This document shows, one piece after another, positions 1-42,497 of a stretch of 42,497 nucleotides of DNA (its first letter is position 1; every line of letters begins with the position of its first letter). Origin of the DNA: an uncultured Polyangiaceae bacterium (GTDB lineage Bacteria > Myxococcota_A > Polyangia > Polyangiales > Polyangiaceae); contig CAYLJT010000001.1 of the NCBI GenBank assembly GCA_964383995.1, forward strand, positions 1 to 42,497, read 5' to 3'. The notes under the pieces were generated by a model. That model did not search any database. It was given only the letters and a program-made list of their open reading frames with translations, and was not told the origin of the DNA. Both the position numbers and the translations under genes were made by a program.

Positions 1-720
1 TTTTTTCTTTTTCTTCTTGTCGCCCTGTTCAGCTGCCTTGGGGGCTTCCTGGGTGGCGTCTGCGGGCGCCTTTGTCTCGGACGCCTTGGACTCCGCCGCG
101 GCGCCTCCCACCTCCGTTGCCGACGCTTGAGCAGGCTCGGCCGCCTTGGGCGTGACGGGAACGGGCACGGTCGGGGAGATGCCAGCCAGCGCCTTGCGCA
201 TGATCCGACCCCTCGCCGAGCCACCGGGGGGCGCGGGCGAGACTCCGGCCGGCTGACCGGACATGACCCTGGACGCCGCCGCGTCGGCCTCCAGCTCGGC
301 GGGCTCGTTGGGCGTCGAAACCTCGCTCTTGGCGGCGAATCCACCCTCCCCGCCACCCTGCACGACGTGGCTTAGCTCGTGCGCGATCAGGCGGTCGCCG
401 CTGGGCGTGTCAGGGTTGTATTTGCCGGGTCCGAACGCGACGTCGTTGCCCTGGGTAAACGCCTCCGCCTGGTGGTCTTTGGCTGCGCTTGCCGCCTTGG
501 CGTCGTCGTGCACACGCACGTCTTCGAAGGACCTGCCGAACGAGCGCTCCATGCGGTCGCGCGTGGTCGGAGGTAGGGGCCTTCCGCCGGACAACGAGGT
601 GCCGGGGCTGCTTGTCTCGGACGTCGTGCTGTCGTGCGCGCTGGTGGCCTCCCGCGCCGGCGTCGGCGTGCTGGGTGCCTTCGTGACAGAAGGCGCTACG
701 CGGGAGGCAGCTTCGGCCAT
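1..720 (-). CDS. DUF4157 (HExxH-containing, eCIS-associated) domain protein, putative injected effector. Only the first 240 codons are present; the C-terminal part lies beyond base 1.
   Basis: Not in the ORF track because it is edge-truncated. Hand translation of the minus strand from ATG 720-718 gives MAEAASRVAPSVTKAPSTPT...LPPTTRDRMERSFGRSFEDVRVHDDAKAASAAKDHQAEAFTQGNDVAFGPGKYNPDTPSGDRLIAHELSHVVQGGG...AAEQGDKKKKKK, with no stop down to base 1. The ME..FG..F..VRVH.D..A...A.AFT.G.D..F..G.Y.P....G..L.AHEL.HV.Q block is the DUF4157 signature as I remember it. The start lies 3 nt after the upstream stop (724-726). Confidence 0.8.
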   Translation of the reverse strand, partial: MAEAASRVAPSVTKAPSTPTPAREATSAHDSTTSETSSPGTSLSGGRPLPPTTRDRMERSFGRSFEDVRVHDDAKAASAAKDHQAEAFTQGNDVAFGPGKYNPDTPSGDRLIAHELSHVVQGGGEGGFAAKSEVSTPNEPAELEADAAASRVMSGQPAGVSPAPPGGSARGRIMRKALAGISPTVPVPVTPKAAEPAQASATEVGGAAAESKASETKAPADATQEAPKAAEQGDKKKKKK

Positions 721-723
721 GGC

Positions 724-1437
724 TCAGTCGGGTAGAATGAGCGGGTTGGGCTTGCGCACAGGGATGGTACGCGCCTTCTCATCACGCTCCGCCGCCCGTG
801 CGAGCTTCTCGGCGACCACGTGCAGGTCGCGCTCCAGCGCCTCTGACTCCTGATCCAGCTTGTGTGCTGCGGCCATGAAGTGCTCTTGCGTGCGCTTGCC
901 GCGCACAAATGCGGAGCGGAGCGCTTCCTCCGCACCTACTTCTATCAGCAGCCCTAGACCTTGGTCGGACCCCATTTCAAAGCGTAGCCGCTCGATAATG
1001 AGATCGTTTCCGCCCAAGACAACGAGCAGACCTTCAGCGGGCGCGTTCAGCTCGAAGACGGCCACCCCAAGTTGGTTCGTCTTTTCTTCGAGCGAAGGCG
1101 GCTCGTTTGGTGAACGCTTCTCGTGAGTCAAGCCCACCCGAACACCGGGAAGCGGCATGCTGGGCCCGTCGCGGTCCACCCCGACGATGCGTACCGCTAG
1201 CAAGCCCGGCGGAACGTTTCGGGGCGCAGCCAAAGCCGCAACACGTATGTCCCTGGCGTAGTCTCGCGCCGCAGCCGCGACGCCTCCCGTCAGCTTGCCA
1301 AGCGCGGCCAGTTCGCGGCTCTCTGACTGCTTGGGCCGCCCTGGCTGTTCGACGGGTTTTGCCGGGTGCTTCCTCTTTTCGGCACCCGCGGTAATCTTGG
1401 AGCGGACACCGGACAGCATCTTCGCAGTGGGCTTCAT
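724..1437 (-). CDS. Hypothetical eCIS-locus protein with a basic N-terminus, a possible small beta-sandwich and a C-terminal coiled coil
   Basis: ORF track 724..1452, which begins at a TTG. I prefer ATG at 1437 (MKPTAKML...) because GGAG sits about 6 nt upstream (TGAACGGAGTCCCCATG) and this start avoids overlapping the upstream stop at 1449. GC-rich third positions. The C-terminus HKLDQESEALERDLHVVAEKLARAAERDEKA looks like a coiled coil. No family recognised. Confidence 0.6.
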   Translation of the reverse strand: MKPTAKMLSGVRSKITAGAEKRKHPAKPVEQPGRPKQSESRELAALGKLTGGVAAAARDYARDIRVAALAAPRNVPPGLLAVRIVGVDRDGPSMPLPGVRVGLTHEKRSPNEPPSLEEKTNQLGVAVFELNAPAEGLLVVLGGNDLIIERLRFEMGSDQGLGLLIEVGAEEALRSAFVRGKRTQEHFMAAAHKLDQESEALERDLHVVAEKLARAAERDEKARTIPVRKPNPLILPD

Positions 1438-1448
1438 GGGGACTCCGT

Positions 1449-4400
1449 TCAACCGAGGTCGAGGTTGTGAACGTTGATGGGACCGGGGACCGCGGCACCG
1501 AGGCCAAAATATTGGTAGGTAGCGTTGTCGCAGACAACCGAGTCCGGCGTGTAACGATTGACATTGAGAAACGCCCCGACGCGATTGTCGCTGACAAGCA
1601 CGGATGTGTAGACGGAGGGATACGCCTTGGCGTACACGGTCGGGTCGTATCCGCCAGTCGCGACGGTGCTTGGGTAGACATAGCCGACGAGCATGTTGCC
1701 CGCTACCCAGTTGCCCTCTACCTGTACGTCCATCGAATATTCGTTGGCGTAAAGAACAGGCACGGCCGCCTGGAGGTCTTCGAGCAGCTCAGCAACCTTC
1801 TTCCGGGTCTTGTCCAATACGAGCTCGAGCACCGATTTGCGTTCGCCCTTCTTGACGGCCACCTTGACGGGCGCGTTGTCAAGAGGCGCTGGCGCGTAAG
1901 ACGCCTCGGGAGCCTCCCGGCCCGACAAGACGCGCATTCGGCGGGCCACCGCCAGCGGGTTGGGACCTGCTGGCGCTGACGCCGGGACCTCGGGAGTCGG
2001 AGTGACATCGAGGAGCGTCGCGTCACGAGGAGGCTTCTTCTGGGGCTTTGCCTCGTCGGTCTTGAATGAGATCAGCTCTTTCAGCCAAGGCGCCTTTTCG
2101 ACAAGGTAGTGGTCCCAGAACTTCTCTGCCGTAAACCCAGGGTTGATGATGACAAGGTCGGTGTCGGGGAACACCCACAGGTCGGACTCGATATAATTGT
2201 CCTCGATCTGCCAGGAGCCGAAGAGCCTGGTAAGTTTGAGGCTCGGAGTGTCGTAGCCCCAGCGGATCGAATTGCCTCGGAGCACTCCGTAGCCGCAAGC
2301 GTCGGCGCTCAAGCCGCCACGGAAATGATTCCCTGACAGGCAAGGATAGTAGACCCCGATGAGCTGCGAGGTTGCCCCTTGAAAGTCGTTGTCTTGAAGC
2401 AGGAGGTCGTAATATGACGCTTCGCCAGTGGCGGCGTCGACGGAGAGCGGCACGATGCCCGTATTCGAACGCACGACGTTTCCAATGAGGCGGCCGTAGG
2501 AGTTTCCGATATACAGGGTGCCCGAAGACAGACTGATACCCGTAGTCGCTTCGAAGGTACCCGAGTAGCCCACCAGATCAAAGTGAACGAGGTTGTTCTC
2601 CACGATGGGCGCCAGAGCTTCCCAAAGCAAGATACCGGTCCGCGGCACGGGACTGCCTGTCTCTGCGGGCTCCACGTTTCCCGTGATCGTGTTGCGCCGG
2701 ACCTCGAAGCCGCCCCCGTGAACCACGACACCTGCCCTTGCGTGGGTTACGGTGTTGTCTTCGATGCGGAAGCTCAACGGGCCTTCGAAGCTGAAGTTGA
2801 AATTACCATCGTTGCCGCTGTTGAGGAGGCTCTGCTCCACCAGCAACGCGGCAATTCCAACGTTGGTGTTGTTGCCGTCCACCGTGTTGTGGTCGACCAT
2901 GATCCGCGCCCATGAGCCGTAGACCACCGGAGGTGGCCCGTTGTCAGCAGGTTGCGCCGCACCAAACAAGATACCGGCGCTGAACGAGATCGCGGTGTCC
3001 GACGCAAGGCCGCCCGAGTAGCCGGCGACGTCTATGCGATTGCTGGAGATGCGTAGGTCACGGAAGTCGGAATACCCGTACTTGTCGGTTGGCAGCGCAG
3101 CAAGGGCCGAATCCGCGCCGAGCACGATGCCTGCCGCGCCCTGAACGCGGCACTGCTCGACGGTGCTATCGTTCACATTCCAGGGCAGATGCAGGGCAAT
3201 GCCCTCGTACGCAATAAGGTAGGTGCCTTCGATGCGTGACTGGTCCAGCTCGTCCATACGAGCGCCGAGGGCAATCCCGAGAAAGACATCGTTTGTGGAG
3301 TTGAACAGAGAAACGGTGCCGAAACGAACAGCGACATAGGCTATGATAACGTTGCCTTCGCTGTCGAAGAGCACCGAATTCTGCAACAAGAGACCCGTGC
3401 CCGCGGTCGGTTGGGCAATTGTGTTGTAGTCGAGGGCCGTCTCCACAATGGCATTGATGGCTACCGGGAGGCTGTCCGAAGGAATCCCGGTGACACTGGC
3501 CCGCACCGTGTCATTGAGCGTCATCGAGATGGTGGAGCCACGCATGTCACCCCGACCGAGCACCGTCGCCGAGACACCGCCGGTTTCGCCCACCAGAACA
3601 CAGCGGTCGATGTGAGCGCCCCACACATAGTCGATCACGACCGGCCACGGGGCAACGATGGTCGTCTCCTCCAAAGAAAGGCTTGGCAGTGGCAGCTTGA
3701 CCTTGATTCCCTTGGTGGTCCACGGGTCCGGAGCCAAGGGATCGACGGTCGACGGATCGCCGTCCCCGATGCGAATCCCGTACTTGCCCTTGCCCGTATG
3801 GACGAGGGCCGAGGACTTCACCGTTAGCGCGCTGTAGGACAAGCCGCCGAGGGGGTAGGTTACGTGGACAATCGAGCCGGCGATTGCCGTCGCATGAACA
3901 ACGAGATCGACGAGGGTGAGCTCGCCAGCGGGCGACTTGGTGTCGGTCGGCCCAATCACCACGAAGCCGTCGGCGCCCTCTCCGTTGCACACGATGACCG
4001 CTTCGGGGCAGCCCTGGATGGTGACCGTCTTGCCGAGGATCTTGACCGACGACTGGAAGGTGTACACGCCCGCCTTGAGGCAGATCGTGCCTCCCGTGGG
4101 GAGATCGTCCACCACCGCTTGCACGCGCGCTGCGTCGTCGACGAGGGACTTGGAGGGCTCCAGGAAGGCTGTGCAACAGCCGCCCTCGTCGACCAAGGTG
4201 TAGAGCTCGTCGATGGCCTCCTGGACGGTGTCGGCGGTCGTGCCCGACTTGGCGCCGTCGTAGGCGATGTCGTCCGCCTCCAGATCGCAGAGGGCAGAAA
4301 ACTGGTGCTCACACCAGTGGTGGAGCAAGAGCGGCGTGGTCGACGTGCTGTACTCCAACAGAGCCAGGGGCGCGAAGAGGCGCTCCGGTCCGTGGGGTGA

Positions 4401-6044
4401 GGCTTGCCATGTGCCGTTCGCGTTGTCCTTGTTTCGCCGAGCCTCGTATTGCCAGTAGTCGCCGGGGCGGAAGCCCGTGCCGCCGAGGGTGATGGTGATG
4501 CCGTCGCCCAGATCGAAGCCGGAGACGGCGCCGGTGGTGTCGCAGAGACCGCTCCAGCGACGCACCTTGAGGCCCGGCTTGGGGTCTCCCATGCCGTCCA
4601 CGAAGGCGCTGATGTCGGCGGGCGCCTTGCTGGTCAGATCGAGCAGTTGAACCTGGGAGGTCTTGCTGGTGGTCTCGATGTAGTACAGCGTGCCGACCCG
4701 GCGTTGCGCAGGGGTGAAGATGCCGGTTCCGACGTCCGCGACGCCGAGGTCCTGGTCGCCCAGATCGGTGGCCTCGTAGAGCAGCTCCACGAGGTCGCCG
4801 TCCTCCAGGGTGACGCTCCCGCTGACGGTGGCGAGGCCTGTCGTGGCGTCGTCCACACTGAGCACCGTGGACAGGTCCGCGCCGTTGTTCTTCGACCACT
4901 TGAGGACGGCGGCGCCGATGTTGCCACCTACGTGCACCTCGAAGCGGTAGAAACGATTTTCTCCGCCCGTATAGCCTCCATCCGCGGGGATGGCGCAGGG
5001 GTCGGGATCGCTGGCAGAGGGCGTCGTGGTGACCGTCAGGGTTGCCGCGCCGCGGTCGATGTTGTCGAACACGCCGCAGGCGATTTCGCCTGTGATCTCG
5101 AACTCGGCGCCGCCCGTGTTGACGACGGTCGCCCACTTGACCTGACCTATCGCCTCGGTTCGCAGGGTGGTGTCAAGGGTGCCTCCGAGGGCCTGTTCGA
5201 GGATGCCCGCGTCTTCGACGGTGGTGATCTGGCGTTCCCAACCTTCCAGGTAGGCTACCAGGTAGGTGGCGCCGGTGAGCTCGGACGAAAACGCGTCGAA
5301 GCCCGCGGCTGCGGGGAATGTCGTCTCGGGGTAGGTGCCGTCGGCGGGGCCATGCTCGACCTCCAAGCCGTCCAGGTAGAAGCGGCCGGCGGTGAACCAG
5401 AAGGTCGGCTCGACCCCCGCGGCCTGGACGCCCTCGATGAGCCCGATCCACGCTTCGTTCGACGCTCCGGAGGCCGCGAAGCCCAGCTCCAACGTCGAGT
5501 ACGAGGTGATTCCGAGGCCGGCAACGTCGATGTCGTAGACGTCGAAGCTGCCCGTGCCGAGACCTGGGGAGATGCCGGCAAGGTTACCGTCGATCTTGAG
5601 CAGGAGCTGCGCCCCTGTAGGGATTTGCGCCCAAATCCGCAGGGTCGGAAAGTCGGCGGTGGTCAGGGTCATGCGACCCTGCACCGTCACGGTGCCCGCA
5701 GCCGCGGTGCAGTCCAGGTAGAGCGCCGGGTAGCGCTCCAGGTACTTGATGGCATGATCGCGAAACGCGCGGAACGCGTCGCCGAGCGCCGGTAGCCCGG
5801 ACACGTCGTCGAGCGTCTCGAAGAACGCGAACAGCGGACCCGGCGTAACGATGTAGCCGAGGTCGGGACTGCCCAACTTGCAGCCGACGTCGCCGGCCAG
5901 ATCGCGCAACAATCGATCGTAGGCGTCGACGCTCGCTGCGATGTCGCTGTCGAGGAGCAGTCGACCCTCTTGGAGCAGCACTCTGCGGTACTTCTCGCCC
6001 CGCTTTCGGTCGGGCGTGTGACCTCTCGAAAAGTCGCCTTTCAT
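1449..6044 (-). CDS. Giant (1531 aa) tail-fibre/tailspike-like protein: conserved eCIS N-terminal domain plus right-handed parallel beta-helix repeats
   Basis: ORF track. The N-terminus MKGDFSRGHTPDRKRGEKYRRVLLQEGRLLLDSDIAASVDAYDR matches the MKGDFSR...QQGR..LDAD motif I associate with DUF6519 proteins in eCIS loci (from memory, unverified). The central and C-terminal parts carry many PbH1-like turns: SSNRIDV, DHNTVDGNN, EDNTVTHA, RRNTITGN, ENNLVHF, GNVVRSN, LQDNDFQG, SGNHFRG, RGNSIRW, IEDNYIE. It sits directly after the gpI-like gene, where P2 has its fibre gene H. Confidence 0.75.
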   Translation of the reverse strand: MKGDFSRGHTPDRKRGEKYRRVLLQEGRLLLDSDIAASVDAYDRLLRDLAGDVGCKLGSPDLGYIVTPGPLFAFFETLDDVSGLPALGDAFRAFRDHAIKYLERYPALYLDCTAAAGTVTVQGRMTLTTADFPTLRIWAQIPTGAQLLLKIDGNLAGISPGLGTGSFDVYDIDVAGLGITSYSTLELGFAASGASNEAWIGLIEGVQAAGVEPTFWFTAGRFYLDGLEVEHGPADGTYPETTFPAAAGFDAFSSELTGATYLVAYLEGWERQITTVEDAGILEQALGGTLDTTLRTEAIGQVKWATVVNTGGAEFEITGEIACGVFDNIDRGAATLTVTTTPSASDPDPCAIPADGGYTGGENRFYRFEVHVGGNIGAAVLKWSKNNGADLSTVLSVDDATTGLATVSGSVTLEDGDLVELLYEATDLGDQDLGVADVGTGIFTPAQRRVGTLYYIETTSKTSQVQLLDLTSKAPADISAFVDGMGDPKPGLKVRRWSGLCDTTGAVSGFDLGDGITITLGGTGFRPGDYWQYEARRNKDNANGTWQASPHGPERLFAPLALLEYSTSTTPLLLHHWCEHQFSALCDLEADDIAYDGAKSGTTADTVQEAIDELYTLVDEGGCCTAFLEPSKSLVDDAARVQAVVDDLPTGGTICLKAGVYTFQSSVKILGKTVTIQGCPEAVIVCNGEGADGFVVIGPTDTKSPAGELTLVDLVVHATAIAGSIVHVTYPLGGLSYSALTVKSSALVHTGKGKYGIRIGDGDPSTVDPLAPDPWTTKGIKVKLPLPSLSLEETTIVAPWPVVIDYVWGAHIDRCVLVGETGGVSATVLGRGDMRGSTISMTLNDTVRASVTGIPSDSLPVAINAIVETALDYNTIAQPTAGTGLLLQNSVLFDSEGNVIIAYVAVRFGTVSLFNSTNDVFLGIALGARMDELDQSRIEGTYLIAYEGIALHLPWNVNDSTVEQCRVQGAAGIVLGADSALAALPTDKYGYSDFRDLRISSNRIDVAGYSGGLASDTAISFSAGILFGAAQPADNGPPPVVYGSWARIMVDHNTVDGNNTNVGIAALLVEQSLLNSGNDGNFNFSFEGPLSFRIEDNTVTHARAGVVVHGGGFEVRRNTITGNVEPAETGSPVPRTGILLWEALAPIVENNLVHFDLVGYSGTFEATTGISLSSGTLYIGNSYGRLIGNVVRSNTGIVPLSVDAATGEASYYDLLLQDNDFQGATSQLIGVYYPCLSGNHFRGGLSADACGYGVLRGNSIRWGYDTPSLKLTRLFGSWQIEDNYIESDLWVFPDTDLVIINPGFTAEKFWDHYLVEKAPWLKELISFKTDEAKPQKKPPRDATLLDVTPTPEVPASAPAGPNPLAVARRMRVLSGREAPEASYAPAPLDNAPVKVAVKKGERKSVLELVLDKTRKKVAELLEDLQAAVPVLYANEYSMDVQVEGNWVAGNMLVGYVYPSTVATGGYDPTVYAKAYPSVYTSVLVSDNRVGAFLNVNRYTPDSVVCDNATYQYFGLGAAVPGPINVHNLDLG

Positions 6045-6117
6045 CGTCGTTTCCCTTCGAACCGCGTCCTCGAACTGGCGCCCCCAAGGGGAGCCTCAAA
6101 AACCATTACGGGGCCCA

Positions 6118-9100
6118 TTAGTCGAGCCTCAACACGCCAGTGATGAGCCCCGCAGGTGCATATTCCACCAAGCGTCGACCCACACCTTCCATCCGTTGCA
6201 CGAGCCGCGCGTCGTGGAAGGCGCCCATCTCCGAGCCGTCTTCCGCGCCGCGGGTGATCGACCTGTCACAAACCTCGGAGAGCCGAGCGTGGGCGGGATC
6301 GTGCCGATCGCGCGTGACGAAACGAGGTCGTTCCCGGGTCGCCTGCTCGGGGTCGTCGGGATCACCCACCACCCGGTGGCGCCGTGGCAGGACGCTCCCA
6401 GGCTCCACACGGCTGTAGCGAATGCAGCCTTCGAAGCGATTCTGCACCAACACCTTGTCGGTAAAGATGCACTCCGACGCTTCGAGCACCAGAACGTGGG
6501 TGCCAATGCCGCTCGGTAGCAGGTCTTCCTGTTTGGTGATGACCGTGACCCGATCGAGCTCGACTCGGGCGAGAACGGCGTTGATTCCGGGGCCGCCCCC
6601 CGCGGCGTCCACCACGCTGTCCGACATCACGAGCTTGGCGCGGTCCGTGAGGCGGATGTGTGGGGTGACCGAGCGCGTCACCGTGAACGTGCGCTTTCCG
6701 CGATCGTCGCCTTGAAAACGCCAGGAGCCGCTGGCATCGAGCGCGGAGCAGAGCAAGACGCGCGTCTCGCCGGTAGGCGGAAACAGCACTTGCTTATTGG
6801 GATGGCTGATGGCAAGGCCGCGCAGCGTCAGCAGGTCGTAGCTGGTCGCAGGCTCCGCATCCCAATCCGCAGACAGCACCAGCACCGGGCGCTCTCCTTC
6901 CGCTGCCTGAATGGTTAGAGCGGTGATCGAAGCGGGCCAGAGCGGCGCCTCGTCGTAGGTGGCGCTGTCTTCGATCTGGACGACCTCCTTTCTGGAAGCC
7001 GCGGGGCTTGCCGAAATGGCGGCAAGGGCGTCGGTCAACGTCGCGTAGCGAGGCAGGCTGTGGTAGGTGCTGTTCGCGTCGGCGTCGAAACGTCCGAGAC
7101 CGACGACGAGACGCGTGGGGGTTTCCAAGGCCTCATCGAGCACCGGCGAGCGCGGCGCGGGGCGCGCCCCGACGTGCATCGAGTAACCTTCCTGGTAGTC
7201 CACGGTGACGGAGGGAGGGGTCAAAAGGGCCTCCACGGAGGTGGAGCAGACCGGGATGTCGTCGCCCTTCGAGAAGGCGAACAAGCCGTGGGCGGGGTCG
7301 ATATCCAGGAAGCCGTCGGGCGTGGCCGCGTGCTTGAGCGTCAAGGTCTCGTTCTCCCACGGGCACAGCGTGCGTTGGCGGATCCGCCGTCGCCGCTGGG
7401 TCTTTGCGCCCTTGAGCGGCGCCACATTGCCGTAGGATTGGCGCGCCACGCCGAGGCTGCCCAAGGGGTGGGTCGAGCCATCGTCGCCGATGGTCACCGC
7501 GTCGCTCGCGAAGGCGAGCACATTGGCCCAATTGGTGTTGGTGTTGGTGGTCGCCTCCAACGTGGGTAGGTGGATCAAGATGGCGTTTCCCTCGTCGTCG
7601 GTGGCCACCATCTCGCAGGGGGGCAACACGGTGTGGTCGGTGTCCGCCTCGAAGCGCGCCACGATCTCCACGCTGGCCGCGTTGCTGTCGACGTAGCTGG
7701 CGAGGCTCGACAGCGCCGCCTGCACGCCGCTCGCGGTGGTCGCTGCGACCAGCGACGCGTCGTAGACGGTAAACGTGGTGGCGCTGGTGGGGTCGTCGCC
7801 CGTCCAGTCGAGGCTCAGGAAGGGTCGGTAGGCGTTGCGCACCTTGACAGCCAAAACGATGCTCATTTTGGAGGTCGCGAGGGCTGCTGAGTACACGCCC
7901 GCGGTGTCCACCAACGCCTTGCCACCATGAAGCACGGCCGGTCCCGCTACCGGTGCCGGGGGCGCACCTTGCCAACCGTCGACGGACGCCGTGCCTGGCA
8001 GGGCGGGCCAAGCCGGTCCAGGCCCCAAGCTCAGCGCGGAGCCCGTAAGAACGAGCCCCGAGGTGCCTTGCGTCAAGGCGACGTCGGGGTCGGCCCCGGT
8101 GGCCTTGGCGGCGCTCGACTGGGCATCGAACACACTTCCGTCGGCGGCAAGGTAGAACCACCTCGCACCGCGCACCCAGGTGCCCGGGACCTCCACCACA
8201 AGCGCGCCGCGCAGAAAGCCGAGCGACGCAAGGGATGCCGTCGATGAGCCCAACAGGGCGCCTAGCGCCGAGCACGCGATTTCCAGCGTCGCGCCTGGAA
8301 AATAGGCGGCCGGTGCGGCGGAGGGGGTCAGACGTAACATGGCGACGTAGGGCGCCGCGACCGCCGTGTTGCCCGTGGGTAGAGCCGTTCCACCGCTGAT
8401 GTCGAGCTGAATGCCACCGCGCACCTGGGCGCCCGTGGCGTCGGGCGTGTCCGCCGTACCGCTTCCAACATCTACCAAGGGCACGGCAAACAGCTCCACA
8501 TCGACGGGCCCCATCCAGCGCTCGGTCCCTTGATCCAGGAGCACGAAGGCCGCGGTGTCGTCCACGAGGGCCGTCTCTGCGGGCAAGAGCGACGCGGAAC
8601 GGGCGAGCGCGGCGGGGCTCGCGACCCCCGCGGTGAGGCCCAAAAGGCGCACGGTAAAGCGGGCGTTGCTGCTGCCTTCCTGGTCGAAGTAGGTGCCCGG
8701 CGAGGCCGCGAAATGCATGGGCGGAACGCGATCCGTGGCCAGCGTGTCGCTCAGGTCGGAACGCCGAACGCGCAGGGCCACCTGTTCACCTAGCGGGTGA
8801 AAAACGTAGCGCAGGTCGACGTAGGGCGGTGGCAAGGTCGGGTCCGGGTGGACCCACGCCTTGGCTTGGCCTTCGCGCAGCGGAAAATACAGGGTCGGAT
8901 GCGTCCAATGCGCCAAGTGCTTCGGGTGGTAACGGCCTTCGGTCTCGGTGGGTCGACGCGGATCCACCGCGTGAAACAGCGCGTCGAGCGGGCCCGCGCC
9001 CTGCTCCGCCACCACCGCCGGACGCAAGTCGGGCACGGTCCGCGCGAGGCGAAGTAGGTTCAGGTCCTGCGTCATCAAGATGCGCTTCCAACCCTCCTGG

Positions 9101-9516
9101 GTCACCACCATCTTTCCAGACAGGTCGCTCGCCATCTCCTGCAGCACCCCGGGCGTGCCCTTGCGGCGGCGCCAACCCATGGTTCCGCGCACATCCCGGC
9201 GGTTGGTCACCGCGTCGGGAAACACGAGCTTCATGCCGATCATGTCGGCCAGGTAAGGCAAGACCCAGTCGGCGCACTTGTCGATGAACAGGTCGGCGTG
9301 CAGCTCTTCGACGTTCTGTCGGGCTTCGGCCAGGGGCGCCGCCAGCACATGCAAGAACTTGAACAGCGGCTCGGTGCCTTCCGGAGCGTTCAGCTTCAGC
9401 GGCTCGTCCGTGCCCTCGGCCATGTCCCGGATGCGGTACAGCGACGGCAAGAGGTCGTAGAGCAGGTCCGCGACGCGGGCGCGCAGGGCGGGATCGAAGG
9501 GGTAGCTGGTCGCCAT
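6118..9516 (-). CDS. Phage tail protein I-like (P2 gpI / TIGR02242-type N-terminal domain) baseplate protein with a long C-terminal extension (1132 aa)
   Basis: ORF track. The N-terminus ...LLPSLYRIRDMAEG...LFKFLHVLAAPLAEARQNVEELHADLFIDKCADWVLPYLADMIGMKL...RRDVRGTMGWRRRKGTPGVLQEM resembles the gpI-type 'phage tail protein' domain. The ATG at 9516 is 3 nt after the upstream stop. Confidence 0.75.
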   Translation of the reverse strand: MATSYPFDPALRARVADLLYDLLPSLYRIRDMAEGTDEPLKLNAPEGTEPLFKFLHVLAAPLAEARQNVEELHADLFIDKCADWVLPYLADMIGMKLVFPDAVTNRRDVRGTMGWRRRKGTPGVLQEMASDLSGKMVVTQEGWKRILMTQDLNLLRLARTVPDLRPAVVAEQGAGPLDALFHAVDPRRPTETEGRYHPKHLAHWTHPTLYFPLREGQAKAWVHPDPTLPPPYVDLRYVFHPLGEQVALRVRRSDLSDTLATDRVPPMHFAASPGTYFDQEGSSNARFTVRLLGLTAGVASPAALARSASLLPAETALVDDTAAFVLLDQGTERWMGPVDVELFAVPLVDVGSGTADTPDATGAQVRGGIQLDISGGTALPTGNTAVAAPYVAMLRLTPSAAPAAYFPGATLEIACSALGALLGSSTASLASLGFLRGALVVEVPGTWVRGARWFYLAADGSVFDAQSSAAKATGADPDVALTQGTSGLVLTGSALSLGPGPAWPALPGTASVDGWQGAPPAPVAGPAVLHGGKALVDTAGVYSAALATSKMSIVLAVKVRNAYRPFLSLDWTGDDPTSATTFTVYDASLVAATTASGVQAALSSLASYVDSNAASVEIVARFEADTDHTVLPPCEMVATDDEGNAILIHLPTLEATTNTNTNWANVLAFASDAVTIGDDGSTHPLGSLGVARQSYGNVAPLKGAKTQRRRRIRQRTLCPWENETLTLKHAATPDGFLDIDPAHGLFAFSKGDDIPVCSTSVEALLTPPSVTVDYQEGYSMHVGARPAPRSPVLDEALETPTRLVVGLGRFDADANSTYHSLPRYATLTDALAAISASPAASRKEVVQIEDSATYDEAPLWPASITALTIQAAEGERPVLVLSADWDAEPATSYDLLTLRGLAISHPNKQVLFPPTGETRVLLCSALDASGSWRFQGDDRGKRTFTVTRSVTPHIRLTDRAKLVMSDSVVDAAGGGPGINAVLARVELDRVTVITKQEDLLPSGIGTHVLVLEASECIFTDKVLVQNRFEGCIRYSRVEPGSVLPRRHRVVGDPDDPEQATRERPRFVTRDRHDPAHARLSEVCDRSITRGAEDGSEMGAFHDARLVQRMEGVGRRLVEYAPAGLITGVLRLD

Positions 9517-9519
9517 GGC

Positions 9520-12108
9520 TCAGGCCTCCACCGCGTTGACGTTGCCCTCGGAGGGCAGCGGCTCGAAGTACAGATTGGATGGCTGCAGACGGATCCACTC
9601 GTTGGGATCGATGATCACGGTGTCGAGGGCGCGGGGCACCAGATCGTTGGCCAGGGACAACAGATCGAGCAGGAAGACACGGACATAGGCGACGCCCTCG
9701 ATGCCCTGAATCAGCTCGGTGACCTGGCTGAAGAACAGCGGTTGTCCGAGGTCCCTGCCTAAGAAGGTAAGAATGCCCGGCGCGTCCTCGTCGGTGCCCA
9801 CGAGGGCGTTGACCACCGCGAGCTTCACGAGCTGCTCGTCGTAGGCGCTGTCCACCTCCAGATGGATCTTCATGGTGATGTCGACGGCGACGGGACCCAC
9901 GATGTCCAGGCTGATGGTGGTGTCGCGCCGCGCGTCCAGAAACTTCTTCAGCGACGTGGCGTCGGGCACGATCCCCTCGGCGTTGGCCACGACAAGCTCG
10001 ATGCCCACCATGGAGGTGCCCCCGAGCTCGACGTAGTGCGCTTTGGCGCGCACGATGCCGGGGTACATCAAGGCCAGGTTTTGGTAGTCTTCGACCGAGA
10101 CAGCCCGGTCGAGCGTCTTGACATAGCCGGTCGCTTCTTTGCGCACCCCCTCCGCCTTGGCGGGGTCGGCCCCACCGTCGACGACGAGCGGATTGTAGGC
10201 CCGATCGAGCACCGGGTGCGCCTTCTTGATGCGGCTCACCAAGCCGGCCGCCACGTTGCCGTCCACGCCCACACCGACCCGGTAGCTGGCCTCGATGTTC
10301 TTCTTACCCGATCCCGGGATCGCGCCCTTCTTCCCATCGCCGAACACCACCGTGATCACGCCGGCCTCGTCGCGGCTCAAGAGGTAAACGCGGTCGTTTT
10401 CCCCTGACGACTCGAAGTCGACCACGCGCTCCCAGAGCACGTCGGACACTCGGACGTCGAGGGCAGGCGTGCCCCCTTCGGCGCTGGGGAGGTAGGTGAG
10501 CGGCGTCTTCGCCAGGGAGAAGCGCTGGTAGGGGGATATGCCGTCCGAGCCACCCAACACCTCCGTGACGGTCTTGCCATGGGAGATTTCGACCACGTTG
10601 CCGAGCACGCGGACGGTGCCCAGCGTGAAGCTGCCGCTGCCTGTCGTCGGGTCCACGTTCTCCCAGGTGATGCTCGTGGTGGAGGTGCCGACGTCGACGG
10701 TGACCAGGCGGACGATCTCGGTCAGCGTCGTGGTCGCGTCTTCCAGAGTGGACAGGGCGACGAGGCGCCCCGGGCCAAAGTCAGAGGCGGCGGTCGCCAG
10801 GGTAAGGGGCTGAGACACGAGCGTGGTCGAGGGGCGCGTGGTGACGACGTCGGCTTCCACCTTGAAGTCGAAGAGCCACTGGCTGGCACGAATTTGCTGG
10901 GTGCTGCGATTCTGGAAGTTGCCCGCGGCGTCTTTGATTTGCAGCCCGGTGACCGTCCCCGAAATCGACGCGGTGGGGTAGTTGGTAACCACCGTGGCGG
11001 GGCTCGTGTTGATGGTGATGGTCTGGTTGGTAATCCACTTGAACGCCACCGCCGTCTTGGTCTGACCGGTGATTTTGAAGGCGTCGATCTGGATGGTCGT
11101 CGGAGCCAGGGGAGAACCGCCAAAGGCCTGCTGAACCCGGATCACTGGTGTGTTGTCGATGCTCTTCGAGACCTCCCCATCTAGGAACAGGTAGCTGTCG
11201 GAGATCCAACTGGGTTGCGTGTAGCCAAACAGGGACGCGCCATTGGAGGCGGGCACGGTGGCGTTGTCGAGGTAGCCCTTGGTCTGCAGCTCGACGTCGG
11301 GGAACGTGGTGACCGAGCTGTCCCAGCCGAAAAGGTGGTGCCTCTCGGCGGGCTTGGCCAAGAGCTTCACGTTGGCGAGCTCGTTGTCCGGAATCACCAC
11401 CTGTGTCGTAAAGGTCAGTCTCGTTCGCGAGGTCTCTTTGATTTCTTCGACATCCGCAATTTCGTGCGCCGAGAGCTTGAACGTGGATGCGGTAAACACG
11501 CCCGTTCCCCACTGTAGAACGATGTGCTCTCCCGCCACGAGCTCGTAGCCGGTGCCTTCGATCTCCAACGTGTAGGTGTTGGTTGACGACTTGAAGCTCA
11601 ACGTCTCCGTTGTGACGCTCGGAAACAGCTCGTTGTACGCTGCGTCGATCGCCACGTCGGCCAGGGTCTCGTAGTCCTGCGCCTTCTTTTCGCCGATCGG
11701 CGCGGAGCCCACGCCAAAGCCCTGGAGGATGGTGCCGTCCAGGTTTTCTTTGGCCCACAGCACGAGGTGTCCGGTGGCCGCGAGGCCCGGGCTGGGCTCG
11801 TAGGCCAGCCTGCGACCGTGCTTGACGAGGCTCTTCGGCGACTGCGCCGTGCCCAAAAATGCTTCGTTGGCGAAGCGGTCTTGGTAGACGCCGAGCACGT
11901 GGGAGATGAGGGCGGAGACCTCCATCAACGTCCCGGCGAAGTCACCCTCCGACGTGGTCGGCGGAAACCCCAGCTCTTCGGCGGCGAGAGTGCGCTCCAT
12001 CTCCACGAAGTCGGTCATCTCGTGGGGCAGATAGTCGAGCACCGAGCGCCCGGGCAGCGGCTCTTGGGTGGTCGACGTGGCTCGTCGGGGGCGCGGAGGT
12101 CGGCTCAC
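9520..12108 (-). CDS. Baseplate J-like / putative baseplate assembly protein, paralogue 2 (862 aa; Afp12-slot wedge protein)
   Basis: ORF track. It shares the block LISHVLGVYQDRFANEAFLGTAQSPKSLVKHGRRLAY with the upstream paralogue (LLSHHGDMLSYFQDRVANEAFIEDASQRYSLRQHGTLLG). The C-terminal part AHYVELGGTSMVGIELVV...LDIVGPVAVDITMKIHLEV is baseplate-J-like. The GTG start at 12108 overlaps the upstream stop (GTGA). Confidence 0.8.
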   Translation of the reverse strand: MSRPPRPRRATSTTQEPLPGRSVLDYLPHEMTDFVEMERTLAAEELGFPPTTSEGDFAGTLMEVSALISHVLGVYQDRFANEAFLGTAQSPKSLVKHGRRLAYEPSPGLAATGHLVLWAKENLDGTILQGFGVGSAPIGEKKAQDYETLADVAIDAAYNELFPSVTTETLSFKSSTNTYTLEIEGTGYELVAGEHIVLQWGTGVFTASTFKLSAHEIADVEEIKETSRTRLTFTTQVVIPDNELANVKLLAKPAERHHLFGWDSSVTTFPDVELQTKGYLDNATVPASNGASLFGYTQPSWISDSYLFLDGEVSKSIDNTPVIRVQQAFGGSPLAPTTIQIDAFKITGQTKTAVAFKWITNQTITINTSPATVVTNYPTASISGTVTGLQIKDAAGNFQNRSTQQIRASQWLFDFKVEADVVTTRPSTTLVSQPLTLATAASDFGPGRLVALSTLEDATTTLTEIVRLVTVDVGTSTTSITWENVDPTTGSGSFTLGTVRVLGNVVEISHGKTVTEVLGGSDGISPYQRFSLAKTPLTYLPSAEGGTPALDVRVSDVLWERVVDFESSGENDRVYLLSRDEAGVITVVFGDGKKGAIPGSGKKNIEASYRVGVGVDGNVAAGLVSRIKKAHPVLDRAYNPLVVDGGADPAKAEGVRKEATGYVKTLDRAVSVEDYQNLALMYPGIVRAKAHYVELGGTSMVGIELVVANAEGIVPDATSLKKFLDARRDTTISLDIVGPVAVDITMKIHLEVDSAYDEQLVKLAVVNALVGTDEDAPGILTFLGRDLGQPLFFSQVTELIQGIEGVAYVRVFLLDLLSLANDLVPRALDTVIIDPNEWIRLQPSNLYFEPLPSEGNVNAVEA

Positions 12109-14513
12109 GGGGACTCCTCCAGAAGGTAAGGCGCGTAGTAGGTCGGATCGGTCAGCTCGGGATCCAGGCTGTCCACGTAGACATCGAGCTTGCCGTTCTC
12201 TGGAATTTGCGGATCGCCATCCATGCGAATCACCTCGGTCGGTCCGAGAAGAATGCGCGACACCACGAGCTCGCCTCCGAGCACGTCGGCGCGGCGGAAG
12301 CGTCGGGCCTTGACCGAGCGCACGCCTGGAACTCGCTGCACGGTAGCGAGCACGTCGGCAAGCTCCAGCTCTTCGCCGAACGACAGCTCATCGGGGTGGA
12401 AGAAGCCCGGGGCGTCGTCTTCTCCCGGGCGCAAGGCCGCCAACACGGCGTCTCGGACACGGTGCGCCAGGGATCCGGGCTCGTTGCAGATGGACAGCGT
12501 GATCTCCACGGGCACGTACGTCGGCTCGGACACGAAGTGCTCGCGGCCCGCCATGCGCACGGCGTCGATGCGATCGTAGACCGCTTGCTTCACCGACGCG
12601 GACAGCGTGGCCCTGCCCCTCGGGTCGGCCAACACCAGCACGGCGTTGAACGGTCCACCGATGTTTTTGGCGACGGCGCGGGCCACGCCGTCTACGGTGA
12701 GGGCGGCCTTGGCGTAGTCAGTCAAGGTGACCGCGCGCTCCAGCGGACCGTTACGGAGGGAGGCCGGGATGCGCAGTCGCGCGGCCTCTTTGGTCTCGGC
12801 CTGACGACCGTTGGAGCCGGGAAGGACGTTGACCACCACGGGCTCGACGGCGAAGTCGCCCAAGGCCAGCGTGGTGGCGGTGCCCGGGACGAAGCGCGTC
12901 AAGACACCGGCGCCCACGTTTCCTGCGATGACGTCGCCCACGCGGTAGACGAGCTTGAGCTTGTCCGGGACGACTAGCAGGCCCAGCTCCGCATCGCTAA
13001 CCAGGTCGATGGCCTGACCCAAGATGCCGTCGCCGAGCTCGATCCACACCGACCCATCCTCGTCGGCGGTCGCCACGTAGTGCCGGTCGTAGGACTGGGA
13101 GTTCAGCAAATGGTCTTCGCGCGTCCAGCGCTCTGTGCCGAGGAACACGTCCAGGAGGGGCGTGGAGGTGATGACCCCGGTGGGCAGGGTGACGGCCTGA
13201 TACACGACAGGGCGACGAGGCACGCGAAGCGCGCGCAACAGGCTGCGCTGCCCCGGGCGCTCCTCGGTGAGAAAGCTCTGCCGATCGGAGCAGGCGTACG
13301 AAGACAGCTCGATTTCGTCCGTTTGCTGCTCGCCAAAACGAGCCGTGGCAAGGTTACCGTGGACGGTCAGACCCAGGCCGGTCCATGGCGTGGCGGCTTG
13401 TTCGAGGGGCGGGTCGAACGTGACGATGGTGACCGCGACCGGCGCCGGCGTTGGGTCGCTGCTGGCCAGGGGGTCGGCTACCCAACCCGGCAAGGCGTCG
13501 TAGGAAACGGCCGTGATGGTCACGATCTGGGTCGACGAGGCGGGCCCGCCCAATTCACCTTGCACGAAAGCCAAGCGCTGCCCGACGAGCAGATCGGCCA
13601 CGCTTCCCAGCAGCAGGACCTCGGTGGCGCCCACCGGCAAGGTCGCCGTGACCGCCGCCGGCCAGGCCGCGAGCGGGAGCGCAGAATGCTCTGGAATGAC
13701 CCGAGCCCGCTCGGTCACATAGAAGATCACCTTGGCGTCGTTCGCGCCCTCGGCGGTCGTGACCTCCACACCTTCAGGCACATAGCCACTTGTCGCGGAC
13801 GTGAACGAAAGGACGGTCTCGGCGGCCGTTCCGTCGAACAAGCTGGTGCCGAGCAAGGTGCCGTGCTGGCGCAGCGAGTAGCGCTGGGAGGCGTCCTCGA
13901 TGAACGCTTCGTTGGCGACCCGGTCTTGGAAGTAGCTGAGCATGTCGCCGTGGTGCGACAAAAGCTCGACCAACACGCGCTCCAGCGAGGCCGGAGCGAG
14001 GTCGGCCCAGTGCGGATTCTTGACCTTGATCCACTCCGACGACAGGTTGAGAAAGCCGGTGTAGTCCTTGGTCAGCAAATCGATGGCGGGCTGCTCGCGG
14101 GGTAGGCGAGGGGCCCTTTCGGCCAGGGGGCGGCAATCGCCGCGCTCGCAGTCGATGCTGAAGGTGAACGACGCCGACGAAAAGAACGGGTGGATCGGCA
14201 TCCCCGCGCCGTCGTTCATGGTGAGCGTGTAGGGGCTCGGATCGCCCACGCCGTCGATGTCCAGCCTGACCGTGCCGAGCACCGGATTTTCCGACGCCAA
14301 CGTCATGGTCAAAGACTGCACGCGCTTGCCACCCGAGAGCGTGAAGCTTGCGCTCGTGAACGTGCCCGTCCAGCTGTTTTGCTGGAGGTGCACGATGAGC
14401 TGGGCCGAGGTCGGGGCCTCGGGGGTCGGCAAGAGATTCAGCTCCAGGTAGTCGATGCCCTGAAAGTCCGAGTCGGCCTCGGCCTGCTCCCAAACTAAAA
14501 ATCGCGAGCTCAC
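12105..14513 (-). CDS. Baseplate J-like / putative baseplate assembly protein, paralogue 1 (802 aa; gp6/Afp11-slot wedge protein)
   Basis: ORF track. It follows the gp25-like gene directly, as gpJ follows gpW in P2. Carries the HGDMLSYFQDRVANEAF motif. The C-terminus FVSEPTYVPVEITLSICNEPG is typical of baseplate J. The GTG start at 14513 overlaps the gp25 stop (GTGA). Confidence 0.8.
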   Translation of the reverse strand: MSSRFLVWEQAEADSDFQGIDYLELNLLPTPEAPTSAQLIVHLQQNSWTGTFTSASFTLSGGKRVQSLTMTLASENPVLGTVRLDIDGVGDPSPYTLTMNDGAGMPIHPFFSSASFTFSIDCERGDCRPLAERAPRLPREQPAIDLLTKDYTGFLNLSSEWIKVKNPHWADLAPASLERVLVELLSHHGDMLSYFQDRVANEAFIEDASQRYSLRQHGTLLGTSLFDGTAAETVLSFTSATSGYVPEGVEVTTAEGANDAKVIFYVTERARVIPEHSALPLAAWPAAVTATLPVGATEVLLLGSVADLLVGQRLAFVQGELGGPASSTQIVTITAVSYDALPGWVADPLASSDPTPAPVAVTIVTFDPPLEQAATPWTGLGLTVHGNLATARFGEQQTDEIELSSYACSDRQSFLTEERPGQRSLLRALRVPRRPVVYQAVTLPTGVITSTPLLDVFLGTERWTREDHLLNSQSYDRHYVATADEDGSVWIELGDGILGQAIDLVSDAELGLLVVPDKLKLVYRVGDVIAGNVGAGVLTRFVPGTATTLALGDFAVEPVVVNVLPGSNGRQAETKEAARLRIPASLRNGPLERAVTLTDYAKAALTVDGVARAVAKNIGGPFNAVLVLADPRGRATLSASVKQAVYDRIDAVRMAGREHFVSEPTYVPVEITLSICNEPGSLAHRVRDAVLAALRPGEDDAPGFFHPDELSFGEELELADVLATVQRVPGVRSVKARRFRRADVLGGELVVSRILLGPTEVIRMDGDPQIPENGKLDVYVDSLDPELTDPTYYAPYLLEESP

Positions 14514-14878
14514 AGGCGCACCTCCAGGTTGCGAGGTTTGCGATCGGTGCGCCGTCGGAAGGCAAGCTTGACGATCAGCTCACCCGACTCGGGGACCGAC
14601 TCGACATTGACCGAGTCCACCAAGATCTCGTCGCCGATGTCACGCCGAATGGCCTGTTGAATGCGAAATTCCACCGCCGCGATGGTCAGATCGCTCAGCG
14701 GGTCGAAGATGGCACGGTTGAGACCCACGCCGAAGTCGGGTTGGTTCACGCGCTCGCCGGGGGCCGTAAAGAGCACCGCCTCGACCTTGTCCCGCAGGTG
14801 TTTGTCGGCGTCGTCGATGACGGCGACACCGCCCTGGGCGCCAAAACGGAATGGGTAGCTGAGGTAGCGATCGGCCAT
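14510..14878 (-). CDS. GPW/gp25 family baseplate wedge protein (122 aa)
   Basis: C-terminal part of ORF 14510..15517, starting at ATG 14878: MADRYLSYPFRFGAQGGVAVIDDADKHLRDKVEAVLFTAPGERVNQPDFGVGLNRAIFDP... The I...IL.T..GER...P.FG motif is the gp25/GPW hallmark. Confidence 0.9.
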   Translation of the reverse strand: MADRYLSYPFRFGAQGGVAVIDDADKHLRDKVEAVLFTAPGERVNQPDFGVGLNRAIFDPLSDLTIAAVEFRIQQAIRRDIGDEILVDSVNVESVPESGELIVKLAFRRRTDRKPRNLEVRL

Positions 14879-14886
14879 GGCGTATC

Positions 14887-15366
14887 TCAGGTGATAGGAG
14901 CGGTTGGGGGGCCGGGTGGAACAGGGAAGACGACCATCGTCGATATCGCCAAGAGGTGACAGGCGGAGGCGATTTCTTGCGCCTTCTTGCTGATGTCGCC
15001 GTCGGTGTCGGTGAACGTGGCGGTCATCTGGGAGACCGCGGCGCCAAGGGCCGCTGGGAAGGTCGCCGTGCCGAGAGGAAAGCTCTGCCCCGCGATGTAC
15101 GAGGCGACGGCCATGGCAAGCTGATTTCCGGCGAGCGACGCGCTTTGTGCGCCGAGCGCAGCGCCCGCTTGCGCGGCGAGCTGGCTTCGTCGCGCGAGGG
15201 CCGTGACGCAGGGAAAACCCGCCGCCATCGCGCCCGCAAACCAGGTGGAGACGGCGCCCGCGAACTTGTCCCCGGATTCCATGTTGGAGGACGGAAAGCT
15301 GCCCCCGTCGGGCACGAGCCACTGCGACTCGAGGGAAGATTTCAGGCTGGCGACGACGAGCGGCAT
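14887..15366 (-). CDS. Hypothetical Ala/Gly-rich 159-aa protein between the spike and gp25 genes; not PAAR-like
   Basis: ORF track (MPLVVASLKSSLESQWLVPDGGSFPSS...). GC-rich third positions. The start is 2 nt after the spike stop. No PAAR motifs and no recognisable family. Confidence 0.6.
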   Translation of the reverse strand: MPLVVASLKSSLESQWLVPDGGSFPSSNMESGDKFAGAVSTWFAGAMAAGFPCVTALARRSQLAAQAGAALGAQSASLAGNQLAMAVASYIAGQSFPLGTATFPAALGAAVSQMTATFTDTDGDISKKAQEIASACHLLAISTMVVFPVPPGPPTAPIT

Positions 15367-15368
15367 GG

Positions 15369-16052
15369 TTACTCCGTGAAGCTCTTCTTCGACACGTGGC
15401 TGGGTTGCATCGGTTGCGTCGGCGGGCCCGACGGGCCGACTCCTGTCGGATGGGTGTGCGTGTTGAAGAACGTCTTGAAGGTGTCCCCCAAGACGACGGG
15501 CTCCTGCGCACTGTCACCCAGCTTGATCTTCTCGGCCTTGATAATCACCTCACCGTTCTTGTTCAGGCGAATTTCAGCCTTGTCGCCGCCGTGCGCGAAA
15601 ATGATGATCTCACCTTGATCGTCCATGACAATCCGGTGACCAGCCTTGGTCTTGAGCACGGATAGGCCGGCGGCGGCGTTCGTGCCTTCGGAGGTAGGAA
15701 TCTCGGTTCCGCTCGCCTCGCCCAGGTCGTCGGCCTGCCCGCTCGACTCGGGGGCGCCCCAGAAGGTGCCTGTCCAGATCGGCCTGGAAATGTCACCCGC
15801 GGCGAACTCGATCCACACCGTATCGCCCACCTCGGGCAGAAAGAAGAAGCCCCGGTCCTTGCCACCTCCAAAGGGAGCGCAGGGCAGGGCCCAACCGCTC
15901 TCGGTGTCCTCTCCGAGCACGGCGGGGACCTTGGCGCGCACACGACCAATTTCGAGGGGGTCGTCGTTGGCGGTGACAACGCCCTCGTATTTACCGAAAA
16001 AGCGGTCTTTGATGCGCTCTTCGAAGACGCGGAGCAGGTCGTCGAGCTTCAT
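15369..16052 (-). CDS. Baseplate assembly protein V / gp5-type central spike (OB-fold plus beta-helix plus HxH apex), 227 aa
   Basis: C-terminal 227 codons of ORF 15369..16547, from ATG 16052 (ATGA overlap with the gpD-like stop): MKLDDLLRVFEERIKDRFFGKYEGVVTANDDPLEIGRVRAKVPAVLGEDTESGWALPCAPFGG...GFFFLPEVGDTVWIEFAAGDISRPIWTG. This is the classic gpV/VgrG OB-fold. The C-terminus is ...LGDTFKTFFNTHTHPTG. Confidence 0.85.
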   Translation of the reverse strand: MKLDDLLRVFEERIKDRFFGKYEGVVTANDDPLEIGRVRAKVPAVLGEDTESGWALPCAPFGGGKDRGFFFLPEVGDTVWIEFAAGDISRPIWTGTFWGAPESSGQADDLGEASGTEIPTSEGTNAAAGLSVLKTKAGHRIVMDDQGEIIIFAHGGDKAEIRLNKNGEVIIKAEKIKLGDSAQEPVVLGDTFKTFFNTHTHPTGVGPSGPPTQPMQPSHVSKKSFTE

Positions 16053-17194
16053 TGCGGCGGCACCTCCTCGGCGCTCTGGCCGAAGTCTTCCTTGCCTGAC
16101 AGGCCAATGGCGTTGCGCTCGGCGACGAACGTCTGCGCGATCACGCCTTCTTCGATGGTGGTCCGCACCGCGCGCACCCAGTAGGTGCCGACGAACGTCT
16201 TGCCAACGCCCTTGATGAGCACCGGACGCCTTGCTCGCAAGAGACCGCGGTATAGGGAAGGATCCACCTCTCCCCTGGCCTCGACGGCGAACAACGCGCG
16301 ATCGGTGCCTCCGCCGGATTGCGCTGCAATTTGCGCTTCCAGAGGGTAGGGGTCGCGGATAAGTCCGGTCGCCGCCGTGACGCCCGCGCCTTTGAGGCCG
16401 TCTTCCACGGTGCCGTCGAGCAAGCCGTCGCCCAAGGCGTCCAGGGTGGGGGAGCCATCGCCGCGCACGATGCGCTTTTTGACGGGGTCGATCGCGGCAC
16501 CTACCATGCGCACGGGGCCGGTGAACACGGCCTGCAGGTCGAGCCACTTGAGGTTCGGGCCTTCGCGCAGCAAGGCAAGGTCGGGCTGGGCCGTGTCCTT
16601 GACGCCGCGGGGCTTGAAATAGGCTGTCACATCACCAGATGTGGGGTCGGGCTCCAGATAGCAGATATAGCCATTGCGTTTGGCGAGGCGCTGAACGAGC
16701 TCCCAATCGGTGCTGCGTTGCACGAGGAGCTGCCGCTTTTCTTCGTGCTGGGCGTTGGTCGCCTGACCTTGGTAGGTGATGCCGTAGTTGCCAAACACCT
16801 GCTCCACGGCGTCGGCGTCGGTGGAGTCGGGGTAGGTGGCCACGCGCTCCTCGGCGTTCATCAACACCGCGGCATCCATGGCCAAGACCTCCAGGTAGGA
16901 GCTCGACTCGATGATCTCGAAATGGGGCCTTACGTGGGTGATGAAGCCGGCAAACATGTGCGTTTTGTTGCCGCCCGGGGCCTCCACCTCCACACCGACC
17001 TTGGCGGCTGGATTGAAGATGCCGTTGTCGAGGGGCGCAAACTCCCCTTCGCCGGATTGGCTCAGGTTGAAGCGCAGGGCGCACACGGTCGGATCCGAGT
17101 CACTCTCACGCACCTCGATGCGCGTGAGCAAAGCGACGATCTCCGCTTCGAGCGGCTGACCGTCCAGGGTGACGCGGTAACTGGGATCCGGCAT
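16049..17194 (-). CDS. Phage late control protein D-like baseplate hub (gp27/VgrG-N/Afp8-N equivalent), 381 aa
   Basis: ORF track. MPDPSYRVTLDGQPLEAEIVALLTRIEVRESDSDPTVCALRFNL...LLVQRSTDWELVQRLAKRNGYICYLEP resembles the GPD / contractile-injection VgrG-Pvc8 family. It lies directly upstream of the gpV-like spike. Confidence 0.85.
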   Translation of the reverse strand: MPDPSYRVTLDGQPLEAEIVALLTRIEVRESDSDPTVCALRFNLSQSGEGEFAPLDNGIFNPAAKVGVEVEAPGGNKTHMFAGFITHVRPHFEIIESSSYLEVLAMDAAVLMNAEERVATYPDSTDADAVEQVFGNYGITYQGQATNAQHEEKRQLLVQRSTDWELVQRLAKRNGYICYLEPDPTSGDVTAYFKPRGVKDTAQPDLALLREGPNLKWLDLQAVFTGPVRMVGAAIDPVKKRIVRGDGSPTLDALGDGLLDGTVEDGLKGAGVTAATGLIRDPYPLEAQIAAQSGGGTDRALFAVEARGEVDPSLYRGLLRARRPVLIKGVGKTFVGTYWVRAVRTTIEEGVIAQTFVAERNAIGLSGKEDFGQSAEEVPPQ

Positions 17195-17211
17195 GGTGCC
17201 TGTTTAGCTCC

Positions 17212-17487
17212 TCACTTGTTGGGCGGAATCAACACCGGTCGGCCCGGGACGATGATGTCGAAGGGGTCCATGACGTCGGAGGCGTCCGCCACCTTCCAGA
17301 ACTTCTTGGGGTCGCGGAAGAAGCGGTGCGCGATGTGGTCGAGGCGCTCTTCCCCCGAGGGGGTGTGGTAGTAGATGCCGGTCGTCTCGGGGATCGTGCG
17401 AAGCTCCAGAGCCTTGACCTCGCGGCCCTGGGCGTCCTTGGTGACCAGGGTCTCGACCTTCGCGTAGCGGCTGGTTTTGTCGATCAT
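17212..17487 (-). CDS. LysM-like / phage tail protein X-like small protein (91 aa)
   Basis: ORF track. YYHTPSGEERLDHIAHRFFRDPKKFWKVADASDV...IVPGRPVLIP follows the LysM/tail-X pattern (Y.V..G.RLD.IA.R.YGDP..WW.IA.AN...L.PG..L.IP). Confidence 0.75.
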   Translation of the reverse strand: MIDKTSRYAKVETLVTKDAQGREVKALELRTIPETTGIYYHTPSGEERLDHIAHRFFRDPKKFWKVADASDVMDPFDIIVPGRPVLIPPNK

Positions 17488-17497
17488 CGGCTGGGTC

Positions 17498-18172
17498 TCA
17501 CAGGGGCAAGATGTTGGTGCTCTGCGACGACGTGGTGTCTAGAAACTGCTTGGCCATCTCGTTGCGCTTCGAGGAGGTGAAGCTCAGGGCGTCCGCCGCC
17601 GCCTTGTTGTCCTTGGCGTCGGACTCACCCATCACCTCCATCTGCACGTCGATCTCCGCTCGCGTCGGGTTGAGCTCGGAGTTGAAGCGCGTCTCGTTGA
17701 CGGCCATGCCCGTGATGCGCACCGGCAAGACGCGCTTCTTACCCCAAATGAACAACACCGTCGGGCGTTGGGGGCGCGCCTTGACAGGCTCCTTGCCATC
17801 GGAGCTTGCGTCGGAGGGGCTCTCGGCGGCGAACAAAAGCCCTTCCAACGCCGATATTTCCGGCAAAATACCGAGCTCGGGCGGCAAGCCCTCGGCGGAT
17901 TGGTGCCGGTCATCGAAGTCGAAGCGCACCTGCACCGAGAACGTCTGCTTCACGGTTCCGCTCGAGGCGTCCGCGCCCTGTTCGCCCTTGCCGCCGCTCT
18001 TCTTTGCGCCCTCGGTGCCCGAGCCGCTCTTGCCTTGCTCGACCTGGAAAGTCCGAGACAAAACTTCCGGGTTGAAGCGAAACGGGATCGTCCGCTTGTC
18101 GCCGTTTGGATAGCCACCCGGTTCGTAGGCGATGAAAGCACCGCGGAGATAGCTCTTCGGGTCGTCGCTCAT
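17498..18172 (-). CDS. Contractile-injection-system tube-like protein (Afp5/Afp7 N-domain type; tube initiator/adaptor), 224 aa
   Basis: ORF track. KRTIPFRFNPEVLSRTFQ and PTVLFIWGKKRVLPVRITGMAVNETRFNSELNPTRAEIDVQMEV match the conserved N- and C-terminal strands of the CIS tube family as I recall them. The ATG at 18172 overlaps the upstream stop (ATGA). Confidence 0.75.
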   Translation of the reverse strand: MSDDPKSYLRGAFIAYEPGGYPNGDKRTIPFRFNPEVLSRTFQVEQGKSGSGTEGAKKSGGKGEQGADASSGTVKQTFSVQVRFDFDDRHQSAEGLPPELGILPEISALEGLLFAAESPSDASSDGKEPVKARPQRPTVLFIWGKKRVLPVRITGMAVNETRFNSELNPTRAEIDVQMEVMGESDAKDNKAAADALSFTSSKRNEMAKQFLDTTSSQSTNILPL

Positions 18173-18444
18173 CGAATCTTCCTCGTCAGGGCTGTGTAAA
18201 GCTCATCGGCCAGTCGTTCGGCGCCGCGCGGCCCGAGCAGCTCGTCGGCAGGGATGACGTCGAGCTCCAGGCGCTCCAGCGCAAGCTCGCGTACGCCCGA
18301 GCGCGCAAAGGGCGAGCTCGCGAGGCGCGTCGCCAGGCGTGTCAAGGCGTCATTCAAGAGCGCCTGTATGTCCATGTCTTTGGGCTCCTCGGACAGCCCG
18401 AGCACGGCAAAAGAGTCCATCGCAACTTCGATGCTGGCTTTCAC
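18169..18444 (-). CDS. Small hypothetical protein (91 aa) translationally coupled to the AAA+ ATPase
   Basis: Part of ORF 18169..18705. The GTG at 18444 overlaps the ATPase stop (GTGA) and is preceded by GAAGGGGG. An alternative ATG lies at 18420. Sequence: VKASIEVAMDSFAVLGLSEEPKDMDIQALLNDALTRLA...ELYTALTRKIR. Family unknown. Confidence 0.5.
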   Translation of the reverse strand: MKASIEVAMDSFAVLGLSEEPKDMDIQALLNDALTRLATRLASSPFARSGVRELALERLELDVIPADELLGPRGAERLADELYTALTRKIR

Positions 18445-20435
18445 GGGACCCCCTTCGGCAAAAAGCGTGAGAGCGCTCCGAAGTCGTCCTTCGAGCGAGA
18501 GAGACCGGCCTTTGCCAGTTCGCGGTAGGTGGCGCGCACCAAGTGCTCGGGGCGCAAAACGCCTTCGGGGTCGGCGGCGGCGAGGTGGGCGACGGCCACA
18601 CCGATGTTGTGGATGTCGCCGCCAGAGAGCGAGAAACGCTCGATGAACAACGACAGATCCAGGCCCCGCTCCCAGCGCTCGCGGCTTGGCAACGAGCGCT
18701 CCCACAACGCGCGACGCATGGACACATCGGGGGACGGCATCTCCAAGATGAAGCGGATACGCCTCACAAAGGCCGTGTCCATGTTGGAGCGCAGGTTGGT
18801 CGTCAGGATGCTTATCCCTTCGAACGACTCCATGCGCTGGAGCAAATAGGCCACCTCGACGTTGGCATAACGGTCGTGGGCGTCTTTCACCTCGGAGCGC
18901 TTGCCGAACAGGGCATCGGCCTCGTCGAAGAGCAAGATGCCGTGGCCCGCTTCGGCCTCTTCGAACACGCGAGAGAGCGACTTTTCGGTCTCACCGATGT
19001 ACTTGGAGACAACCTGGCTGAGGTCGATTCGATAGAGGTTGAGGCCCAGGGTGGATGCCAGGCACTGGGCCGCGAACGTTTTGCCCGTGCCCGGCGTGCC
19101 CGAGAACAAACACGAGAGGCCTTTTCCGAGGGGGCTGCGGCGCAAAAACGTCGTGTCCGCTTCGACCTTGGGCGCGGCCCGGTAGTAGCTGACGATGTCG
19201 CGCAACGCGGACAGCACCCCTTCGGGCGCCACGAGGTCGTCGAAGCTGGCCGTGGACGGGATGTGCGTCACGAGCCGTCCCATGCGTCGCGCACCTTGCG
19301 CGAGGATTTCGCGTGCGATGGCGTCGGCGCCCGGCACGGCGTTCGACGCCGCGCCCGAGAGCCGAGCGCGCGTGGCGGCGGCCCGCGCGGCGGCGCGCAC
19401 CTCGTCGAGGCTCACGCGAAAACGTTGGGCGAGGCGATCGACCTCGCCCGCGCTGGTCACCGTCGCGAAGATGCGGCGGCGCGTTTCGAGCTCCAGATCG
19501 GGCGCGTCCACCACGTCGATGCGCCCCACCTGCGCGTTCGCCGGGACCAACACCACGAGCCGCGGCAGCGTCGCCGACAGGCCGCGAACGAAGGCTTCGG
19601 CAAAGGGCTTGGCGGCGGTCGGCGCAAACAGATCGAGGACCAAGAGCCCGCCGCGCAGGCGGCCGAGCTCCGCGGCGTCGGGCAGCTCGTCGTTGCTCGT
19701 CACGACGAGGGCTGTGCTGTTGCTGAGGGACGCGATGTCGAGGGCGAGCTGCCGCGCGATGCGCGACGCCGTCGCGCGGATCGCGAGGATTTTGCTCTCG
19801 TCGAGGATCGTGAGGGCGCCTTCGACGACGGCCCTGGGCGACGCGATGGTGGTCGACGGCTCTTCGCGGAGCACCGCGATCGGCGTGTGCTCGATGTTGG
19901 GAATGTCCGAGACAAGCTGCACCCGCGCCTCGGCCGATGACAGCCGCAGCGGGTGCGCCGCGAGGGGCTTTTGCGAGGTGACGTCGAAGCGTTCGAGCAG
20001 GCCGAGCCGCTCCGCCTCGTTGCCCGGGAGGGCCGCCGCGAGGGCACGATCGAAGGGCAGGTCCATGGCCGAGACCAGCAGTCGTGCGAAGGAGGTCGGC
20101 GTGACGAGGTGCAGCCGCTCGTCCTCGCCGAGGATGCTGAGCGCCGCGGCGACCTCGGGAAACGCTTCGTTTGCAGCAGCAAGCAACACCAGCCACGCGG
20201 CCTCGTGGCTCATCCCGAAGCGCCCCGTGAGGCGGCCCCAGTGGGGGTCGTCGGATTGGGCAAACCCCTTCATCTTCAGGCCGAGGGCGCGCAGTCGGTC
20301 GCGGCCGTGGCGGAAGCCTTGGGTGACGTCGATGTCATCGTGGTCGCGCTCCGCCACGGCGCACTCGGCGCCGAGGATGGCGAGCTCACGCATCAGCGCG
20401 AGGCCCGGCCGTTCGAGCAGCGCGCGCCCGCTCAC
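18441..20435 (-). CDS. AAA+ ATPase, Afp15/Pvc15-type eCIS assembly ATPase (about 664 aa)
   Basis: ORF 18441..20723, trimmed to GTG 20435, which overlaps the DUF4255 stop (GTGA) with GGAG 8 nt upstream. An alternative ATG lies at 20393. Walker A: FSGTPGTGKTFAAQCLA. Walker B: GILLFDEADALFGKR. Sensor region: ILTTNLRSNMDTAFVRRIRF. Confidence 0.9.
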   Translation of the reverse strand: MSGRALLERPGLALMRELAILGAECAVAERDHDDIDVTQGFRHGRDRLRALGLKMKGFAQSDDPHWGRLTGRFGMSHEAAWLVLLAAANEAFPEVAAALSILGEDERLHLVTPTSFARLLVSAMDLPFDRALAAALPGNEAERLGLLERFDVTSQKPLAAHPLRLSSAEARVQLVSDIPNIEHTPIAVLREEPSTTIASPRAVVEGALTILDESKILAIRATASRIARQLALDIASLSNSTALVVTSNDELPDAAELGRLRGGLLVLDLFAPTAAKPFAEAFVRGLSATLPRLVVLVPANAQVGRIDVVDAPDLELETRRRIFATVTSAGEVDRLAQRFRVSLDEVRAAARAAATRARLSGAASNAVPGADAIAREILAQGARRMGRLVTHIPSTASFDDLVAPEGVLSALRDIVSYYRAAPKVEADTTFLRRSPLGKGLSCLFSGTPGTGKTFAAQCLASTLGLNLYRIDLSQVVSKYIGETEKSLSRVFEEAEAGHGILLFDEADALFGKRSEVKDAHDRYANVEVAYLLQRMESFEGISILTTNLRSNMDTAFVRRIRFILEMPSPDVSMRRALWERSLPSRERWERGLDLSLFIERFSLSGGDIHNIGVAVAHLAAADPEGVLRPEHLVRATYRELAKAGLSRSKDDFGALSRFLPKGVP

Positions 20436-21574
20436 GGCTCGATCTCCAGCACGATGAAGGGCGTAAATTGCACGGGGATGCCGACGCCCATGTCGAGGCG
20501 CGCGGCGACGCGGTAAACGCCTGAGGCGAGGCCCGTCGGGGTGACGTCGAGCGACGTCGCGGTCACCGAGGCAGCCGTAAATGGTTTGACGTCCGACGGA
20601 TCGAAGATGCCGCGATCGGGCCAGAAGTAGACCTCGACGACATTGCTGAGCCCCTGGCCCGTCAGCGTGAGGGCGCCGCTGCCTTGGCTGTGCGAGAACG
20701 CGGGCGGTCCGTCGAGCATCCATGCGCCCGTGCTTTGCACCTGGATTTCGTAGGCCTCGGAGGTGAGCTGACCGGAGCTGACGGTGACCTTGTGCGTGCC
20801 GGGGGCGATGGTGCCGATGGGCAGTTGCAGCCGCACGCCGCGATCGGGCTCGGCAGGGTCGACGGGCACCACCGCACCGCTCAGCACCGTGAAAAGGTTG
20901 GTGCCCACAGCAACCGTATCGGCAGCCGCGCCAAAGGGCCCGTCGATGCGGATGAACGCGTCTTCGGCGGGGCGCGCGGGCACGATGCGAGAGATGACCG
21001 GACGGCTGCGCGCGGTGGGGCCGCTGAGGTTGATGCCGAGGGGCGAGACCACGGCGCCGAGGCTCGTGGGCGGCAGCGCGCTCTTGATTTGAACGGGCCA
21101 GACTTCGTAGAGCAAGAACGGCCGATGTTTGATTTGCAGCGGGGAAAACAGCTTTTCCATCAAGTCCGGCGTCATCGGGACGAGGGACGTGTTGAGCTTG
21201 CCTTCACCGAGCGCAGGGGGAATCGCCAGGGCGGCGAGGTCGAGCACTTGCTTGTCGTGGAAGGCCTTGGCCACTTCGCCGAGCAAGCGATGCGCACCGT
21301 CCGCGTCTTTGGTGGGCGCCTCGCCGTAGGTCGTGATCATGAAAAAAATCGAAAGCGTGATGGGCGGCGAAGTGCCGCTGCCATCGGCGTTTCGCAGCAG
21401 ACCGTCGTTGCGGTGCGACGGATGCTCCATGACGTACATGAGCGACACGCGGACCTCTTCGGTCGTCAGCAACGTGTCCGGTGGCGGCGCCACCACCACC
21501 GACGGTGAGACCGTGGCCTTGAGGAAGGTGCTCAGCACGCTCGACGCGTGAAAGAGGTTCGTAAAAAGCGCCAT
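20432..21574 (-). CDS. DUF4255 (Pvc16/Afp16 N-domain) tail terminator/cap protein with a C-terminal Ig-like (IPT/TIG-like) extension, 380 aa
   Basis: ORF 20432..21643, trimmed to ATG 21574 (GGGGAGG upstream, 2 nt after the upstream stop). MALFTNLFHASSVLSTFLKATV...VRVSLMYVMEHPSHRND...PPITLSIFFMITTYG...AHRLLGEVAKAFHDKQVL matches the DUF4255 pattern. The last ~190 aa contain two beta-rich segments: RIVPARPAEDAFIRIDGP...THKVTVSS, and ALTLTGQGLSNVVEVYFW...VTATSLDVTPTGLASGVYRV. Confidence 0.85.
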   Translation of the reverse strand: MALFTNLFHASSVLSTFLKATVSPSVVVAPPPDTLLTTEEVRVSLMYVMEHPSHRNDGLLRNADGSGTSPPITLSIFFMITTYGEAPTKDADGAHRLLGEVAKAFHDKQVLDLAALAIPPALGEGKLNTSLVPMTPDLMEKLFSPLQIKHRPFLLYEVWPVQIKSALPPTSLGAVVSPLGINLSGPTARSRPVISRIVPARPAEDAFIRIDGPFGAAADTVAVGTNLFTVLSGAVVPVDPAEPDRGVRLQLPIGTIAPGTHKVTVSSGQLTSEAYEIQVQSTGAWMLDGPPAFSHSQGSGALTLTGQGLSNVVEVYFWPDRGIFDPSDVKPFTAASVTATSLDVTPTGLASGVYRVAARLDMGVGIPVQFTPFIVLEIEP

Positions 21575-21576
21575 CG

Positions 21577-22845
21577 TCAGAACCTCCCCGGGATGGTGGA
21601 GCCGAACGGCAGACCCGGATCGATGCCGTGGGCGCGGGGCCAAACCACCGAAGGCTCGGCCACCTGGGGCGCGCCCTTGGTCTGAATCTCCACGCGGCCG
21701 ATGGAGATTTTGATGCTCGGCGTCGCGGGCTTGGGGGCTGCCGCCGGGGTCGGACGACGTTCGGCGCGGGGCGTGACCGTCGGCTGCGGCGCTGTCTTCG
21801 CCGCGGACGCAGGCTTCATCCGTTGGCCCTCGGGCTCCCGTGCTCGCACCGCGGGCGCCGCCTTGTCTCGGACACGGGGCTCGGGCGCGGCCTTGAGCGG
21901 CGCCGGCACGGGCATCGGCGTCGGGCCCTTGGCAGGAGCCTCGGCGGGCCTCCCGGGCGCCTCTGGCGGGCCCTTCGCCGTCGCGGCGAGCCGGCGCTCA
22001 CGGAGCTCTTCTTCGGCGCGCTGCAAGCGCGCGGCGTAGCTCTCGCGGCCCTCCGCGGTGGGACGATCGACGGGCTGCTTCGGTGCGCCTTCCGTCGGCT
22101 CGCGCGGCCCGGCGGCGGCGACCTTGGGGCCCCGATCCACCGGCCCCGGCTGCGCGCCACGCGCCTCGTCCTGCGCTGGCCTCCGCGCCGGGTCGGGGCT
22201 GGTTTGAGCTGCAACGAAAGGCGACATCACGCGCTCCACCACCGTTCGCTCGACGCGCTCCACGACGCGCACGGTCTGCTCGCGCAGGGCGGGCGAGGCC
22301 GCCCTCGGCAGCGTCTTCGCCTCGCCTTTGGGCCCTTCGTTCGGCCCCATCGGCGCCGCGTAGATGCGGCTCTCCGGCCGCGTTTCGCTCGGCCTCGGGG
22401 CTCCTCGGCTTTCGGAGCGAGGCGCCTCCGCGCGCCCATCATCGGTTCGCCGCGCTCCATCGCCGAGGCTCGACGCGCGTGGAGCTCGCGCTGCCTGCGG
22501 CTCGGGCAGTGCGGGCTCCGCCCCGGGCTCTCGCGGACGAGCTTGTCGATCGCCGGGCGACGTAGGGCTCGAAGCGCGGTCTTCGGCGTCGTCGACGCGA
22601 TCGAGGGCCGGGCGGGGTGAGATCGCGCGTGCGGGGCGCGCGGGCTCCAAGACCGCGTCGTTCGGGGGCAGCTCGCCGGCCTCTTCGAGCGGGAATTCGC
22701 CTTCATTTCGCGCGTCGCGCGGCTCGGCGGAGGGCGCCGTCTCGCGCACGACAGCCGTGGTGGCGGCCCCGCGCGCGGCCGTCTTCGCGGGGCCGCTACG
22801 CGCCGATTGCAGAGGTCCGCTCGTGATGCGGTCGAGGGCACCCAT
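21577..22845 (-). CDS. Pro/Ala/Arg-rich low-complexity protein (422 aa) in the tape-measure (P2 gpT / Afp14) position
   Basis: ORF track. The ATG at 22845 is preceded by GGAAGG and lies 3 nt after the upstream stop. Composition is dominated by P/A/R/E, with one short helical segment (REQTVRVVERVERTVVERV, YAARLQRAEEELRERRLAA). C-terminus: ...SIKISIGRVEIQTKGAP. The tape-measure assignment rests on synteny only. Confidence 0.55.
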   Translation of the reverse strand: MGALDRITSGPLQSARSGPAKTAARGAATTAVVRETAPSAEPRDARNEGEFPLEEAGELPPNDAVLEPARPARAISPRPALDRVDDAEDRASSPTSPGDRQARPREPGAEPALPEPQAARAPRASSLGDGARRTDDGRAEAPRSESRGAPRPSETRPESRIYAAPMGPNEGPKGEAKTLPRAASPALREQTVRVVERVERTVVERVMSPFVAAQTSPDPARRPAQDEARGAQPGPVDRGPKVAAAGPREPTEGAPKQPVDRPTAEGRESYAARLQRAEEELRERRLAATAKGPPEAPGRPAEAPAKGPTPMPVPAPLKAAPEPRVRDKAAPAVRAREPEGQRMKPASAAKTAPQPTVTPRAERRPTPAAAPKPATPSIKISIGRVEIQTKGAPQVAEPSVVWPRAHGIDPGLPFGSTIPGRF

Positions 22846-22848
22846 GGG

Positions 22849-23022
22849 TCAGCCTTCCAGCCCGAGGCCCGCGACGAGGGCCCGCGTGTCGTCGACATCG
22901 ATGAGCTCTAGGTAGGCAAGGCGTCGCCGCAGCGGCAGGCGCAAAATGGCGTCTTCGCTCCAGTGGTACCGCGTTGCCAAGCGGTGGATGTCTTCGAGCA
23001 TGCGGCGACCTCGTGTCGTCAT
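22849..23022 (-). CDS. Small 57-aa ORF, either an independent product or the -1 frame extension of the upstream gene; possibly DUF6760-like
   Basis: C-terminal part of the 22849..23784 frame: MTTRGRRMLEDIHRLATRYHWSEDAILRLPLRRRLAYLELIDVDDTRALVAGLGLEG. The ATG at 23022 overlaps the upstream TGA (ATGA). No Shine-Dalgarno is visible. The YHWSE..IL.LP..RR..YL motif recalls small conserved eCIS-locus proteins (from memory, unverified). Confidence 0.55.
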   Translation of the reverse strand: MTTRGRRMLEDIHRLATRYHWSEDAILRLPLRRRLAYLELIDVDDTRALVAGLGLEG

Positions 23023-23768
23023 CTCGGCAAAAAAAAACCGGCCACATCGAACGGCTCTGAAAAGGCGTGAGCGCACGCGGCGCAGACCACGTCCATCGCG
23101 AGCTCGGCCTCCGGCAGGGCGCCTTCCAAGGCGGCTTCGAGAGCCCTTCTCACCGCCGTTGGCAGCGCCTGCGCGAACGCGTCGTCGAAGGGGCCTTCGC
23201 GGTCGCCGTAGCGGAGGAGCGTGCGCGCGATGAGCCACGTGCGCTTCTCGGCCGCGGTCTCGAGGGCCTCGTCGAGCAGCTCTTCCTGGTCCCCTGCGGT
23301 GGGCAGGCGCAGCTCCGCGCGCACATCGTTGGTGGTCAAAACATTCAACCGGCGCTGCCCGACGTCGCCCGAATAAAGAGGCAGATCGCTCAGCTTGAAG
23401 TCGACCTCGTTCTTGGCCCGGCACGCGGGGCAGGTGACGTCCGCGTTGACCGTGTCGCCAAACGAAAGGCGCCGTACGAGCACCAGGGCCAGGTCGCGCT
23501 CGGCGACGGTCATGTCTCGGACGCGCTTGAGGGCCTCGCTGTGATCGTGGCCCGGTGGCACCAAACAGCGCGCGACGATCTCGTTGCAAAGGCGCGCGGT
23601 GTTCGGGTCGCCCTGATGGCGTTCGACGACCTCTTCTTCGAAGCCGGTCATCGAACGCAGCGCGAGCGTCGAGCGCGTGCCGCCATCGACCCGCTTCGCG
23701 TTCGCGGCGCGCCGCGTGGCAAAGGGGTTCTCGATGCGATCGGTGCTCGAACGCTCGTCCGCCTTCAT
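23019..23768 (-). CDS. Post-tube 249-aa protein with two CxxC pairs (zinc-ribbon-like), in the tail/baseplate assembly chaperone position
   Basis: ORF track. The ATG at 23768 is preceded by GAGGAG. Contains VTCPACRAKNE and VVCAACAHAF. It sits between the tube gene and the tape-measure candidate, like P2 gpE or lambda gpG. It may belong to what annotation pipelines call the 'T4 family baseplate hub assembly chaperone' (memory only). Confidence 0.6.
   Translation of the reverse strand: MKADERSSTDRIENPFATRRAANAKRVDGGTRSTLALRSMTGFEEEVVERHQGDPNTARLCNEIVARCLVPPGHDHSEALKRVRDMTVAERDLALVLVRRLSFGDTVNADVTCPACRAKNEVDFKLSDLPLYSGDVGQRRLNVLTTNDVRAELRLPTAGDQEELLDEALETAAEKRTWLIARTLLRYGDREGPFDDAFAQALPTAVRRALEAALEGALPEAELAMDVVCAACAHAFSEPFDVAGFFLPR
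23022..23040 (-). promoter_or_regulatory. Candidate -1 programmed ribosomal frameshift site (T9G; T_TTT_TTT and T_TTT_TTG in zero-frame register)
   Basis: The minus strand reads GTG GCC GGT TTT TTT TTG CCG AGA TGA (plus-strand A9 at 23029-23037). The -1 frame continues TTT GCC GAG ATG ACG... into the 57-codon ORF. Position and heptamer resemble phage P2 E/E+E'. Confidence 0.4.
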
Positions 23769-23802
23769 GACTCCTCGTGCTCACCCCAAAGGGGGCAAGC
23801 GG

Positions 23803-24303
23803 TCAGGTTTCGACCGGCTCGGTCAGCGAAGCATCCCGCTGGAAGCCTTCGTGCTCGATCTTGATCATGGTGATCGCGACCGCGTTCGCGTTGGCATCCA
23901 TCTCGGGCGTCGCCTGGTACTCGCTCACCCAGGCGCGTCGCACCTTGTAGCGAAGGACCGGCGTGCCCTGCAGGTTCATCACCTCGATGAACAGGTCCTT
24001 GCGGTACTTCGCAAGCGACATCGCCGCGGAGCCCTCCAGGTTGTTCACGAGGTTCGCCCAGTCTTCGAAGGTTGTGTCGTGGGTGAGCCCCGCTTCCATC
24101 GTGATCGCTTCGAACTTCGTGCGACCAGGCATCTTGCGGACGATCGAGGGATCGCCCGCCTCACGCCATTCGATGGCCTCGGTGGTCTTCTTGAGCGCGC
24201 CCATCTTCGAGAGACCCGCGACGGCGCGGCCGTCGAGGACCACTCGAAAACGGAAGTTTTTGTAGGGATCGCTGCGGTGCGTGTTGACGGAGAACTGAGC
24301 CAT
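23803..24303 (-). CDS. Contractile tail tube protein (T4 gp19 / Afp1 / TIGR02241-type), 166 aa
   Basis: ORF track. MAQFSVNTHRSDPYKNFRFRVVLDGRAVAGLSKMGALKKTTEAIEWREAGDPSIVRKMPGRTKFEAITMEAGLTHD...LRYKVRRAWVSEY is a textbook eCIS/PLTS tube sequence. Confidence 0.92.
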   Translation of the reverse strand: MAQFSVNTHRSDPYKNFRFRVVLDGRAVAGLSKMGALKKTTEAIEWREAGDPSIVRKMPGRTKFEAITMEAGLTHDTTFEDWANLVNNLEGSAAMSLAKYRKDLFIEVMNLQGTPVLRYKVRRAWVSEYQATPEMDANANAVAITMIKIEHEGFQRDASLTEPVET

Positions 24304-24315
24304 GGTGGTTCCTCG

Positions 24316-25878
24316 CTACGCCTTCTGATTCACGATCTGGCTGAGCTTGACGACGACGAACTCGGCGGGGCGGAGCGGCGCGAAGCCGACCCACACGTTC
24401 ACGATGCCTGCGATCTGATCGATCTCAGGCGTGGTCTCCGAGTCGCATTTGACAAAGTAGGCGTCGCGGGACGTGGCCCCGGCGAAGGCGCCCTGCCGGA
24501 AGAGCTGCTCCATGAACCCGCCAATGGCGAGCCGGAGGTTGCTCCAAAGCTGCTCATCGTTGGGCTCGAACACCGCCCACTGGATGCCGTTGTAGATGCT
24601 CGTGCGCAGGAAGATGGCCGTGCGCCGCACGGGCACATAACGCCACTCGCTCGACGGCTGCATGGTGCGCGAGCCCCACACCACATTGCCTCCTTGGGGC
24701 AGCGAGCGGAGCGCGTTGATGCCCAAGGGATTGAGATCGTCTTGGTGCGTGTCGAGAAGTTTGTACTCAATCTTTCTCACGCCGAGCAACGTGGCTTCGA
24801 GCCCCGCGGGCGCCTTCCACACGCCGCGTCGTTGATCGGTGCGGCCATAGAGCCCGGCGACGAACGCCGAGGGACCCATGACGACGGTGGGATCGCGGCC
24901 GTTGCCGATCGGATCGCTAATCTCCAGCCACGGGAAATACACCGCGCCGAAGTTCGTCTTCGTCATCGACGCGTACTCGGTGACCGTGTCGCTCGTGGCC
25001 TGGGTAGGCGTCACCGAGGACTTCTGACGAGGCATGTCTGCGACACAGAAGAGGTCCTGTCGCGCCCGGTTTTCGGCGTAGTCGAGGGCGACCTGCTGAA
25101 TCGTGCGGGTGTTCGCGTCGGTGTCCGACGTGTTGGCGAAGCGAGCGGGGCACACGAGGAGGCTCGCGTCGGTGACCTCGTCGAGGCGCTGAAAGAGGTT
25201 GGAGTCGAAGTCGGTCGGGCCCATCGTCGTGCCGCCGCCAGCGCCGCCGCTGAGCGTGACCGGGGAGGCGTCCGTGGCCGGGACCGTGGTGGCCACCGCG
25301 GGGGGCGCGATGTTGGTGTTCCAACGAATGTAGAGGCTCCGGAAGAGCACGTCCGGCGCGTAGTTCTCGTCGGACGCGTCGAAGCTCAGGCGATCCCACG
25401 TCTCGACCGCGGTGAACGTCAAAGCGCCCGGCAGCCGATAACGAACATCGATCTTGAAGCGGCTCGCCGAGCCGTCGCTGGAAGGCCCGAACTTGATGTC
25501 GACGCTGTCTCCCCACGACCCCGGCGACGAGGCCGCGATGCTGACCTGATTGGGCGAAACCCCGACGGTGCGCGTGCTGGTGGCCACCGTGTCGGTGGTC
25601 TTGATCGCCCGAAGGATATAGGCCGTCGTGCCACCGTTGCCGAAGTACGCGTCCATCGCATAACGGAGCTCGACCCGCTCCGCGACGCCGGAGACGTCCC
25701 TCTCGTAGCCTCCAAAGGCCCTCTCGAAGTCGGCCTTTCCTTTGATTTTCGTGGGCTCGAAAGGACCCCTTTCAGTTTGACCCACAAAGATTGTCGTCGA
25801 CGTACCGGCTCCTTCGATGGAGCGTGCGCCGCTCGGAATCTCTTCGACGTAAACACCCGGATGCAAGCGTGCAGGCAT
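24316..25878 (-). CDS. Contractile tail sheath protein (Afp2/Pvc2-type), 520 aa
   Basis: ORF track. The N-terminus MPARLHPGVYVEEIPSGARSIEGAGTSTTIFVGQTERGP and the C-terminal part ...LNPLGINALRSLPQGGNVVWGSRTM...WRYVPVRRTAIFLRTSIYNGIQWAVFEPN are hallmark phage sheath motifs. Confidence 0.95.
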   Translation of the reverse strand: MPARLHPGVYVEEIPSGARSIEGAGTSTTIFVGQTERGPFEPTKIKGKADFERAFGGYERDVSGVAERVELRYAMDAYFGNGGTTAYILRAIKTTDTVATSTRTVGVSPNQVSIAASSPGSWGDSVDIKFGPSSDGSASRFKIDVRYRLPGALTFTAVETWDRLSFDASDENYAPDVLFRSLYIRWNTNIAPPAVATTVPATDASPVTLSGGAGGGTTMGPTDFDSNLFQRLDEVTDASLLVCPARFANTSDTDANTRTIQQVALDYAENRARQDLFCVADMPRQKSSVTPTQATSDTVTEYASMTKTNFGAVYFPWLEISDPIGNGRDPTVVMGPSAFVAGLYGRTDQRRGVWKAPAGLEATLLGVRKIEYKLLDTHQDDLNPLGINALRSLPQGGNVVWGSRTMQPSSEWRYVPVRRTAIFLRTSIYNGIQWAVFEPNDEQLWSNLRLAIGGFMEQLFRQGAFAGATSRDAYFVKCDSETTPEIDQIAGIVNVWVGFAPLRPAEFVVVKLSQIVNQKA

Positions 25879-25979
25879 GACTTATCCCTTCCGAAAGCCT
25901 TCTACGAAGCCGATTCGTGTGAGCCTACCTTCGGCGAAGCCCGAAGCGTGCCCGCACCAAACGCACTTCGCGTGTGCAC

Positions 25980-26369
25980 CTAGCTGCCCAAAACCACGTA
26001 CTCGATAGTCCCGTCGGCGGTTGGACCGGCCCCCGCGGGTGTCAATAGAAGGGCGCTCAGCGACGTCGTCCCGGCCGCCACAGGCGCCCAGTGCATGAAC
26101 AGGCCGCCGGGGGCGATCTCGTAGAGATCGGTGCCGTTCGCGTTGATTTGAACACCAACGTCGACATCAAGGTTGTTTCGAACGGCTATGCCCCGCGCGT
26201 CCGTCGAGCCGCCAAAGGGCACATCGACGGCGGTCGTCGAGCCCTGCGCCACATCGAGGGTTCCCATGCTGACTGCCGAATACGAAAAAGACACGCCGAA
26301 CGCCTGAGCCACCGGGCCCGACGCCGGCGGGGTGAACGTCAGAGTGGAGCTGAACGTTGCGCTGCCCAT
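25980..26369 (-). CDS. First gene of the operon: beta-rich 129-aa hypothetical protein
   Basis: ORF track. The ATG at 26369 is preceded by AGGAAGG. GC-rich third positions. Ser/Thr/Gly/Val-rich with no cysteines and no signal peptide. No family recognised. Confidence 0.6.
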   Translation of the reverse strand: MGSATFSSTLTFTPPASGPVAQAFGVSFSYSAVSMGTLDVAQGSTTAVDVPFGGSTDARGIAVRNNLDVDVGVQINANGTDLYEIAPGGLFMHWAPVAAGTTSLSALLLTPAGAGPTADGTIEYVVLGS

Positions 26370-26633
26370 GAAACGCCTTCCTTTCGACTAGAGGCTGTTT
26401 TCCATATCACTGTCCCTGCATACGAGAAAAGCGAAAATGGGTCGCACCGGAAAATCAATAACCATACCACAATGTCAGTATCGCAGGACAACAAATTTAC
26501 ATCCTCAGCCCGGGCGCCCTGCGCCTTTTGCGTGTTTTCGCGCCGATTTGCGCCTCTTTTGGGGGCGCTTCTTTTGCGATGCGCTTTTAGGACGCGACGC
26601 CTGCGGCGTTGGCCGACACAACAATGACTGCAA
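26370..26633. promoter_or_regulatory. Divergent intergenic region between the eCIS operon and the plsC-like gene; presumed promoters and operators
   Basis: This is the only sizeable non-coding gap flanking the operon start. Bases 26401-26500 are conspicuously AT-rich for this genome. They are followed by a cluster of GCGCY..TTTTG motifs (see the repeat feature). I could not assign specific -35/-10 or -24/-12 boxes with confidence. Confidence 0.35.
26521..26590. repeat. Five tandem GCGCY-N0-2-TTT(T)G motifs / phased T-tracts
   Basis: Copies: GCGCCTTTTGCG (26521), GCGCCGATTTGCG (26540), GCGCCTCTTTTGG (26550), GCGCTTCTTTTGCG (26565), GCGCTTTTAGG (26581). T-tracts recur every ~10-15 bp. Confidence 0.5.
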
Positions 26634-27467
26634 GTGGCGCAATTATGGCGCAATCATGACGAAACATCCGCGCGCGGACGGCTACGCTCGGCGTCCGTGA
26701 TGCGCGATTTCGTTCTCGATTGGGCCGCGACCGCGGCCTCCACCGCAGGAGTCTTTGCCTCGCTCATCGTCTTCGATGGCCTCCAACGCGTCGCGTTACC
26801 TTTCGGCTCGCGGGCCCACCAGAAGATGGTCAGTGGCATGGCCACAGGCATCAACCGCGCTGCCCGCTTGAGCGGTGCCAGCGTGCGGCGAGAGGGCCTG
26901 TCGAACGTCGATCCCTCTCAAAGCTACATCATTGTCTCAAACCACCAGTCACTGCTCGATATCTCGCTCGCCTCGGAGATCCTCGCGGATCTTCAGCCAC
27001 GGTATGTGTCCAAGATCGAGCTCGCGCGGGGCATCCCAGGCGTCTCTTACAACCTGCGTCGCGGCGGCTCGGTGTGCATCGATCGCAAGAACCCTGCGCA
27101 AGCCCACAGTGCCATTGAGGACATCGCGCGTCGGGTCGCCACGGAGGGCATTTCGGTCGTTATCTTCCCGGAGGGCACGCGCTCCAAGAACGGCGCCATG
27201 AAGCCCTTTCATCATGGTGGACTGCGCACCATCCTCAAGCACGCCCCCAACGTGCCTGTGCTGCCCCTCACGGTGTACGGCGGCTCGCGCCTGTTTCGGA
27301 ACAACCTCAAGCCCATCGTCCGCAACGTGGAGCTCGGGTTCGTGGTGCACCCCCCGCGCATGGCGCCCCCGGCCGACGACGACGCGCAGTTTCTGCCTTT
27401 CGTCGACGAGCTTTACCGCGTTATCGAGTCCGCGCTGCCCGAGCGCGACCGCCTCGGGCAGGCCTGA
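26634..27467 (+). CDS. plsC: 1-acyl-sn-glycerol-3-phosphate acyltransferase family protein (PlsC-like)
   Basis: ORF track. Acyltransferase motif I NHQSLLD (HX4D) and motif III FPEGTRS are present, with a hydrophobic N-terminal segment. The true start may be ATG 26700 (MRDFVLDW...). Confidence 0.85.
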   Translation: MAQLWRNHDETSARGRLRSASVMRDFVLDWAATAASTAGVFASLIVFDGLQRVALPFGSRAHQKMVSGMATGINRAARLSGASVRREGLSNVDPSQSYIIVSNHQSLLDISLASEILADLQPRYVSKIELARGIPGVSYNLRRGGSVCIDRKNPAQAHSAIEDIARRVATEGISVVIFPEGTRSKNGAMKPFHHGGLRTILKHAPNVPVLPLTVYGGSRLFRNNLKPIVRNVELGFVVHPPRMAPPADDDAQFLPFVDELYRVIESALPERDRLGQA

Positions 27468-27595
27468 GCGCAGGGGTCTCGGCCCCAATGTGCCGAAAAT
27501 CGTCACATGTTCGGCCGGCTTTTCGAATAGCCCACGTCGGGATTTCCCCACGTTGTTAGGAAAAGCCCTATCATGTCAACGCGACGAGGACCGTC

Positions 27596-28048
27596 ATGAG
27601 CAACCAGCACCCCGAGTGGGCCGAAAACCAAGGGTTTCGGCCCATCCTGGCCGATGACCAGGACACGGCCGAGAGAACCATCGACGAAATCGCGGAGGGG
27701 GCCGCGCCGGGTGAGTTGCACGATCTTGCGAGGCTGCGCGAAGCCGCCGTGCTGGGGCTGCGGGGGCGGGTGCCGCTGCCCGACTTTCAGGACCCCGAGG
27801 ACCAGACCACGTCGGACGACGTGCTTTTTCAGGTGGGACAGGCGCTCCGCGAGGGGCTTTCGATGCCGGAGCCGTCCGAGACCGACGAGACCCTGTCCAC
27901 CGACGCCCGCGAACGCATTTGGGCCCAGGTGGCAGCCGCGTGGGACGGCCCATTTTCCCCGATTACAGCCCGCTCGTCCGCGCCCTTCGAGGGTCCGCCC
28001 ACGGAGACACCACCCATGAGCGGAGACCGACCCAAGAGGCGTGGATAG
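27596..28048 (+). CDS. Acidic hypothetical protein (150 aa)
   Basis: ORF track. Strong GC3 bias in this frame. Asp/Glu/Pro-rich. No family recognised. Lies immediately upstream of the ECF sigma gene. Confidence 0.55.
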   Translation: MSNQHPEWAENQGFRPILADDQDTAERTIDEIAEGAAPGELHDLARLREAAVLGLRGRVPLPDFQDPEDQTTSDDVLFQVGQALREGLSMPEPSETDETLSTDARERIWAQVAAAWDGPFSPITARSSAPFEGPPTETPPMSGDRPKRRG

Positions 28049-28091
28049 ACACCACGCCAAAAAAATCCCGCCTGGGGCGACCCCCCGGTAG

Positions 28092-28988
28092 TTGAGCGAG
28101 GATCCGGTGAGCGACAACGACCTGACCATGACAGTCCAAGAGATCGCTGCGAGAGAGAGAGAGCTGCACACGCGTCTCATCGAGCAAGCCTATGCGGGGG
28201 ACAGGGGCGCGCAGCGCAGGCTCTACGAAGCGATAGCTCCTCGCATCGAGCAGTCCGTCTCGCGCGTCGTCGCGTCCTACCGCGGCCGCCTCGGCGGACG
28301 TTGCGTCCCCGAAGAGACCGAGGAGATTTGTCAGGAGGTCCATCTCGTCATTCACCAGCGCGGGGCGTTGCTCGCCTGGAAGCCCGAGATCGCGCCTTTG
28401 ATGGTGCTTGTCTGGACCATCGCTCGGAACGTGGCGCTCGACTGGTTCCGAAAGAAGAGACTGCCTGTCATGGGCGACACCTACCCCGACGATGTCGTGG
28501 ATCTGGGGCCCCATGCAGAGTGCTTGTACGCAGGTCGCGAGACGACGGCGCGCCTCAGCCACGCGCTACGCGCGGTGCTCTCCGACACGCAGTGGCAAAT
28601 CATCGAATATCATTGTGTCTTCGACCTCGGCGTCGGCGAGATAGCCCGGTTGCTCGAGTGCGGCGAGAACGCCGTGGCCGCGAAGCTGAGCCGCATCCGT
28701 CGCAGCAAAGGCACCCTCATCGCGCATATCATGCTCGAAATGCTGGGCGACTCCGTGTCCCCGGCGCAGCGCGACCTGCTCGTCGGCGTCAAGAATGGCA
28801 CCGGCACCGCGCGCGTGAAGAGCCGCGGCGAGAAGCCCAGTCCGCAGGAAGACGCCGCTCCCGAGAGTGACAGTAACGTCACCCTCTTGTCGAATGGCGC
28901 CGACGAGGCCGAGACGCAGGAGAGCCCGCGTCCGAGCGGCGTCCACGCCTCCGCCGAGGACGACACGTCGAAGGCTCAAGAGGGCTAG
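28092..28988 (+). CDS. ECF-type sigma-70 family RNA polymerase sigma factor with a ~90-aa acidic C-terminal extension
   Basis: ORF track, which starts at a TTG. ATG 28128 (MTVQEIAARE...) is a likely real start. The region-2-like segment is RRLYEAIAPRIEQSV...VWTIARNVALDWFRKKR. The region-4 HTH is LSDTQWQIIEYHCVFDLGVGEIARLLECGENAVAAKLSRIR. Confidence 0.8.
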   Translation: MSEDPVSDNDLTMTVQEIAARERELHTRLIEQAYAGDRGAQRRLYEAIAPRIEQSVSRVVASYRGRLGGRCVPEETEEICQEVHLVIHQRGALLAWKPEIAPLMVLVWTIARNVALDWFRKKRLPVMGDTYPDDVVDLGPHAECLYAGRETTARLSHALRAVLSDTQWQIIEYHCVFDLGVGEIARLLECGENAVAAKLSRIRRSKGTLIAHIMLEMLGDSVSPAQRDLLVGVKNGTGTARVKSRGEKPSPQEDAAPESDSNVTLLSNGADEAETQESPRPSGVHASAEDDTSKAQEG

Positions 28989-29018
28989 CGCTGCTCGAGG
29001 TCTGGTGGCCGCGCTAGC
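28984..29018. terminator. Inverted repeat (8-bp stem, 19-nt loop) between convergent genes; possible bidirectional terminator
   Basis: GCTAGCGC (28984-28991) pairs with GCGCTAGC (29011-29018). Each arm contains the stop codon of one of the two convergent genes. There is no U-tract. Confidence 0.3.
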
Positions 29019-29643
29019 GCGCGATGGCCGTGTTGACGACGTCGACGACGGCGCGACGCAGGCGGCGATAACCCTCTAGGTTGGGTGGCAGTCCGCCGAG
29101 GTGCAACAACAGTCCACCCGCGAAGAGCTCGAGGTGCCCCGAGAAGCCCCAACCCGCCAAAAGAGCGCGTAATCGGCCGTGAAATCCGGCTCGCGCGATG
29201 TCCACGCTGGGGGCAAATGTCTTGACGTGCCCGTCCCACAAGGCATCTCCGACGCTGACCTCGCGAGGTGGCTTGTCGCCCAAGAAGGCCGCTCGGGTGA
29301 TGAAGTGCTCGCCGGCGCGCGCCGCGGCGCGATGAAACAGCCCTTGATGGGTGGCAAAGGCCAGGAGCGTTCGATCGAGGGGTTCCAGGTCAGTCTCGGC
29401 CATCCAAGGCTCCACCACGACGACATAGCCCGTGCCGGTGACCTGCGTGACCGCGTTGATGTAACGCGCGGGGGAGGCGATCGTGAAGAACGGTTCCCAC
29501 GCGCGAAACCAGGCTTCGTCGGGTGCGGTTTCATGTCGCAGGCCGCGCGATGCCGCCCAATTTGCGATGATTTCCGAGCCGTACGGGATGGGGGGAGGGT
29601 TTTCCACGGGACGTAGTGATGTATACTGCCGCCCCATGGTCAC
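29014..29643 (-). CDS. Hypothetical protein (up to 209 aa)
   Basis: ORF track. Convincing GC3 bias and natural amino-acid composition (…WFRAWEPFFTIASPARYINAVTQVTGTGYVVVVEPWMAETDLEPLDRTLLAF…). The start is uncertain: GTG 29643, ATG 29637 or GTG 29610. The first two overlap the divergent lipoprotein gene start. Confidence 0.6.
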   Translation of the reverse strand: MTMGRQYTSLRPVENPPPIPYGSEIIANWAASRGLRHETAPDEAWFRAWEPFFTIASPARYINAVTQVTGTGYVVVVEPWMAETDLEPLDRTLLAFATHQGLFHRAAARAGEHFITRAAFLGDKPPREVSVGDALWDGHVKTFAPSVDIARAGFHGRLRALLAGWGFSGHLELFAGGLLLHLGGLPPNLEGYRRLRRAVVDVVNTAIAR

Positions 29644-30151
29644 GAAAAGCGCCGTCTTCAGTCTGGTGCTCGTCGTCTCATTGACGGGCTGCGAACAATC
29701 CTCGGAAACCCCGCCTCCGGCGTCGACCGCGCCGGCGGCTCAGGGCGCCGTGACGAAGGTGGGCGCCCCTCTGTCGGCGGGTGAACGCCTGACGGTGGCC
29801 GACCTCGTGGCCAAGGCCCCCGAGTTCAAGGACAAGACCGTGGTCGTCTCGGGCACCGTGCGACAAGCATGCTCGAAGAAGGGCTGTTGGATGGAGCTCG
29901 CGGGCGGCACCGACAAGAGCCAACCGGGCTGCCGCGTGACATTCAAGGACTACGCCTTCTTCGTGCCCGTCGATTCGGCGGGCTCCACCGCGACGGTCCA
30001 GGGGCTCGTCTCGGTCGAGACGGTGTCCGTGGCGCAAGTCCAGCACATGGAGTCGGAAGGGGGGCAGTTTCCCATCAAGAACGCCGACGGCACGGCCAAC
30101 GAGGTCCGCATCGTGGCGACCGGCGTCGAGCTGACCCGCCCGGGTAGCTGA
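29636..30151 (+). CDS. Lipoprotein, DUF4920-like
   Basis: ORF 29483..30151, trimmed to ATG 29636: MVTKSAVFSLVLVVSLTGCEQ, a lipobox (L-T-G-C). The CSKKGCWMEL motif is what I recall for DUF4920. Confidence 0.7.
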   Translation: MVTKSAVFSLVLVVSLTGCEQSSETPPPASTAPAAQGAVTKVGAPLSAGERLTVADLVAKAPEFKDKTVVVSGTVRQACSKKGCWMELAGGTDKSQPGCRVTFKDYAFFVPVDSAGSTATVQGLVSVETVSVAQVQHMESEGGQFPIKNADGTANEVRIVATGVELTRPGS

Positions 30152-30230
30152 CTTCTTCCGACCACGGCCCGCGCACGCGCCCATCGATTCCTCGGAGCTC
30201 GCGGTTTCACGCATCGATTCCTGCGAATCG

Positions 30231-30581
30231 ATGCACTACGCTCCGCCCATGGAGCTTGCGCGACTCTACGACGAGCTTACCTCCGCGGCGCGGAAGGTCG
30301 GCATCGTCGTGCGCACCGAGCCCTTCGATCCCGCGGTCCCCGAGAAGCAAGGCGGGCGAGGTGGGCTCTGTCGCCTGCGGGGCAAGTGGATCATTCTGAT
30401 CGACGCCCGTGCTCCGTTGGTGGACCGCATTGCGGCGGTCGCGTCGGCGCTCTCCGAGGTTGACCTGGAAGAGGTCTATTTGCCCCCCGTGGTCCGCGCG
30501 ACGATCGGCGCTTACGCCGGCAAGCCACGCTTGATCGGCGTGCCCGACATGGAGAAGCGGCCCTTGACGCGGATCCGCTAG
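30231..30581 (+). CDS. Small hypothetical protein (116 aa)
   Basis: ORF track with GC3 bias. No family recognised. An alternative start is MELARLY at 30249. Confidence 0.5.
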   Translation: MHYAPPMELARLYDELTSAARKVGIVVRTEPFDPAVPEKQGGRGGLCRLRGKWIILIDARAPLVDRIAAVASALSEVDLEEVYLPPVVRATIGAYAGKPRLIGVPDMEKRPLTRIR

Positions 30582-30643
30582 CGCGGCCCTGTGCGCCGCA
30601 TCTGGACCCCCGCCGCCCCTGGGTTTGGAGGTAAGCTCGGTCC

Positions 30644-32116
30644 ATGCGGCGCGCTTGCCTCTCTTCCCTGTGGGCGTTGATTCCCCTGCTCGCGACGACA
30701 GAAGCGTGGGCGACCCATCACTACGCCTCCGCGATGCGCTACCGGGTGCCCGATCCCGTGGCGGCGCCGCTCACCGTCGAGCTCGAGCTCGACATTGGCT
30801 ACCGCGCATCGTTCGGACCCGATGCCGCGGGGCTTGCCTTCGACGACGGAGACTCGGGCTCGTCCGCGGGCGTCGACATCGGCAGCCCCGGTCTCGGGGG
30901 CGGCAACGCGCCGGGATATCAGGTGGCGCGGCATGTCTACACCCACACCTTTCCTTCCCAGGGACCCTATGCGCCTTGGTATGCGACCTGTTGTGCCGCC
31001 TCCGCCATCCAGAACGCTGGCAGCAACTCCATCTGGGCGTCCCTCGCCGTCGACCTCGCCGCGGCCCCGCTCGGCAGCGCGATCATGGCCATTCCACCCG
31101 TCGTCTTCTTTCAGACCCCGGGCATTCGCAGCTATTTCATCCCCGTCAAGGCCCCCGGCAACGCCGCGTTTACTTGCCGATTTTCCACCACCGCCGAGTC
31201 GAGCTACGCCACCAACCCCGCGGTCATTGTCAATGGCGCGGGCCCCACGATCGCCAATGTCTCGGACGGATGTCTGCTGACCTGGGATACCGAGGGGGCC
31301 GTCCCCGACAACATCTTTGCGGTGAGCGTCGCGGTCGACGTGGGCGAAGCAGGGGCCGTGGCGACCGCGTTTTCGGACGTGCTCATCCACTTTGTCACGA
31401 GCCCCGTCCCGGACTGTTCGGGATCAGGCGTCTTCAATGTCGAGGTCGGGAGCACCTTGACCTTGCCATTCCAGGCGACCTCCTCGACCGGCGCCGACCT
31501 TTCCTTGGAGTCCATTGGTCTGCTCGGTGCTCTGACCCCGCCGGAGGGGAGCAGCGGCGCCCAGCCGCTGGCCGCCAATCTGACCTTCTCTCCCGTCAGC
31601 GCCGACATTGGCATCCATGCCCTCAACGTCATCTACCGCGACGATCTCGGCGTCGATGGCTCGTGCGCCGCCGTCATCGAGGTGGGGCCCTGCCCGGTGC
31701 AGGGTCAGCCCTGTACGGCCGGCGAAGGGGTGTGCGCGGCGAGCGGAACCACGCAGTGTGGCGCGGGCCAGATCACCTGTGACGCCGTGCTCGGCGAGCC
31801 CATGGAAGAAGAGTGCAATGGGCTCGACGACGATTGCGACGGTGTCGTCGATGAGGACGTCTGCGATGTGTCCGGGACAGGGGGCGCGGGAGGAGCGGGT
31901 GGCGGGGGTGGACAAGCGCCGGAGGCGGGTGGGGGCGGTGAGGGCGGCGCCGGAGGCGGGGCGGGTCCCTCGGATCCGCAGGTCGTGGATGGCTGTGGTT
32001 GCCGCGTCGCGCAGCTCGATCAACGCTGGGGCGCTGGCGGCCTCCTGACCTCTGCCCTCGTGGTCTTGGCAAGGCGACGCCGCGCCCGGTGCAAGCAAAA
32101 TGGCCTGGAAAAGTAA
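30644..32116 (+). CDS. Secreted surface protein with a Cys-rich MopE-like metal-binding motif, a Gly-rich linker and a MYXO-CTERM sorting domain
   Basis: ORF track. Signal peptide: MRRACLSSLWALIPLLATTEAWA. Cys-rich module: CPVQGQPCTAGEGVCAASGTTQCGAGQITCD...ECNGLDDDCDGVVDEDVCD. C-terminus: DGCGCRVAQ...LLTSALVVLARRRRA, the GCGC + hydrophobic + RRRR arrangement of MYXO-CTERM. Confidence 0.8.
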   Translation: MRRACLSSLWALIPLLATTEAWATHHYASAMRYRVPDPVAAPLTVELELDIGYRASFGPDAAGLAFDDGDSGSSAGVDIGSPGLGGGNAPGYQVARHVYTHTFPSQGPYAPWYATCCAASAIQNAGSNSIWASLAVDLAAAPLGSAIMAIPPVVFFQTPGIRSYFIPVKAPGNAAFTCRFSTTAESSYATNPAVIVNGAGPTIANVSDGCLLTWDTEGAVPDNIFAVSVAVDVGEAGAVATAFSDVLIHFVTSPVPDCSGSGVFNVEVGSTLTLPFQATSSTGADLSLESIGLLGALTPPEGSSGAQPLAANLTFSPVSADIGIHALNVIYRDDLGVDGSCAAVIEVGPCPVQGQPCTAGEGVCAASGTTQCGAGQITCDAVLGEPMEEECNGLDDDCDGVVDEDVCDVSGTGGAGGAGGGGGQAPEAGGGGEGGAGGGAGPSDPQVVDGCGCRVAQLDQRWGAGGLLTSALVVLARRRRARCKQNGLEK

Positions 32117-32172
32117 CGTGGGGCCCCAGTGTGTATGATTGTCCCGTTCTCTGCTACCACGATGACGCTGCT

Positions 32173-32190
32173 CGCGAAGCGGGCTTCGCG
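32173..32190 (+). terminator. Perfect 7-bp GC-rich hairpin downstream of the MYXO-CTERM gene
   Basis: CGCGAAG-CGGG-CTTCGCG, 57 nt after the stop. There is no clear U-tract, which may not be decisive in GC-rich genomes. Confidence 0.3.
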
Positions 32191-32289
32191 CCTTCCTGCG
32201 CGCAGGATGTCCAATTGTCGACCTTGACACGATGTTCGCGGTCTTCCCTCGCTGCCGCGCCCCGGATCGCCTCTTGCTGCGGGCCCGGC

Positions 32290-33473
32290 GTGCCCAGAGC
32301 CTTACCTCGTCGCCTTGTTCTGCCCTGCCCTTCTCCCCGGGCGCTCGTCCTCGGAGCCGCGCTCACCCTGCTGTCGAGCGGGTGCGCGAGCGCCGTCGAG
32401 CATGAGTACGTAAGCTCCTGGTTTCGCTTGGAGAAAACGGAGCGCACGGTGCTCGCGCCCCACGTCATCGAGTGGGGTGGAGGGCAGAGCGCCCAGGTGG
32501 ATTTGGACGGGGATTGGACCACCGTACAGCGCGGTGACTTTTCGGCCACGCGGATGGGAGACGCGGTAGCGGTTCGGGCGTGGTCGCCCTGGTCAGATAC
32601 GCCTCCCCACCGCGTGACGCGTGTGTACATCTACCATCCAGGGCAGGTCGAGCCCGTGGCCATTCCACCGAGAGAGTGCCCGACGCCCGTCATCAGCCAA
32701 GACCCACCCGCCCTTGGCTGCTTCAGTTGCCGGGGTCGGCAGGCCCTCGACGAGGTGCGAGATCTGGCCGATTGCCGGGAGCTGCGCGTCCTGACCTTGG
32801 ACGCGTGGGGTAGGACCTTGACGGACGATGTCGTGGCGTCTCCCATCCAAGCGCCGACCGTGGAGGGCCGCTTGCCGACCGGCGAGTGGGTCCTCGCCGA
32901 GACCAAGGCGAGCGAAGATTTCTGTTTTTTTACGGACCATTGCGTCGCTATATCGTCACCGGCCGGACGCTGTCCGAGCTGCCCTACGGCTCGGATCCGC
33001 TCTCCAAAGATTTCGACGCCGCAGAGCGCGCCAGGAAGATCCTCGCCGAGGTACCTGTCCGAGACGCGGCGCTGGCAGAGCTCGCCGCCGACCACGCTGC
33101 GGAGGAGGCGACGCGTCCCGAGCGCACGCTCGTGGACACCACGGAGACCCACCTGCGGGAGGGCATCGCGGTGGAGCCGACGGTGCCGGCGCGCCCTGGG
33201 ACTTGCTACGAGATGGTGGTTCGCTCGTCGCCCGACCTCGAGCAGATCAAGCTCTATGTAAGTTGGGATTACAGCGATATCGAGAGGTCGCTCTCGCGCG
33301 CGGGGTCGCGGGTCGCTGAGACCGCAGCGCCCTTGGTGGCGCGCCTTCAACACTGCGTGCAAGGTAGACCGCCGGCGGACTTGCTCGAGTTTCGGATCGA
33401 AGCGGGGCCTGGGGGCGGGTACGTTTCGGCGCGGCTCTATTCTTACCCTGCCCCCACGGCGCCCGTCCCTTGA
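32290..33473 (+). pseudogene. Lipoprotein gene interrupted by a frame change at a T7 tract (32925-32931); it would encode 394 aa if the tract were T8
   Basis: Frame A from GTG 32290 gives VPRALPRRLVLPCPSPRALVLGAALTLLSSGCAS..., a lipobox. It reads well up to ...EWVLAETKASEDFCFF, then becomes Arg-rich nonsense. The -1 frame (ORF 32886..33473) becomes protein-like exactly after the T-run (YGPLRRYIVTGRTLSELPYGSDPLSKDFDAAERARKILAEV...) with strong GC3 bias. Confidence 0.55.
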
Positions 33474-33812
33474 CGCGTTCGGTCACCACGGCGACCCGGA
33501 GCGCTGTCCTGTCCTGTGCGCGAATTGTCCGAGACTTCACGTCTGCGAGCACGCCCGGTGCGCCCAGCGGCCGCCGCGCAAAAGCGAGGGCGCCTTGCCC
33601 TCGACGCTCACGCACGCGCCATTTCGTGCCGATCGAACGTAAGGTCAAGTACCCTCGTGGTGGGGATGTCTCGGAAAGACAAAGTGGTGTGGGCCGGCGC
33701 CGGTGCCCGCGGCAAGACCCGCTCGGCTTTTTTTTGCGAGGCTCGCGAGAATGATGAAAAAAAATGCTGACCGTGCTACGACACGACAATCACCGCAGGA
33801 CAATTGCGATTG

Positions 33813-34172
33813 ATGAGAGGCGATCTGAAAGTGAAACTTGGTCCGGTTTACACGTTGGAAGAAACCTCCCGCATCACCGGGATCAGCACACGCCAATTGA
33901 ACCGCCACGGCTACAAGCCGGGGATGTCCTTCGCCGAGGTCGCTAAGCTCGTACCCGAAATGTACGACGGGCGACGCCTCGACCTCGGAAACCACATCGT
34001 GGTGGACCCCCGTGTCAATGCCGGGAAGCCCAGCGTCGGCGCCACCGGCGTCGACGTCGACCTCATCGTCGGCCGCTTTCGCGACGGTGAGTCCATCAGG
34101 CAGATTGCCAAGGACTACCCGATCGCGCCGAGCGTCATCGAAGACGTTTTGCGCTGGGCCCTTCGGCACTAG
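33813..34172 (+). CDS. DUF433 domain protein with an N-terminal HTH-like segment (antitoxin-like)
   Basis: ORF 33804..34172, which begins at a TTG; ATG 33813 is preferred. IVVDPRVNAGKPSVGATGVDVDLIVGRFRDGESIRQIAKDYPIAPSVIEDVLRWA follows the DUF433 pattern (..P....GKP.I.GTRI.V..I......G.S...I...YP.L....I..AL.YA). Confidence 0.75.
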   Translation: MRGDLKVKLGPVYTLEETSRITGISTRQLNRHGYKPGMSFAEVAKLVPEMYDGRRLDLGNHIVVDPRVNAGKPSVGATGVDVDLIVGRFRDGESIRQIAKDYPIAPSVIEDVLRWALRH

Positions 34173-34233
34173 ACAGAAACGCGGTCGCCGTCCGGGACCG
34201 TAGCTGCCCACGGCGACCACGCCATCGCGAGCT

Positions 34234-34259
34234 CCACGAGATCCCTTGGATCCTCGTGG
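34234..34259 (+). terminator. Hairpin (11 bp with one bulge, 3-nt loop) downstream of the DUF433 gene
   Basis: CCACGAGATCC-CTT-GGAT(C)CTCGTGG followed by CTTTCGC. It lies between convergent genes. The T-tail is weak. Confidence 0.3.
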
Positions 34260-34413
34260 CTTTCGCTCGTCCATATGCTGTAAATTCAGGTGCCCGTGGC
34301 CGCAGGCGGCTTCCCGGGTCTGCCCTCGGTTTGCCCTTCGTCGGGCATCCGGAGGGCGAATCAGCATGGTTGTGGGCGGATTGCAAGGATCGCTGAACGC
34401 GCGGGCTAGGGAG

Positions 34414-37134
34414 CTACTTCGTGTAGATGGTGGCGCGTGTCTCCCGGCCACCCGGCGCCGTCAGCGCGAAGGGGGCCTGCTCCGCGCCCTGGGGGATCTC
34501 CACGACCTTGCCGTCGATGGTGGCGGCCTGAATGGTGCGGCCCGCTCTCGGCGTCAGGATGAGCACGCGGTCGCTCGTGGGACGGTAGGCGACTTCGAGG
34601 GACCCCTCGCGCTCGTTGACGTCGACGAGCGCGGTGCGCAGGGACAGGCGTTCGCCCTGGATCCTCGGCACGAGCGTGAGGCCCGCAGCGCTGGCCTCGA
34701 CACCTACCATCTTGAGCATGGCAAACAGCGGCAAGGCGTGTTGGTTGTTGTTTTGGGTAGGAAAGTCGACCATCGGCGTTACAGGGCTGAGCCAGCTTTG
34801 TCCGGGACGATCTCCCTCGGGGCCGTTCAGGCCATCGGGTCCGCTCCAGATGCCGTACCACACCTCGGGGTAAGCTCTCGCGTGACCGACCATCGTGTTC
34901 TTCTGAAAGTGCGCGAAGGCAAGGTCGGGGTCGGACTGGGCGAGGCCCCAGGTGTAGAGGGCGCTGATCGCGGGCCAAACCTGACCTCCGCGGGTCAGCG
35001 TGGCTCCCGCGGGTGACGGAGCGTCGAGCTCGTCGGCCAGGGTCGCGATGACGCGGAGCCTGTCTTCCTTCGAGGCGAAGATGTCTCCGACGAGGGCCCA
35101 CACCTGCGCTTCCAGGTTGACGACGTCGGTGTAGCGCAGGACGCCGTCGCCGAAGTAGGCGCGGCCATAGAAATTGCCGGTGAAGGTGGCCAAGACGGCG
35201 GCGCGGTAGGCGTCCACGCGGGCCCGGACTTCGGCCGCCAACGCTGGATCGCGCGCCTCGACGAGGTCGGCTACCCGTGGCAAGATGGTCACCGCCATTT
35301 GCGTGTTGGGGACGCTCTCCCCGTTTGCGATGGCAAGATCGCGGTCGGGGGCCTCGAACACGATACCGTCGCTCCAGTCGCCGGTGCCCACGCGGACAAG
35401 CCCGTGCTCGCCGGTGCCCACGTCGTCGAACAGGTGGCGCAACGCGTCGTGGAGGTGATCCCAGGTGGTCGCGTCGGGGCGCGCCTCCCTGGGGTAATAC
35501 GGCATGGTGGCGTCCAGGAAGGCAAGGTCGCCGGTGGCGCCCACGTACTCGCTGAGCGCCCACAAGAAGAACAGGTCGAGATCGCTCGGTGCAGTGTGGA
35601 TGCCAAGGGCGTCGTCGAGCATGCCATGACCCTGAAAGGCATAGGAGAAGCGCCGGTCCTCGGCGTAGTGGACGCCCATGTACAGGGCCAGCTCTTCACG
35701 CGCGAGCTCGGGGTGGGTGTACACGAGAGGCAAGGCGAAGAGCCCGAGATCGCGGGCCGCCCCGTCGGCGCCGTGGAGGTAGAGATAGGCGGAGCCCTGC
35801 GGCACGACGTGACCTTGCCAATAGTCTCGGACACCCACGCTCACCTCCATTTGCGTGGCGTGCCAGGCCATCTCGCGTTGGAGCTCGGGGGCGGCGTCGC
35901 TGGCGAAGGCGGGCGCGTGGGCGAGGAGGTCGGCCTGGGCGCCCGCGACGAGATCGGCGTAGGGGTCGCGCAGGGCAGGATCGATGGCAAGGACGGTCGG
36001 CGCGCCGAAGGGCGTGTAGCCGTAGGCGAAGCGCAGGATCTGGGAGCTGTTGGGGGGAAGGGAGACGTCGCTCCTGACCACCAGCACATGGGGTTGTCCG
36101 AGACCGTTGCGCGCCGGGCCGGGCTCTTCGCTCGGGGCGCGCGCGGTGACGGCGTCGGGGCGCGCGACGCCGCCTGCGCCAAAGAACGTGGCCTGATCGA
36201 AATACACGCCGTCGACGGGGCCGACCAACGTCAAGAGCTGGGGGTTGCCTGGGTAGTAGTCGACCGGGTCGGGGGCGTCGATGGAAGGTGCGTCGACCTC
36301 CGCCGTCCACTGCCTTTCTACGCCTACCGCCGCGGCCGAGCGGTCGAAGAAGGGTTGCTCGTCGAAGAGGCCGTTTCGCTCGTCGCGCGCGTTGGCGGCA
36401 GAGGTAGGAAGGGCGGTCAGCGGGGTGCCCGAGACAGCCCAGTTGATCTCGATGGGCCGCCGGCCGACGTCCCACACCTCGTAATGGGAGACGGTCTTTG
36501 CGGCGTCCTCGGTGTTGGTCAGTTCGACCTGGTCAATCACGAACGGCGCGTCGCCGGGCGGACAAAACGTGGTGCGCTCGACCCGCACGCCGCGAAAGGT
36601 CGTTGTCTGTTGGCCGTACCCGATGCCGAAGACGCGTTTGGTCTCGGCACCTTCGGGGCGCTCGGCGTAGGCCGTCGACCAGGTGGCCTGACCGTCGTCC
36701 AGGTAGCTGAATCCACCCGCGTAGTTGCCCTGTTCGGGCTCGTGTTTGTTGAGGTAGGTGGGCCCCCGATCTTGCGTCGTGACCTCGACGTAGCCGTCGT
36801 TCACGAGCCAGGCATTGATGCGGCTGTTGCCGAAGGCGCCCCAATGATCGCGGCGATCGAGGCCCTCGCTGTTGAAGAAACGGGCGCGCTCGTCGGCGTG
36901 TTGATCGAGGCCGTACTCGTAGGCAGGCACCTTCCGTTCGTCGAGCGTGAAGCGCCCGAAGATGCCGCTCCCCAGGCTGCACTCGGAGAACTCCGCGGGG
37001 CTATTCAGATCGACGGGGGCGCAGGTCTCGGGCGGGGGCGCGTAGGGAGGCTCGCCTGGAACCGGTGACAGACCGCTTTCACCGCAGGCGAGCAGCGCCG
37101 CGGAGAACGCCAAAAGGGGGACGCGCCGTGCCAT
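34414..37134 (-). CDS. Large lipoprotein (906 aa), probable (alpha/alpha)6-barrel glycoside hydrolase/phosphorylase-superfamily enzyme (GH94/GH15-like)
   Basis: ORF track. Lipobox: MARRVPLLAFSAALLACGES. The VGTGDWSDGI segment resembles the GDWND catalytic-loop motif of GH94-type enzymes. This is a weak, motif-only family assignment. Confidence 0.6.
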   Translation of the reverse strand: MARRVPLLAFSAALLACGESGLSPVPGEPPYAPPPETCAPVDLNSPAEFSECSLGSGIFGRFTLDERKVPAYEYGLDQHADERARFFNSEGLDRRDHWGAFGNSRINAWLVNDGYVEVTTQDRGPTYLNKHEPEQGNYAGGFSYLDDGQATWSTAYAERPEGAETKRVFGIGYGQQTTTFRGVRVERTTFCPPGDAPFVIDQVELTNTEDAAKTVSHYEVWDVGRRPIEINWAVSGTPLTALPTSAANARDERNGLFDEQPFFDRSAAAVGVERQWTAEVDAPSIDAPDPVDYYPGNPQLLTLVGPVDGVYFDQATFFGAGGVARPDAVTARAPSEEPGPARNGLGQPHVLVVRSDVSLPPNSSQILRFAYGYTPFGAPTVLAIDPALRDPYADLVAGAQADLLAHAPAFASDAAPELQREMAWHATQMEVSVGVRDYWQGHVVPQGSAYLYLHGADGAARDLGLFALPLVYTHPELAREELALYMGVHYAEDRRFSYAFQGHGMLDDALGIHTAPSDLDLFFLWALSEYVGATGDLAFLDATMPYYPREARPDATTWDHLHDALRHLFDDVGTGEHGLVRVGTGDWSDGIVFEAPDRDLAIANGESVPNTQMAVTILPRVADLVEARDPALAAEVRARVDAYRAAVLATFTGNFYGRAYFGDGVLRYTDVVNLEAQVWALVGDIFASKEDRLRVIATLADELDAPSPAGATLTRGGQVWPAISALYTWGLAQSDPDLAFAHFQKNTMVGHARAYPEVWYGIWSGPDGLNGPEGDRPGQSWLSPVTPMVDFPTQNNNQHALPLFAMLKMVGVEASAAGLTLVPRIQGERLSLRTALVDVNEREGSLEVAYRPTSDRVLILTPRAGRTIQAATIDGKVVEIPQGAEQAPFALTAPGGRETRATIYTK

Positions 37135-37146
37135 GCGGACAGCGTA

Positions 37147-37887
37147 TCAGACCCATTTCATTTCGGTCATGCGGCGTTCGAAGGCCTGTACGAGCGCGTG
37201 GGCATGGGCCACGTCGCGGCTGGAATAGCCCTCGCTGGAGCCGAGCTCCAGGGTGCCATAAAGCCCGGCTTCTCCCACGATGGGGATCATCAGCGCGGCC
37301 GTGGGTGGAGGCGACTTGCCAAGGCTTTCGAGGCGCTGCAGGAGCTTCTGACCGGCGACGCCCGGGATGGGCTCGCTGATGACCATGCGGTCGGCGAAGG
37401 CCTCGGCCAGGATGGGATCGCCCGGCTCGATGGTGCTCGGCGCGACGTCTTTGGAGCGCGGGCCGTGGGAGCAGGCAACCTGGTTGTCTTGGCCGTCCTT
37501 GTCCAGGATTTGGTGGATGAAGCCCACGCTGGAGCGGGTCATCATGACGGCGGCCCCGAGCAGCAACATCAACGCGGAAGACAACGTCTCGGCCAGCGCG
37601 AGGGCGTCTTCGGGGCTCGTTTGCGAGATGCGATCCGACAGCGGAACGGTCTCATCCTCGTCGTCTTCGGCGCTGCTTTGCAGGAGCCTCGCGCGGATCT
37701 CCAAGACCGGGACCCAGATTTTCCATGTAACGTGTCTAACAAAGCTCTCCTGGGGCACCTTGTCCGCCAAAATTCCCCGGGAAAGGAGCTCCAAGTCGAC
37801 GGGACCTACGGCCTTCGAGCCATTGGTGACGAACCATCCCCCTTCGGTGGGGAGCACATCGGGTATGGCGTAGGGGTCGGCGGGCAT
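37147..37887 (-). CDS. GYF_2 (DUF4339)-like N-terminal domain plus GAF-like C-terminal domain protein
   Basis: ORF track. GWFVTNGSKAVGPVDLELLSRGILADKVPQESFVRHVTWKIWVPV fits the GYF_2 pattern. The C-terminal ~150 aa (…VGFIHQILDKDG...ALMIPIVGEAGLYGTLELGSS…DVAHAHALVQAF) looks GAF-like. Its stop is 12 nt upstream of the next gene's start. Confidence 0.6.
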   Translation of the reverse strand: MPADPYAIPDVLPTEGGWFVTNGSKAVGPVDLELLSRGILADKVPQESFVRHVTWKIWVPVLEIRARLLQSSAEDDEDETVPLSDRISQTSPEDALALAETLSSALMLLLGAAVMMTRSSVGFIHQILDKDGQDNQVACSHGPRSKDVAPSTIEPGDPILAEAFADRMVISEPIPGVAGQKLLQRLESLGKSPPPTAALMIPIVGEAGLYGTLELGSSEGYSSRDVAHAHALVQAFERRMTEMKWV

Positions 37888-38013
37888 GGCTCGGCTACAC
37901 TAATCGATTCGCGTTCGAGGGGAAGCCTCTGGGCGTTGGCGGGAGGCTCGCGTACACTGCCGGCCCTCCATTGCGGAGCTCGCCGCAGCAACAACCAACC
38001 AAGGCCCCCAGCG

Positions 38014-40371
38014 ATGTCTGAACCCTTGTCTCAGCCCGGTACCGCGATCCCCGAACGTCATGGAATTCTCATCGTCGGTTCCGGCTACGGCGGCGCGGTG
38101 ACGGCCGCGCGCCTCGCGAAGCTTGGGCACGCGGTCAGCGTGGTGGAGCGGGGGCGCGAATGGCGTCCGGGATCGTTCCCCGACGCGACCGTGGCCTGGG
38201 CGTCCGAGATGCGGACCGACGCGCGACCGGGCGGGCTCTACGACTACCAGGTGGTGGGTGATGCCGCCGTGCTGACGGGAAACGGTCTGGGGGGCGGCTC
38301 GCTCATCAACGCGAACGTGGTCATCGAGCCCGGGCCCGAGGTGTTCGAGAGCCCCAGGTGGCCCGCGGTCATTCGCGAGGAGGCCCGCCAAAACACCCTG
38401 AAAGGCTACTACGAGCGCGTGCGCCAGGTGATTCGCCCCGAGGTCGTTCCGGCCGACAAAGTGCCGCCCAAGGCCAAGGCGCACTTGGAGGCCTCCCGGA
38501 AGGCCGGACGTGACGCTGGCCTCTTGAACCTTGCCGTTCATTTCGGCGACAAAGCCGAGAACGCCGCGGGAGTCGTGATGGAGCAATGCACGATGTGCGG
38601 CGACTGCATCACCGGGTGCAACGTCGGCGCGAAGGGCACGCTGCCCACGAACTACCTCGCGATGGCGAAGGAAGCGGGGGCGGCGCTCTTTACCGGGGTC
38701 GAGGTCGAGTACGTCTTGCCCTGCCCGGAGGGCGGCTATTTCGTTTATGTGCGGGCGGAGCGCAGCGACGAGACGTGGGGTGCCAAGGTGCTCTTCGCGG
38801 AGGCGGTGATTCTGGCCGCCGGAGTCCTCGGCTCCACCGGCATCCTGCTGCGCTCTCGGGACCGTGGTCTCGCGGTCTCCCCGCGCTTGGGGCACTATTT
38901 TTCGATCAACGGCGACATGTTGGGCTTCGGCTACAACACCGATGTCCGGACCGACATCGTGGGCTTTGGCAATCATCCACCCCCGGAGCCGGGCTTCTCC
39001 GTGGGGCCTGGCATCCTTTGCTACACCGACTATCGGTCTCACAAGACCGCCGGGGCCCTCGACTTCATCATCCAAGATGGCGCCATTCCGCGGGCCCTGG
39101 CGCCCACCGTCCGCAAGGGCGCGCCCATCGCGGCGGCGGTCGACGGGGAAGACACCGACAGCGGCCTCTTGGACACCGCGGCCGAGATCTCCCGCGTGAC
39201 TCGGGATCTCGTGAGCGACAGTCCGAAAGGCGCCTTGAATCACACGGCCATCTTCCTCGCGATGGGGCACGACGGCGCCGACGGCCGCGTGATTTTGGAC
39301 CACCGCGAGCGGCCCAAGGTGGTTTGGGGCGCCCTGGCAGAACGCCGAGTTTTCGAGGGGATTTATCACGAAATGCGCGATCTTACGGCCCAGCTTGGGG
39401 GCACGTTCCTGCCCGCGCCCAAGTGGACTGTCTTGCTCGGTGACGTGCCGATGACCGTCCATCCTTTGGGCGGTTGTCCCATGGGCGAGAGCGACAAGAC
39501 GGGCGTGGTCGATCCGGACGGTCGCGTGTTTCGGTTGGGCTCTACCTGCCATGAGGGCCTGCTCGTGGCCGACGGCGCGATCATGCCGACGTCGCTCGGC
39601 GTAAACCCGTTCTTTACGATTGCCGCGCTGGCCGAGCGCATCTCGGATCGCTTCGACGCGAGCCGGGTGGTAAACGGTGTCCGTCAACCCGTCGTCCCGC
39701 GCTCCGGGCCGATCCCCGAGGCGCCCGTGGTCACGCTGAACGCGGGGGTGGATTTCAACGAGAAGATGCGCGGTTTCTTGTCGCGCGATCTGACCACCGC
39801 CAAGACGCCGGAGCAATTCCTGGAGGCCGAGAGCCGCGGGCTCAACACGCGTCATGGCTGCGAGATCTCCCTGACCATGATCATCAACGACATCGACAAG
39901 TTCATCGGCACCCACTCCCACGCGGCGGAGGCCGTGGGCTACGTGGACACTGAGATGTTTGGCAAGAAGCGCCCCGTCGATCGGGGCCTGTTCAACCTGT
40001 TCATTCAGGATGAGGCGACCGGCGAAAAGCGCATGATCTACGAGCTTGTGTTCTTCGGCGCCGACCGCCAAAAATACCTCTTGGCGGGCTTCAAGGTCAT
40101 TCGCGACGACGCGGGGCCCGACCTGCTCACCGACGTGACGACGCTCTTCACGACCATCCACCGCGGAGGTGGCAAGGACGGTCCCATCGTGGCGCAGGGC
40201 ATCTTGCGGATCCCGCCCGACGAGATTGCCAGTTTGGTCGAGAGCCTCGAAGCTCGGCACCCGTCGGGGGTCGGCGACGAGCTCGTCACATTGGGCAAGT
40301 TGGGTCGGTTTTTCTTCGGCGGTCTGTGGGACACCTACTTCAGCCGCAGCCGCGCGGTGTCCGAGACATGA
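38014..40371 (+). CDS. GMC-family FAD oxidoreductase, cholesterol-oxidase-like, with a ~250-aa C-terminal extension (785 aa)
   Basis: ORF 37198..40371, trimmed to ATG 38014 (MSEPLSQPG...). FAD fold: GILIVGSGYGGAVTAARLAKLG. Also present: GNGLGGGSLINANV and TVHPLGGCPMG, as in cholesterol oxidases. Confidence 0.85.
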   Translation: MSEPLSQPGTAIPERHGILIVGSGYGGAVTAARLAKLGHAVSVVERGREWRPGSFPDATVAWASEMRTDARPGGLYDYQVVGDAAVLTGNGLGGGSLINANVVIEPGPEVFESPRWPAVIREEARQNTLKGYYERVRQVIRPEVVPADKVPPKAKAHLEASRKAGRDAGLLNLAVHFGDKAENAAGVVMEQCTMCGDCITGCNVGAKGTLPTNYLAMAKEAGAALFTGVEVEYVLPCPEGGYFVYVRAERSDETWGAKVLFAEAVILAAGVLGSTGILLRSRDRGLAVSPRLGHYFSINGDMLGFGYNTDVRTDIVGFGNHPPPEPGFSVGPGILCYTDYRSHKTAGALDFIIQDGAIPRALAPTVRKGAPIAAAVDGEDTDSGLLDTAAEISRVTRDLVSDSPKGALNHTAIFLAMGHDGADGRVILDHRERPKVVWGALAERRVFEGIYHEMRDLTAQLGGTFLPAPKWTVLLGDVPMTVHPLGGCPMGESDKTGVVDPDGRVFRLGSTCHEGLLVADGAIMPTSLGVNPFFTIAALAERISDRFDASRVVNGVRQPVVPRSGPIPEAPVVTLNAGVDFNEKMRGFLSRDLTTAKTPEQFLEAESRGLNTRHGCEISLTMIINDIDKFIGTHSHAAEAVGYVDTEMFGKKRPVDRGLFNLFIQDEATGEKRMIYELVFFGADRQKYLLAGFKVIRDDAGPDLLTDVTTLFTTIHRGGGKDGPIVAQGILRIPPDEIASLVESLEARHPSGVGDELVTLGKLGRFFFGGLWDTYFSRSRAVSET

Positions 40372-42221
40372 CCGACGAGCGCCCGCTCCAAGAGCCGCGT
40401 CAAACGGCCTTGTCTGCCGTGAACGTGGTGGTCTTGGGGGGCGTGCTCGCCGCGGCCCTCGGCCTCTTGGCGAGCGAAGGCGCGTTCGTCCTCGTGCCCT
40501 GGCAGACGTGGGCCCTGACGGCGCCGCTGTTGCTCGCCGCCCTGGCCTACGCCGCCTTCGAGCTGTCATTCAAGAGGCACCTCTTCACGCTGGGCCTTGC
40601 CATCGGCGTGGGCTACCTGACCCCCCTGGCCTTCGCGTCCGAGCCCGCTTCCCATTCAGGCGCGCTGTTTTATGGCGTCATGGCCGTGTTGGCGCACGGC
40701 GTGACGACGCGCATGTTTGGCCCCTACATCCGCCCGAAGCTCGCGTCGGTCTACCGCTCTCCCAACGTGGTGCTCGTGCTCATCGCCGCGGGCTTGTGCG
40801 CCTTCGCCCTGGGAGACGTCGCGAGCTGGCCCGTCGCCGTGCTGCTCTACGCGCTGTTTCTGGCCGTGGGCCTGCACGCGCTTTGGATCGTCGACCCCGG
40901 CACGCTGCTGTCGGTCTTCCTGGCGAGCCTGGTGGTAGGTTTCTCCGGCAAGCTCCTTGGGCTCTTCGGCGGCCTGCCTGCCATGTTGTCCCCGCCCCCG
41001 CCGTTGCTCTCCGATCTGGGCCGGTTTCCCCTGACATTCGGTCTCGCGTACGGCGTGTCGGCCGTGTTGGCCCGCGAGTCTCCCATCGCTAAGATCCGCT
41101 ATTTCACCGAGACGCGGCTGTTCGAGGAGCACCGGCAGCACGTCATGTGGAGCGCGGGCAAGGCCCACAAGGTCGCCACCGTGAGCGAGGCCAAGGACCG
41201 CTTTGCCGCCCTGGAAGAGGTCCTCGAAAAGGCAGGTTTTTGGCCCCACCTGGAGCAGGCCCAGAGGTCGTCGGGCAAAGACGTCCAGGACTTCATGGTG
41301 GTCATCAAGCCCAACCTGATGTTCATGTACTCCGAGATCGATCGCTCGACGTTCACCGATCCGAGCCTCGTGGAGCACTTGATCGACCGCCTGCGGGAGC
41401 GAGGCTACCGAGCCATTTTCGTCGTGGAGGCCCAGTCGGCCTACGGCAACTACTTCGAGGGTAGGGGCGTCGAGAATGTGGCGCGGGTGGCTGGCTACCA
41501 GCCCAAAGAGCGCTACACCATCGTCGACTTGACGGAAGAGATGGTCCCCCACACCTACAAAGCGCCCCTCGGCGAGCACTTCGTCGGCAAGACCTGGCGC
41601 GACGCCGACTACCGGATCTCCTTCGCCAAGAACAAGACGCACACCTGGGCCTGGTACACGCTGACCATCAAGAACGTGTATGGGGCCCTGCCCATGCAGG
41701 ACAAGCTCGCCGAGTACCACTACCGGCGCGAAATCTACTACCCGACCATCGACGCCTGCATCGATTTTCCCGTGCACTTCGGCATCGTCGACGCGTGGGA
41801 GAGCGCCGACGGGCCCTTCGGCATCTTCGCCGACAAAGAGCCGAACGCCACGCATACCATGTTGGCCGGGTCGAACCTCTTGGCCGTGGACTGGGTCGGG
41901 GCGACGAAGATGGGTATCGATCCGATGCGGAGCCGCTTCATGCAGCTCGCCGTTCAGGCCTTTGGCAAGCCCATGATTGATCTGGACGGCGATCTGACCG
42001 TCTACCCCGGCTTCCGCGTGCCCTCGAAGGATCTCATCGATTTCTGGGATCACGCAGAAGAGACGTACACCTTCACGAACACCGCCTTCGCGCTCCTCAA
42101 CCACGACTACATGAGCAAGGAGTTCGCCCGAAAGCCGATGTCGCTCTGGATGACCGTGTTATCCAAGTTGTTCTCTCCCCTCGGCGGTGTGGTCTACAGG
42201 TCGCCCAGAGACAAGAAATGA
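40368..42221 (+). CDS. Membrane protein: ~6-7 TM N-terminal domain fused to a DUF362 domain (617 aa)
   Basis: ORF 40326..42221, trimmed to ATG 40368, which overlaps the upstream TGA (ATGA). The N-terminal 230 aa are hydrophobic. The C-terminal part FMVVIKPNLMFMY...DPSLVEHLIDRLRERGYRAIFVVE...NKTHTWAWYTLTIKNVYG resembles DUF362. Confidence 0.75.
   Translation: MTDERPLQEPRQTALSAVNVVVLGGVLAAALGLLASEGAFVLVPWQTWALTAPLLLAALAYAAFELSFKRHLFTLGLAIGVGYLTPLAFASEPASHSGALFYGVMAVLAHGVTTRMFGPYIRPKLASVYRSPNVVLVLIAAGLCAFALGDVASWPVAVLLYALFLAVGLHALWIVDPGTLLSVFLASLVVGFSGKLLGLFGGLPAMLSPPPPLLSDLGRFPLTFGLAYGVSAVLARESPIAKIRYFTETRLFEEHRQHVMWSAGKAHKVATVSEAKDRFAALEEVLEKAGFWPHLEQAQRSSGKDVQDFMVVIKPNLMFMYSEIDRSTFTDPSLVEHLIDRLRERGYRAIFVVEAQSAYGNYFEGRGVENVARVAGYQPKERYTIVDLTEEMVPHTYKAPLGEHFVGKTWRDADYRISFAKNKTHTWAWYTLTIKNVYGALPMQDKLAEYHYRREIYYPTIDACIDFPVHFGIVDAWESADGPFGIFADKEPNATHTMLAGSNLLAVDWVGATKMGIDPMRSRFMQLAVQAFGKPMIDLDGDLTVYPGFRVPSKDLIDFWDHAEETYTFTNTAFALLNHDYMSKEFARKPMSLWMTVLSKLFSPLGGVVYRSPRDKK

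Positions 42222-42497: not shown

Follow-up and report, generated by a model that had tools for sequence, protein, structure and literature searches.

We found that the baseplate-hub assembly chaperone gene of a myxobacterial contractile injection system (CIS) is split at a homopolymer of nine T residues. The window analysed is an entire contig of 42,497 bp, and the best explanation of positions 1-26369, with the recoding proposed below included, is a CIS gene cluster of lineage II, subtype-IIa-like, from an uncultured member of the Myxococcota, a reading that we hold with considerable confidence. By sequence comparison, the adjoining ORFs g04 and g05 (Table 1) derive from a single ancestral gene, and the two parts meet at a slippery T9 tract that is conserved. 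CIS of this type are already well catalogued and the novelty is the split chaperone gene at T9; in the literature we found no report of such recoding in contractile injection systems.

Table 1. Genes of the cluster in transcription order, with the proposed recoding site (positions in the window)
Feature	Position	Strand	Basis
g01, conserved protein, first operon gene, 129 aa	25980..26369	-	no family match
Contractile sheath (Cis2/Afp2-4 equivalent), 520 aa	24316..25878	-	PF04984 1e-10, PF17482 6e-10
Inner tube protein (gp19/Cis1), 166 aa	23803..24303	-	PF06841 1e-39
g04, T4 gp51/gp26-like baseplate-hub assembly chaperone, short form, 249 aa	23019..23768	-	PF12322 2e-13
Slippery tract T9+G (T_TTT_TTG), proposed recoding site	23028..23037	-	two codons before g04 stop
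g05, -1 frame, chaperone C-terminal helical domain, 57 aa	22849..23022	-	HMM 210-249, E=2e-16
g06, Ala/Pro/Arg-rich protein, candidate tape measure, 422 aa	21577..22845	-	position and architecture
Cap/tail terminator (Pvc16_N = DUF4255, Cis16/Afp16), 380 aa	20432..21574	-	PF14065 1e-19
AAA+ ATPase (Cis15/Afp15), 664 aa	18441..20435	-	PF00004 2e-25
g09, conserved protein, 91 aa	18169..18444	-	no family match
Tube-like baseplate tube initiator (CIS_tube; Cis7/Cis1b-like), 224 aa	17498..18172	-	PF19266 5e-7
g11, LysM/tail-X-like protein, weak assignment, 91 aa	17212..17487	-	Phage_gp53 E=0.15 only
Baseplate hub, gpD/gp27-like, 381 aa	16049..17194	-	PF05954 (Phage_GPD) 3e-6
Spike, gpV/gp5 OB-fold, 227 aa	15369..16052	-	PF04717 (Phage_base_V) 4e-26
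g14, Ala/Gly-rich protein, 159 aa	14887..15366	-	in other systems' PAAR slot
gp25/gpW sheath initiator (Cis9), 122 aa	14510..14878	-	PF04965 6e-13
Baseplate wedge J paralogue 1 (Cis11a/gp6-like), 802 aa	12105..14513	-	PF04865 2e-10
Baseplate wedge J paralogue 2 (Cis11b), 862 aa	9520..12108	-	TIGR02243 5e-46, above cut-off
gpI/gp7-like wedge protein (Cis12), 1132 aa	6118..9516	-	PF09684 (Tail_P2_I) 4e-5, above cut-off
Tail fibre, eBAP5 class, 1531 aa	1449..6044	-	PF20129 (DUF6519) 1e-15, weak NosD
g20, variable protein after fibre, 237 aa	724..1437	-	no family match
DUF4157 (eCIS_core) cargo, N-terminal 240 aa	1..720	-	PF13699 3e-31, residues 48-124

An earlier note on this DNA had described g04 as a zinc-ribbon protein, and it does carry two CxxC zinc-ribbon motifs; it is, however, a T4 gp51/gp26-like chaperone (PF12322, T4_baseplate) in its zero-frame form, split with the 57-aa ORF. 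Against an HMM of 64 orthologues that are each encoded by a single ORF, g04 aligns to positions 24-205, whereas an in-silico -1 fusion of g04 and g05, with a predicted length of 306 aa, gives one continuous domain (positions 25-249) and scores 180 bits, versus 113 for g04 alone. In 64 orthologues of other phyla the two parts form a single ORF without the T-run, and g05 alone matches the C-termini of 60-70 single-ORF orthologues. The g05 frame has a pN/pS of 0.44, indicating purifying selection, compared to 1.15 and 1.84 for the other two frames. Furthermore, we modelled the structure of a long-form homologue (pLDDT 91). It resembles predicted structures of myovirus "baseplate hub assembly" proteins (E down to 3e-13, TM ~0.6), with no match among solved ones, and in this model a single uninterrupted helix begins at the g04/g05 junction. 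The earlier note had also likened the two ORFs to P2 E/E', an analogy that goes deeper than claimed, with a slippery T9 joining both, although the chaperone itself is not gpE-like.

The T9 tract is the longest homopolymer in the window, and a 19-nt core, TTTTTTTTTGCCGARATGA (T9+GCCGARATGA), is invariant in nine loci, two of them from complete isolate genomes. At this site the unsplit orthologues carry no T-run longer than 7, and mostly runs of 2-3; from operon codon usage, 1.4% of FFL triplets should read TTT TTT TTG. Approximately 100 of the 120 closest chaperone protein clusters end 2-3 codons past the FF run. In an actinobacterial relative the run is T10, a -1 shift is likewise needed and the downstream part has no start codon. 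We found no conserved stimulatory RNA structure at the tract; the P2 E/E' shift uses the same heptamer, TTTTTTG, without downstream structure (PMC3091744).

From these sequence comparisons, we consider it likely that g04 and g05 are decoded together by -1 ribosomal frameshifting or by transcriptional slippage, which are indistinguishable in silico. Standard reading would stop two codons past T9 and give the 249-aa chaperone, and a -1 ribosomal slip on T_TTT_TTG would continue into the 57-aa ORF and give the 306-aa protein, which would carry the ancestral three-helix C-terminal domain; instead of a ribosomal slip, RNA polymerase could add one U on the T9 run. With such two-way decoding, the tract would set the short:long chaperone ratio, a proposed parallel to the phage-tail proteins lambda G/GT and P2 E/E', in which short/long ratios are set by frameshift.

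It is less probable, though worth weighing, that the gene is truly split into two non-covalently associating polypeptides, with T9 as an indel relic and the second product made by termination-reinitiation. A separate 57-aa product is conceivable because its ATG overlaps the g04 stop (ATGA) and is conserved in 9/9 T9-type loci; additionally, six other operon junctions are 4-nt overlaps and annotations of the relatives call a separate ORF of 48-59 aa. However, nine T's would not persist in a relic when the synonymous sites around them are close to saturated (pS 0.56), and TTT and TTG are minority codons in the operon. No Shine-Dalgarno-like motif precedes the g05 ATG, in which it differs from the six other overlaps; the junction of the T10-type locus L148 offers no start codon (ATG, GTG or TTG), and 45 of the 120 closest clusters are of the L148 type, ending in FFFSS*. 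The position of the junction at the start of a continuous helix also argues for a single polypeptide.

A DNA-level phase-variation switch, in which slipped-strand mispairing at the T-tract would toggle the full-length chaperone and hence particle assembly, is rather improbable. Homopolymers 9-10 nt long are a typical feature of contingency loci, and the tract does vary at the DNA level, since public data contain an allele one T longer and in frame (T10, L150) and one a T shorter in the other frame (P0310), the in-frame long forms reading FFFAEM or FFFFEL. Nevertheless, across more than 100 independent clusters the out-of-frame length prevails by ~10:1; of the 11 junctions whose DNA was read, 10 have it (all except L150), two complete isolate genomes among them. 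Tract length is fixed by sequence context rather than scattered, with T9 before GCCGAR and T10 before CGAGC, and the stop that closes the zero frame two codons further downstream is conserved. Finally, errors are frequent in homopolymers and the window is a contig from a metagenome, but an assembly or sequencing error, or a recent pseudogene, is scarcely credible: it is refuted by the recurrence of the same T9 in nine independent assemblies, including the complete genomes CP079946 and CP150363, and is further opposed by the purifying selection on the downstream frame and by short forms ending 2-3 codons past the FF run in 57 of 135 family representatives at 50% identity (~42%).

Turning to the cluster as a whole, we observe all 21 minus-strand ORFs at the positions reported earlier, co-directional and tightly packed, with gaps in transcription order of 101, 12, 34, -4, 3, 2, -4, -4, -4, 10, 17, -4, 2, 8, -4, -4, 3, 73, 11 and 3 nt. 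The seven 4-nt overlaps previously listed were read directly in the sequence, as ATGA at 23019/23022, 18169/18172 and 16049/16052 and as GTGA at 20432/20435, 18441/18444, 14510/14513 and 12105/12108. Profile-HMM searches gave family matches for 14 of the 21 genes and none for the 129-, 57-, 422-, 91- (g09), 159- and 237-aa proteins. The proposed sheath, tube, gp25, gpV and DUF4255 assignments were all recovered, and matches were likewise obtained for the AAA+ ATPase, CIS_tube, the baseplate-J pair, the gpI-like protein and DUF4157. By homology, the operon encodes the sheath, tube, cap, baseplate, wedges, fibre, ATPase and cargo of a CIS. The same gene order, at 39-92% identity, occurs in the Polyangiaceae MAG JADJRH01, JGI Ga0606646, Corallococcus sp. 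EGB, Sorangium So ce1335 and one Myxococcaceae MAG. The suggested myxobacterial host is supported. The right flank (26.4-42.5 kb) is housekeeping: an acyltransferase, a sigma-70 r4 protein, DUF4920, DUF433, GH94, GAF, a GMC oxidoreductase and DUF362.

Lineage-II (IIa) clusters have a split afp8 (VgrG), two afp11 copies and divergent afp12/13 (PMC6899500). Judged by which genes it contains and by how solved sheaths rank in similarity, the cluster is IIa-like, since VgrG is split, Afp11 is present in two copies and the nearest solved sheath is that of the clade-IIa haloarchaeal system; a PAAR gene, which a IIa cluster should have, was not found. The earlier note read the order as that of a P2 tail, and it does parallel P2/R-pyocin FI-FII-E/E'-T ... 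X-D-V-W-J-I-H, which is simply the standard lineage-II (IIa) layout. This parallel and the P2-type slippery heptamer would suit the tail module of a (defective) P2-like prophage or an R-type tailocin, a very remote prospect that is effectively refuted by the Pvc16_N cap, AAA+ ATPase, CIS_tube and DUF4157 cargo genes, which are CIS-specific, by a sheath that groups with those of CIS, the pyocin and T4 sheaths ranking far lower, and by the absence of head, capsid, terminase, integrase and lysis genes in the window and beside five syntenic relatives. The view of a tail-only system, with ATPase, cap and cargo as non-phage additions, stands.

Sheath and tube would form the contractile shaft, with the Pvc16_N protein as its cap. 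The sheath is closest among solved structures to 9ezm (haloarchaeal CIS; 5e-76) and 8bky/8bl4 (Streptomyces CIS; 1e-63) and has homologues at 60-80% identity in Myxococcota; identity to the relatives' versions is 88-92% for the tube, 61-62% for the ATPase, the putative loading ATPase, and 48-49% for the cap, in which PF14065 covers residues 13-171 and is followed by a C-terminal extension of ~200 aa. Homologues of g01 (124-158 aa, 41-44% identity) adjoin the sheath gene upstream in all close relatives and are not present in distant loci; those of g09 (47-51%) keep its position, in close relatives only. The g06 protein (A18 P16 R13; no Pfam match) has a conserved C-terminal domain of 60-80 aa. 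At least 33 loci encode this domain at the C-terminus of the ORF that comes after the chaperone gene, on ORFs that span 244-1135 aa, which points to a length-determining tape measure.

The central baseplate would comprise the CIS_tube protein, g11, the gpD hub and the gpV spike. The CIS_tube protein occupies the P2 gpU position (83-85% identity in relatives; family in 30 loci). For g11, the LysM/tail-X assignment was not recovered, with only three of 17 family members matching Phage_tail_X (best 0.002); the family occurs in 23 loci, Streptomyces included. The hub call holds through homologues 69-71% identical that carry the Pfam match, while the window's own protein scores below the cut-off. 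Hub and spike are the N- and C-terminal halves of a split VgrG/Afp8. In the PDB, the spike matches the OB domains from the spikes of AlgoCIS, a thylakoid-anchored CIS (tCIS), the Streptomyces CIS (CISSc) and T6SS, and it carries a C-terminal HxH(P) motif, N[TQS]H[TQ]HPTGVGPSGPP being conserved in four loci. Profile searches with g14 gave no PAAR or other family match; its homologues (57-64% identity) are confined to close relatives. The wedges would be built from gp25 (67-81% identity in relatives), the two J paralogues (25-29% identity in cross-matches), of which the first matches the baseplate J-like chain of PDB 9gtp (2e-10), and the gpI-like protein (46-51% in relatives). From the genes, a J1-J2-I heterotrimer is suggested, matching the solved Streptomyces (CISSc) wedge of 2 x Cis11 + 1 x Cis12.

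The 1531-aa protein, described earlier as a beta-helix protein, belongs to the previously catalogued eBAP5/DUF6519 fibre class (PMC12923769). It combines a DUF6519 baseplate-attachment region with a right-handed beta-helix (weak NosD/beta-helix match), and homologues ~39% identical (1360-1500 aa) occur in Sorangium, Corallococcus and Polyangiaceae. The g20 protein, possibly a fibre chaperone, has no sequence similarity to the ORFs of 167-170 aa that occupy this slot in loci L003/L004. The DUF4157 protein, the putative cargo, carries HELSH and corresponds by homology to the N-terminal ends of two L003/L004 proteins, of 1865 and 1771 aa. Since its gene is cut by the contig end at base 1, and relatives encode 1771-1865 aa there followed by 1-2 further ORFs, the operon is incomplete, contrary to what had been asserted. 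Loaded cargo of AlgoCIS has the architecture NTD-DUF4157-CTD, as for the cargo of this CIS.

Regarding the mode of action, an extracellular one, as the label eCIS implies, is not established, with the closest solved sheaths belonging to haloarchaeal and Streptomyces systems. The former, the clade-IIa "archaeal T6SS", is bound to the cytoplasmic membrane (PMC11566945), and the latter is cytoplasmic and causes regulated cell death (PMC10066040). From the genes, we lean slightly towards a particle that is released and binds targets through its fibre. Firing inside the producer, either membrane-anchored as in haloarchaea or free in the cytoplasm with regulated cell death as in Streptomyces, is a serious though lesser prospect. 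It accords with the sheath ranking, with no holin, endolysin or other release gene being found in or adjoining the operon, and with a strongly hydrophobic segment in the giant DUF4157 proteins of relatives (Kyte-Doolittle hydropathy ~2.1 over 19 residues, KD19), and the free-cytoplasmic variant would fit myxobacterial developmental lysis. On the other hand, the operon encodes no multi-pass membrane or CisA-like bitopic protein (hydropathy maxima <=1.74), and none is conserved beside the relatives' operons, whose upstream neighbours all differ. Moreover, the Streptomyces system is without fibres, whereas the operon here encodes a large one with a beta-helix domain of receptor-binding type.

We found that the chaperone gene following the sheath and tube genes of the operon is split in two at a run of nine T's, the longest homopolymer of the window. 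On the minus strand the junction between the 249-aa chaperone ORF (g04) and the 57-aa ORF behind it (g05) reads GGT TTT TTT TTG CCG AGA TGA, with g05 lying in the -1 frame. Using the sheath alignment, we sampled 80 lineage-II loci of many phyla, the matches coming from distant phyla and not from Myxococcota, and in 74 of 85 sources (the 80 sampled loci, the window and the homologous loci L001-L004) an iterated HMM detected a homologue of g04 immediately behind sheath and tube. The 64 complete distant orthologues are single ORFs ending in ...W-S-E-x-x-I-L-x-L-S-P-x-R-R-x-x-Y-L-E-L; they have neither a slippery heptamer towards the 3' end nor a long T-run where the junction would lie. When a reference HMM was built solely from these 64 single ORFs, g04 aligned to positions 24-205 (113 bits) and g05 to positions 210-249 (E=2e-16), while an in-silico -1 fusion at the T-run covered positions 25-249 without a break, as a single domain (180 bits). 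Additionally, g05 alone matches the C-termini of 60-70 of the distant single ORFs, Streptomyces included. Since the parts and the fusion align collinearly and g05 matches the C-termini of single ORFs, g04 and g05 represent one ancestral gene. The UniRef name of the family is "T4 family baseplate hub assembly chaperone", and the predicted structure of a long form (P0245; pLDDT 91, pTM 0.80), in which the junction falls at the start of a long helix and the extension forms three helices, matches many predicted myovirus structures named baseplate hub assembly protein, gp51 or gp26 (E down to 3e-13, TM ~0.6); a Foldseek search of the PDB with the same chaperone model gave no match (best E 0.4). Judged by its profile match and predicted fold, the g04 family is PF12322, and thus T4 gp51/gp26-like and not gpG/gpE.

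Upon examining the junction across relatives, we observe one and the same 19-nt core, T9-GCCGAR-ATGA, in nine loci, namely the window, a Polyangiaceae MAG (L001), a JGI contig (L002), Corallococcus sp. EGB (L085), Sorangium So ce1335 (L086), a Myxococcaceae MAG (L087) and the loci L149, L121 and L128, with the codons flanking the core differing freely. L121 and L128 were the 2 real junctions among 60 matches of a metagenome pattern scan for the 19-mer, the rest being chance matches in lower-GC DNA. Among the T9 loci the g05 frame has a pS of 0.56 and a pN/pS of 0.44, the pN/pS of the two alternative frames being 1.15 and 1.84, and under the codon usage of this operon TTT-TTT-TTG is expected for 1.4% of Phe-Phe-Leu triplets. 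In the actinobacterial locus L148 (Solirubrobacteraceae), the sole T10-type junction read as DNA, T10 is followed by CGAGCTGA and the same -1 shift is needed. Among the 120 closest protein clusters, approximately 100 stop two or three codons past the FF run (45 as FFFSS-stop, ~50 as FFLP(R/S/K)-stop), about ten continue in frame as long forms, and two or three are wrong-frame read-throughs; the only long form read as DNA (L150) carries T10 at 3678-3687 in an otherwise identical context. The whole family has 6,736 members at E <=1e-3 in a library of representatives at 50% identity, and its best 135 representatives reaching the profile end include 57 short and 75 long forms. At the level of sequence, these patterns are evidence that the split is maintained by selection. 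The conserved FF(F/L/W) motif does not by itself account for the T-run, as unsplit high-GC orthologues write it TTC TTC TGG and have T-runs of 2-3. We likewise reject the T-run as the U-tract of an intrinsic terminator or attenuator behind sheath, tube and chaperone: in most loci the 40 nt before it show no more structure than shuffled sequence (z from -0.98 to +2.0, positive in 9 of 11 loci).

We propose that T9/T10 is a programmed recoding site, working by -1 ribosomal frameshifting or RNA-polymerase slippage and setting the short:long ratio of the gp51-like chaperone in ~40% of representative clusters (Myxococcota and Actinomycetota), a reading we hold to be moderately probable. One gene would then give two products, of 249 and 306 aa, acting in hub or tail assembly. 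A -1 shift of the ribosome at T_TTT_TTG would join g04 to g05; alternatively, RNA polymerase would slip on T9/T10, and one added U would yield the same fusion. The sequence permits no choice between the two routes, because no structure is conserved on either side of the tract: alifold returned no conserved stimulatory RNA structure downstream, and upstream of the T-run there is no consensus hairpin, the window alone having a marginal 5-bp stem. The conserved ATGA of the core would also allow the 57-aa part to be translated separately by reinitiation, but the L148 junction offers no ATG, GTG or TTG for a separate start, and we regard this as unlikely. A T-tract serving phase variation at the DNA level appears more doubtful still. 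Two of the nine T9 loci are complete genomes of cultured strains, and that the split is an artefact is scarcely credible. Public alleles of the tract include one that is one T shorter, giving a wrong-frame read-through (P0310, Geodermatophilus sp.), and one that is one T longer and in frame (L150), as well as P0282, so that tract length is polymorphic, in nature or in assemblies.

The proposed arrangement parallels the tail assembly genes of phages. In P2, a -1 shift at T_TTT_TTG yields E and E+E', no downstream RNA structure being involved (PMC3091744), the lambda G/GT shift is of the same kind, with a product ratio essential for tail assembly, and transcriptional slippage is recorded in Shigella type III secretion genes (PMC5009743). 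As in lambda G/GT and P2 E/E', the window gene lies between the tube gene and a tape-measure gene (here a candidate), bears the slippery heptamer T_TTT_TTG near its 3' end and has its extension in the -1 frame; as in the phage chaperone frameshifts, downstream RNA structure is absent and the two products, predicted in the present case, share their N-terminus. Unlike the gpG/gpE family, the window chaperone is a T4 gp51/gp26-like PF12322 protein with zinc ribbons; unlike the phage cases, its tract extends over nine or ten T's, a length sufficient for transcriptional slippage, and most orthologues in other phyla encode the long form alone in one ORF. By analogy, the window chaperone, though not a gpG/gpE member, may work like E/E', with recoding predicted. 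In the full-text literature we found no paper linking CIS or PF12322 with frameshifting or slippage, while large recoding databases might list the site.

If true, this would be the first case of recoding reported for a contractile injection system outside phages, with the G/GT and E/E' logic reinvented independently in an unrelated chaperone fold, and the assembly of CIS would be connected with the logic by which phage tails use two chaperone products. It would also be a new, widely conserved case of chromosomal recoding in bacteria, of which, to our knowledge, few are known beyond dnaX, prfB, IS elements and phage tails. The chaperone gene, so far uncharacterised and probably represented in Streptomyces by sco4251, would be identified as an assembly factor; annotation of lineage-II loci as a 249-aa protein plus a 57-aa "hypothetical" would mislead expression and re-engineering work, and heterologous expression or engineering would fail or mis-assemble unless both products were supplied. 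The conserved slippery tract outweighs in importance the operon that carries it, which is merely one more member of a catalogued family.

Features of the operon and its surroundings, in transcription order of the operon, with profile matches (E-values)
Feature	Coordinates	Strand	Evidence
129-aa protein	25980-26369	-	
Sheath	24316-25878	-	PF04984 1e-10, PF17482 6e-10
Tube, gp19-type	23803-24303	-	PF06841 1e-39
Chaperone g04, 249 aa	23019-23768	-	PF12322 T4_baseplate 2e-13, two CxxC pairs
T9 run	23029-23037		
Chaperone extension g05, 57 aa	22849-23022	-	
422-aa protein, tape-measure-like	21577-22845	-	
Pvc16_N (DUF4255) cap, 380 aa	20432-21574	-	1e-19
AAA+ ATPase	18441-20435	-	AAA 2e-25
91-aa protein	18169-18444	-	
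CIS_tube protein, 224 aa	17498-18172	-	CIS_tube 5e-7
91-aa LysM-like protein	17212-17487	-	gp53 0.15
gpD hub	16049-17194	-	Phage_GPD 3e-6, just under Pfam cut-off; supported by relatives
gpV spike	15369-16052	-	Phage_base_V 4e-26
159-aa protein	14887-15366	-	
gp25	14510-14878	-	6e-13
Baseplate J paralogue 1	12105-14513	-	Baseplate_J 2e-10
Baseplate J paralogue 2	9520-12108	-	TIGR02243 "baseplate assembly protein" 5e-46
gpI-like wedge protein	6118-9516	-	Tail_P2_I 4e-5
Fibre, 1531 aa	1449-6044	-	DUF6519, weak beta-helix match
237-aa protein	724-1437	-	
DUF4157 (eCIS_core) cargo, N-terminal part	1-720	-	3e-31
Sigma-70 region-4 protein, 298 aa	28092-28988	+	
T8 run	33728-33735		
A8 run	33757-33764		
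GMC-oxidoreductase ORF, 1057 aa	37198-40371	+	
Antisense ORF, 889 aa	37900-40569	-	no family match

The operon comprises 21 minus-strand ORFs running from 26369 to 1 in a window of ~65% GC that is the entire 42,497-bp contig (P0001), and third-position GC is 0.78-0.92 in all of them except the 237-aa gene. In transcription order the spacers are 101, 12, 34, -4, 3, 2, -4, -4, -4, 10, 17, -4, 2, 8, -4, -4, 3, 73, 11 and 3 nt, and the seven 4-nt overlaps listed in the earlier note can all be read off the sequence. Profile searches returned nearly every gene assignment made there. The earlier reading of the locus as tail-only also holds, with no capsid, portal, terminase, integrase or lysis genes in the window and no head or lysis genes in the flanks of relatives, while its description as complete does not, as the DUF4157 gene runs off base 1. 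All of the eCIS markers absent from phages and from canonical T6SS (Pvc16_N cap, AAA+ ATPase and DUF4157) are present, together with the eCIS baseplate core of gp25, Baseplate_J and a gp27/gp5-type hub and spike; profile searches found no T6SS membrane complex or ClpV in the window or in the relatives' flanks. With cap, ATPase and DUF4157 present and lysis genes not found, a P2-like prophage tail or R-type tailocin is all but ruled out. Sheath homologues number in the thousands, and those named, at 60-67% identity, come from a Polyangiaceae MAG, Sorangium, Corallococcus and Cystobacter, which places the host in Myxococcota. Five relatives picked by sheath or fibre homology (L001; L002/L003, both of the JGI contig; L004/L085, both of Corallococcus sp. 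EGB; L086; L087) have the same genes in the same order, small unknown ORFs included, at identities from 39% (fibre) to 92% (tube), and their flanks differ from one another. The shared gene order, and the differing flanks without phage head or lysis genes, indicate a chromosomal CIS and not a prophage remnant. Looking up the exact sequence of the 1531-aa protein, so as to lengthen the contig, gave no match, and a scan of genome contigs with the 862-aa baseplate J protein alone gave no relatives. As a CIS, the locus is a further myxobacterial member of a catalogued family: surveys list thousands of CIS loci, Myxococcota are rich in multi-fibre loci, and such fibre and cargo domains have been classified (PMC6899500, PMC12923769).

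When comparing the gene content with the published subtypes, three features point to lineage II, subtype IIa, which is described by a split Afp8 (VgrG as gp27-like and gp5-like ORFs), two afp11 genes, divergent afp12 and afp13, and a PAAR protein (PMC6899500). We observe the split VgrG as adjoining GPD and base_V genes, the two afp11 as the two baseplate J paralogues, and the divergent afp12 and afp13 as the gpI-like protein and the DUF6519 fibre; no PAAR (afp10) match, expected for IIa, was returned by profile searches for any of the 21 operon proteins. The ranking of solved sheaths by similarity agrees, with IIa (9ezm, 5e-76) ahead of IId (8bky, 1e-63) and then Ia, IIb and Ib, so that the subtype is given by gene content and sheath ranking and not by phylogeny. 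The closest solved sheath is that of the membrane-bound CIS ("archaeal T6SS") of the haloarchaeon Halogeometricum borinquense (PMC11566945), which shares with the window the lineage-II gene set, two Cis11, the split spike and the lack of a recognisable Afp14-type tape measure. The haloarchaeal cluster has PAAR/cis10 and, as a conserved linked gene, one for a putative anchor with 6 TM segments, neither of which was found in the window operon, and it differs from the bacterial window operon with its DUF6519 fibre and DUF4157 cargo.

The Streptomyces coelicolor CISSc (PMC10066040, PMC12237407) provides the second-closest solved sheath and also a baseplate J (9gtp), and its wedge of 2 x Cis11 and 1 x Cis12 parallels the two J paralogues and gpI-like protein of the window. 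It differs in that its VgrG is fused into a single protein and cis11 is present once; it lacks a fibre and has TM effectors as well as the membrane protein CisA. In the sampled Streptomyces loci (L044, L066, L068) a chaperone homologue follows sheath and tube as in the window, yet as a single ORF without T-run, whereas that of the window is split. The S. coelicolor sheath operon is sco4253-4251, with sco4251 handled as an uncharacterised protein in the Streptomyces papers (PMC10066040); by its position after sheath and tube, sco4251 is probably the chaperone homologue. Finally, the lineage-I systems Afp, PVC and AlgoCIS share with the window the core of sheath, tube, cap, AAA+ ATPase, gp25, J, spike and fibre, and AlgoCIS loads a DUF4157 cargo with a disordered N-terminus into the tube lumen, a DUF4157 cargo being likewise encoded in the window. 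In contrast, they have another gene order, a fused VgrG, PAAR, the Afp14 tape measure and Afp6, their sheaths are much less similar to that of the window (1e-45 or weaker), and the published Afp/PVC gene list, as a comparison by list, has no entry for a gp51-like chaperone (PMC6899500).

Several proteins of the operon are distinctive. The slot between spike and gp25 holds not PAAR but a clade-specific, Ala-rich 159-aa protein, and the gpV-like spike itself ends in a conserved N-x-H-x-H-P-T-G-V-G-P-S-G-P-P (in the window and in L001 19976-20659, L002 19731-20414 and L004 37-720). We take this HxH motif to resemble the iron/metal-binding apex of P2 gpV-type spikes, and such an end may spare the operon a separate tip protein; sequence search with the spike matched only the OB-fold of CIS and T6SS spikes. 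The cap has its Pvc16_N domain at residues 13-171, followed by a C-terminal extension of ~200 aa that is kept in relatives (376-400 aa). Regarding Afp7, the LysM-containing tube initiator, the 224-aa protein matches CIS_tube, and of the LysM/tail-X call in the earlier note for the separate 91-aa protein there remains weak support (gp53 E=0.15; Phage_tail_X at 0.002 or weaker in 3 of 17 family members). The 129-aa protein, the other 91-aa protein (18169-18444) and the 159-aa protein keep position and sequence in all close Myxococcota relatives and were undetected in the 80 distant lineage-II loci, and because of this absence we regard them as clade-specific accessory components. A PDB sequence search gave no match for the 249-aa chaperone, the 159-aa protein, CIS_tube, the gpI-like protein, the cap or the 91-aa LysM-like protein.

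Lineage II is described in the literature as lacking an Afp14-type tape measure. The 422-aa Ala/Pro/Arg-rich protein ends in a domain of 60-80 aa that also ends the post-chaperone low-complexity ORFs, 244-1135 aa long, of at least 33 loci across lineage II, and this type of protein looks like a candidate tape measure, the missing lineage-II length ruler. From its sequence features, the 1531-aa protein is assigned to the eBAP5 (DUF6519) fibre class (PMC12923769), whose members likewise have a DUF6519 N-terminal attachment region, a C-terminal beta-helix (pectin-lyase-like) part and a position directly after the wedge genes; it is ~39% identical to its nearest relatives, with the C-terminal ~230 aa not conserved. 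The 237-aa gene after the fibre is unlike in sequence to the 167-170-aa ORFs in the same slot of relatives.

Cargo proteins of the AlgoCIS Cgo1/2 type run from a disordered N-terminal loading region through DUF4157 with HExxH to a C-terminal effector domain. The part of the DUF4157 protein in the window consists of a 47-aa Ser/Thr/Pro-rich N-terminus followed by DUF4157 with HELSH, the C-terminal part lying beyond the window. The homologues of relatives are giants of 1865 aa (L003 15016-20613) and 1771 aa (L004 14932-20247), rich in Ala, Gly, Lys and Glu and with a strongly hydrophobic segment (Kyte-Doolittle, 19-residue window, ~2.1), in which no toxin domain is recognisable. They are mutually 65% identical over ~800 aa, a conservation unusually high for a polymorphic effector, and one or two further ORFs follow the DUF4157 gene in both loci.

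That the machine is extracellular, as the earlier note had it, is an assumption, with the two closest characterised systems being a membrane-bound, contact-dependent haloarchaeal machine and a cytoplasmic cell-death machine of Streptomyces. A cell-bound mode would accord with these relatives, but we found no membrane anchor and no convincing TM segment in the operon, no membrane anchor is conserved beside it in relatives, and a large fibre is present; on this gene content we slightly favour an extracellular action. With an archaeal weapon that depends on contact and a cell-death device of Streptomyces as its nearest characterised relatives, the locus is a fair candidate for the question whether myxobacteria employ these machines in predation or in developmental lysis.

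Beyond the operon, at 26.4-42.5 kb, the genes are for ordinary cellular proteins, and scans found no tRNA or Rfam family in the window and no promoter upstream of the operon. There is no conserved neighbour or regulator, the upstream genes differing in every relative. The sigma-70 region-4 protein, encoded on the plus strand some 1.7 kb from where the operon begins, has no other family match, and as its gene is not conserved beside relatives it is probably unrelated to CIS regulation. Roughly 8 kb upstream of its CIS, L001 encodes a canonical T6SS-type VgrG of 645 aa (88-2025 -; Phage_GPD, base_V, Gp5_trimer_C, DUF2345) next to PG_binding and PLD-like genes, and this proximity indicates that the Polyangiaceae MAG has both kinds of injection machinery. 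Apart from the T9 tract, the sole long A/T runs of the window are T8 and an opposed A8 in a ~440-nt non-coding stretch before a DUF433 gene, which may be a bidirectional terminator region. Furthermore, the GMC-oxidoreductase ORF is shadowed by an antisense ORF that is a typical high-GC artefact, the plus-strand gene being real.

What the first reader, a model, noticed from the sequence alone, without database searches (positions are those of the whole stretch)
22849..23768. P2 E/E+E'-like -1 programmed frameshift signal (T9G) at the end of the post-tube gene
On the minus strand the 249-aa gene ends GTG GCC GGT TTT TTT TTG CCG AGA TGA. The T9G run places T_TTT_TTT and T_TTT_TTG in X_XXY_YYZ register, two to four codons before the stop.

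A -1 slip continues GCC GAG ATG ACG... in the frame of the next 57-codon ORF. The result would be a ~305-aa extended protein with junction ...VAGFFFAEMTTRGRRML.... Contractile and non-contractile tailed phages use exactly this arrangement for their tail assembly chaperones, between the tube and tape-measure genes: P2 E/E+E' (as I recall with the same T_TTT_TTG heptamer) and lambda G/GT.

A 9-nt homopolymer inside coding DNA of such a GC-rich genome is very unlikely to persist by chance. The alternative is independent initiation at the ATG that overlaps the stop (ATGA), but no Shine-Dalgarno precedes it. I am not aware of frameshifting having been described for an eCIS.
Basis: partly seen in the sequence, partly recalled or inferred. 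Interest (0 to 1): 0.7.

Follow-up and report, generated by a model that had tools for sequence, protein, structure and literature searches.

The report
Frameshift site in eCIS assembly chaperone
A run of nine T's at the end of a gene in a phage-tail-like injection system is a conserved signal that lets the cell make a short and a long version of one assembly chaperone, as tailed phages do, and I found no earlier description of this for such systems.

Summary
On the minus strand the 249-aa gene (23019..23768) ends GGT TTT TTT TTG CCG AGA TGA. The -1 frame continues for 59 codons. The gene belongs to PF12322, the T4 gp26/gp51 "hub assembly chaperone" family. It sits between the tube gene and a proline-rich candidate tape measure in a complete eCIS locus.

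- In 64 close loci from six phyla, archaea included, the junction always carries T9-T11. These are the only A/T runs of 9 or more in 345 kb of related DNA.
- The extension is conserved as protein and mostly lacks a start codon.
- Natural in-frame fusions reproduce the predicted junction (FFFAEM).
- More distant clades (64 loci) carry the canonical in-register heptamer T_TTT_TTG/A/C at the same site.
- Fused relatives lack any T-run.
- The long product matches the whole phage profile phrog_150, as T4 gp51 does. The short product stops where T4 gp26 stops.
- P2 E/E+E' uses the same GGT TTT TTG.

What is unresolved is whether the ribosome or RNA polymerase slips. An actinobacterial clade with one T fewer needs both a -1 and a +1 shift, which points to RNA polymerase slippage there. 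I found no paper describing this in eCIS.

The parts
23019..23768 (-). Short-form ORF of 249 aa. It is a PF12322 (T4 gp26/gp51 family) chaperone with two CxxC pairs, ending ...FDVAGFFLPR*.
   Evidence: Pfam PF12322 E 2e-13, 51 bits against a cutoff of 24.5. phrog_150 E 9.3e-10. 219 homologues, nearly all ending FF[FL]xx*.
23029..23037 (-). T9 homopolymer, the recoding site. It covers the third base of GGT, then TTT TTT, then the TT of TTG.
   Evidence: T9-T11 is present at this site in all 64 close loci with domain and extension, and such runs occur nowhere else in 345 kb.
23028..23034 (-). In-register slippery heptamer T_TTT_TTG. A second overlapping heptamer, T_TTT_TTT, lies at 23031..23037.
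   Evidence: Read directly. The heptamer is identical to the annotated P2 E/E+E' site GGT TTT TTG and to 46 of 59 loci of a distant clade.
23019..23021 (-). 0-frame stop TGA, two codons after the run. It overlaps the ATG at 23020..23022 of the -1 frame.
   Evidence: A stop 2-10 codons after the run is found in all 46 loci of this arrangement.
22849..23028 (-). -1 frame extension: GCC GAG ATG ... GGC TGA, 59 sense codons. It includes the 57-codon ORF that starts at the ATG at 23022. Joined to the short form it gives a 306-aa long form with junction ...VAGFFF|AEMTTRGRRML...
   Evidence: The motif LL.DVH.LA..YHWSE.DIL.L.L.RR.AYL.L is conserved across phyla. The conceptual fusion matches phrog_150 positions 29-279 of 282.
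23803..24303 (-). Tube protein gene (gp19 family), immediately upstream.
   Evidence: Pfam PF06841 E 1.1e-39.
24316..25878 (-). Sheath protein gene.
   Evidence: Pfam PF04984 and PF17482.
21577..22845 (-). A 422-aa Pro/Ala/Arg/Glu-rich protein that starts 4 nt after the extension stop. It is a candidate tape measure; this is an inference.
   Evidence: No Pfam, PHROG or NCBIfam hit. The C-terminal motif S.SI.IGR.EI....H.IDPGL.FG is conserved and length varies across loci. Phage relatives have an annotated tape measure in this slot.
1449..21643 (-). The rest of the eCIS locus, given as context: Pvc16_N terminator, AAA ATPase, CIS_tube, GPD, Phage_base_V, gp25, Baseplate_J, P2_I-like and DUF6519 proteins.
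   Evidence: Pfam hits.

Best explanation
The T9 tract is a programmed recoding site. From one gene it yields two forms of a tail/hub assembly chaperone.

Standard decoding gives a 249-aa short form. It stops two codons after the tract and ends where T4 gp26 ends. A minority of expression events move to the -1 frame on the U-run and add a 59-residue helical extension. The result is a 306-aa long form that is colinear with T4 gp51.

For this window the most economical mechanism is tandem -1 ribosomal slippage on the in-register U_UUU_UUG heptamer, which is identical to the P2 E/E+E' site. No RNA structure appears to stimulate it. Because the tract is 9 U long, RNA polymerase slippage (insertion of one U) may add to this or replace it.

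By position (tube gene, this gene, candidate tape measure) and by analogy with lambda G/GT and P2 E/E+E', the shared N-terminal part would hold the tape measure or hub. The extension would recruit another component, so that a fixed short:long ratio guides assembly.

Shown: the sequence anatomy, the conservation, natural fusions and the homology to gp26/gp51. Inferred: that the shift occurs in vivo, its efficiency, which machine slips, and the binding partners.
For: 1. Anatomy. T9 carries two in-register heptamers, the stop lies two codons later, and the -1 frame is open.
2. Conservation in close relatives. All 64 loci with domain and extension, from Myxococcota, Actinomycetota, Acidobacteriota, Alphaproteobacteria, Phycisphaerae and the archaeon Nitrosotalea, have T9-T11 at this site. 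These are the only A/T runs of 9 or more in 345 kb.
3. The extension is conserved as protein and usually has no start codon at the junction. Among the window's nearest relatives, L001 reads GAG CTG.
4. Natural in-frame fusions exist: P0033 (junction FFFAEM), P0054, P0116, P0119, and 72 of the best 150 family representatives. Fused genes encode FF[FL] with mixed TTC/TTT codons and have no run.
5. Distant clades. 59 of 59 loci of one clade carry in-register T_TTT_TTG or T_TTT_TTA with only six T's, and five loci at 22-26% identity carry T_TTT_TTC. All have the extension in the -1 frame. The locus checked (L111) has the same sheath-tube-PF12322 order.
6. Profile coverage. The conceptual fusion and P0033 cover phrog_150 to position 279 of 282, as T4 gp51 does (13-280). 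The short form and T4 gp26 (14-235) lack that end. In the family alignment gp26 ends ...EFFELL at the shift site and gp51 aligns with the extension.
7. Phage relatives place this gene plus a small out-of-frame ORF between the tube gene and the next large gene, which is annotated as a tape measure in one of them, Bacillus phage HSE3.
8. P2 uses GGT TTT TTG, annotated as a -1 frameshift.
9. An AlphaFold model of the natural fusion (pLDDT 87) puts the FFF junction at the start of one continuous helix, residues 224-249.
Against: There is no transcript or protein data, so neither the shift nor its efficiency has been observed.

No conserved RNA structure was found downstream or upstream of the run. 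Lambda G/GT needs none, so this is only weakly negative.

In this window and many myxobacterial relatives an ATG overlaps the stop (ATGA). A separately initiated 57-aa peptide therefore cannot be excluded here.

The fold has no match in the PDB (best E 0.58), and Pfam finds no tail assembly chaperone family in the protein. The chaperone role therefore rests on homology to T4 gp26/gp51 and on gene position.

The 422-aa neighbour is not a proven tape measure.

Fifteen actinobacterial loci have one T fewer. There the long form lies in the +1 frame and the short-form stop in the -1 frame. A purely -1 ribosomal model cannot explain that.
Confidence: 0.85

Rival explanations
1. The products are the same, but the slip is mainly transcriptional. 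RNA polymerase stutters on the 9-T tract and makes a mixture of mRNAs with U9, U10 and other lengths. Standard translation of U10 transcripts then gives the long form.
For: Runs of 9 A or T slip efficiently in bacteria, and Thermus dnaX uses this productively (Atkins 2016, PMC5009743).

Run lengths at this site are bimodal: six T's in the distant clades and 9-11 in this clade, never 7 or 8.

In the actinobacterial sister clade, three DNA registers coexist and interconvert:
- T10: short form in frame 0.
- T9: long form in +1, and the short-form stop kept in -1 in 15 of 15 loci. One locus has a compensated TGA to TAA change.
- T11 or T9 with a two-base deletion: fused.

The T9 register includes a deep, divergent clade that contains isolates (Kribbella L021, Geodermatophilus P0088) and many contigs from JGI metagenomes. 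One polymerase-level ladder would serve all three registers.

No RNA stimulator for ribosomal shifting is conserved.
Against: T9 in this window can be fully explained by the residues Phe-Phe-Leu plus two overlapping ribosomal heptamers. Distant clades make do with six T's, which is too short for efficient polymerase slippage, so a ribosomal shift is the ancestral solution.

The window's own subclade shows no register variation. All 23 of its loci scored are T9 followed by a stop two to three codons later.

The one-T-shorter register could instead use a ribosomal +1 slip at UUU_CGA. From my own knowledge, UUU-pyrimidine sites are +1 prone.
Confidence: 0.35
2. There is no recoding. The 57-codon ORF is translated on its own by termination-reinitiation at the overlapping ATGA, giving two separate proteins.
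For: ATGA overlaps are common coupling signals. The ATG is present here and in many myxobacterial relatives. Gene callers annotate 50-57-aa ORFs in a few relatives. In Bacillus phage HSE3 the equivalent small ORF has its own ATG.
Against: The codon is CTG, TTG, GTG, TGG or TTA in most loci. This includes L001, one of the window's nearest relatives. No Shine-Dalgarno sequence precedes the ATG.

This reading does not explain a T run of 9 or more conserved in 64 of 64 loci against strong GC3 bias. It also does not explain the many natural fusions, or that the fusion matches the full-length phage profile and T4 gp51.
Confidence: 0.07
3. The run is a contingency locus. Slipped-strand mutation at the DNA level changes T9, T10 and T11, switching the population between states that are long-form only, short-form only or out of frame (phase variation of the eCIS).
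For: All three registers are seen among assemblies. Near-identical sequences differ only in run length: L014 has T9, L041 has T10 and P0116 is fused.
Against: Registers are stable over deep clades. The window's subclade is uniformly T9.

The site is at the 3' end of the gene and separates two conserved products, rather than switching a gene on or off. Distant clades use a six-T heptamer that is not hypermutable.
Confidence: 0.05
4. The finding is an artefact. A homopolymer length error in the assembly splits what is really a simple fused gene, or the gene is a pseudogene.
For: Homopolymers are error-prone. Many of the compared genomes have 'MFD' isolate names, and I assumed without checking that these are long-read metagenome bins.
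Against: The same T9 and the same register recur in dozens of independent assemblies, including complete or isolate genomes (Sorangium L002 and L013, Corallococcus L009 and L010). P0002, at 79% identity and from another contig, ends identically. The 0-frame stop is conserved.
Confidence: 0.02

Closest known systems
Phage P2 gpE / gpE+E' (tail assembly chaperone, programmed -1 frameshift)
   Same: The slippery site and even the preceding codon are identical: GGT TTT TTG, annotated as a -1 frameshift in NC_001895. The gene lies directly after the tube gene and before the tape measure. The shift occurs near the 3' end and adds about 50 residues.

The junction and extension look alike: P2 has VVGFLVAEL...VAVIFHWPPSELYPMSL and the eCIS has VAGFFFAEM...LATRYHWSEDAILRLPL. 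A profile-profile comparison gives E 5.7e-4, against 0.28 for a reversed control. phrog_10636 is hit both by the P2 extension and by the extension of a fused relative.
   Different: The N-terminal part is unrelated. P2 E is a 91-aa Phage_TAC_7 protein, whereas this is a 249-aa PF12322 domain with two CxxC pairs.

The eCIS extension does not reach Pfam Phage_P2_GpE, so homology of the extensions is only suggestive (hhalign probability 29%).

The run here is 9 T rather than 6. The host system is an eCIS, not a phage.
Phage lambda gpG / gpGT and the conserved G-T frameshift of long-tailed phages
   Same: Two overlapping ORFs lie between the tail tube and tape-measure genes. A low-level -1 shift near the end of the first ORF gives a fusion, and no RNA stimulator is required. 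Both products act as chaperones and are absent from the particle (Atkins 2016, PMC5009743).
   Different: There is no sequence or fold relationship. The slippery sequence differs. Binding to a tape measure or to the tube is untested here.
Phage T4 gp26 and gp51 (hub assembly chaperones, PF12322 / phrog_150)
   Same: They are true homologues. gp26 (208 aa) ends ...EFFELL at the position of the shift site, like the short form. gp51 (249 aa) carries a C-terminal tail that aligns with the extension, like the long form. Leiman et al. 2010 list both as chaperones (PMC3004832).
   Different: T4 encodes the two forms as separate, divergently transcribed paralogous genes with no frameshift. T4 is the stated exception to G-T frameshifting. 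In T4 they are not next to the tube gene.
Programmed transcriptional slippage sites (Thermus thermophilus dnaX, Shigella mxiE)
   Same: A homopolymer of 9 A or T inside a coding sequence lets two proteins with a shared N-terminus be made. Stops lie nearby in the alternative frames.
   Different: Heterogeneous transcripts have not been shown here. The tract also contains a perfectly phased ribosomal heptamer.

Membership tests
PF12322 / phrog_150 (T4 gp26/gp51 baseplate hub assembly chaperone family) | Significant match to the family profile above the curated cutoff | tested here: met
   Pfam PF12322 E 2e-13, 51 bits against a cutoff of 24.5, residues 34-246 matching profile positions 15-218 of 219. 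phrog_150 E 9.3e-10. T4 gp26 and gp51 hit the same two models.
PF12322 / phrog_150 (T4 gp26/gp51 baseplate hub assembly chaperone family) | Full-length colinearity with the long paralogue, including the gp51-type C-terminal tail | tested here: met
   This holds only for the -1 fusion. The 306-aa conceptual product covers phrog_150 positions 29-279 of 282, and gp51 covers 13-280. hhalign and MAFFT align the extension with gp51 residues 165-247.
PF12322 / phrog_150 (T4 gp26/gp51 baseplate hub assembly chaperone family) | Required for assembly but absent from the finished particle | not testable with these tools
   This needs genetics and particle proteomics.
Tail assembly chaperone pair with programmed frameshift (lambda G/GT, P2 E/E+E' type) | Located between the tail tube gene and the tape measure gene | tested here: inconclusive
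   The tube gene is directly upstream. The downstream 422-aa protein is only a candidate tape measure. In one phage relative (Bacillus phage HSE3) the downstream gene is an annotated tape measure.
Tail assembly chaperone pair with programmed frameshift (lambda G/GT, P2 E/E+E' type) | In-register X_XXY_YYZ heptamer near the 3' end of ORF1, with ORF2 open in the -1 frame | tested here: met
   T_TTT_TTT and T_TTT_TTG are in register and the -1 frame is open to 22849.
Tail assembly chaperone pair with programmed frameshift (lambda G/GT, P2 E/E+E' type) | Slippery site and frame arrangement conserved among relatives, and ORF2 lacks its own start | tested here: met
   64 of 64 close loci have T9-T11. 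59 of 59 plus 5 of 5 distant loci have T_TTT_TTN. Most lack a start codon at the junction.
Tail assembly chaperone pair with programmed frameshift (lambda G/GT, P2 E/E+E' type) | Sequence or fold membership in a known TAC family (Phage_TAC_x, GpE) | tested here: not met
   No Pfam TAC or GpE hit, even at E up to 10. Foldseek against the PDB gives a best E of 0.58. There is only a weak profile-profile link of the extension to P2 GpE (E 5.7e-4, probability 29%).
Tail assembly chaperone pair with programmed frameshift (lambda G/GT, P2 E/E+E' type) | Two protein products with a shared N-terminus detected | not testable with these tools
   This needs a western blot or mass spectrometry.
Programmed transcriptional realignment (RNA polymerase slippage) sites | Homopolymeric A or T tract of about 9 or more in the coding sequence | tested here: met
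   T9 in this window and T9-T11 in all close relatives.
Programmed transcriptional realignment (RNA polymerase slippage) sites | Heterogeneous transcript lengths at the tract | not testable with these tools
   No transcript data are available. The indirect support is the coexistence of three DNA registers in the sister clade.

The most novel reading that the evidence does not exclude
The U-tract is a dual-mode, bidirectional recoding site that works largely through RNA polymerase slippage. T9, T10 and T11 alleles are therefore functionally interchangeable.

The gene would also be the missing G/GT equivalent of T4-type tails. On this reading gp26 corresponds to G and gp51 to GT, duplicated in T4 but produced by a frameshift in eCIS and in other myophages.

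Its extension and slip site (GGT TTT TTG, GF[FL].AE[LM]...[FY]HW) would be homologous to P2 E'. That would mean a single ancient frameshift cassette is shared by P2-like tails, T4-like tails and extracellular contractile injection systems of bacteria and archaea.
Probability: 0.35. Interest if true: 0.85.

Novelty: new variant of a known kind. Interest (0 to 1): 0.72.

Why it matters
Programmed frameshifting in tail assembly chaperones is a hallmark of long-tailed phages. I found no description of it for eCIS. The subtype-specific genes of lineage II eCIS were reported to have no known domains (Chen 2019, PMC6899500).

The result matters for four reasons.

- It assigns a function and an unannotated 306-aa product to a conserved eCIS gene. 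The family has about 6,200 representatives at 50% clustering. It also points to the neighbouring gene as a candidate tape measure.
- It bears on engineering eCIS as protein-delivery devices. Recoding or codon-optimising this gene would destroy the T-run and probably assembly.
- It offers an explanation for why T4 is the exception to G-T frameshifting: gp26 and gp51 would be the two products, encoded as separate paralogues.
- It provides a natural series of six-T heptamers, T9-T11 tracts in three registers, and fused genes. This series can be used to separate ribosomal from polymerase slippage and to study how such sites evolve.

Tried and rejected
- RNA stimulators. Folding the 100 nt downstream and the 73 nt upstream gave z-scores of 0.34 and -0.27. 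RNAalifold on 22 downstream and 23 upstream sequences predicted no pairs.
- Terminator reading. A hairpin-plus-U hit at 23055..23041 is weak, with 3 sites found against 1.7 +/- 1.4 expected, and it is not conserved.
- Rfam. Only two sub-threshold chance hits.
- The 57-aa ORF alone. No Pfam, NCBIfam or PHROG family. A homologue search with it returned only four near-identical small ORFs.
- NCBIfam for the 249-aa protein. Nothing.
- Solved structures. The profile search gave nothing meaningful, and Foldseek of a confident model gave nothing. A fold link to known tail assembly chaperones is therefore rejected.
- Homopolymer error. Rejected as an explanation for the one-T-shorter register, because that register forms a deep clade and recurs in contigs from several separate metagenomes and in isolates.
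- Literature. Searches combining contractile injection system, eCIS, tailocin or phage tail-like with frameshift, tail assembly chaperone, PF12322, gp26/gp51 and Afp6 found no description. Antonov 2013 (PMC3711429) does not mention this family in its main text. Sharma 2011 could not be read.
Full report
**Observation**

Read on the minus strand, the 249-aa ORF 23019..23768 ends GTG GCC GGT TTT TTT TTG CCG AGA TGA. The T9 run is at 23029..23037. T_TTT_TTT (23031..23037) and T_TTT_TTG (23028..23034) are both in X_XXY_YYZ register. The stop follows two codons later, and an ATG overlaps it (ATGA). The -1 frame reads FFFAEMTTRGRRMLEDIHRLATRYHWSEDAILRLPLRRRLAYLELIDVDDTRALVAGLGLEG*.

The window has 65.8% GC and 81% GC3. 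TTT is 27% of Phe codons and GGT 16% of Gly codons. This run is the longest homopolymer in the 42.5 kb. The -1 frame is open across the whole gene (311-aa ORF). That is ordinary in GC-rich DNA, so the case rests on conservation rather than on the open frame.

**Context**

The window holds a complete eCIS locus on the minus strand. In order it contains:
- sheath and tube (gp19 family);
- the 249-aa gene and the 57-codon ORF;
- a 422-aa Pro/Ala/Arg/Glu-rich protein;
- a Pvc16_N terminator, an AAA ATPase, CIS_tube, GPD and Phage_base_V;
- gp25, Baseplate_J, a P2_I-like protein and a DUF6519 protein.

The 249-aa protein belongs to PF12322 "T4_baseplate" (E 2e-13) and phrog_150. Chen et al. 2019 reported that lineage II eCIS lack Afp6 and Afp14 and carry subtype-specific genes without known domains (PMC6899500). 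These genes appear to be among them.

**Comparative test in close relatives**

Of the 120 best homologues, nearly all end ...FDVxxFFLPR*, FFLPS* or FFFSS*, with a stop two codons after FF[FL]. Four are longer and carry a C-terminal extension homologous to the 57-codon ORF.

I fetched 30 genome loci and 55 metagenome loci. I then located the domain and the extension in each by tblastn. Sixty-nine loci, the window included, hold both. Sixty-four of them have a T run at the junction: T9 in 40, T10 in 22 and T11 in 2, never shorter. The remaining five, a distant subgroup at about 30% identity, are fused in frame with no run.

In 345 kb of these 85 loci there are 63 A/T runs of 9 or more, and all of them are at this junction. 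The hosts span Myxococcota, Actinomycetota, Acidobacteriota, Alphaproteobacteria, Phycisphaerae and an archaeon (Nitrosotalea, L028).

The extension is conserved as protein (LL.DVH.LA..YHWSE.DIL.L.L.RR.AYL.L). The codon that is ATG in the window is CTG, TTG, GTG, TGG or TTA elsewhere, including in L001, one of the window's nearest relatives. Independent initiation is therefore not a conserved feature.

Fused genes encode FF[FL] with mixed codons, for example GCC TTC TTT TTC. The homopolymer is thus specific to split genes and is not a by-product of the poly-Phe sequence.

**Wider family**

An IMG/VR scan found three groups.
- A fused group, L091-L094.
- A large clade in which 59 of 59 scorable loci carry in-register T_TTT_TTG (46 loci) or T_TTT_TTA (13 loci). 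These have only six T's, about eight codons before the stop. The extension (...AFFLAYGGLHWEYAEVARLPLRTRQQFVEAL...) is in the -1 frame. The one locus whose neighbours I checked has sheath-tube-PF12322 synteny.
- Five loci at 22-26% identity, one from a 40% GC contig, with T_TTT_TTC and a -1 extension.

A profile search of 1.84 billion representatives found 6,199 family members. Of the best 150, 72 are fused long forms, 57 end just after FF, and 21 are fragments or off-frame tails. The family therefore moves repeatedly between fused and frameshifted architectures. The frameshift always falls at the same structural point. In an AlphaFold model of the natural fusion (pLDDT 87) this point is the start of one long helix, residues 224-249.

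**Relation to T4 and P2**

T4 gp26 (208 aa) and gp51 (249 aa) both match PF12322 and phrog_150. gp26 covers profile positions 14-235 of 282, and gp51 covers 13-280. The window's short form lacks the profile's C-terminal end. The conceptual -1 fusion covers 29-279.

In a family alignment gp26 ends ...LKEFFELL at the shift site, and the gp51 tail aligns with the extension. Both are listed as hub assembly chaperones (Leiman 2010, PMC3004832). Atkins et al. 2016 state that G-T frameshifting is conserved in long-tailed phages "except T4" (PMC5009743). I infer that T4 encodes the short and long forms as paralogues.

In other myophages the PF12322 gene plus a small out-of-frame ORF lies between the tube gene and the next large gene, which is annotated as a tape measure in Bacillus phage HSE3. 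The examples are Streptomyces phages pSt2308, LuckySocke and GiJojo, and Bacillus phages HSE3 and BCD7.

The P2 record annotates the E/E+E' -1 frameshift at GGT TTT TTG, which is the same heptamer and the same preceding codon. The P2 junction and extension (VVGFLVAEL...VAVIFHWPPSELYPMSL) resemble the eCIS one. hhalign gives E 5.7e-4 at 29% probability, against 0.28 for a reversed control. One small PHROG is hit both by the P2 extension and by the extension of a fused relative. This is suggestive of homology, not proof.

The N-terminal domains are unrelated, and the fold has no match in the PDB. The gene therefore works like a G/GT or E/E+E' pair without being a member of those families.

**Mechanism**

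No conserved RNA structure flanks the site. The ancestral solution is clearly a ribosomal -1 heptamer, because six T's are too few for efficient polymerase slippage. In the window, T9 can be explained by Phe-Phe-Leu plus two overlapping heptamers.

The tract also reaches the length at which bacterial RNA polymerase slips efficiently, and run lengths of 7 or 8 are never seen. In the actinobacterial sister clade three registers coexist:
- T10: short form in frame 0, long form in -1.
- T9 (15 loci): frame 0 runs 67-92 junk codons and the long form is in +1. The short-form stop is retained in -1 in all 15, with one compensated TGA to TAA change.
- Fused, with the run retained (3 loci).

The T9 register forms a deep, divergent clade. 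It contains isolates (Kribbella, Geodermatophilus) and contigs from several JGI metagenomes. It also arises sporadically next to T10 relatives. This is most simply explained by polymerase slippage, or else by both -1 and +1 ribosomal slips. UUU_CGA is a plausible +1 site; that is my own knowledge and is not tested here.

For the window's own subclade no register variation is seen. I therefore rate a programmed -1 frame change that gives the fusion at 0.85. I take the ribosomal slip as the default mechanism and give 0.35 to polymerase slippage being the main contributor.

**Rivals**

Separate initiation at ATGA (0.07), DNA-level phase variation (0.05) and assembly error or pseudogene (0.02) are each contradicted by the conservation pattern described above.

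**Novelty**

I found no paper linking eCIS to frameshifting or to a tail assembly chaperone of this family. The kind of system, a chaperone pair made by programmed frameshifting, is well known. What is new is the protein family, the eCIS host, the T9-T11 tract with three registers, and the gp26/gp51 equivalence.

Noticed in passing
L011, L014, L015, L021, L022, L049, L054-56, L059-61, L063, L068, L073 (junction); also P0043, P0075, P0088, P0109: An actinobacterial register has one T fewer. Frame 0 reads 67-92 Arg/Pro/Gly-rich junk codons and the conserved extension is in +1. The short-form stop is kept in -1 in 15 of 15 loci; in L059 it is TAA, through a rare TTA Leu codon. The register forms a deep clade and also appears sporadically next to T10 relatives. 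L014 (T9), L041 (T10) and P0116 (fused) are otherwise nearly identical.
   Followed up: partly
L088 (phage T4 NC_000866) 5803-6429 (-) and 6480-7229 (+): T4 gp26 and gp51 are paralogues in the same Pfam and PHROG families. gp26 stops at the eCIS shift site (...EFFELL*), and gp51 carries the extension-like tail. This may explain why T4 is the stated exception to G-T frameshifting.
   Followed up: partly
L031, L160, L161 (Streptomyces phages pSt2308, LuckySocke, GiJojo), about 30 nt around the stop of the PF12322 gene: Frame 0 ends ...ILF[RQ]EL*. A conserved extension (…YSEYEQLVDAYKWSLTEIRKLTFRERKHWL…) lies in the +1 frame with no T-run. A +1 shift at UUU_C or at CUC_UGA_U would give ...FRELDY..., which resembles fused relatives (…QELDQ…). 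The annotators call a separate small gene or leave a gap.
   Followed up: partly
L162 (Bacillus phage BCD7) 3700-3918: An extension almost identical in motif to the eCIS one (AFNYHWSEDCILALSRSKRKRYVEMI) lies in the -1 frame after ...TTLLGE*. It is unannotated, and I could not identify a canonical heptamer (CTG GGG GAG TAA).
   Followed up: no
L163 (phage P2) 431-858, compared with window 22849..23040: The P2 E' extension (Pfam GpE) and the eCIS/gp51 extension share the junction GF[FL].AE[LM] and a [FY]HW[SP]..E[IL]..[LM].L motif. hhalign gives E 5.7e-4, probability 29%. They may be anciently homologous.
   Followed up: partly
window 21577..22845 (-): This 422-aa protein is 64% Pro/Ala/Gly/Arg/Glu. 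Its C-terminal motif SIKISIGRVEIQT...HGIDPGLPFG is conserved across loci, with lengths of roughly 300-460 aa. It matches no family. It is a candidate for the tape measure reported as generally absent from lineage II eCIS.
   Followed up: partly
BCD7 extension and L093 extension: These give weak sub-threshold hits to Pfam DUF6760 (E 1e-4 and 0.03). That family may be the small ORF or extension annotated as a separate protein. The window's own extension does not hit it.
   Followed up: no
L028 (Candidatus Nitrosotalea sp. TS) 3757-3940: An archaeal locus has the same arrangement: AAT TTT TTT TTA AAG AAT TAA, with a conserved -1 extension. This would be a programmed frame change in an archaeon.
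   Followed up: no
window 33728..33735 (T8) and 33757..33764 (A8): These are the only other long A/T runs in the window. The T8 and A8 lie 21 nt apart and could be a bidirectional terminator between convergent genes.
   Followed up: no
P0076, P0089: JGI names two homologues 'endogenous inhibitor of DNA gyrase (YacG/DUF329 family)'. This is probably a mis-transfer caused by the CxxC...CxxC zinc-ribbon-like motifs of the PF12322 domain.
   Followed up: no
window 23041..23055 (-): A weak 5-bp hairpin (GCCGT/GTGGC) lies directly before the U-run and resembles an intrinsic terminator or a slippage-stimulating hairpin. It is not above chance and not conserved in relatives.
   Followed up: yes
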